From Octopus bimaculoides (Eukaryota), in NCBI RefSeq assembly GCF_001194135.2, contig NC_069005.1, positions 20,608,590 through 20,653,345 of the forward strand: a DNA stretch of 44,756 bases. Direction: 5' to 3'. Position numbers and translations under genes: made by a program. The notes beneath the pieces are model-generated. The model was not told where the DNA came from. It did no database searches and was given only the letters and a program-made list of their open reading frames with translations. Numbering within the stretch: position 1 is the stretch's first letter; the number at the start of each line of letters is the position of its first letter. Below, piece by piece: positions 1-44,756 of the stretch.

Positions 1-40
1 ATGTATGTATGTATGTATGCTTGTAAGTATGTATGTATGT
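1..40. repeat. (ATGT)n microsatellite
   Basis: Direct tetranucleotide repeat. Confidence 0.9.
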
Positions 41-299
41 ACAGGACGTTTAGGCTCAATTTGGCAATATTTTAAGTCTCCTTTTTCCAGGAACAGCTTA
101 ATGTATTGGTGAACAGTCAGTGGTGTTGGAGAGCATAAAGATTAAAATTGTAGTTGAGAAAAATTTAGTTGACATGGTGGACAGGAAGCCATCTGAATAT
201 TGGAAAAGAGTTACTCATATCATGATGATTTAAGCAGGAAATGAAAATGCAGACATCATGACTGCTACTCAATGCTCTGAGGACATTGTAAAGGTTGTA

Positions 300-885
300 A
301 GATGTGATATAGATATCATGGAAACCAAGTTCCTCCAAACTGTGATGGTCTTTGGATGTGCCTCCAGTGAAGTGATGTTATGCTGTCTACACATTTTGAA
401 CAGGGCCACAGGCTCAATTCAGACTGTATGAAGCTGCTGGAGAGAGTTGCTGCCGGAAGTCTATATGTGTGGCGGTAGGGTTCAGCTCTTTGCCATATCT
501 CCAGAAAGAGTGAGAAATGGTTGTCTGAGAATTCCTACAATTTCACCAGCCCCAATTTCTGGCCTCCTAATCTCTCTGATTGTAACTCCATGGATTACAA
601 TGTGCAGGGCATGGTTGAGAAAGACACCAACCATTCTCCCTGCAGCACCAAGACCAAGCTGGAGGCCAAGATAAATGAGCTGTTCATAGATCTTCCCAGG
701 GACACAGTGAGGAATGTATGCACCCTGTTCCAGAGCGATTTTGAGGTTGTGGGGAAGCTGAGGGCAACTTCTCTGAGTAAACTGTTATCTCTCAGCTATA
801 ATCTAGTTGATATCTTTTATTTTTTAAAGTACTTTTGTTTTTTAAATGGGATATTGTTGTATAGTGAAATTGTACACCCCTCCTG
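300..885 (+). mobile_element. Degenerate DD37D/maT (Tc1/mariner superfamily) transposase, 3' part
   Basis: Frame-shifted translation METKFLQTVMVFGCASSE..., SENSYNFTSPNFWPPNLSDCNSMDY...VEKDTN; the WPPNSPDxNPxDY-type motif; homologous to 11333-11695. Confidence 0.8.
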
Positions 886-1652
886 GTAAAAAGTGGTAGT
901 AGACAGCCATTATAAATAGCCCAGTAGCCAGTCAACAAGAAAAGGTCAAAAAGGTCGAGAGTATGTGTAGATTGTGTCGATAGTTGTGTCTGTGCTGATA
1001 TAGGAATTACACTATGATACTGAATGGATGTTATATCGATCCAACCTTTTAAGGATAATAACACTATACGACTGGGGGTAGTACAGTGCCAGATAGAACA
1101 TTCTTTTGATGACTTCAGAATATAACAATATCTATCAGAATGACAACCATTGTCAAAGGACAGATACAACAGTGGCAAAAGACAAATATTGTGTTTTGTT
1201 TTCCTTTTATGCAAACTGTCCAATTTAGTCCAAACACCTTGTTTGTACCATACATTTTAACATTTAAGTATCTCTGTAAAAAAAAGAAAAGGCAAGCAGT
1301 GTGAAGTCTGGTGAACACTGAGTATATTCTACTGAACCTCTTTTTCCAATCCACCTGTTTAACAAAATCTCATCAGAATAAGCCCTTGCATTACTTTGAT
1401 AGGGTGGGGAGTGTTTCATTTTTCTGGAAATAAAACTCCACGTCTTCCAAGTTCTCTTGAATGCTTGGCATGAAAGACTGTTGGAGCATGTTTGAGTAAC
1501 ATCAAAAAAAGAATAATCCAATTAATTTTTTTGATAATTAGTCACACCATACTGTTAACTCTTGATAAATCAATGTGATGTCCCTCCATAAAATGCAGAC
1601 TCTCAGGTCCTCAGTGGGTGCAATTGTGGAGGTTAATTGAATCAGTTAATTT

Positions 1653-1654
<2 letters not shown>

Positions 1655-1720
<66 letters not shown>
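1655..1720. repeat. (GT)n microsatellite in the intron upstream of the protease exon
   Basis: Perfect dinucleotide run. Confidence 0.95.
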
Positions 1721-1721
<1 letters not shown>

Positions 1722-1806
1722 GTAGGTTTTTAACAGTGCATTAAACTAAATATCTGCTATTCCTTTATTCCTTAATTTCATTCTTCATTTATTTTCTTCC
1801 CAACAG

Positions 1807-1965
1807 GGTGATTCTGGAGGCCCTCTCTATTGTCCATCAAGCAATGGTAAAATGGTGGTTGCTGGGATCACATCTTTTGGCTATGATTGTCAGCATGATG
1901 CAGCCATCTTTACAAATGTTGCCCATTACAAAAGATGGATTAGATCTATGATGAAGATTATGTAA
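1807..1965 (+). CDS. Terminal coding exon of a trypsin/chymotrypsin-family (S1A) serine protease
   Basis: Pyrimidine tract and acceptor (...ttcttcccaacAG at 1805-1806), then GDSGGPLYCPSSNGKMVVAGITSFGYDCQHDAAIFTNVAHYKRWIRSMMKIM*. Contains the catalytic Ser motif GDSGGP; a phase-0 intron just before GDSGG is typical of this family. Upstream exons not identified in the window. Confidence 0.92.
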   Translation, partial: GDSGGPLYCPSSNGKMVVAGITSFGYDCQHDAAIFTNVAHYKRWIRSMMKIM

Positions 1966-2098
1966 GAGATGGCCAATGTTTACTGACCAATATGGTGGAA
2001 TTGATATTCTCTCTTCACAAACATTGACACTAACACCACCAACAACAACAACAACAATAGCAACAACAACAAATACCACAACAGCAGGTACTGAATTG

Positions 2099-2104
2099 AA
2101 TAAA
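2099..2104 (+). terminator. Candidate polyadenylation signal of the protease gene
   Basis: AATAAA about 135 nt after the stop; further AATAAA copies near 2235. Confidence 0.4.
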
Positions 2105-2254
2105 TCAACTCCTCAGTAACATAAATGGTACTTGTCTTCTCATAAACTATTAAAATCAACTTTATGTAAGTATTAAGGGACAAAACTAGATACTGCCGAA
2201 AGGAATGTAAATGTTTCTCTCGTGTTACTGGCCATAATAAAATAAATATAATAA

Positions 2255-5050
2255 TAATGATGATGATGATGATGATGATGATCATGATTTCTTTTATTTG
2301 TCACCAGGATGACATGAGGGGGAACAGTACAAAAACAGACATAAAGTGTTGGGGTTTACACAATGATATATTTTTTTTAAAAAAGGGTAAAAGGTTTACA
2401 TGGTACACAGTAAAAATAAAAGAAAGAAACATACATAGTAAGGATCAAAAAAAAAAAAGTGATAATGATGGGCTCCTCCTTATACAGGAGGACCTGTTGG
2501 AACAATTGAGGAACCCCACCATTCAAGATCTGGCTGAACACCAAGTGCAACTGTCCTCTCCAATTCTTGTTCTCCAAGTCACAATTCCTATACTTAGAGC
2601 AGTGTTGTCCCCTCTTAACACCTTCACCCACCTTTCAATAAATTTGCTCATGGATAGCACCTCCCTCTCTACCCTCACTTTTCTTTTCAAGTGAAACTTG
2701 AAGAGGTTGAGGTCACTACTAAAGTGGAATGCCTCTGTCCTAATACCTTTTCCTCTCATTCACCAGACAACTTCTTTCACAATGGTCACCAGACAAACAA
2801 AAACTGCCTTACTTGACCAGTTAAAAGAGATCAGCAAGGCAATCATCACTATGGACTCAGCCAATAGCCAGGCTCATTCTACACACAACAACAGCTGTTC
2901 AACATAACTCTACAAGTCAGCAATGCCTAGACACTGATCAAGTGCATACTGGATAGTTTTGTCTCTTTGTGTGCATCTCAGATAACCTCATCTAACAGAT
3001 CATTCATGCCTGGAGAGTTTGTCACAAGTCAATAGCATCCTTAGGTACCATTGCTAGGCCAAGGACTTCTGGAAATTATCTATGTAGTCCCCATCAGAAA
3101 AATCCTCTGGAATTGTCTAGCCAGTTTGATTTCATTGATGCCTCAACACTACTCCTCTATATATTACTAAAATGGAACAGCCACCAATCCCATTTCCCAA
3201 CTGGCAGAGGGCTGTGAGAGCCTAATGAGACTCTAGGCCCCAAGTGCCCACTCTCATTCTTCCTTCACCCAGAATTGCAGCTCTGCCAAGGAGACAAGCT
3301 GGAGAAAGGCATGCCTCATGAATAGAGTGCATGCATGTTTACCAATTAGAAATTGTCGCAGGTGATGCAAACTCAGTGGGTATTTGTACATCATGCCTAA
3401 GGTGCCATGCAAAAGGTGCTGGTAACAGACTGACCACCTGACCATTGGAAAGTGTCCCTTTCCACTAAAAAAATAAATGACAGACATGCCAACCTATGGT
3501 GGCTGGGTCAAAGCACAACAGTCTTGCAACAAATAATAACAGATATGATGGAGATATTTTCCACTTCTGTGTGTCCCTTCAGGGACAGCTTCTTCTCTGT
3601 CCATTTCTAGGTAAGACTGGTTACTCTGTCACCATGTACCAGTACTTATCCACTTGGTGGTTGAGACTGAATCACATCCTGAGTAGTTTAACTGGTCTGT
3701 CAACCAACACCCAACAATGCTGTCCAATAATATGTACTTGCCTTTCCAAGTGCCCAGCTGCAAGCCTACTGATTTGTTAGTGTTGTTTTTGGTCCCTGCA
3801 ACTGACTCGTTCCTTTACAATAGTGCTTACTATCACCATTTCAGAGGTGTCCAACACCATCACATTGACGTTGTCTGTTTATGTCAACATTGCTCTCCTG
3901 GGTCCCAGTTTGAATGGGATACCCCTCAACAGTTCCAACTACTGCAGCAGTGGCTCAAGAGCCTCATCAGGCTCTCACAGCCCTCTGCCAGTTGGTAAAT
4001 GGGATTGGTGGCTGTTCCATTTTAGTAATATATAGAGGAGTAGTGTTGAGGCATGTACAGAAGAGTCAGAAGTGGGCAGCCCTGATGGGCCAATATGGTT
4101 CTGATAGGTGCAAAATGGTTCCGATGGGTGGCCTTTCACTTTGACCACCAAGCAGGTACCATTGTGTATTACAACCCAACCTCTGAAAATGGGTACAAAC
4201 TTGGTTGATTTCTGGACGGTTTCACAGTAATTATGGTAGACCTTATCGAAAGCTTAGACTGATCCAAATTGATCAAAGCCCCACCGAAGTCAGGTTTCAT
4301 CCCAGCTTCCTCTATGATGTATCACATAAGGTGGAGGTTGTCATGGATGGACCTGTTCAGGATTATGCATACTTGCACTTTCCTCACCAGACTACTGATG
4401 ACATGCACCAACCTTTTTACTAACAACTCGGCCAAAATCATAAACTCTGTGCTTAGTAGAGTTATGGACTGAAAATTGCCAAGCACTTCTCCTTTGTTGG
4501 CATCCTTCCTCAGGAGTGTTACCATACTCCAGCTAACAGTACAAGGAATTCTCCCATTCTGCTGCCAGTTACGATTGACACCTGCAAGGGGCTGCAAAAC
4601 AAATTTGGCATGAACTCGAAGAACCCATTGGTCTGCTTCTTTCCCCTCTTTGGCTCCTGCAGGCTACCCATCCATGTCATCCCTCTCTTTTGTCTCCATC
4701 CCTACCCACCCCCAACAGCTGTATCACCTTAATTAATCCTGCTCCTTGCCACTCTCTTCTGCATCCCTCTATCTCCTCCTGACTCACGACTCCTTGCTCA
4801 TCCATCCTTCAACTCAATCTATTCTGGTAGTCTGCCTCTCCATCCCCTCTTTCTCCTTCCCATACAATCTTGCAACCCACTCACTCACTTCCACTCTTCT
4901 GCCTTGTGAAGAGACCTGGGCATCTCATCACCATTATATATCTCTTGCAGTTCCTGCTGGTCATTTCCTCTTTCCTCTCTTTCCCTTTCTCCCACTAAAT
5001 GTGGGTGGCCATGCCAGTCTTCTACAAGAACCTACCTACTACCAGTACCC
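2255..5050 (-). mobile_element. Degenerate L1/Tx1-clade LINE, ORF2 (RT and C-terminus) with 3' end
   Basis: Minus-strand RT motifs VTLLRKDANKGEVLGNFQSITLLSTEFMILAELLVKRL...RSIHDNLHL (4322-4597); C-terminal FKFHLKRKVRVERE...FIERW (2523-2759); 3' AATAAA followed by a (CAT)n tail at about 2255-2300; 5' limit approximate. Confidence 0.8.
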
Positions 5051-5059
5051 ACTCCCTTC

Positions 5060-5420
5060 TCACTGATCAATCCCCTCACCCAAAACATGCAGCTGCCTAT
5101 CCACAAGGGTTTTGTAGCATGGCGACCTCAAGAGTGCTGGTGCCACATAAACAGCACCCAGTACACAACTGTAAAGTGGTTGGCATTAGGAAGGGCATCC
5201 AGCCAAAGGAGCCCTGCTAAAGCAGACAACTGGAGCATGGACAGTGCAGTCCTTGGACACAGTGAATCCTTGTCAAACCATCTAATTCATGCCAGCATGG
5301 GACATAAACATTAAATGATGATGATGGTGATGACGATGATGATGGTGATGATGATGGTGATGATGATGATGGTGTTGGTGGTGGTGTTGGTGGTGGTGAT
5401 GATAGTGATGTTGATGATGA
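5060..5420 (+). mobile_element. RTE-LINE 3' UTR fragment with (GAT/GGT)n tail
   Basis: Shares ...ggcattaggaagggcatccagcc...catgccagcatgg...taaatgatgatg with the 3' end of the RTE copy at 21800-22640. Confidence 0.7.
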
Positions 5421-5543
5421 TTTCTTCATTGGCCACAAGGTTCCTTAAATGCATATAAATAAGATATTACACATAGAGGTTGCAAAATTGTATGGAGATG
5501 AACAAGACAAAGTTATATAAAAGTTATCTAAATTATATAAAAG

Positions 5544-5612
5544 TCATCATCATCATTTAACATCCGTTGTCAATGCTGGCATGGGTTGGACGGTTTGACC
5601 AGAGCTGCCTTC
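5544..5612 (-). mobile_element. Short RTE 3' terminus, reverse orientation
   Basis: tcatcatcatttaacatccgttgtcaatgctggcatgggttggacggtttgacc is the reverse complement of the same tail. Confidence 0.65.
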
Positions 5613-5849
5613 AGATGAGGAGGCAGGTGTCGTCTCATGCATTTTGGACACATTTAGTTTGGGTTCATGTTTTTATTTTTCATGCAGCTTTTCTGTTTTT
5701 GTTATTAGTGCTATGGGTTACAGCTAACAAAACTAAAATTTCCTTCAACTGAGTGAAACTGAAGTAAATGGGGAGGCAACTTTATACTTAGAAGTAAGGG
5801 GTTAAAGTCTGAAAGAAGGGAACAGAATAGAACAGGTTTCTTGCACAAC

Positions 5850-6000
5850 CGTAACTTAGCGGTTTGGCAAAAGAGGCAGATAGAATAAGTACTAGGCTTA
5901 CAAAGAATAATTCCTGGGGTCGATTTGCTCGACTAAAGGCGGTGCTCCAGCATGGCCACAGTCAAATGACTGAAACAAGTAAAAGAGTAAAAGAGTAAAG
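5850..6000 (+). mobile_element. SINE family A, 3' half
   Basis: Near identical to 11080-11220 (taacttagcgg...ggtgctccagcatggccacagtcaaatgactgaaacaagta). Confidence 0.8.
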
Positions 6001-6619
6001 AAACACACTCACACACACATAGATATATTATATGCACATACTTATAACAATATGAATAAAGTTACTTAGCAATAAGCTTTGTGTGAGCCCCTATAGAATT
6101 ATGGCTGTTATATGTGCCAGTTTGGATCTGAAATGTCCAGTACGAAAAAGGTGTGAAGTAAATGAAGTATATCTACAAAGCATTTCAGAGAAGTAAATAC
6201 AAATTAGTCTGGAATATAAGAAGAAATTATTTTAGTGTAAGAGTCATAACTTAAATTGTGCCCCAAAAGTCATCTCCCCTGGTATAAGAAGTTATGAAAA
6301 AAAAATTAGCCTCAACAGAAAAAAGGAAGGAAAGACAAATAAAGAAACAAATGAAGGAGGGAAGTTACAAAGAAGGGAAGAAATAATGAAAGGCAGAGGG
6401 GACAGAAGGAAAGAAAGAAAGGGAAACGGGAGGAAAGAAACAAAAAGAGAAGACAATTTTTAATGCAGAGATTAAAAGGAATGGCAGGAGAAGAAAAGAA
6501 TGAAGGAATAATCTTTGGTCTGACAGTAAAAAGCAGTTTAGATAGATGGAGTGATGGTGGTAACCATCTTAACAATGGCTTAGACCAGGACCAGAAAAAG
6601 CATTTCCTCAACTACAAGT

Positions 6620-6990
6620 AAAACATGAAAGTCTCAAATTTAGCACTTATGTTATCATCCTTGTAAGATTATCAGTATTGATGTCTGAATCTTCTGCTGA
6701 AGTGTTTTTGGATTAACACTTGCATTCTTCAAATAATCTCCATTTATTATCATAATTTGTGACTTTCTTCTGAAAAGGTCCATGTAACTTGGTCAATATT
6801 GTGGGTTTCTGAATTAGCATGATTGTGCTTGTGTTTGTTGGACAGGCTTTCTGTCATTTAAGACCTGATGCTTTGGTTCACTGGACCTGACATTTGCTTC
6901 ATATACAATGGCTTCTGCGCGTAGTGACCATTGAGTGGACATGTGGTCTTGCTTCTATATGAGTAACTGGCCTCAGTGCTAGGGGTAAGC
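6620..6990 (-). mobile_element. Degenerate Penelope-like GIY-YIG endonuclease fragment
   Basis: Minus strand reads RSKTTCPLNGH...AIVYEANV, the CPLxGxC..IVYxA motif preceding GIY-YIG in Penelope elements; heavily frameshifted. Confidence 0.55.
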
Positions 6991-7082
6991 TTGTTTGAAA
7001 GGATACACTTCATGTGAGCTTTGCAACTGAAGGAAACTGTAAGTGCTTCCCTACTAAATAACCTTCTATGTTTATACCTTTT

Positions 7083-7470
7083 ATTTCTTACTTGTTTCAG
7101 TCATTAGACTGTGGCCATGCTGGAGCATCACCTTTAGTCAAAGGAATTCACTTCCGGTACTTATTTTCCCCACCTTTTTCTTTAAGCTTTGTATTTATTC
7201 TATCAGCCTCTTTGCTGCACCACTAAGTTAAAGGGATGTAAACACACCAACACCAGTTGTCATGCGGGGTGATGGGAGACAAACACTGACACAGAGACAT
7301 ACACACACATACGAGAAGCTTCTTTCAGTTTCCGTCTTCCAAATCCACTCTCAAGGTTTTGGTCAGCCCGAGGCTATAGTAGAAGACACTTGCTCAGGGT
7401 GCCACACAGTGGGACTGAACCTAGAACTATGTGGTTGGGAAGCAAACTTCTTACCACACAGCCATGCCTG
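7083..7470 (-). mobile_element. SINE family A, near full length
   Basis: Reverse complement of tRNA-like head (gtggctgtgtggtaag...ggttcagtcccac) plus body and tail seen at 10855-11220. Confidence 0.85.
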
Positions 7471-8759
7471 GGCCTATATATGGAGGAAACTATTTGTTGC
7501 CAAACTTAAGGAAAGCTTTCCTTATACTAGATTTAACATTTAAAGAGAAATTTTAACACTGAAATCTGTTAGATCTTTGATAACAAAATTATTATTTTTA
7601 TCATAAACGAAAAAATGTTGTTGTTACTATGAATGACAAACAGAGAGATAATTTGAAGTTTATTATTCATGGACTGGGTATGATAGTAGTCACTGTTGAG
7701 AATTCTTGATCTTAGCTGACCATTGTATGTTGTGGTTGCCATCCATCTGTTGTTTTTGTGTTGTGACAGTACTTTGGTCAGCTGCTGGTTCTGCTACTGT
7801 CTGCTGACTACTATCTTCAGGGTCTGGTCTGACGTCTGCCATCCACTGTCTGAAACATAAACCACAGTAAATTGAGGAGTTGTGGAAAAATGTAATCCTT
7901 GATATAACCTAAAAAGACAGGGTGGTCAAAGCTGGAATGATTCTTCTTAAAAACATTCCAACTTTATGAAATTTGTGGTACCTGATGCTCTAATCCCTTC
8001 TGGTTTTTATAAAGTATTGATGACACAATAAGTTATTTATAAGTTGTTGATGGTTAATTTTCATGGAACTCTAAAGAAATGCAAACTAATTTATGAAACA
8101 GAAAAATGAAAAAGGATTATAAAGGAATGAAGTATATTTTATAGTATATTGTGTGATGGTAGTTGGTTGTAATTCTGCCCTCAGAACTGTCCCTGATGTG
8201 TATACAAATAGTAATTTCTATTACTTATGGTTGCAGTTTGTATTGTTTCCATGTGAAAGGATAGATGTGAAAAGTAGAGCAATCTTTAAGTTGGGTGAAA
8301 TGAAAAAATATGACAGTAGTAAAGGTTGATGAATGAATGAAGAATATATACTTTATGATGTAAGTAATACTTTCAGCTGAGGTTGTAGTGTTCAGATGGT
8401 ATTTATGTTCAAGTGTTTTTAAAATGCAAACTTGTTACATTTAAAAAACTTGTAATTTTCCATGAATCTTAAAGAAGTACCTTTAGAAACGGAAAGGTAA
8501 ATGAATGAATGTAGTATATTGAATTGAATGAAAAAGTCTCTTGAAATGTGTCCTTATATTGGTACATTATTTGATATTATGTGCTGTCCTAGGAAGTTAT
8601 TATTTATTGTTAATCTCTGATAAAAACAAAATGAAATTGAAATATTGAAAGTAACAAATTGAGCAGAAATGTTTTAAAAAAATAGAAATGAAAGGGCAAG
8701 AAATGAAATGTTTCATATTTTGGAAGTTTGTGTGTAAATGATGGCAAATGAAGATAAAT

Positions 8760-10150
8760 ATATCTGTTGTTGTGTATGGCTGTCCACTATCTGTGATCTG
8801 CTTCCATATTCAGTGACAGGTAAGTTTTGTCAAAAATCTCCACCAAAAAAATTACCTCTCCTCCAAATGGAACATGTTCAAACCTGGGGGCAACTGTTTT
8901 CATAAGATCTGTTATTGTTCTATCCAATGACTCTAGGAGGAAATGGTAAGACAAGTGTAGCTTGAATGATGAAAGCTGCTTTGTTATTCTGTATTGATGC
9001 ATTACATATGACACCATTAACTGGACATAAGGATAAGGAGAATGTAGAATGGAATGTTGTACTCCCAGCAAGGCAAGTAACAAAGCGGCTATAGCAGATG
9101 ATGCTGTTGCTATAGTAATGTTTCCTTGTTTACAATGATATTGCAGAGAAAAGTTTTATTTGACCCCCCCTGCCATCAATAAGGAAAGTTTTAGTGTTAA
9201 GAATCCTCTCACTGCAAGCATCAGCTTTCAAATTCTGAATTGTCTCTTTAATGGCCTGGAATGCTGCCAGCTGACCACAATTTAGTTTTCTAACATTTTC
9301 ATCAAAGAAATTCTTTTGGTCATTGGGAGCAAAATTTCCAAGTTGTCACAGAATGATTTGATTGTTGGTATTGATATTGAAAGTGTTCATGTTTAGTGAA
9401 CTCTTAACTCTTTAGCATTTTAAACCACCCATATCTGGTCAAAATATTCTACCTGCTTTATATTAAAACTGACCAGATCTGGCCTCTTATACCTATCCTA
9501 AAATGTCATTCTAAAAATAGACAATCACATCATATCAAAATCTGAAAGCTTCAAGATAATACCTGATCAATTCAAAACAATGTGAATAGATAAGCATTAT
9601 GTTTGACAGCATAATCTGAATACTAAAGGGTTAGTGTTGTACCATTTTCACATAAAGTGAGTTCAATTAGTTTGTAAAGTATGTTGTTGTATGCTATCGT
9701 TGAAACCTAAAGCAATTGTATGATCTTCTGAAAAGTTCTTTTCAAATGTAAATTGGATCCTGCAAGATTGCAATAAATAAGAATGGGGCAGAAACATTTT
9801 TGCAATTGATTCAGAGTTACTGAAACATTTGCAAGGTTCATAGTCAGGTAGTATTCACAGTCATCATATATTAAATCCAGTTTTATTGTATCCTCTCTGT
9901 AAATATAGCAAACCACTGAATTAATAGTTTCTATATCTTCAAATGATGTAGCTCCAGGAATGCGATGCAATAAAGCTCTCAAATAGAATTGTTCCTGTTT
10001 TGCAGTAGACTAAAAAGGCCATTTTGCAGCCATTTGCAATCAACTTGATATTTTGGAAAATAAAAGCTATTGAAATAATTCAGGAAAATGTCCTCCTCAG
10101 CAAAATTCATTCAAGATCCATTTTGACTTATGATGACTTTTATGTCAGAT
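8760..10150 (-). mobile_element. Degenerate Helitron Rep-helicase (PIF1) fragment
   Basis: RALLHRIPGATSFEDIETIN...LIYDDCE (9707-9982); degenerate Walker A near 9150-9175; LESLDRTITDLM...PFGGEVI (8787-9083). Confidence 0.8.
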
Positions 10151-10622
10151 GTCAAAATAAGAATAAATAAACAACAGCAATTTTTGTAAATAAATATCAG
10201 CAGTCACCTTATACTTGTATGTTGAATTTGGTGTAAATTCATATACATTATGAGCTCTACACACTTGTATCTTTACTAATAACTGAATGGGATTAAGGTT
10301 ACTGTAATTGTTTTGATAATATCTAAAAGGAAACCCATCTGTTTGATAAGTGTTGTATTAATTCAGTATAGTGTGCTAATTAGTAATCTATTTAGAAAGC
10401 CAACAAATGGATTTGTTTGAACATTATTATCAAATGGAATTTAGAAATAACAAAAGACTAGTTTTATAAGTATTTTGAACTAATTTTTCTTTCGTTTTCA
10501 AAGAATAAAATTTGGGAGTGTAATATATAATTTGACAGACACAGACCTTCACAAAATATTTTTCAATTTCTCAAGATGTTAGTTATAGTATTGCAATTGA
10601 ATTAGTGGAGAAGGAAGTAGAC

Positions 10623-10720
10623 CAGTGGTTCCCAAACGAGGTATTTAAATGAGCTTTTCTATGGACTCCTTTTAACATGCTCATCCTTATGTATATCTAT
10701 ATATATAAATGGAACCACTG
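10623..10720. mobile_element. 98-bp hAT (Charlie-like) MITE
   Basis: Perfect 10-bp TIRs CAGTGGTTCC/GGAACCACTG and perfect 8-bp TSD AAGTAGAC (10615-10622 and 10721-10728). Confidence 0.85.
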
Positions 10721-10854
10721 AAGTAGACTGTGTACTTGAAAAAAAAATGAAGAAGACTGTAAATCCTGAAATTAAATAAAGACAGATGGCTCATAAGTTA
10801 AAAAAAAAGAAAACTGGATTTTGAGTGTTATGATGAACAAATAAAAAAAAATCT

Positions 10855-11220
10855 GTGGCTGTGTGGTAAGTAGCTTGCTTACCAACCACATGGTTCTGGG
10901 TTCAGTCCCACTGCGTGGCACAATGGGCAAGTGTCTTCTACAATAGCCTCGGGCCGACCAAAGCTTTGTGAGTGGATTTGGTAGATGGAAACTGAAAGAA
11001 GCCCGTCGTANNNNNNNNNNTGTCTGTGTTTGTCCCCCCAACATTGCTTAACAACTGATGCTTGTGTGTTTATGTCCCCATAACTTAGCGGTTCGGCAAA
11101 AGAGACCGATAGAATAAGTACTAGGCTTACAAAGAATAAGTCCTAGGGTCGATTTGCTCGACTGAAGGCGGTGCTCCAGCATGGCCACAGTCAAATGACT
11201 GAAACAAGTACAAGAGTAAA
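10855..11220 (+). mobile_element. SINE family A, full length (10-N gap in its internal microsatellite)
   Basis: tRNA-like head with A/B-box-like motifs, body and tail; many copies in this window. Confidence 0.88.
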
Positions 11221-11332
11221 AGATTAATAATGCAGTGTTTGAAATTCCTACAAGAGGAACTGTTTAGCCAATGAAAAATTACTGGATGAGTTAGAAAGAA
11301 ATTATCTTAACACTCTCACACACCTCTAGTGT

Positions 11333-11695
11333 GGGTGATGTCATGCTGGCCCACATCTTTGAATAGGGCCTTAGGCTTAATTCAGACAGCTATGTGAAAC
11401 TACTGGAGACTGTGGTCAAACCCTGACTAAAAAGGGTTGCTGCTGGAAAGTCATATGTGTGGCAGTAGGATTCAGCTCCTTGCCATATCTCTAGACAGAG
11501 TTAGAAGTGGTTGTCAGGGAATTCCTATGATTTCACCACTGCTGATTTCTGGCCTTCTAATTCCCTTAATTGTAATCCTAAGGATTGCTGTATATGGGTT
11601 ACTATATACGGGGTGCTACTGAGAAAGGCACCAATCGCTCTGCCTTCAATATCAAGGCCAAGATCACAGAGATATTTGAAGATCTTCCAGTGTCA
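11333..11695 (+). mobile_element. DD37D/maT transposase fragment
   Basis: GDVMLAHIFE*GLRLNSDSYVKLLETVVKP...DFTTADFWPSNSLNCNPKD; homologous to 300-885. Confidence 0.75.
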
Positions 11696-12486
11696 ATGGT
11701 GGTTCCAGAAATTCCATGCCGGAAACTACAGACTAGAAGACAAGCCTTGTCCTGGAAGATCTGTAGAGCATGATGAGGATGTCTTGCAAACCCTGGTGGA
11801 ACAAAATCCCATCATAACTGTTAAGAAACTAGCAGAGAAGCTTGGATTTAGTCATTCAACCATTCATAGATATCTGTGTGCTATCTGAAAATGACCATCT
11901 TTGGTTTCAAAACGAAAGGTGTTCTTCCATCAGGATAATGCTTGACCACATACAGCAAGGATGACATTCTAAAGGCTGGAGCAGTCTGAATCGGAAACAA
12001 TGCCCCACCCACCATATCTGCCGGACATTGCCCCATCTGATTATCATTTATTCTGCAGTCTTCAAAATCATTTAGACAGAAAAAATATGAATTCTGTAGA
12101 CAAAGTCAGAACAGTATTGGAGGAGTATTTTTTGTTACAGACAAGTGAATTTTGGAAGAAGGGCCTTGCAGGTCTACCAGATAGATGGAAGAGCACTGTA
12201 GAAAATGAAGGAGTATATATTTTAGATTTAAAAAGAACTTTGTTTNNNNNNNNNNGAAAAAATATGAATTCTGTAGACAAAGTCAGAACAGTATTGGAGG
12301 AGTATTTTTTGTTACAGACAAGTGAATTTTGGAAGAAGGGCCTTGCAGGTCTACCAGATAGATGGAAGAGCACTGTAGAAAATGAAGGAGTATATATTTT
12401 AGATTTAAAAAGAACTTTGTTTATTTTAATTTTGAAAAATAAAAGAAATATAAAAAAAACTGCATTATTTATGGGATGACCCAGTA
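11696..12486 (+). mobile_element. Internally deleted mariner (DD34D) remnant with 3' TIR
   Basis: HTH region WFQKFHAGNYRLEDKPCPGRS...LAEKLGFSHSTIHRYL; C-terminal HQDNA*PHT and HPPYLPDIAPSDYHLFCSLQNHL; ends ...ttatgggatgacccagTA. Confidence 0.85.
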
Positions 12487-12488
12487 TA

Positions 12489-13154
12489 TATGAAGGAGAG
12501 TCAAAAGTTATACGTTTTTACATTGTTTTTACAATGTATTTACACAAAAGCAGGGGATGAACAAGTACATCGTTTTTCTATATAGTCTCCTTTCTTTTCA
12601 ATGCACTTGGTCCAGTGGTCCACAAGCTTGCCTATTGTCTCCAAAAAGAATATTTTTGATTGGTCATGCAACCATTTATGCACTACTTCCTTCACATCTT
12701 CATGTGGAGGAAATCGATGACCTCATAAACCATCTTTGAGTGATCGGAAAAGGCAAGATCTGAGCTGTAGGCAGGATGTTCCAACACCTCAAAACCCAAT
12801 TTGTTAATGGTTTCAATGGTCTAGGCAGCTGTGTGTGGGCATGCATTGTCATGCAACAACAAAACTTTCTTCGACAATAGGCTTCTACGTTTGAGGCAAA
12901 CTGTTGGTTCCAGTTTGTTGGTCAGCAAAGCACTGTATCATGCACGGTTGATCGTAACCCCTTTTCCAGAGAAATCGTATCACTGCTCCTTGTTCTTTGG
13001 TGCACATTGCCAGAAAGAAAAATGACACGATCAGGTTCAAATTTCGATCACGTGACCACAATAGTACCAACTACAAGGACGCATGCGCAGAAGACAATGT
13101 GACAATAAAGATATGTCAGGGCGAAAGCGTGTAAAATTTTTGACTTCCCTTGTA
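12489..13154 (-). mobile_element. Internally deleted mariner with both TIRs
   Basis: Imperfect TIRs TATGAAGGAGAGTCAAAAGTTATACG versus reverse complement of the right end TACAAGGGAAGTCAAAAATTTTACACG, TA-flanked; minus strand encodes EVLEHPAYSSDLA...KLVDHWTKCIEKKGDYIEK. Confidence 0.8.
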
Positions 13155-13164
13155 TATATATATA

Positions 13165-13300
13165 CGACGGGCTTCTTTCAGTTTTTGTCTACCAAATCCA
13201 CTCACAAGACTTTGGTTGGCTCGAGGCTACAGAAGAAAATACTTGCCCAAGGTGCCACTCAGTGAGACTGAATCCGAACCATGTGGTCGGGAAGCAAGCA
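13165..13300 (-). mobile_element. SINE family A, head fragment
   Basis: gacgggcttctttcag...ccaaatccactcacaag...cccaaggtgccac. Confidence 0.75.
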
Positions 13301-13869
13301 CACACACATCCTTTTCTTGTATCTTTTACGATTCGCTATATGTATGCACTGTGTGTGTGTGTGTGATCGGCGATCACCAACATGACAATATAAATAAATA
13401 AATAAATAATACATTTCCCCATAAACTGCCAAGAACGTCGATGAATCCAGCTGACAAAATTTCTGCAGTTATAAGACTTATGAAAGATTTTTTTTCCCCC
13501 CAGCAATTTCGAATGTGAATGGGAGCGATCAGTTAGCTTGTTAGCATTCGCTCGCCCCTCACTTTCTAACTGTTGATGATATTAACTGAATGCTACCTAC
13601 TAAAATGTAAACGTTTGTTTGGCCATCAACTCTTTCTCTCCCTCGCAGTACTTAATCTCATAGCTACGGATATGAATCAATATATGTATAGTTTGTGCAT
13701 TAGGTTGCTTCCAATAAAAAGAGAAAAAAAACCGATATTTCTCACAATTCCATTCTCCTTCGTCAGAAATGCATGAACATTACAAAACCACCACAACTCC
13801 TTTACCTGCTTTAATAGCTTATTTCAGAAACTATTTTACTTGCATTAATAAAATGTAAAAAAATTAAGT

Positions 13870-13942
13870 AGGTTCCGGCGAGGTTCGAACTCGCGGCCTT
13901 CTGCGTGTAAAGCAGACGTGATAACCACTACACCACGAAACC
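13870..13942 (-). tRNA. tRNA-Val-TAC: tRNA-Val (anticodon TAC)
   Basis: 73-nt cloverleaf: acceptor GGTTTCG/CGGAACC, anticodon arm TCTGC-TT-TAC-AC-GCAGA, T arm GCGAG-TTCGAAC-CTCGC; followed by an oligo-T Pol III terminator a few nt downstream. Confidence 0.93.
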
Positions 13943-14426
13943 TCTCAACGGAAAAGCGTCTAGATTTAACGATTATAAAATATAAGCAGTAGTGTTGCCA
14001 TTATAGGAACTCTAGAGTTTTTTCCCTTATATCTATCTATGAAAATATATTAATGTTGCTTTTTACGCTAGAACCTCGACCTTTGATGGAGTTTTATGAG
14101 CACCATCGTGATATTCAGCGATTTAAACTTGATGGAATTCACCTGTCTCCAGATCTGAACACATCCAAGTATTCCAGGATAGAATATGGACAGCTGGAAT
14201 AAGTATTGGTCAATGATCTAAAGACTCATCTCACCGTTGTAAATTTTAATGAAGGCGCATCATTGAAAAGCTAAGAATATAATTAAAGTGTGAAGGAAGG
14301 GAAAAAAAAAAAAAAAAAAACAACAGCAACATTAGTTATAACATACTTATTTCAAGTACAGAGGGCAATTCCAGCCATGTTTTGGTCTTCTAAGACCATC
14401 TTTGCATAAACCCTAAAGTACTTGCC

Positions 14427-14722
14427 GGTAATATTCAAGAAGAGTGGTCCCGGTGCGCGCACTCGCACACTCGCGCAAGCTAGTCGTGACTAGTCGATCC
14501 TACGACTACCTAGCGCGAGTGCGCATTATGCGCATAAATAGTTGTGACACCAAATACACCCTGGAAGAACGTAAAACGACGTTTTAAGAGTAAGATGGGG
14601 AAGATTCAAACAAAAAAATATTATTTTGTGTTTTATTTACTTTGTTTAGGATCGACTAGTCACGACTAGCTATCGCGGATGCGCGAGTGTGCGCACCTGG
14701 ACCACTCTTCTTGAATAATACC
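14427..14722. mobile_element. 296-bp Merlin-type MITE
   Basis: About 70-bp imperfect TIRs starting GGTA...TACC; 9-bp TSD with one mismatch (GTACTTGCC 14418-14426, GTAATTGCC 14723-14731). GG-initiated TIRs and 8-9 bp TSDs are Merlin hallmarks. Confidence 0.75.
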
Positions 14723-14886
14723 GTAATTGCCGTTGGCGGAATTCTAGTTTAAGCATCCCATATAATTCCTTATAACTTTTATTATTATTCTTTAGAATTT
14801 TCGGAACAATTTTGCGAATTTGTGTTCTACACACGATAATTCGTTTTTTTTTGGGGGGGGGGGCTATTGTGCAAATGTTTGATAAG

Positions 14887-15035
14887 TAGGCGCAGGAGTG
14901 GCTGTGTGGTAAGTAGCTCGCTTTCCAACCACATTGTTCCGGGTTCAGTCCTACTGCGTGGCACCTTGGGCAAGTGTCTTCTACTATAGCCTCGGGCCGA
15001 CCAAAGCCTTGTGAGTGGATTTGGTGGATGGATTA
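14887..15035 (+). mobile_element. SINE family A, 5' head
   Basis: ggcgcaggagtggctgtgtggtaag...ggttcagtcctactgcgtggcaccttgggcaag. Confidence 0.8.
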
Positions 15036-15171
15036 AATTATTTTGCCTTGAGAATTAATTAAGAAATAACGAAACTCATTTCATTTACCAGACAATTATA
15101 ACTATTGGAATAAAATCATTGTCTGATGAATGCTGAAATTGACTTCTTAAATGTCCTTATTAGACATTTAT

Positions 15172-15580
15172 GAGGCGGCGGTCTGGCACAACTGTTAGCC
15201 CGCCGGGAAGAATGCTTAGCAGCATTTCGTCTGTCATTATTTTGTGAGTTCAAATTCAACAGAGGACGATGAAATAAGTCTCAGTTGAGCACTGGTGTTG
15301 ATGTAATCGACTTCCCCAGCTCACAGAATTGCTGGCCTTGCGCCAAAATAAGAAAGGATTATTACACATTTCTAAGGCAGAGTCGTTAGCACACTGAACA
15401 AAGTGCTTAGCAGTATTTCGTCCGTCTTTGTTCTGAGTTCAAATTCCACCGTGGTCGACTTTGTCTTTCATCATTTCGATGAAATGAGTACCAGTCAAGA
15501 ACAGGGATCGACGAAATCGACAAGCCCTTTCCCCCCAAAATTTCAGGTCTTATACCTATAGCAGAAAGAATTATGACTCA
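15172..15580 (+). mobile_element. Two tandem degenerate copies of a second SINE family (B)
   Basis: Repeated gttagcac/ccg...aatgcttagc.gcatttcgtc...gagttcaaatt motif at about 15172 and 15374; third copy reversed at about 15990-16110. Confidence 0.6.
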
Positions 15581-15739
15581 TCTCTTTTTAATTGTTGTAG
15601 TCAAATTTTTAAAAATTTATTACGTTCTCACCGTAAAATAATAATAATAATAATAATAATTTTTATGATAATGATAATGTTAATCTCTGTTCACAGAAAG
15701 AGCATTGAGCAATGAGAGTTCTTCAAGTGGAATGATTCT

Positions 15740-16390
15740 TAGTGAAAACTGAAACTGCATCATTCTTCCCAGGTGATACCCATCTCAGTCAAGTCTTCCT
15801 GCTTCCCCCACACTCCTTTGCCATGTCTCCACTGACCTGCATCTCTTTCTCCTTTAACTGTCCTCTCAACAGCTGTCTTTGCTTCTTGCTCCAACAGTAA
15901 ACACAATACATGGCGAAGTAGCTTCCTTCGTTTAGGAGTGGTGAAAGGTACCACAATGGAATTAGAACTCAAAATAAAGACGGACGAAACACTGCTAAGC
16001 ATTTCGTCCGTTGTGCTAACGATTCTGCCTTAGAAATGTAATAATCCTTATTTTGGCACAAGGGTTGGAGAAGTCAGTTACATCAACACCAGTGCTCAAC
16101 TGGGACTTAGACCAACTCTTCTCATGGTTTCATCATTTGTGATGTGGTCATGCCAGGTGATCTTCACAATATTTCAAGTCACTGGTAATGAAAAACATTC
16201 ACCGTATTGCAAATCTCATCCGTCTGCCTTTGTATTTCTCTTACACACAATGAAGTAGGAATAACAATAAATATGTATCAACGAAGTTTAATTCCATGGT
16301 GAGTGGAAGTACATAATGGTTCCAATCATTGGAAGACTACGATCGCTTGGCCAAGTCTGGTCTTGACATAAATTTCTGCTTTTTTAATTC
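15740..16390 (-). mobile_element. Degenerate RTE-LINE RT C-terminus, interrupted by a SINE-B copy
   Basis: Minus-strand ...LKYCEDHLA/ITWHDHITNDE-like segment (16110-16250) and ERTVKG...EDLTEMGITWEE (15760-15900), typical of RTE C-termini. Confidence 0.5.
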
Positions 16391-16434
16391 TATCAATGTT
16401 ACTGCCTTTATTATTATTATTATTATTATTATTA

Positions 16435-16545
16435 TTTAAGCCTGATACTTATTCTCTTGGTCCCTTTCGCCAAATAGCTAAGTTACGGGGACGTAAACCA
16501 ACAGTAGTTGTTGCGCGGTGGTAAGGGACAAACACAGACACAATA
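16435..16545 (-). mobile_element. SINE family A, fragment
   Basis: cctgatacttattctc...ctaagttacggggacgtaaac. Confidence 0.65.
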
Positions 16546-16889
16546 CTGAAAATCTTTGGTAAATACAGTATTTGGCAATCTTTTTTTGTATGCTGTTCTT
16601 AATGAGATGAATAATGATAGCTGAATAAAATCTGTTATTTAAGCTACCTTTCTCTTTGTCAATTCATTTTGGTGCATATTTCACTGCCCCATGTCGTTTT
16701 TACTACTGCATCTTCTACATACTTTTATTTAATAAGGTATAATTCCTTATATCAAACCTCAACATTTGACAGGATACACACACTGCTTGAGTCGTCTAAG
16801 AGACCATAAGTCGGGGAGAAGATGCACTCGTATAACTGTTAGTGGAATGGGTTTATTGTCTGAATTTTATAGTGTTAAATGTCCATTAC

Positions 16890-16980
16890 GGCTGGTCTTA
16901 CCAATCGGTTTCGCGTGAAATTATATAATGGATGTTAGGCAACAAACCAGTTATATAATATATGCTCATCAGAGATAGCC
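16890..16980 (-). ncRNA. Type-I hammerhead ribozyme motif
   Basis: Minus strand: GGCTATCT-CUGAUGA-GC...GC-GAAA-CCGATTGG-UA-AGACCAGCC; helix I imperfect, helix III near-palindromic. Confidence 0.65.
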
Positions 16981-17065
16981 TTTTCCTTTTCCATGCCGGC
17001 TATTTCTGATAAGTCTATATTATATAACTGGTTTGTTACCTGACACTCCACTATATAATTTCACG
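16914..17065. repeat. Fold-back inverted repeat, about 67-bp arms and 17-nt spacer
   Basis: 16914-16980 is the reverse complement of 16998-17065 with scattered mismatches. Confidence 0.9.
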
Positions 17066-17596
17066 ATCTTCGAACGTTGGGTCTCACGAAGGCATTGACT
17101 AAGGTTCGAGACCTTTGGCGATATGCCGTGCTTGAGAAGACCCACCAAGCCAAGTGAAATCATAGTTGTGGCTGTTGTCGGTATCATATAACTGGCACAT
17201 CGTGCAGGTAGTACGCAAAAAGTACCTTTCGAGTGTTGGGCCTCACGGAGGCAGTCTGGCCGATGCCGGTGTCGCATAACTAGCACACGTGTCAGTGACA
17301 CGTAAAAAGCATCTTTCGAGAGCTGGGCCTTACGGGGGCAATGAAAAATGAGCGAGACCTTTGGCGATATACTGTGCTTGAGAAGACTCGTCAAACCAAG
17401 TGAAATCGTAGTCGTAGCAGATACTGGTGTCACGCAACTAGCACCCTTGCCGGTGGCACATAAAAGCACCCATTATACTATCGGAGTGGTTGGCGTTAGG
17501 AAAGACATCCAGACGTCGAAACTATGCCAAATCAGACCGGAGTTAGGGGCAGCCCCTCATTTTACCAACCCTGGTCAAACCATCTAACCCATGCCA
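17066..17596 (+). mobile_element. RTE-LINE 3' UTR with internally duplicated modules
   Basis: Ends in the same ggcgttaggaa...catctaacccatgccag block as 22500-22620; module cgagacctttggcgata...gcttgagaagac...ccaagtgaaatc occurs twice about 245 bp apart. Confidence 0.65.
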
Positions 17597-17910
17597 GTTT
17601 TAGTTCTGAGTTTAACGTCTAATATTTTTAGTTTAAACATCGTTTAGATAAGTATTACTTCTATCTTTATTAATTTAACCTAAAACTTCGTCTAAATTGT
17701 ATTTTAAGCGAAAGATTCGTTAAGATTAATTTTGCATATATTTCTGTTAGTTTATATTATAATAAGCGTGAAGTTAATTATGGCAGGTTTATAATTTTTG
17801 ATATTTTTAATAATATTTTTCTATCTTAATATAATAAGTATTTTTATATACATTCATTTGTTATTTATTGTTGGTTGATATATACATTCTTTTATTATTA
17901 TTGTTGTATT

Positions 17911-18020
17911 TTGACCTGAAGATTAGCTATATTTTTTAATATAGCTTTAATCGTTTTAATCGATTTGAATATTTTTTTATTTTCTATTTGAAAATTTGGT
18001 TATGAAACACGTGTAGTTGT
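17911..18020 (+). ncRNA. Degenerate type-I hammerhead ribozyme motif
   Basis: CUGAAGA (17916-17922)...GAAA (18004-18007)-CACGTG-UA-GTTGT; weak helix I; long helix II region. Confidence 0.5.
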
Positions 18021-18299
18021 TTTATTATCATTATCTTATGATATTTACTTTGTATTATATTATACTTATTTATCATGCATTTACTTATTAATTTTTCTAT
18101 ATGTGACTGTCGATTTTCATGGATAATTTCATGAACTTTGGTTCTTTTCTCTAAAACTAAATATTCATTTTATACTGTGAAACTTAATTTAATTAATAAA
18201 TTGAATTTGAGTTTTTACCTGTAAATTTGGATTTTTATCATTATATATATATAATTGGTAAATGGATATGTAAGTAAACAGATAAGTAGATAGGTACAT

Positions 18300-18575
18300 A
18301 GGTAATAAGGACAAACAAGCACACACACAAGGAGATGGAAACACGAGTATATACACACACACAAGGACACATATGGAAGCACACATCCATACATAGTTAC
18401 ACAAACCCATACACATAGACACACTTAAACACGTAAATACAAGGAGACAGAGGTATACACACAAATACACATATACAAACATGAATATGCAGAATACATA
18501 AATACAAACGTACACACACGCATAAATGCAGATATACATATGCGTATACACATGTACACTGACGCACAAACAAAC
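18300..18575. repeat. CA/TA-rich low-complexity tract
   Basis: Degenerate microsatellite mosaic. Confidence 0.7.
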
Positions 18576-18689
18576 AATAAGAACGTAGCTCCAATAACGG
18601 ACAGTCAACAACTATTAAAGAGGAGATGCAACGAAAATTTTAGAAAAAATGAGTGGAAATTGAATCGGTGAGTATGTTAGTTAATAAGG

Positions 18690-18960
18690 CATTGCTACAT
18701 GTTTTGGGGACACGGCAAGCCAACGGTTGTTCTGCGTGTTCACCATCTGATCCTAGCAGAAAATTTTTCTCGTCTGAGTAAAACCAAAGCATGTTCAGTT
18801 GGAGGAGGATGCTTGAGTTTGTTCAAAAGCTTTATAGCGTGGTCTTTCCTCTTGTCCTTGATGGCTTGGTATAAAAATTAGCTCTTCCTCATCTTGTATG
18901 AGGCATACCGAATTTCTTCTTGCACTATTTGCCTAAGAAACTCGAGTGTGTCAGGTTTAC
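18690..18960 (-). mobile_element. DD37D/maT transposase fragment around the first catalytic Asp
   Basis: Minus strand KDKRKDHAIKLLNKLKHP...WFYSDEK...DQMVNTQNNRWLAVSPK. Confidence 0.75.
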
Positions 18961-19249
18961 ATAATGGATACATTTCCTATCATATATTAAGCAAACCTGG
19001 AATGTATCAAATGATTTCAAAATATTATTTGGTTTAACTTCATTATTACAACTGTGTGTGTGTGTGTGTGTAGGAGATTATAATCTAAGCTGTGTCCTCA
19101 TGCACATTCCAGTAATCAAAAGTATGTATTTAGATGCTTTATTTTAAAATTCTAAATGAGGTATACATACAAGTTAAGTTCTGATGAATCATATTGCAGA
19201 GTAAGTATACAGCAAAACAAAAACTAGAAAATTTGGTATATATTTTTAA

Positions 19250-21004
19250 CTAGCAGAGATACCCGGCATTGCTCGGGATTAAAATGGCATAATTTGTATA
19301 TATATTAGTTATGTTGAAACAGGTGATACGGGAAAGTGCAACACTGAAGACAAATCATTTGAGGAGTAAATGGTAGGCTAATTCGACTAAGCGACATGTC
19401 ATGTGTCCGTTTGGAGGATTCCAAGCCCTAACCTGTCATGGAAAATTCGGGGTCGTGGTTATGTGATTTTTGAACGCACCGAAAAGCTGTCAGTGGATAT
19501 CTCCTTTGCTGCGTCTAACACGACTCATAGTCTGAAGTTTTGACACCTCCTTTGGGTTTGTATGACAATGATAACAACTGAACTACACGGAATGATTTGC
19601 GAAACATCAAGTGGGCTTTTGGTAATGATTCTGTTGACATTAGAACTGATCAGAGATGGTTCCAAAGATTGTGTTCAGGAAATGAACCAAGAGGGAAACC
19701 AAAATCAGTTATTCGGCATAACGAATTGAATGTTTTGGTTAAACGAAATCTGAGAACAATGGTCCGAAAAATCAGATCAGAGCTCCAGCTATCTCCCACA
19801 ACTGCTTCTCGACACTTGAAGAAAATTGGAAAAGTCAAAAAGATGGATAGGTTTGTTCCCAATCAACTTAATGAAATTCAAAGAAACAGATGCCTTACAG
19901 TCTGTTCCATGTTGATTTCTCGGTTGGAAAGAGAACCATTTTTGTATCAATGATGAGAAATGGATACTCTTTGATAACAGGACAGTGGTTAGATGCAGGA
20001 CCCAAAACCACCATTGCACCCTAAAAAGTTAATGGACACTGTATGGCGATCAACAAAGGGGGTTATTCATTATTCAGTTTTGCAACAAAGAAAAACTGTA
20101 ACAGCAACATCCTATTGTCAGGAAATTTATTGTATGCATGAAAAATTAAAAAGCAAGCAACCTAGATTAGTGAATAGAGATGGTCTGATTTTGTTTCATG
20201 ATAATGCATGGCCTCACATTTCTCAAGCTACGGTCCACAAGTTGCAAAGCCTGAATTATGAAATTTTGGCACATCCTCCTTATTCTCCTACTGATTCTCA
20301 CATATTTAAACACTTCGAATGCTTCAATTACCTCTTCTTTATTTAAGAATGTTTTATTGGGTATAGCAAGCTCGAACAGTTTATAAGTGTAAAAGATGAT
20401 AAATTCTTTGAAGATGGAATATATGCCTTAGAGGAACAGTGGATGAAGATCATAAATGAACAAGGATCATATTTTGATTAAATAAATAAATATTCTAAAA
20501 TTAAAAAACAATTTTAATGTTTCCTTTTTCAAATGCAACATCTCATGTGAGACAATCCAATATTTTTATATACCTTGGACCTGCCACTTCATTGTTTTTT
20601 GTCAAGAGTTTCACCTCCAGCAGTTCGTTATGTCAGTCAATACACATACAGACACACCATTCCACTGTCATGGCCGCAAAGACGGAAAGTTGCCGATGCG
20701 TAATGTTGTTCACATTAGGATATAAATTATTCATTTATTTCAAATATAGAAATAAGATGATCTTAATGTTATCACATTAGAATTAAAAGTGAAATAACAA
20801 TATCTTTTGACATGTAATACCAAACCAGAGTAAAAGGTTGCTCTGGGTCTGCATTAGGCAAGAAGTTGGAAATTTTTTGGGCCTATGACACTCCATGAAC
20901 CCTAAGTAATGCATGTGTAAAATTTGAATGGAATCAGCTGGGTACTTCCTAAGTTTTAGGGACTCATACATACAAACACACATTCTCAGTTTTATATAGA
21001 GAGA
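19250..21004 (-). mobile_element. Non-autonomous Helitron termini (possibly one element carrying a mariner)
   Basis: Minus-strand 5' end A|TCTCTCTATATAAAACTGAGAATGTGTG at 21004; 3' end CCCGAGCAATGCCGGG hairpin then CTAG|T at 19250; A/T insertion site without TSD. The two ends could belong to different copies. Confidence 0.6.
19520..20562 (+). mobile_element. Degenerate mariner (DD34D) transposase
   Basis: QRWFQRLCSGNEPRGKP...RHLKKIGKVKKMDRFVPNQL; DEKWILFDN; PPLHPKKLMDTVW...LFHDNAWPH...HPPYSPTDSH; ends ...gacaatccaaTA. Confidence 0.85.
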
Positions 21005-21171
21005 TTCTAACTCAGACCTACCCTGTAAATGGATAGTGACCCATTCATCTCGCCTTTCCCAGTTTGGCAAACACAGCACATGAATCTTCTATGAATGCTA
21101 TCTTTAATCACCGTTCGAGTTTTTCCATATCCAGTTGGTTCACTTTGTTCATTTTGAGGTACAGCACCAAC

Positions 21172-21526
21172 GTGGAGGCGCAATGGCCCAGTGGTTTGGG
21201 CAGCGGACTCACGGTTTCGATTCCCAGACCGGGCATTGTGAGTGCTTATTGAGCGAAAACACCTAAAGCTCCACGAGGCTCCAGCAGGGGATGGTGGCGA
21301 ACCCTGCTGTACTCCTTCCCCACAACTTACTCTTACTTCCTGTTTCTGTTGTGCCTGTAATTCAAAGGGTTAGCCTTGTCACACTGAATATCCCCGAGAA
21401 CTACGTTAAGGGTACACGTGTCTGTGGAGTGCTCAGCCACTTGCACGTTAATTTCACGAGCAGGCTGTTCCGTTGATCGGATCAACTGGAACCTTCGACG
21501 TCGTAAGTGACGGAGTGCCAACAACA
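21172..21526 (+). mobile_element. tRNA-derived SINE family C, full length
   Basis: Head ggaggcgcaatggcccagtggtt...ggtttcgattccc (A/B boxes); RTE-like tail cgtcgtaagtgacggagtgccaacaac. Confidence 0.75.
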
Positions 21527-21799
21527 CATATCCTTCCAAATCGAGGTAATAACATCTCCTTTGCCACAGAGGGGTTTGATAGCATTGTCACTGATCCTTA
21601 TTTTTGTTGACATACTATAGGGAAAAAAACCCTACCCACGCTAGTCATGCTTCCACTTACATGATCTCCCTTGCTCCGCTCTAACACCCCACGCCTCAGC
21701 TGTTCATGTGACGTCACTGATCCTATAACGTCACACTAACTTTTATTTTATCTGCAAGCCACCATATTTTTATGAGCCATATATATTAACTAAAAAAAC

Positions 21800-22640
21800 C
21801 CCAAAAAACTTACAGACTTTGTCAAATGCCTAGAGATATATTTAGAAATAGTAGATAGCTTCCATTACATAGGTGACAAAGCCAGCAGTGGAGGAAGGTG
21901 CCCCGAGAGCATAGCTGCTAGAATAAGGAAGGGTTGGGCAAAGTTCAGAAAGCTTCTACCTTTGTAACTAGGACCTCTCCCTCAGAGTGAACAGATTGCA
22001 TGATGTTTGTATGAGAACAGCCATGCTACATGGTAGTAAAGCTTGAGCTGTGACTGCAAAGGACATGCAAAACCTTGAAAGTAATAAAGCTGGTATGTTT
22101 TGCTGAATGTGCGAAGTGAGTGTGCACATATGACAGAATATGTCTTGAGAGAAAAACTGCATATAAGAGGCCTCAGATACAGCTTGCAAGAGAGAAGACT
22201 GCGCTGATATGGTATGTGATGTGTCTGGATGAAGACAGCTGCATAAAGCACTGATCTCTAACTATGGAGGGAACCTGCGGAAGAGGTAAATCCAAGATGT
22301 GAGACGAGGTGCTGAAATATGATCTTCAGATGTTGAGTCTCACAGAGGCAATGACAAGAGACTGACACATTGGGGGATTTGCTGTGCTTATGAAAAGACG
22401 TTAAGCTGAAGTGAAATTGTTGTTGTGGCCAGCACCAGTAACATGTCAAAGCACTCATGCCAGTAACACGTAAAAGACATCCAGTACACTCTATAGTGTT
22501 TAGCATTAGGAAGGGCACCCAGCCATAGAAACCAAGTCAAAACAGACTGGAGCCTGGCGCAACTCTCTGGCTTATCAGCTCTAACCAAACCGCCTTACCC
22601 ATGCAAACATGGAAAACATGCTAAATGATGATGATGATAA
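21800..22640 (+). mobile_element. 5'-truncated RTE-LINE: RT C-terminus, 3' UTR, (ATG)n tail
   Basis: LEIVDSFHYIGDKASSGGRCPESIAARIRKGWAKFRKLLPL...; ends catgcaaacatggaaaacatgctaaatgatgatgatga. Confidence 0.8.
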
Positions 22641-22884
22641 AATATATATATATATATTTTAGTAACACAATTCATGAAAAAGGTTAAAGAAACATTAACA
22701 AGGACAAAATGGGTGTAAATATATATATATTTATTTATATTTTATTTTATTTTTACATAATATATACACATATAATACATAATTTTACAAGTGCAAAGGA
22801 TCAGCAGTGTTTCCACTAAAAGGATTCAGAATACCCAAAGAGGTAGCTTTTAGACAAAACTATCCTGTTCTTAGGGTATGTGGA

Positions 22885-22925
<41 letters not shown>

Positions 22926-22999
22926 TAAAAAAGAGAAATAACTTCAATAGAAGATTTGAATGTGTAACATATATTTATGAGTACTTTTTTTTTTACACT

Positions 23000-23370
23000 T
23001 GTTCCAGTCATTAGCCTGCGGCCATGCTGGGGCTTGAAGAATTGTTAGTTGAATAAATTGACTTTTAATTTGAAAGTTGATTCGTTCAACAAAAAATCAA
23101 CACAAGTATTTATTTTTTTTTTGTAAAGCCTGGTACTTACTGTATCAGTCTCTTTTGCTGAACTGCTAAGTTATAGGAAAGTAAATACATCAACATGGTT
23201 CTCAAACACACACACACATATATGACGGGCTTCTTTCAGTTTCCATCTACCAAATCCACTCACAAGTCTTTGGTCAGCCTGAAGCTATAGTAGTGCTCAT
23301 TGTGTCACACAGTGTGACTGAACCCGGAACCATGTAGTTGGGAAGCAAACTTTTTACCACATAACCACAC
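23000..23370 (-). mobile_element. SINE family A
   Basis: Tail-to-head reverse copy. Confidence 0.8.
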
Positions 23371-23481
23371 CTAAAAGTGTGTGAATATATTTATGCAAAT
23401 AGTTGCATCATGGTGGTAGTAGTAGTCATAGCCTTTCAGCACATACACTGTCATGTATGTTCACCTGTATTTTTTATTTTT

Positions 23482-23815
23482 ATTCTTTCACTTGTTTCAG
23501 TCATTAGACTGCGGCCATGCTGGGGCACCAACTTGAATTTTAGTCGAATGAATTGAACCAACTACTTTCTTGTTTCAAAACCTGATACTTATTCTATTTA
23601 TTTCTTTTGCTGCACCGCTAAGTTACAGGGAGGTAAACACACCAATACTGGTTGTCAAGCAGTTGTGGAGGACAAGCATACACGCACTTCTTTCACTTTC
23701 TGTTTACAAATTCCACTCACAAGGCTTTGGTCAGCCTAAGGCTATAGTAGAAGACACTTGTCCTAGGTGCTACACAGTGTGATTGAACCATGAACTATGT
23801 GGTTAGGAAGTAACA
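23482..23815 (-). mobile_element. SINE family A
   Basis: Tail-to-head reverse copy. Confidence 0.8.
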
Positions 23816-23829
23816 ATTTGTGAAGGATT

Positions 23830-25035
23830 TCTCTGTGTTCCTGTTGCTGTGACCCTGGATTGCCTTTGTTGGAATACCTTATTGGAGTACCTGTGGGCTA
23901 GGATTGCCGAGTGGCCGGAATTGTGTTGCTGTGTCTTGAACTGTCTTCCTTCCTTCCTTTTCTCTGCTCTGTCTTTCTGTTCTTGTATTTATTTATCTAT
24001 TACTGTGAACCCTTTTTGTTGAACTTTTCGTTGGATTTTTGTGGAACATTTTGAACTTTTGTTTAAGGCATGGCAAAAAAGAATAACACTGTCTTGGAGT
24101 GGGAACTGTGCCCACCCAAGCAGTGGTTGAAAGAAATGGAGAAGAGGACAGTGGTCATGCGGACCTATTGTAGGTCACACAATGCCATTTCCCTCTTCAA
24201 CAAAGAGGTTATTGAAAGAGAGTTGGCAATTTGTTTGCCAGCAAAGAAATTTTTCATCTCCAGGGGGGTCAAGTACGCAACGGTGTGGTTGTTGTTCGAC
24301 TCCCCTGAGGAAGCTGCCAATGCGGCCAGCCAGACTCTGCAGGGGTAGGAAATTTTGTTCCTCCCCTCTTACTGTGGAAGGAGAACAATTAGAGCCTGGG
24401 TTCATGGACTACCCCCAGGTGCCAAGGCCAAGTGGATCGCTGATATCATCCGGCAGGGCTTGGGAGACAGTGGACCCAGGCTCCTTAATGTGCACATGTC
24501 ACCTGCAGTCAACTGGCAGGGCGCCAAGGCGACATTGACCTTGTGGTCCCCAGTGGCTGTAGGAGACGTGCTTTCCTGATTTTTTTAAGATGACCGGGGC
24601 CAGGTATCCGGCTATTATTGAGGGTCGGCAACCGAGGTGCCATATGTGCCTAGAAGCTGGCCACATTAAGAAGAACTGTTCCCAGGGCCGTAATAAAGAC
24701 CTGGAGCAGGAAAAAGTGCCCCCCCCCTTCACTAAAAGAAAAAGGAGAGGTGAGCAACCTTTGTTGCTCACCAGTTGAAACAGAGGTTGAGGGGGAGGTG
24801 AAGATCCCCTCGGGTGTGCCGAGGAGGCCCTAACCCCCGAAACCTCTAAAAAGAAAAGGAGAAGGAAGAGAAGTGGGAAGCGGCCGGCGGACGTTTATGT
24901 GCCGCAGACCGAACCAGTGACCCCTCCGGAAGGAAATGTGCCATCGGAGAGGGAGACCCTGTCAGCGGGAATTGTGCCGCTGGCAGGACAAGGTGAGATC
25001 CCCCCTGCTCTGAGGAGGAGGAAGAGTGTGTCCTC
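23830..25035 (+). mobile_element. Tx1/L1-like LINE 5' UTR and disrupted ORF1 (RRM-like region plus CCHC knuckle)
   Basis: ORF pieces 24070-24348, 24355-24579, 24590-24778 join into one protein with VWLLFDSPEEA (RRM-like) and EGRQPRCHMCLEAGHIKKNC (CX2CX4HX4C), then a basic Pro-rich tail. Confidence 0.7.
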
Positions 25036-25172
25036 CTGTACCTCAGGGGTGGGGAGGTTGAGAAGCACTTGAACTACGAGTACGTAGATAGATACGTTTC
25101 TGCCTGCGAAAGTAGTTCAAGGTGGCCTCAGCAGTAATAACCAGTAGCACCCGTGCTGGGGTGGCGGCCGCC

Positions 25173-25506
25173 TGTAGTAGCCTCGCATATATGTGCTTCA
25201 GTACTGAGGCTGAATTGAATATGGAAAGCTGCCTGTGTGCGGCGGAAGGCCTGCTTGCAAGGCATATGAACTGAATAGACAACCAGAGAGGAGAAAAATG
25301 ACTTCTAACCACACAACTTCATTGACAGCGTCTCATCTAACCAAAAGGCGACGTGCTACCGAATTCCAACCCAGTGTGAGCAGAATTCTACTGTAATAAA
25401 ATATTTGTTGTGCTGTTAGTTTAGAGTCTGCGTTCCGTTTACTTCCTTAAGAAATTTAATGTACGGAATTGGGATACACCTAATGGTGTATAACCACTTC
25501 CCTACA
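25173..25506 (+). mobile_element. Candidate 5' LTR of an LTR retrotransposon
   Basis: TGTAG...CTACA termini, internal AATAAA near 25395, directly followed by a PBS; left boundary uncertain. Confidence 0.45.
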
Positions 25507-25508
25507 AC

Positions 25509-25520
25509 TGGTGACCCCGA
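25509..25520 (+). promoter_or_regulatory. Primer-binding site, tRNA-Trp type
   Basis: TGGTGACCCCGA, 2 nt after ...TACA, complementary to the recalled 3' end of eukaryotic tRNA-Trp (...UCGGGGUCACCA). Confidence 0.6.
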
Positions 25521-26069
25521 ATCAAGAACAAATGCAGCCCGAAAACTCTGAACTACCAACCACAATACTACACAAGCTGTCGCCTGTCTTACACATGCTT
25601 TCCACAGTAGCCTTAGACCGCGAGACAAGACAAACAACTGAACAGTAATTTCCTGTCCGACTACACGTGCGCTTTTCATGGTTCCTTTTGAATCGCTATA
25701 TTTCACCACAGATGTTGCTTTTGACTTTGTCTAGCAGGACAGCCTCATAAACAAACACAGACTTGCACACATTTAATTTTCTGCCCTGTTTTATTGTGTT
25801 ATATTCCCCTTTTCAGCGCGACAAGGTGGGTGATATTTTGTTCCTGCATACAGTACACAAAAGCAACACACATACACACTAAAAAAAAAAAAAAAAAAGG
25901 CAAGCACAATTGTTTTCTTTACAAATTTTTTTTTTCTCTCTCTCTCTCTTTTGTGCACACCATAACTTACAAAAACAAGAACACGAAAAATATTGTGTTT
26001 TTTCTTTTAGCGGTAAATCTTTTTGGCTCAACATGCGGCGGTCAATCACCACTTGGGCATGCTCTTATT

Positions 26070-26912
26070 TGAAGTGCTAGAGAAACTAGACCAGCACAAC
26101 TATGAGGTACAGCACCGTCCGGGGCAGGTACATGGTAAAGCTGATAGCTTGAGTCGTTGTCCTCGTAAACCAGACCACAAGCACAGTAAGAAATGCAACC
26201 GAACTGCAATGACTGGATATGTGTCAACCAGAGAAGTACAGAAGAGACAGATGGAAGATGCTGACTTAAGGCCAGTGGTAGAGTGGCTGCAGCAGAAAGC
26301 AACGAGACCATCTTGGGAGGAGGTATTCAGGTCCAGCCCTGAAACTAAGAGCTATTGGGGCCAGTGGGACCGTCTTCGTCTGAACAATGGGCTGCTTGAG
26401 AGGCGCTGGAAGACACCCGATGGCTTTAATGAGTATTGGCAGTTGGTGATACCCAAGAAGACGAGACCTGACCTGCTGGAAGAAGCTCATAACCAAATTA
26501 CAAGTGGACATCTAGGGGGTAAAGAAAGCATTGAATCAGCTGCAGCACAGATTCTATTGGAAGGGCATGCATCAGGACGTCCAGGAATGGTGTCAATCTT
26601 GTGATGTATGCTGCGCCAAGAAGGGACCAAGGAAGCAGGGATGTGCCCCTCTGCAGTTATACCAGGTGGGTGTACCCTTGGAAAGGGTAGCTGTGGATAT
26701 TGCTGGACTGTTGCCACTCACGTAAAGAGGAAATAGGAATATATGTGTGGCCATGGACTACTTCACAAAGTGGCCTGAGGCCTATGCCATCCATGATCAG
26801 GAAGATACAACGGTTGCGCAAGTGTTAGTAGATCAGTTCTTCTGCCGGTTTGGAGTGCCTCAGGAGTTGCATTCCGATCAAGGTAGGAACTTTGAATCAG
26901 CTGTGTTCCACG
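26070..26912 (+). mobile_element. Gypsy/Ty3 pol fragment: RNase H end, HHCC zinc domain, integrase core start
   Basis: YEVQHRPGQVHGKADSLSR; HNQITSGHLG...FYWKGMHQDVQEWCQSCDVC; PLERVAVDIAG; MDYFTKWPEAY; FGVPQELHSDQGRNFES; frameshifted. Confidence 0.92.
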
Positions 26913-27150
26913 AGAGTCTTTTTAATCTTTGTACCTGACCATTCTGCTGAAACCCTTCTGCCCCTTATTAAAAAATTTATCAAACCAGGGACAACTGTAT
27001 ATTCTGACTGTTGGAGTGCTTATAATGGGATTAGTGAAGTAGATGTTTTACCCAAAGACACCCATTTCAAGGTGAACCATTCCGAAAACTTTGTTGATCC
27101 AATAACAAGTGTTCACACGAATTCAGTTGAATGTTATTGGAAGAATGCAA
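26913..27150 (+). mobile_element. Merlin (IS1016/IS1595-related) DDE transposase, C-terminal part
   Basis: VPDHSAETLLPLIKKFIKPGTTVYSDCWSAY...VNHSENFVDPITSVHTNSVECYW. Confidence 0.85.
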
Positions 27151-27605
27151 AACGACCAAGGACTACCATCAACACCGACACTACCACCACGGTTTCTGAT
27201 ACTACATCTGCTTCCTCTGCTACCGACATCACCACCACCACCACCACCAAGAACGACAATAACAACAATTCCATTCAACCTTTGCTCCCTTCACCGCCAA
27301 CAACTGAAGGAGAGAAAGGAAAAATTAGAATCATTAAACGAATGGCTGAAATATTTTGAACACAGAAGATTATAAAAACAATTTTCCTTCCCTTTCCCCT
27401 TCACGTAAAAGGGACAAGAATACAAAAAAAAAAAAAGTCATCCAACTACTACAACAGCAGATAAAAGACACAAGAGCTTTGATTAGACGACCAGAACAAG
27501 CCAACACAGACAAAATCGAAAAATGCCTTCGCCCTGTATGGGCACAAAGATTATGTTGCTTGGTAGCTTCAACTCTTCTATCCTATGTTCAGTAACAAGG
27601 ATACC

Positions 27606-27865
27606 AGTTGAATCCTGAACGAGCTGATGTCTACACTTTTGTTTCATCAATGCTTGAAGACAGCAATGATGGCATCATCTTCCTTGATGCGCCTTGTGGC
27701 ACAGGAAAGATATTTCTACTCAACCCCCTCCTTGCCAAAGTTTGTCAACGTGGGTAGAAAGCCATTGCAACAGCATCTTCAGGAATAGCAGCCACGCTGT
27801 TAGACGGCAGCAGAACAGTCCATTCAACATTTAAGCTTCCTCTTAACATTGATCATGTAAAAAAT
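27606..27865 (+). mobile_element. Helitron PIF1 helicase fragment (motifs I/Ia)
   Basis: IIFLDAPCGTGKIFLLN...AIATASSGIAATLLDGSRTVHSTFKLPL. Confidence 0.85.
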
Positions 27866-28249
27866 CCTTCGGTGCACTTTAGGATGAGACACTGAGAGAA
27901 AACCACTGTAACTTCTCAACAACGTAAATAATAAAAAAAAAAAACAAATTGAATAAAAATAACACACTACCTGTTTTTGTTAACTTCATACATTTTCAAA
28001 TTCAACTTTCAAGAACGCTATCCAAATCGCACGTGGTTGTCAAGGTCTAGAATTCTTGACCGTTGGAATCATGGCCAAATTTGGGCATGCGCAAATAAAA
28101 AAAAAACAAAAAAACATTTCCAAGGATTGGCTTAAGAAATCTTTCTACAGAAAATCTGGTGCTAAGCAGTTCGCTTAACAATCGTTTCGATAGAGAGCCT
28201 TGTGCTAAAAAGTTTACTAGGATTTGTTGACATTGGTAATTTATTGTAA

Positions 28250-28582
28250 ACATGATTTATGACATATTGCCTTACATTCAAGATTTTGATGCAGCTTATT
28301 CATTTCTAGAAATGAAGAAAGTTCTCAATTGTGTAAGTCTCCGATGTTCACATTGCCAGAAAGAAGATATTTCGTTGCCCAACACACAAAGCAGAAAAAC
28401 AGTCTATTAAAAAGTCTTCCTCCTATCTGGAAAATTCCAAAATAAACCTGCAGGACTTTATTCTTGTTACATATTTATGGTCCCATAACACATCTGTATA
28501 CACATCATCCGAGATGACTGGCCTATCACATACTACTGTTATTCAATGACATCAATATAGGAGGGATATTTTGTGCAACCCC
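28250..28582 (+). mobile_element. Merlin transposase, N-terminal part
   Basis: LRCSHCQK...KKSSSYLENSKINLQDFILVTYLWSH...EMTGLSHTTVIQ*HQYRRDILC, matching the Merlin N-terminal zinc-ribbon/HTH layout; ends at a 100-N gap. Confidence 0.55.
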
Positions 28583-28702
28583 NNNNNNNNNNNNNNNNNN
28601 NNNNNNNNNNNNNNNNNNNNNNNNNNNNNNNNNNNNNNNNNNNNNNNNNNNNNNNNNNNNNNNNNNNNNNNNNNNNNNNNNNTCTCTCAAATACCGTGCA
28701 CT

Positions 28703-29334
28703 ATGGACACCAGCAGACGAAGCTTTATACAGCACCAAATTGAAGCTAATAAGAAGATGCACTGAAACTGGTAATTAGAAGAAATTCGCCTTCTTGCACA
28801 AGCATGGAGCTTGGCCAAAGGATCACCAGCAAATGACCTAATAGCTGAAACCTTGGNNNNNNNNNNTCATAAACACACACAACCCTGGAGTTACCAACAT
28901 GTTTCAAATTATACAAACTTACCAATAGTCCTACAAATGCCAAAAATGGAAAACCTATTAAACACTACATCAGAAACAGTAAATGCCAAGATAACCTAAG
29001 ATAACCGCTCTCTCAAATACCGTGCACTATGGACACCAGCAGACGAAGCTTTATACANNNNNNNNNNNNNNNNNNNNNNNNNNNNNNNNNNNNNNNNNNN
29101 NNNNNNNNNNNNNNNNNNNNNNNNNNNNNNNNNNNNNNNNNNNNNNNNNNNNNNNNNGCAAATGACCTAATAGCTGAAACCTTGGATAGATATAATTTCT
29201 ACAGATCAATGGCTCAAATTGAACGGAAGAAACAGGAGCTCATATGCTCCTATGATCTTATAAAACCGCATCTTGACCTCCTAGAAGGCATTAAAAAGGA
29301 CAATGAAGACTACTTACAAAGGATTCAATTATAA
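28703..29334 (+). pseudogene. Small ORF upstream of NS1-like gene, about 100 aa, two internal stops, function unknown
   Basis: After collapsing the repeats around gaps: MDTSRRSFIQHQIEANKKMH*NW*LEEIRLLAQAWSLAKGSPANDLIAETLDRYNFYRSMAQIERKKQEL...YLQRIQL*. Confidence 0.45.
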
Positions 29335-29565
29335 TCAGTTCTGTGCCACACCACCTGGCAGGCACTTAAACAGCTTACCGCCTAAAGGGAAAAGGCACGG
29401 TAGAACAACATACATAAATGCCAATGCAAGCGGAAATAACGCACTTAAACATCTGTCAGGCCACTTTGTTAACAAGTAAATTGACAAGCGCTGTCGATAT
29501 CACAGCCCTGGCGTATCATACATATAAATAAGACCTCGACAAGTGAAATCCCACAGACGCCAGCC

Positions 29566-31246
29566 ATGGAGATACCACTCAACATCGCAGCTACCAACGA
29601 TAAAGGAACTTTCGACGCAACAGTCAAAGGAGAGAAACTACAACCGTACACATGGGTTTACCGAATACAGTCAGAAAAAGAGTTCACCTGGGAAGAATCA
29701 CCATTCATAAGGTCAGCGTTAAACACATTTAAACATCAATCAAACTACTTTCTCAATCTGCTATCCAAGCATCCCAGCATCACAAAAAATCGTTATCGAG
29801 CATTAAACANNNNNNNNNNCTATCCAAGCATCCCAGCATCACAAAAAATCGTTATCGAGCATTAAACATTGTTACGACCAACCACATTTTCATATTATTT
29901 CTTGGCATAAAGATCACCCGACAAACCTACACAGCNNNNNNNNNNTTTTCATATTATTTCTTGGCATAAAGATCACCCGACAAACCTACACAGCTTCACC
30001 ATGCTTAAAACATATTAAAAAATAATATAGAAAAGCCATACAACATGGCTGCAACGAAAGTATTCACGCCTCAAGGCTTTGCTAATTACCTTAACCAAGA
30101 TAACTCCATCAGATGGGTAGTAAGCGCTGATAACATCACCACGGAGGGACAGAAATTAATGCTCAAGGAACTAACGGACAAAGATATTCAAAACACAGAA
30201 TCAGGATCAGAATCCGACGAAGGAAAAGTGTTGAACACACGCACAGTTCGCGGGCAGAAGTATGATTTCATTAAGAAAATCATGAAGAAATACTGCAGCA
30301 CAGACCTCGGTGATATTATTAAGTATTGCAAAACAAGCAATAAACATCACCAGAAACAAAAATGGATAAACATTTACTGAAAAACACCAAACTTCACTGC
30401 CCTCATCCAATCAGCAGCTCCGGACACCAACATCGAAGCACTGACTACACCCATATGGGAACAAATCAGACATAAAAAATCATACTTCACACAGAACGCA
30501 AACAATTACCACGATGTTCAAACCTCCCTGGACATTTACGACGAGTGGTTACAACGTCACAACATCGATGCAGACACTTTCAGCAGACAAACTTTTGAAA
30601 TTTGTCATAAAATCAACCCCAAGGTTAACGGACTACACACCACAGGCGTCTCCAACTCTGGAAAGAGTTACATTCTGAGAAGCATCAGGAACGGACTCGT
30701 GAATTGCAGACGTATGAGATGTCAGGCTTCAGACAACTTTACATTTGGATCTTGCGTGGATAAAACGCTGATATACACCGATGAAATGTGGTTTGCCACA
30801 AACAACGTCGAGGAGGCTAAATGTATATTTGAGGGCACTGATACTTATATTAACATAAAACATAGCCCAGAACGTATTCTGAAACGCACACCTTGCTTAT
30901 CAACATCCAATCAGGAACCATGGAGAGTGGTAATGCAGGAAGAAAGCGCATTGAAGAACAGACTATTCCTCTACGAAACAAGCAAAGACATGCTACAACT
31001 AACAGACTGGGGAAAAGTCGAGTTAAATCCACTTATGTGGTTAACCATTTGGAAGTCATACATTGACAAATTCGTAGATAATACCTACAGTGAAATCTAC
31101 NNNNNNNNNNGAAGTCATACATTGACAAATTCGTAGATAATACCTACAGTGAAATCTACATAGAAGAAAACAAACCGAAAACTTCAACAAGATACAACTT
31201 GTGTCAGACTTCGACCACTTGTCACCAACCAAGAAAAGAACCATAA
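29566..31246 (+). pseudogene. NS1: Endogenous parvovirus NS1-like gene (SF3 helicase with putative N-terminal nuclease domain)
   Basis: Walker A GVSNSGKS, Walker B LIYTDE, B' EEAKCIFEGTDTYINIKH, motif C LSTSN, LKNRL. ORF-track pieces 29566, 30045 and 30699 become one frame of about 500 codons with a single TGA (30378-30380) once duplications flanking three 10-N gaps are removed. Confidence 0.85.
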
Positions 31247-31249
31247 ACG

Positions 31250-32018
31250 CTGTGCTCAAACTCAGGAAGGCCAAACCGATGACCGAAACAAGGAAAATGC
31301 CACCAGTGCTATAACCGCTACTGAAAGCTGCAATGGCCATGGTGAATGCAATTAACACAGTACCACACCAAAAGACAGAGACAGGAGAACAGACAAAGTA
31401 GCCAAAGACGAAGAAATGGTGAACACTAACAAGCCTCAAGCCCAAGCATGTTACGCAAAGAAACAGATTATCTGTAAATTCTACCTACATGGTACCTGTT
31501 GGCTCAGGGAAAAGGGAGCAAACTGCAAATTTGTCCATCCCAAACACCACCAGCTAAACAAGCTAGATGACCNNNNNNNNNNCCACAACAAAATAAGCCA
31601 GAGTGCAGAAAAAAAAGAGACCAAAAAACTTGAACCTGCATACCTATAATCCACCAAGAACCAACAGGACTCACAAGGAAAGAAGTCCACATNNNNNNNN
31701 NNCTATAATCCACCAAGAACCAACAGGACTCACAAGGAAAGAAGTCCACATATTTCTTCTGCTCCTAACAAAAGGCTATATGCAGAGGCTGTGCAAACTG
31801 CAGCAGCTGAACTACAAGCTTTTTTAAGCATGGCTCAGAACATAGTGCATCAACTCACATGGATACAGAGTCAACACCATACAAACCACTATCCAAGACC
31901 ACCACAGGCGATGGATGCAGGATGGCTGCCACTAACACCAGGGACCCCTGCACAGGTATCACACCTGTTTTGTGAATTCTCCCCATATATCACATGCTCA
32001 CGTGGTCGCACCAGTTGA
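31250..32018 (+). other. Disrupted ORF with a CCCH zinc finger, LINE-ORF1-like
   Basis: ICKFYLHGTCWLREKGANCKFVHP (C-x7-C-x8-C-x3-H), followed across gaps by ...KRLYAEAVQTAAAELQAFLSMAQ... and a Gln/Pro-rich tail. Confidence 0.6.
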
Positions 32019-32269
32019 TCCTGTCTCCTCTCATNNNNNNNNNNNNNNNNNNNNNNNNNNNNNNNNNNNNNNNNNNNNNNNNNNNNNNNNNNNNNNNNNN
32101 NNNNNNNNNNNNNNNNNNNNNNNNNNNNNNNNNNACTTTCTACCTTTCTACACTTTACGGATTCTCTTTTGGACTTTCTACACTTCAGCTGCACCTCTCC
32201 TGCCTGTGGATTATAATATATATATGTGCATATATATATATTATATTTTTCACTTAGAGTGAGAAATTT

Positions 32270-34660
32270 ACCCAGGATGTTTTTAAGGTTCTGGACAGGT
32301 AGGTTATGATACACACACGGCTAGAAAGGCCGGCTTTTTGCTCTCACCTGATGTATCAAACCCCAGTAATGGGAGGAGTGGAAGAATGGATGTGGGAAAC
32401 TTAACAAGGACTGTTGGTGGTGGAAATAAGTTTTAGGGGTGGCCCTGAAAAATCCTGTAATTGTAGAAACTCTCAATTGTGTCCTCTTGACAGGTTCTGT
32501 CTGAGTACCAATGTAGTATATAAATGCGTTGTTAAGGATGAGGAATTTAAATAAGGTTTAAATAGGCAGTACGGTGAATTTTAAAGCCAGATATAGGGTC
32601 CACATGAGCTCTTTTCCAAATGAAAAATATTGCAGCTCTACAACACTCGCATCTCATTTATACAACCTTAAGAAGAATAATAAGAGGTATTTCTCTGGAA
32701 TGGTCGATTACATCGAGAGCCCCTTACTTCAGAGTAAATATTAGTGTTTATTGTGTGTTAGGGAATCCCTTGCTATACCTAGGTCCTTTGGGCCGAAAAC
32801 CTTAAATAGATTTACTGAAGTGATCCCCTTCTGTAATCATAGGTTTTCACCCACCTTTTTGAAAATATATAGGAATAAAAATAAGAATAAATGTTAGCGT
32901 TAGGGGGATTTGAAACCTGCAAGGTTATATTAGTTACTACAGCCACTTTGAATGTTTAACAAGGTTCTTTTTTTCTTTTTTTTCCATTCGTGATGTGGAA
33001 TCGTCTGCAGATGTGTTCCCTCTAGGATATATAAGCTTTGTTAAAAGACATAATTCTTTTCATGAGTCTTGATGTGAATGTAATGTTATCCCGATGAAGG
33101 GGTCATTGCCGGATTGCACCTTGGTGTAATTGAACTACGGTGGTGAACTCCTGAAATGGCCATAGATACTTGTGCGTGTTGTTTTTGACTGGTGTATTTA
33201 TATGAACTTTTGAAAGTTTTTGTGAGGAGAAACAACTTTTTTCACGATGTACTTGGATTTTACCTGTGGAAGTCTGCTTTATTATGAACTTGTACCTGTT
33301 GAGGGAAGTAAAAGACCATTTCAAATATATTATATCTTTTTAAATGATTTTAAATTATTTAAAAAGTATTTTAATCGTCAGATAAAATCTTTTAGTCGGT
33401 GGACAATTATTTTATCTTCAAATTATTTATATTTGTCTAGTAGGATTGGTATTTTGAATTTTTAGTTGCTTTTTTTTTAAAACTCCATTGTGTACAACAT
33501 TGCTGAAGAAAGTGTATACATTTAGATATAATATAATATAATAGACCCTCAAAATGAATACTGCTGGTAAAATGGAGTTGATAAAGATGGACTCATCACT
33601 TAAAGACATACCTATCCCACATATGTTAAGGAACTAATCTTAAGAATAAATGAATTCATTCATAGAATACGCTGGAGGATACATCATCAGGATAAGAAGA
33701 CTTCCCAGTTGGGCCCAGAAACTCTGAACGATCACCACATCACCAGAAATAATAACAATGAAATACGAGAACTCACTAAACATATATTCAAATCCAGAAA
33801 AGCACCACCAGCCAACAAGCACTTGGATGATTTCGAACAGGAACTGTAGAACATAGTGAAAAACATCAAGTTCAAGAACCACCCCCTCAGGCATAATCCT
33901 TACCAAAGAAAGTTGAAAGAACTGATAAGAACACTGGATACCCAAAATGGTATTCTAACACATTCTGACAAAACAGGGAACTTGTATAATATTGAAACAG
34001 ACACATATCATGAACTGATATATAGGGAAATAATGAAAAAATATAAGGTTGTACCTAACACCACTCTAAGAAAGTTAAACTTGGAAGCCAGAAATATTAT
34101 GCTGGATTTCAATATAGGCGATAAAACTGAACCATTTACTCCTATCAGACCACGTATAACTATTAAAGATCACAAAGAGAACTTCACCCACAAAACACAG
34201 GTCAGACTAATTTGTCCCAACAAATCTGACTTAGGAAAACTTAGTAAAGTAATACTGGATAAGTACCTACCAACAATTAGGAATAGGGTAAAACTTGACT
34301 TATGGAAAAACACCCAAGGAGCATTGAATTGGTTCTCCAAAATACAGATAGGGAATAGGACCTTAGACTAATCCAAATTGATATTCAAAACTACTATGCA
34401 TCTATAAACCCAGTAGTCCTAAATAGCGCCCTCATTTTCGCCAGATGGCACACTAACCTTAGTATGAGGGAAATATAGGTAATACTCACTGCCCGGAAGA
34501 CTGTTGTAGAATTTGATAACAAGCTATGGGCACGAAAGGACACACCAACCTCTTTGATATTACAATGGGGTCGCCGGAAACTACTGACCTAGTAGGCCTT
34601 TATATACTGGACAATATAGGTAGGGAATTCCCTGGCGGTCTATATAGAGACGACACACTA
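32270..34660 (+). mobile_element. Penelope-like element in partial-tandem layout: GIY-YIG 3' fragment, pLTR with hammerhead, then ORF start and RT
   Basis: CRNSQLCPLDRFCLSTNVVYKCVV...HMSSF...TTLASHLYNLK (32460-32760); ORF restart SLKDIPIP...RINEFIHRIRWR (about 33590); SDKTGNLY, PRITIKDHKENF...VRLICPNKSDLG; GLYRDD at about 34640. Confidence 0.85.
33087..33168 (+). ncRNA. Type-I hammerhead motif with mutated core (CCGAUGA) in the Penelope pLTR
   Basis: TATC-CCGATGA-AGGGGT...ACTCCT-GAAA-TGGCCA-UA-GATA; helices I, II and palindromic III present. Confidence 0.65.
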
Positions 34661-35208
34661 TTTGAGCTGGGAACATCGAAAGCATTAGGAGTATCTTTGC
34701 GAATCCAAATCTTATCATTAAAAGAAATAAACGACTTCCTAGCAGCTAACACTACTTCTATTTCATCCCTAGTAAGCCCTGCCTTATTATGAAAGAACCA
34801 AAGAGCCTTATTTAGTACGATAGGGTTAATAGAAGCATAAAAATTAGAAATATCATACTATATAAACTTAGCATTACATTTGTTCTCAATAGAACGAAAC
34901 CACTCAATAACCTGATTAATACTAGACCATAAATTCAATTGTAATCTATCAATTATAATAGGAATATACCTATCCAAAATACTTTTAATAATTATCCCAA
35001 TGTCAGATTTAGCCGGGCAAATAAGCTTCAAAGATGGCTGAGTCCAAAAATTAATTTTATGATCTTTAAGAAGAAACCACGGTTCCTTAGGCACTATAGG
35101 TTCAGTTCTGTCCACAACAGCATACTTTTCCATTATTTTCTTCACTTCCAAATTAGTCTTTCTGAGTGTCCTTCCATTAGTAATTTTATAATTTTTATCA
35201 ATCTCCAT
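34661..35208 (-). mobile_element. Penelope RT fragment, reverse orientation
   Basis: PWFLLKDHKINF...LKLICPAKSDIG...KFI*YDISNFYASINP...KALWFFHNKAGLTRDEI. Confidence 0.85.
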
Positions 35209-35395
35209 TGAACGAGCTGCTGAGACTGAAGAGCAACGAACCCTTCGTCAAGCAAATAATGTTTCTTCCACTGCTGTCACTAGAGCTTCTGAAGATGATG
35301 AACATCGAGCCCTTCGCCTTGCCGCTCAGGCTTCTTCAACTGCTGCCGCAAGAGCGTTTGAGCTCCTGGAGGTGAGACAAGACCGCCTGAACACC
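35209..35395 (+). mobile_element. Helitron Rep N-terminal repeat region fragment
   Basis: RAAETEEQRTLRQA...RASEDDEHRALRLAAQ...RAFELLEVRQDRL, the ETxEQRxxRL-type repeats of Helitron N-termini. Confidence 0.55.
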
Positions 35396-36370
35396 ATATA
35401 TATAGAATAGTTCAAATTAATTAAGGATAAGGAAAATACGAAGTTTATTCAATTTGATATTGCAAATTTTTACCCATCTATTAATCCTATCATACTTAAC
35501 AAAGCATTGTGGTTTGCACATAATAAGGCGGGACTTACGAGGGAGGAGATCAATGTGATATTAGCAGCTAGAAAATCATTTATTAAGTTCAATAATAAAA
35601 TTTGGATTCGCAAAGATACTCCAGATGCCTTTGATGTTCCTATGAGGAGCTCTGATTCAGCACAAATAGTTGACATTGAATGCTCGTATATCCTTAATGA
35701 AATGGCAGATCAATTCCCAAATGTTGGAGGGGGGGGGTCTATACAGGGATGATTTTTGAAGATGATATATCATTAGCTAATTTTTTAGCAGAATTTTTTA
35801 GAGGTAACATTGGACCTACATAATAAAACATAGACCATACCATAAGCCTTCAACTAACCTGAAGTATATCAGTAAGTTTAGTAATCACCCTAGATCAATA
35901 ACGGAAAATTTGGTAAAGAATATATCACCAAAATATAGCCAAAATCCGACTCATGAGCAACGAACCTGAAGGAATTTATCAAATCTATACGAAGCAAACC
36001 AGGTATTCTGGTCTCGGCGGATAAAACTGGAAACTTATATAGAATTGACTACACCACCTACAAAAAACTAATAATGAAAGAACTCAACGGCAAATATAAG
36101 ATAACTTCAAGAAAAACATTATCAGATATCAATTTGAAAATCAAAAAAATTATGATGGAATATGATCTAACTGATAAAATTGAACCACTTACACCTTGAG
36201 AACCTAAAATTAATTTGAAGGACCATAAGAAAAACTTTCAGGAAAACCCTACTGTTAGACTCATTTGCCCAACTAAATCTGATATTGGAAGACTAAGTAA
36301 GCTTATTCTCAATAACATTATACCTTTTATTATTCCTAACCTTGCTCTAAAATTATGGATTAATACGGAT
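35396..36370 (+). mobile_element. Two Penelope RT fragments (RT core/thumb, then a second N-terminal RT piece)
   Basis: KFIQFDIANFYPSINP...FDVPMRSSDSAQIVD; GLYRDD-like; FLEVTLDL; then ADKTGNLY and LKDHKKNFQENPTVRLICPTKSDIG. Confidence 0.8.
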
Positions 36371-36374
36371 GAAG

Positions 36375-36635
36375 GACCAAGTGGTGGGCCGCTGTTCACA
36401 ACGGTGCCCCGCCAATATGAAAGTGATAGGAAAGCTGCTGCAGAGAAGCGCAGGCAGAATAGAAAGAACAATGCTTTGAAGCCCCCGGCACCTGCTACCA
36501 TTCGCTGGTCCCTGCTGCAGCAGATCTTTCCAAGCGCGGATTGGACTTATCAGCCATCTCCACACTCATCGATGATGACTTCCCCACCCACCTCTAGGAT
36601 TATCAGATGGTCCTCGTTCCGACGGATGAACAACA
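36375..36635 (+). mobile_element. RTE-LINE 3' terminus (C-terminal zinc-finger-like end and short tail)
   Basis: YESDRKAAAEKRRQNRK, then shifted-frame CSRSFQARIGLISHLHTHR*; tail atggtcctcgttccgacggatgaacaacaa. Confidence 0.7.
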
Positions 36636-36739
36636 AATCTTTTGTTGGAGATGGGATATTGTTCCTATAGTTTTCCACTGGTATTGTCGCCATTCAAACT
36701 ATAATTTGAATCTAACCTCAATTTGAACACTTCATCACC

Positions 36740-37070
36740 AACACTACCTCTGTCACAGGGTCTAACCAACACACTCTTCACATTCCACACAGTTTCACCT
36801 GCACCTTCTCCAACCTAATTTACTGCATCAAATGCAACCTATGCAACCAACTATACATGGGTCAGACGGGCCGCCGGCTGGCCGACCGTTTCGCCGAACA
36901 CCTAAGGGACGTTCGGACTCCCCCGTCACTTCCACTTGGCCAACCACTCCCCCTCTAACATCTCCGTTTTTGGCCTCGTTCTGCACCATAGATCCACTCC
37001 CTCACGACTCCACCTGGAACAGCGCTATATTTTCAACCTAAGAACAACTTTCCCCTTCATACTCAACACA
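36740..37070 (+). mobile_element. Penelope-like (Neptune-type) GIY-YIG endonuclease fragment
   Basis: HSFTCTFSNLIYCIKCNLCNQLYMGQTGRRLADRFAEHLRDV. Confidence 0.85.
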
Positions 37071-37159
37071 GCCCCCTCCTCCTTGTGACTGTCTCCTTTA
37101 CGACAAAGCAACACTTTTCTTTTTTTTCCACTTTTTTTCATTTTTCATTATTGTTTTTT

Positions 37160-37495
37160 ATATTAACCCCTCCACACGCATACAATTGCACACATGAGCA
37201 TAAACAACACACGTACACAAGAATGCACAACATACACACGCACACACAAGAACATACACAATATACACATACACACACGCACAAAATATACACAGACACA
37301 TATGCACCCAACACTTACAATCCCACACACGCACACACCCCTCCACACACAATGCACATATATACATGCAAATGAATCCACACATTACTCCACACACACA
37401 ACAAACATTAACACATACACGCACACACACAAACACAGACCCGCGCGCACGCACACAAACACAGACCCACGCGCACGCACACAAACTTACCTCCC
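37160..37495. repeat. CA-rich degenerate microsatellite
   Basis: Low-complexity tract. Confidence 0.75.
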
Positions 37496-38646
37496 TCTTG
37501 CACTCTCCTGTCTTAGAAAGAACTTTTGCTCCACCACTTCCCCTTCTGGTCCTTCCACAATGTAACCCCGTGGACATCAGTGGCAATTTTTTTCTTCCTC
37601 CGTTTTCCCCTCCTTTGNNNNNNNNNNNNNNNNNNNNNNNNNNNNNNNNNNNNNNNNNNNNNNNNNNNNNNNNNNNNNNNNNNNNNNNNNNNNNNNNNNN
37701 NNNNNNNNNNNNNNNNNNNNNNNNNNNNNNNNNNNNNNNNNNNNNNNNNNNNNNNNNNNNNNNNNNNNNNNNNNNNNNNNNNNNNNNNNNNNNNNNNNNN
37801 NNNNNNNNNNNNNNNNNNNNNNNNNNNNNNNNNNNNNNNNNNNNNNNNNNNNNNNNNNNNNNNNNNNNNNNNNNNNNNNNNNNNNNNNNNNNNNNNNNNN
37901 NNNNNNNNNNNNNNNNNNNNNNNNNNNNNNNNNNNNNNNNNNNNNNNNNNNNNNNNNNNNNNNNNNNNNNNNNNNNNNNNNNNNNNNNNNNNNNNNNNNN
38001 NNNNNNNNNNNNNNNNNNNNNNNNNNNNNNNNNNNNNNNNNNNNNNNNNNNNNNNNNNNNNNNNNNNNNNNNNNNNNNNNNNNNNNNNNNNNNNNNNNNN
38101 NNNNNNNNNNNNNNNNNNNNNNNNNNNNNNNNNNNNNNNNNNNNNNNNNNNNNNNNNNNNNNNNNNNNNNNNNNNNNNNNNNNNNNNNNNNNNNNNNNNN
38201 NNNNNNNNNNNNNNNNNNNNNATACAGAACTGACACGCACGCACCCGACAAACTTTAACATATAAACAGCTTTCCAAACGCAAAGAATAATGTTCATACC
38301 AGGGATCATGTATGTATGCTGATATTTCTATATACATATATGTATGTAGGTATGTGTGAGGGGATAGATATATGTGTGTATGTCCCCCTCACATGTGGTG
38401 ACAGTGACTGTTGACTATTTTGGTATGTATGTGCAGCTATCTGTGTATGTGCATCTGAGCACACATATGTACTCATGTAGTTATGTTTTTGCACCCATGT
38501 ATATCTGCATATGGTAATGTATACATGTATAGGCATGTATATTGGAGTTTTTATAACTATTTATATGGTTTTATATACTTTTTGTAGGCTTTTTTTTATG
38601 TGCCTAATATTTTTATTTTTTATTTTATATTTGTATTGAATTTTGT

Positions 38647-38786
38647 AAATCTCTGAAGAGGCCTAGCGAATCATGCATGTACCCCCATTACATCATTTTC
38701 ATCTACTAATTAATTACTCCAGCGTACGGGAGCTATACAGATAGAACTGGGCATGCCAACACTAGGCCGAAACAGCTGTAAGATTT
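38647..38786 (+). ncRNA. Type-I hammerhead ribozyme with a 95-nt helix II loop
   Basis: AAATCT-CUGAAGA-GGCCTAG-(95 nt)-CTAGGCC-GAAA-CAGCTG-UA-AGATTT; all three helices Watson-Crick; predicted cleavage after 38780. Confidence 0.8.
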
Positions 38787-38964
38787 TGTCCCTTCTCCAA
38801 TTGCTAAATGTCCTTTAAATTTAAAATCTTAATATGACATGGTATGTCATAAGTTTCTGTATATTGTGTTTTTTGTGAATTTAGTTATAAAATAAACAGA
38901 TTAATCAACGGAATACAGTGTCTGCATGTTGAGTGCCTCATATTCCCCTCCATTTTCTTATTGC

Positions 38965-38968
38965 TATA

Positions 38969-39009
<41 letters not shown>

Positions 39010-39105
39010 CAGTGTGTGTGTGTGTGTGTATGTATATATATATTATATATATATATACACACATACATGTATATATGTGTATATATATATATGTGTGTGT
39101 GTATA
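38965..39105. repeat. (TA)n/(TG)n compound microsatellite
   Basis: Direct reading. Confidence 0.85.
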
Positions 39106-40117
39106 GTTCAGCGGAATCAACCTCAAGCTGTGGTAGTGTTATTACAAAAACCAACCATTCAGGTTAGTGACTATATATATGTGTTCATAAATTGTGTGCA
39201 TGTATGTATGCGTGTGTATATATCTATAAATATATAGCTGAGTTTGTGAGTGTGTGTGTTTGTGTGTGTATACAATTCATACATTTACACAATTCCAAAT
39301 TTCTTGAATGAAACAATCGGAATTAATATTCTAAATACCATAACTTAGGTAACTGCGTCATTTTTTCCGTGAAAATAAATCACAGTTACCAATAAAATCC
39401 ATTAAACTGCGCAAAATAATATTTTCCCCCCTAATAAAACCTAAATTTCCTCTTTCTACGACCTTTACAAATCCTTTCTCTTATGAACGTTTACGAACAA
39501 TCCAACAACAATTACAAGAACAAAAGAACATACTGTTATGACATACTTTCACTTTAATCCTTTCATTTTCATGCCGAGAAACTATTACTCTCACATATAT
39601 AGGCATACATACATATATACATACATACCTCATTCAAATAAACAGACACGCTACCAATCATATGTAAATACACACATATATATGTACCTATGGTTACCAA
39701 TGACCCCATTCTAATTGGCAGGAATTGTAAGTTCACTTTCCATTTCTAACAAAACCAAAATAGCGGGACATCGTTTTCAAATACGATCGACAAAAATTTA
39801 TTCCTACAAACTGAGTTTTTTTTTAATCTTTTTATATCAATATAAAATATAGACATTTATTTATGCATGTATATGGGTATATAATATTTTGGAAAAAACA
39901 TAATAACTTTAAGGTTTCCATTATTTGGAAAGTGCCATTTTATGTATTTTTTAATATACCTCCTTTACTAACACCCATTCAATTACAAATACATTTTCTG
40001 TTTATATCTTTCTCTTAGCTTCCCCAAACACTATGAAAACGATACCAATAATGTATATCTGGAAGACATGTGCATTTTGCCTTCTGTCTCGTAGTTATAC
40101 GTTAATCTTTGACGGCT

Positions 40118-40189
40118 GGTTACTGAAGAGAATTTGCCTAGTAAATTTTTTTTATTTACTAAAAGAATTCGAAACCTATAGGTCTAACC
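40118..40189 (+). ncRNA. Canonical type-I hammerhead ribozyme
   Basis: GGTTA-CUGAAGA-GAATTT...GAATTC-GAAA-CCTATAGG-UC-TAACC; intact core, GUC triplet, predicted cleavage after 40184. Confidence 0.88.
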
Positions 40190-41224
40190 GTTAAAAATAA
40201 GGTAAAAGTTTTTATTTTTTCTTCCCTTTGAAATGTCTTAACTTTGTGGTTTTCGGTCGTTTATGACTGCCTTCTAGCGTGTAGAAATTGCCTATTATAG
40301 GTAATTTCTCTTATATTTTATATTGAATATGTTGTCTATTGACTTTTTTACATGCTAGGCCACTGGTAGTATAACTCTGTATAGTTTTGTACCCTTTTAT
40401 ATATATATATATTTACAGTAATTATATGTNNNNNNNNNNNNNNNNNNNNNNNNNNNNNNNNNNNNNNNNNNNNNNNNNNNNNNNNNNNNNNNNNNNNNNN
40501 NNNNNNNNNNNNNNNNNNNNNNNNNNNNNNNNNNNNNNNNNNNNNNNNNNNNNNNNNNNNNNNNNNNNNNNNNNNNNNNNNNNNNNNNNNNNNNNNNNNN
40601 NNNNNNNNNNNNNNNNNNNNNNNNNNNNNNNNNNNNNNNNNNNNNNNNNNNNNNNNNNNNNNNNNNNNNNNNNNNNNNNNNNNNNNNNNNNNNNNNNNNN
40701 NNNNNNNNNNNNNNNNNNNNNNNNNNNNNNNNNNNNNNNNNNNNNNNNNNNNNNNNNNNNNNNNNNNNNNNNNNNNNNNNNNNNNNNNNNNNNNNNNNNN
40801 NNNNNNNNNNNNNNNNNNNNNNNNNNNNNNNNNNNNNNNNNNNNNNNNNNNNNNNNNNNNNNNNNNNNNNNNNNNNNNNNNNNNNNNNNNNNNNNNNNNN
40901 NNNNNNNNNNNNNNNNNNNNNNNNNNNNNNNNNNNNNNNNNNNNNNNNNNNNNNNNNNNNNNNNNNNNNNNNNNNNNNNNNNNNNNNNNNNNNNNNNNNN
41001 NNNNNNNNNNNNNNNNNNNNNNNNNNNNNNNNNNNNNNNNNNNNNNNNNNNNNNNNNNNNNNNNNNNNNNNNNNNNNNNNNNNNNNNNNNNNNNNNNNNN
41101 NNNNNNNNNNNNNNNNNNNNNNNNNNNNNNNNNNNNNNNNNNNNNNNNNNNNNNNNNNNNNNNNNNNNNNNNNNNNNNNNNNNNNNNNNNNNNNNNNNNN
41201 NNNNNNNNNNNNNNNNNNNNNNNC

Positions 41225-43005
41225 TGCAATGTGCTGTTCAGGTGGAAAAGTGAAATTACCTGCTTTGGAGGATCCCCCACAGCCACTGCAGGAGCTTCTT
41301 CTGGGAACAACTACTGATTCAAGACACTTCCTACGCAACATAAGAAAATATAACTGTGCGTTTCAAATGACCTCTTTCGGTGCAAATATCATCAGAGAGG
41401 ATGGATTCATGCCTAGATTTAAAGTCCAGGGTCAGGTTTACCACAGGATAGGACCTCTTCAACGTGATACCATCCAAGAGCCGCAGTTTCTTCAACTATA
41501 CTTCGTTTGCAGCTACCAAGAACAGCCGGCAAAACGAAAGAACATATCACCTGTGACTAACTTCCAACTGATATTGCGGCTACAGGAAATGCTTCATGAA
41601 ACAAATAGTTATCTTAAGAGTTTCAAGTATGCTTTAGAGATAGCGTCAGGCCCCAATTTCAATGTTGTCATAGATGCTGATAAACGTCCATTTGGTGAGC
41701 ATGCAGGCCGGTATAATCAACCATCTTGTAATGAAGTCGTCATTGTTCTTCAAGGTGAACCCTCTAATCCAAGGGATATTGTTTTGTCATGCCGCGATAA
41801 CAGCATCCAACGAATACACGAATCTCATAGGGCATACGATGCGCTCCAGTACCCCTTGCTATTCGTTTACGGTGAGGATGGGTACCATTTCGGTATTCCT
41901 CNNNNNNNNNNNNNNNNNNNNNNNNNNNNNNNNNNNNNNNNNNNNNNNNNNNNNNNNNNNNNNNNNNNNNNNNNNNNNNNNNNNNNNNNNNNNNNNNNNN
42001 NNNNNNNNNNNNNNNNNNNNNNNNNNNNNNNNNNNNNNNNNNNNNNNNNNNNNNNNNNNNNNNNNNNNNNNNNNNNNNNNNNNNNNNNNNNNNNNNNNNN
42101 NNNNNNNNNNNNNNNNNNNNNNNNNNNNNNNNNNNNNNNNNNNNNNNNNNNNNNNNNNNNNNNNNNNNNNNNNNNNNNNNNNNNNNNNNNNNNNNNNNNN
42201 NNNNNNNNNNNNNNNNNNNNNNNNNNNNNNNNNNNNNNNNNNNNNNNNNNNNNNNNNNNNNNNNNNNNNNNNNNNNNNNNNNNNNNCTTCATTTACCGGG
42301 GGTCCGCGGTATATGCATGAGAGAATGCAAGATGCCATGACGTTTGTACGTCATTTTGGTTGCCCGGATTTATTCATAACCTTTACTTGCAACCCCAAGT
42401 GGATTGAAATTGAAATTGAATTATTAAACGGTCAGAGGCCCACTGACAGGCACGATCTTCTTGCCAGAGTTTTTCTGTTGAAGCTACAGAAACTCATGGA
42501 TTTGATCAAGATAGGACAGATATTCGGAAGTGTTAAATGCGACATGTATACTATCGAGTGGCAAAAAAGGTCTTCCGCATGCCCATATTCTCTTATGGTT
42601 GTCCTCAAAAATCAATTCAAACAATATAGACAGCCTTATATCAGCAGAACATGCCTGATCCAGCGGTAGACCCAGATCTTTTTCATATAGTACACTCAAA
42701 CATGATTCATGGACCTTGTAGGTATGGATTTAACATCCATTCACCATGCTTCAGAGATTCGAAGAGGGTTTCCCAAGAAGTTCCAGCTTCATACTCAGAT
42801 GGGCAATGATAGCTACCCCCTATACAGGCGAAGGAGTCCTGAAGACGGTGGGCTCACGGTTAAGGTAGGGCACCACGAAGTAGACAACAGATGGATCATG
42901 CCATTTTGCCCGCTTCTGTCCAAAGCATTTAACGCTCATATCAACGTAGAGTTTTGCAGTTCAATCAAGTCTATCAAATATGTCTGCAAATATATAAATA
43001 TCTAA
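41225..43005 (+). mobile_element. Helitron Rep (HUH) domain, degenerate and gapped
   Basis: CCSGGKVKLP...NIRKYNCAFQMTSFGA...KVQGQVYHRIG; GGPRYM...PDLFITFTCNPKW (motif 1); YTIEWQKR (motif 2, frameshifted); NAHINVEFCSSIKSIKYVCKYI (motif 3). Hairpin cgggcaacgccggg at about 43079-43092. Confidence 0.92.
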
Positions 43006-43597
43006 GATATTTATACATCAGTACGAGAAGAACGCAATGACATCGGTTTCAAGTATTACTAAAATCAATTAAATTTCTCGGGCAACGCCGGGCTGACCTT
43101 TAAGATCTCTGTATCTATATCTATTTATCGCTTTATCTTCTTCTACATTTAGATTTTTCCTCACCACCCTTCGCCAACCCATCTAAATAGCTTAGATGTA
43201 TCTTACTTGACTATCCAGATTTTCTCTTATTGTTTCTTAGATTACCCGCCCCACCGATTTGACTCCTTTTATGTTTTATTTTAATTTTATTTTTACATGA
43301 ATATCTGTGTATTACTTTTTCTTTTTTTCTCAGGATTTTATATTCCTATTTTATTTTATATTATTATTTCATTTTGTCATTTTATTATATTGTTCTTAAC
43401 CACCAACTTAACACTACACACTGAATCGTGGCAGGGTATGGACGGATTTCGGAGTACCAAGGAAATTATGTGTAAATGGAGAATTCTACGAGGTATAGTA
43501 CAATGCAAAATACCAAAAGGAGCCTCACCTCTTATATCTCACCTTTCTTCCTCCTTTAACGCCGATGTGATATAATTTCTTGGGAGAGAAATACTTT

Positions 43598-43664
43598 TGT
43601 GGCTGAAGATAGCTTTGTATTGTCAATTATACACTGATATAAAGCTTGAAACACGTGTACCGCA
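43598..43664 (+). ncRNA. Type-I hammerhead ribozyme motif with U.U at the base of helix II
   Basis: TGTGG-CUGAAGA-T-AGCTTTGTAT...ATATAAAGCT-T-GAAA-CACGTG-UA-CCGCA; predicted cleavage after 43659. Confidence 0.75.
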
Positions 43665-44332
43665 GAATCCTTTGTGTTTTTGTTTTTATTTTTTGCATTT
43701 ACAATTCATATATATATACATGTAGGAATCTGGTAGGCGTGAAGTGGATTCGATCCACTATACCCAAATTTGAATAGCTAGGCCGAAGCGGTGTCTCCAC
43801 CACTTGACCCCTTTCTGACCTCTTCTACTCCATCTAGAATAGAGATAAACAAGACCGCCAGCTAAATCCTTTGCACTCACTACCCTTCTCCATAGCTATA
43901 AAAACAAGAGACCTCCAAGCAAACTTCCTCTTTCTTTAGTCACCAGTGGTCACTTGATGACTCATGGAGAACGAAGCCTGTCTGACCAGCTACAACCTTG
44001 CCAGAGGGAGAGAGAAGTTTACAGTCAGCCACTGTGAGACAACGGTGCACACATTATAACTAATAGGAGCTCTCATCCTTTTCTCTATAACCCTACCATC
44101 TCTCTCTCTATGTAATTACTACTATGAAAAAGTGTACATACAGATACAGGCTAAAATTCTTAACCTTGTGTGCTTTACGTACAAACTGTTATTCTATTAC
44201 ACTGGCCTACCCGTCGTGGTATGGCAACATATAAAGTAACGGTAAATAAACATTTCTATAAAAATGTTGATCATCTCCATCGTTCATCTTATAACCAGTA
44301 CAAGTGGTAAATAATACTTATCATTACAATGG

Positions 44333-44685
44333 GTGACATATCTATACAACACAAAAACGTCAACCGTTACATATATATATATAGAGAATTATATTTATAT
44401 AGGATGTAGTATTAACCTGAAACAGAGAATATATAACCATAAGTCTTCGTTTAGACTTAGACATAAGGCAAATAGTACGACATTGGCAAGTAAAATTTGG
44501 GAGTTAAAAGATAATGGTATTAATTTTAGCCTTAAATGGGAAATTATAAGAAAAGCTCAACCTTATAGAAATAATAGATATGGATGTGAATTATGTTCTA
44601 TGGAAATATATGAAATTTTTAAACTTAGGAACAATCCTAATCTAATCAATAATAGATTAGACCTTAGGGTATCATGTGTTATTTC
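44333..44685 (+). mobile_element. Penelope-like GIY-YIG endonuclease C-terminal fragment
   Basis: YIYIGCSINLKQRIYNHKSSF...STTLASKIWELKD...LKWEII...CELCSMEI; the ORF-track extension to 44749 runs into a SINE tail. Confidence 0.85.
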
Positions 44686-44756
44686 TTTACTACCCACAAG
44701 GGGCTACACACAGAGGGGACAAACAAAGACAGACAAACAAACAGATTAAGTCAATT

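Follow-up and report, generated by a model that had tools for sequence, protein, structure and literature searches.

A co-oriented stretch of transposon debris with a parvoviral NS1 fragment in Octopus bimaculoides, probably an ordinary transposon nest

We analysed a window of 44,756 nt from the Octopus bimaculoides genome and found that the transposon and viral coding remnants between 23.8 and 44.7 kb (here called the region; the part before 23830 is the left half) lie almost exclusively on the + strand. The reading that we favour, at a probability of roughly 0.55, is an ordinary nest of transposon debris in the gene-poor sequence that follows a serine-protease gene, holding an NS1-only parvoviral fragment. 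We established the anatomy of the region, the orientations of its pieces and its gap structure (Table 1), and we infer the cause of the shared + orientation. Elements would have inserted one after another, within or next to older ones, before decaying. The debris would comprise a retroelement ORF1, a Ty3/Gypsy integrase piece, one or two Merlin pieces, two Helitrons, at least four or five Penelope-like copies and one NS1-only parvoviral fragment. Their co-orientation may have arisen without a dedicated function, through same-orientation nesting, Penelope-like tandem and inverted arrays, and chance.

Orientation and identity of the remnants

Using Pfam, we scanned every segment that lies right of 23830, has no stop codon and is 45 aa or longer, each strand separately. 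The 102 segments of the + strand yielded Integrase_H2C2 (twice), rve, DDE_Tnp_IS1595, PIF1 (twice), Parvo_NS1, Helitron_like_N and GIY-YIG (twice), and the 99 segments of the - strand yielded zero transposon or viral families. Segments of 30-44 aa in the same stretch added no further family on either strand. The initial annotation had described the region as strand-biased with a Penelope-like exception, and both points were borne out: every transposon or viral Pfam domain match was on the + strand, and tblastn placed a single coding remnant, Penelope-like piece C, on the - strand. Counted as pieces, the ratio in the region is 11:1 (+:-; two-sided binomial p=0.0063); collapsed to events it is 8:0 (p=0.0078) or 7:0 (p=0.016). 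The bias is real and only modestly beyond chance, these p-values being nominal since the boundaries were picked after looking.

The bias also extends to the left half, the supposed control, where it reaches the mariner pieces; coding remnants of the whole window stand at 13:2 in favour of + (p=0.007). That half had been called mixed in orientation, which is correct for its SINEs (5:3) but not for its coding elements, of which the two mariner pieces are + and the one Helitron is -. The SINE is a tRNA-related family of ~370 bp with 8 copies between 5849 and 23813 (self-blastn), and a B-box-like GGTTCAGTCCC was read on the reverse complement of the copy at 7079-7464. As proposed earlier, the region has none of it: self-blastn found 0 copies right of 23813, and the switch from SINE-rich to SINE-free DNA has p~0.02.

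Table 1. Features of the window, with positions counted from its first nucleotide
Feature	Position	Strand	Basis or remark
Host trypsin-like serine protease, last coding exon	1804..1962	+	Pfam Trypsin E 7.9e-11; GDSGGP motif, normal stop codon
SINE copies	starts 5849, 7079, 10854, 13160, 14887, 16425, 23111, 23465	five -, three +	self-blastn
Last SINE copy	23465..23813	-	left edge of SINE-free stretch
Helitron fragment, helicase part	8790..10009	-	PIF1 E 6.9e-7
Mariner-type transposase remnant	11505..12476	+	HTH families, translation; holds the 167-nt duplication at 12246-12255
Pseudo-gap with 167-nt same-strand duplication	12246-12255		inside mariner remnant of left half
Second mariner transposase remnant	19582..20343	+	Transposase_1 E 1.4e-15
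Retroelement ORF1-like remnant	24067..24775	+	one CCHC knuckle, broken ORF; read by eye
Ty3/Gypsy-type pol fragment	26017..26935	+	Integrase_H2C2 E 8.9e-12, rve E 3.9e-11
Merlin (IS1595-like) DDE transposase fragment	26907..27356	+	DDE_Tnp_IS1595 51.6 bits, E 1.3e-13
Helitron helicase (PIF1) fragment	27596..27892	+	PIF1 E 4.5e-4 and 7.8e-9; one in-frame stop
Possible Merlin N-terminal piece	28337..28546	+	translation by eye; no Pfam family
NS1-only endogenous parvoviral fragment	29327..31100	+	Parvo_NS1 56.9 bits
Pseudo-gap	29810..29819		left 49 nt repeated exactly on right, same strand
Further 49-nt pseudo-gaps	29936-29945, 31101-31110, 31693-31702		exact same-strand repeat of flank
Short ORF, one CCCH zinc finger	31356..31646	+	weak zf-CCCH matches, E 0.001-0.04, all below cut-offs
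Penelope-like piece A, C-terminal GIY-YIG part	32438..32882	+	tblastn; aa ~660-803 of ~800-aa ORF
Penelope-like piece B, broken	33572..34675	+	tblastn E down to 2e-66; aa 1 to ~370, RT YRDD motif
Penelope-like piece C	34645..35211	-	tblastn; region's only minus-strand coding remnant
Penelope-like piece D	35402..35960	+	tblastn; aa ~245-460
Penelope-like piece E	35894..36373	+	tblastn; aa ~100-250
Penelope-like piece F	36716..36955	+	weak GIY-YIG, E 0.0024, below cut-off
CA-rich low-complexity tract	36990..37617		Tandem Repeats Finder, ORF translations; runs into 604-N gap
(TA)n/(TG)n microsatellite	38973..39105		Tandem Repeats Finder
Helitron Rep/N-terminal fragment	41229..43002	+	Helitron_like_N 112 bits
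Penelope-like piece G, GIY-YIG part	44402..44686	+	tblastn; GIY-YIG E 0.003

The ORF1-like remnant matched no Pfam family and has no RT downstream. It had been assigned to Tx1; the only basis for this is a CCHC-knuckle ORF read by eye, and the class is putative. The Gypsy fragment holds the integrase zinc-binding and core domains only; it is truncated at either end, and its frame is interrupted once by a frameshift and once by an in-frame stop. For the putative LTR/PBS self-blastn gave no second LTR copy within the window. Abutting the integrase fragment, with a junction near 26.9 kb, is the Merlin fragment. Two Merlin pieces had been placed on the + strand, and we could confirm this one (51.6 bits), the other being recognized by eye only, with no Pfam family.

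Rep (Helitron_like_N) and PIF1-type helicase fragments identify Helitron sequence in the region. The Rep fragment is truncated at both ends and interrupted by one or more in-frame stops, and a 385-N gap splits it. It is collinear with aa 146-732 of Helraiser (7lcc_A), in the segments 146-387, 496-606 and 657-732, and the size of the gap fits the ~108 aa that are missing relative to Helraiser. The "three Helitron pieces" reported before keep their + orientation and reduce to two elements. Because the helicase fragment comes before the Rep fragment at 41-43 kb, the reverse of their order in the protein, the two belong to separate elements, and a single element split by insertions was rejected. 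PDB searches with two short PIF1 pieces gave no match. Within the left-half Helitron, 9710-10009 aligned to aa 871-948 of 7lcc_A (E 7e-5). Searching for homologues of the protease exon gave no candidate.

Penelope-like pieces were mapped by tblastn with relatives of ~800 aa, including P0054 and P0061. An exhaustive homology search returned 1718 relatives; a word-indexed one, started from a Penelope-like piece, gave only 2 matches. All pieces but one had been said to lie on +, and the mapping agrees, with six on + and one on -. Pieces C and D form a head-to-head inverted pair with 76.7% nt identity (self-blastn, tblastx). The pieces are collinear with the ~800-aa relatives and have the make-up of a Penelope-like element, a single ORF of that size in which a C-terminal GIY-YIG endonuclease follows a telomerase-like RT. 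GIY-YIG is weak in two pieces of the window and present at the C-terminus of relative P0054. Five long relatives gave no Pfam RT family at E<=0.001 and no PDB match (phmmer); their RT is too divergent for these libraries. Since the pieces overlap in ORF coordinates with only 44-65% aa identity, several old copies are clustered in 4.5 kb. An RTE element had also been listed on +, and we found no RVT or Exo_endo_phos match on either strand in segments of at least 30 aa.

Contig structure and the parvoviral fragment

The region contains 12 gaps (2143 N, 10%) rather than 6. At four of its 10-N gaps the neighbouring contigs overlap by 49 nt and were left unmerged; the flanks there are continuous on the same strand, and each such junction carries a spurious 59-nt insert. 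Two small contigs, 28683-28856 and 28867-29057, are in swapped order. With gaps and joins of this kind, the co-orientation might in part be a product of assembly, the region's 13 contigs having been ordered and oriented by a scaffolder that may have mis-joined repeats. However, the bias is seen within single contigs, with four or five + pieces in 12256-28582 and a ratio of 5:1 in 32135-37617. Exact 49-nt overlaps on the same strand link the contigs between 29158 and 31572, NS1 is collinear with its relatives across two pseudo-gaps, as is the Helitron with Helraiser across the 385-N gap, and scaffolding decides the relative orientation of four blocks only. We consider such a contribution of assembly to the bias very improbable.

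The NS1 fragment had been assigned to the + strand, which its Pfam match upheld (Parvo_NS1, E 2e-15, cut-off 20 bits; 46 relatives). It carries an SF3 helicase with a Walker A motif. Even when the three spurious 59-nt inserts at junctions are set aside, its frame is interrupted by at least one in-frame stop and, probably, by two frameshifts. The fragment is collinear with an Acanthosepion pharaonis locus (L001) and with two Logan contigs (L002 and L003); it is 5'-truncated compared with a unit of at least 3.5 kb common to two relatives, and no capsid part adjoins it. A domain above cut-off, a broken frame and flanks of transposon debris together identify it as an endogenous parvoviral element. 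The family is multi-copy and decayed, with 46 protein clusters and a named relative in the Acanthosepion pharaonis genome. We rejected an NS1 frame running through the gap at 31101, which the 49-nt duplication only simulates. The CCCH ORF was rejected as part of the NS1 unit, the homology to L001-L003 ending at about 31.1 kb. We also rejected sub-threshold "miRNA" matches near 39 kb, all of which stem from the microsatellite there.

Possible origins of the shared orientation

In favour of a transposon nest, all pieces are truncated, broken and abutting one another, and the + strand of the region is A-rich (AT skew +0.125), as expected of retroelement sense strands. Nor is the bias peculiar to the region, since the mariner pieces of the left half also lie on +. 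AATAAA counts are symmetric, with 19 on + and 21 on -, and thus give no hint that an unbroken minus-strand transcript has been selected for. Nested insertions in human intergenic DNA have a 2.0-2.6-fold sense bias for several family pairs (PMC2836564). If each event takes the shared orientation with a probability of 0.69, the probability of at least 10 of 11 co-oriented is 0.10, and that of 8 of 8 is 0.05. The human case resembles ours in that elements lie in or next to older ones with a shared orientation, an A-rich sense strand and no gene involved. It differs in that it concerns L1, Alu and ERVL pairs at about 2:1, whereas other families are found here and 11:1 exceeds the average prediction of 2:1.

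Some observations speak against the nest. The bias is nominally significant under plain chance (p=0.006-0.016), and only some junctions in the region are demonstrably nested. Documentation of the sense bias comes from human L1-type target-primed insertion (PMC2836564) and extends neither to Helitron, Merlin, Gypsy and GIY-YIG elements nor to molluscs. The sharp boundary between SINE-rich and SINE-free DNA hints at two different chromatin or transcription domains, which a nest does not need; in the nest reading, SINEs would be missing because the family is located in the gene-proximal left part.

Bias across both halves would also be expected if a host transcription unit on the minus strand enclosed the window, for instance as a long intron or a long non-coding RNA, with the protease gene nested on the opposite strand. 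Selection would then have removed sense autonomous elements, with their polyadenylation and splice signals, leaving antisense survivors on the + strand, and short SINEs would be tolerated both ways. Mammalian introns match this pattern, LINE and LTR elements being mostly antisense and SINEs less constrained (PMC3088655, PMC1794541), as here autonomous elements are co-oriented and SINEs mixed. At 70% antisense retention, the probability of at least 13 of 15 remnants on + is 0.13. But the pattern is known from mammals, an orientation bias in cephalopod introns is undocumented in the literature searched, and an enclosing minus-strand gene is not apparent in the window: we found no minus-strand host exon or domain in either half. 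The left half is also free of strand skew (AT +0.009, GC +0.023). AATAAA is undepleted on the minus strand. We regard a host transcription unit as unlikely.

The initial annotation had suggested a uni-strand piRNA cluster of the flamenco type, in which a long minus-strand precursor starting to the right of the window would give antisense piRNAs against many transposon classes and the parvoviral NS1. The defining property of such a cluster, strand-specific small RNAs of 24-32 nt from a long precursor, is not readable from DNA. Diverse fragmented elements in one orientation, a viral fragment among them, would suit it, and at 85% antisense insertion the probability of at least 11 of 12 pieces co-oriented is 0.44, compared with 0.003 by chance. 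Molluscs express piRNAs from clusters that are enriched in transposons, including Gypsy and DNA elements (PMC6128900). However, in Lymnaea, the only snail for which this was measured, clusters make up 0.27% of the genome, which sets a low prior, and molluscan clusters were reported with young elements (PMC6128900), whereas those of the region are truncated and broken.

The known systems resemble the region in part. Like flamenco and flamenco-like clusters of Drosophila (PMC10643416), it has many fragmented transposons pointing one way in gene-poor DNA adjoining a protein-coding gene. Those loci span 227-1085 kb and have a mapped promoter; their piRNAs are biased 7- to 70-fold to one strand, and their defining feature is an enrichment of antisense, env-bearing Gypsy elements (PMC10643416). 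In contrast, the region is 21 kb long (44 kb at most in view) and holds a single 0.9-kb Gypsy integrase fragment among dominant Penelope-like, Helitron and Merlin debris. Its one-way orientation (11:1, p=0.006) is accompanied by the same bias in the left half, and the precursor direction is putative. Endogenous viral fragments lie in mosquito piRNA clusters and the same is proposed for shrimp (PMC7522710, PMC9357335), and the Aedes viral-element clusters and shrimp clusters of parvoviral (IHHNV) fragments likewise have a non-retroviral viral fragment among transposon fragments of the same orientation. For Aedes, the viral fragments are shown to give antisense piRNAs (PMC7522710); here such piRNAs are hypothetical, and NS1 is one member of a multi-copy decayed family, not a recent capture.

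Four + strand hammerheads had been taken to favour a minus-strand precursor. The hammerhead core consists of conserved CUGAUGA and GAAA boxes around helix II (PMC4209133). We found no Rfam match at the gathering score, E<=1 (window) or E<=10 (32135-37617); CTGATGA occurs zero times on the + strand right of 23830, and CTGANGA...GAAA is absent from the Penelope-like part. Since no hammerhead was found, this argument is void. Taken with the bias of the left half and the symmetric AATAAA, these results make a piRNA cluster a doubtful explanation, to which we give little credence.

Implications for cluster prediction and annotation

Nesting bias, selection in introns and chance all yield co-orientation, and therefore about 10 co-oriented transposon fragments in one hand-picked window are not diagnostic of a piRNA cluster. 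The 10-N gaps with their 59 spurious bases shift apparent reading frames, which matters for the annotation of genes and viral fragments in this short-read assembly. We found no map of cephalopod piRNA clusters in the literature searched. If the piRNA reading were true, the region would be a cephalopod minus-strand cluster whose antisense piRNAs target Penelope-like, Helitron, Merlin and Gypsy elements together with the parvoviral NS1, and the first flamenco-like, virus-fragment-bearing cluster described in cephalopods. Minus-strand small RNAs mapping to it would extend to cephalopods both the uni-strand "trap" model and heritable antiviral memory via viral fragments.

Strand bias of the coding remnants

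All stop-free segments of at least 45 aa right of position 23830 were scanned against Pfam, each strand separately (102 plus-strand and 99 minus-strand segments). The plus strand gave matches to Integrase_H2C2 (two), rve, DDE_Tnp_IS1595, PIF1 (two), Parvo_NS1, Helitron_like_N and GIY-YIG (two), and the minus strand gave three chance-level matches and nothing else. Segments of 30-44 aa on both strands of this region had no Pfam match. We found that 11 tool-verified pieces of the right half (23830-44690) lie on the plus strand and 1 on the minus strand (two-sided binomial, p = 0.0063). Collapsing the pieces to events, with Penelope-like pieces C and D set aside, gave 8:0 (p = 0.0078), and the most conservative collapse gave 7:0 (p = 0.016; both two-sided binomial), all of these p-values being nominal because the region boundaries were picked after inspection; a genome of gigabase scale would be expected to contain many windows with such values by chance.

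The co-orientation described in the initial annotation thus held for pieces verified by Pfam or tblastn, but not for hammerheads and an RTE element, neither of which was found. Rfam returned none of the four plus-strand hammerheads claimed, whether at the gathering score, at E ≤ 1 in the window or at E ≤ 10 in 32135-37617. Using the motif definition of PMC4209133, we found no invariant CUGAUGA box on the plus strand right of 23830, and no CUGANGA...GAAA arrangement within the Penelope-like part. Likewise, no reverse transcriptase or endonuclease domain able to be RTE was detected. For the putative Tx1 ORF1, a single CCHC knuckle was read by eye in an ORF that matches no family; the putative LTR/PBS is present once in the window; and the CCCH ORF gave a weak, sub-threshold match and does not belong to the NS1 unit of related loci. 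A (TA)n/(TG)n microsatellite at 38973-39105 attracted stacked matches below threshold to mir-297, mir-466 and other microRNA families, which are noise.

Next to these results stands a compositional asymmetry, strong at 23830-37617 (AT skew +0.125, GC skew -0.084) and close to zero in the left half. It agrees with A-rich sense strands of the co-oriented elements.

Features located in the window
Feature	Position	Strand	Evidence or remark
Tc1/mariner-type remnants	437-886, 11427-12476, 19582-20343	all +	
Trypsin-like serine protease terminal exon (GDSGGP)	1804-1962	+	ends in stop
Left-half Helitron	8790-10009	-	
Integrase	26017-26935	+	Pfam domain localised
Merlin DDE	26907-27356	+	Pfam domain localised
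Helitron helicase	27596-27892	+	Pfam domain localised
NS1 fragment	29327-31100	+	SF3 helicase, Walker A motif
Penelope-like piece A	32438-32882	+	tblastn
Penelope-like piece B	33572-34675	+	tblastn
Penelope-like piece C	34645-35211	-	tblastn
Penelope-like piece D	35402-35960	+	tblastn
Penelope-like piece E	35894-36373	+	tblastn
Penelope-like piece F	36716-36955	+	weak GIY-YIG match only
Helitron Rep	41229-43002	+	Pfam domain localised
Penelope-like piece G	44402-44686	+	tblastn

The left half had been described as mixed in orientation and rich in SINEs. All eight copies of a tRNA-related repeat of about 370 bp lie within 5849-23813 and none right of 23813, which confirms that this SINE is absent from the right half; the chance of 8/8 falling within the left 56% of ungapped sequence is 0.0095 (0.019 for either end). 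Their strands, judged by a B-box-like motif, are indeed mixed (five minus, three plus). In contrast, the coding remnants of the left half, tallied as two mariner remnants on the plus strand and one Helitron on the minus strand, share the plus bias, so that this bias runs through the whole window (13:2, p = 0.007), beyond the right half, and the initial contrast between the two halves is only partly right. A pyrimidine-rich, acceptor-like stretch precedes the protease exon, and no other host coding sequence was recognised in the window. A well-formed tRNA-Val gene lies among the SINE copies (13868-13943, minus strand; Rfam 66.5 bits; ARAGORN anticodon TAC). A 97-nt inverted repeat of 97% identity (3138-3234 and 3958-4054) encloses about 720 bp within the part of the left half that is richest in GC, and may be a small DNA transposon or hairpin-forming element.

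Assembly junctions

The window contains 14 N runs, 12 of them inside the right half (2143 N, 10% of 20,861 bases), where six had been listed beforehand. Exact same-strand duplicates of 49 nt flank four 10-N gaps in the right half (29810-29819, 29936-29945, 31101-31110 and 31693-31702), and one of 167 nt flanks the left-half gap at 12246-12255. These five runs are no true gaps but places where overlapping de Bruijn contigs (k-1 overlaps) were left unmerged, and the sequence is therefore unbroken over 29158-31572 and 31583-32034. Since each junction adds 59 spurious bases (177 at 12246-12255) and shifts the frame, a reading frame that seems to cross one is an artefact. The last 49 nt of contig 28867-29057 equal the first 49 nt of contig 28683-28856, reflecting either swapped order in the scaffold or a small assembly-graph loop. 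No overlap was found at the 100-N and sized gaps. The pieces beside the 385-N gap align to residues 146-387, 496-606 and 657-732 of Helraiser (7lcc_A), and the gap size fits about 108 missing residues; this collinearity supports order and orientation across the gap. The NS1 fragment is collinear with three related loci over two pseudo-gaps. What depends on scaffolding is only how four blocks (to 28582; 29158-32034; 32135-37617; 41224-44756) are oriented to one another.

Parvoviral and Penelope-like pieces

The NS1 fragment, an endogenous parvoviral remnant, is interrupted by one or more in-frame stops and probably by two frameshifts, with junction artefacts discounted. Its relatives form 46 protein clusters (48-74% identity), nearly all on short contigs, and a single named one comes from Acanthosepion pharaonis, a cuttlefish. 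A collinear coding unit, 3.5 kb or more in length, is common to two relatives that come from different samples (L001, the cuttlefish locus, 3086-6564; contig L002, 319-3694). About 1.5 kb at the upstream end of this unit, with no Pfam domain on record, is missing from the window copy, and no capsid part was seen with that copy. Sequence comparison indicates that the fragment belongs to a multi-copy, decayed family. In L001, short matches to the window's Penelope-like GIY-YIG parts flank NS1 on both sides (2521-2601 and 7398-7514).

An exhaustive search found 1718 relatives of one Penelope-like piece, and nine long relatives were used to map the pieces by tblastn. Because their ORF coordinates overlap and their amino acid identity is 44-65%, pieces B, C, D and E are separate old copies. 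Pieces C and D are paired head to head (76.7% nucleotide identity); Penelope-like elements occur in tandem and inverted arrays (PMC4209133).

Origin of the co-orientation

The initial annotation proposed that the right half is a minus-strand uni-strand piRNA cluster. Public small-RNA libraries exist for Octopus bimaculoides (PMC12479628). Two points favour a cluster: the observed bias exceeds the average prediction of a 2:1 nesting bias, and a viral fragment is among the pieces. However, the hammerhead argument is void, and in Lymnaea piRNA clusters occupy only 0.27% of the genome, reportedly with young elements (PMC6128900). Flamenco-type loci are 227-1085 kb long, and their defining traits are enrichment for antisense Gypsy elements, a promoter and piRNAs with a strand bias of 7- to 70-fold (PMC10643416), whereas the right half holds a single Gypsy piece. 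Roughly weighing prior against likelihood gave about 0.1, and we set the probability of a cluster at 0.12, making it an improbable reading of this sequence.

Co-orientation could also arise from known causes other than piRNA production, namely nesting bias, Penelope-like arrays and survival inside transcription units. Human intergenic nested insertions show a 2.0-2.6-fold sense-orientation bias (PMC2836564); under a sense-nesting model with p = 0.69 per event, the probability of at least 10 of 11 is 0.10. Within transcription units, LINE and LTR survivors are mainly antisense and SINEs less constrained (PMC3088655). Antisense survival inside a minus-strand transcription unit would match the window's pattern of biased autonomous elements and mixed SINEs, but this variant is unproven, because no minus-strand exon was found among the Pfam-scanned segments of either half, the left half has no strand skew, and AATAAA counts are symmetric between strands. 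The right half is most likely an ordinary nest of transposon debris, and the feature belongs to a known, ordinary kind.
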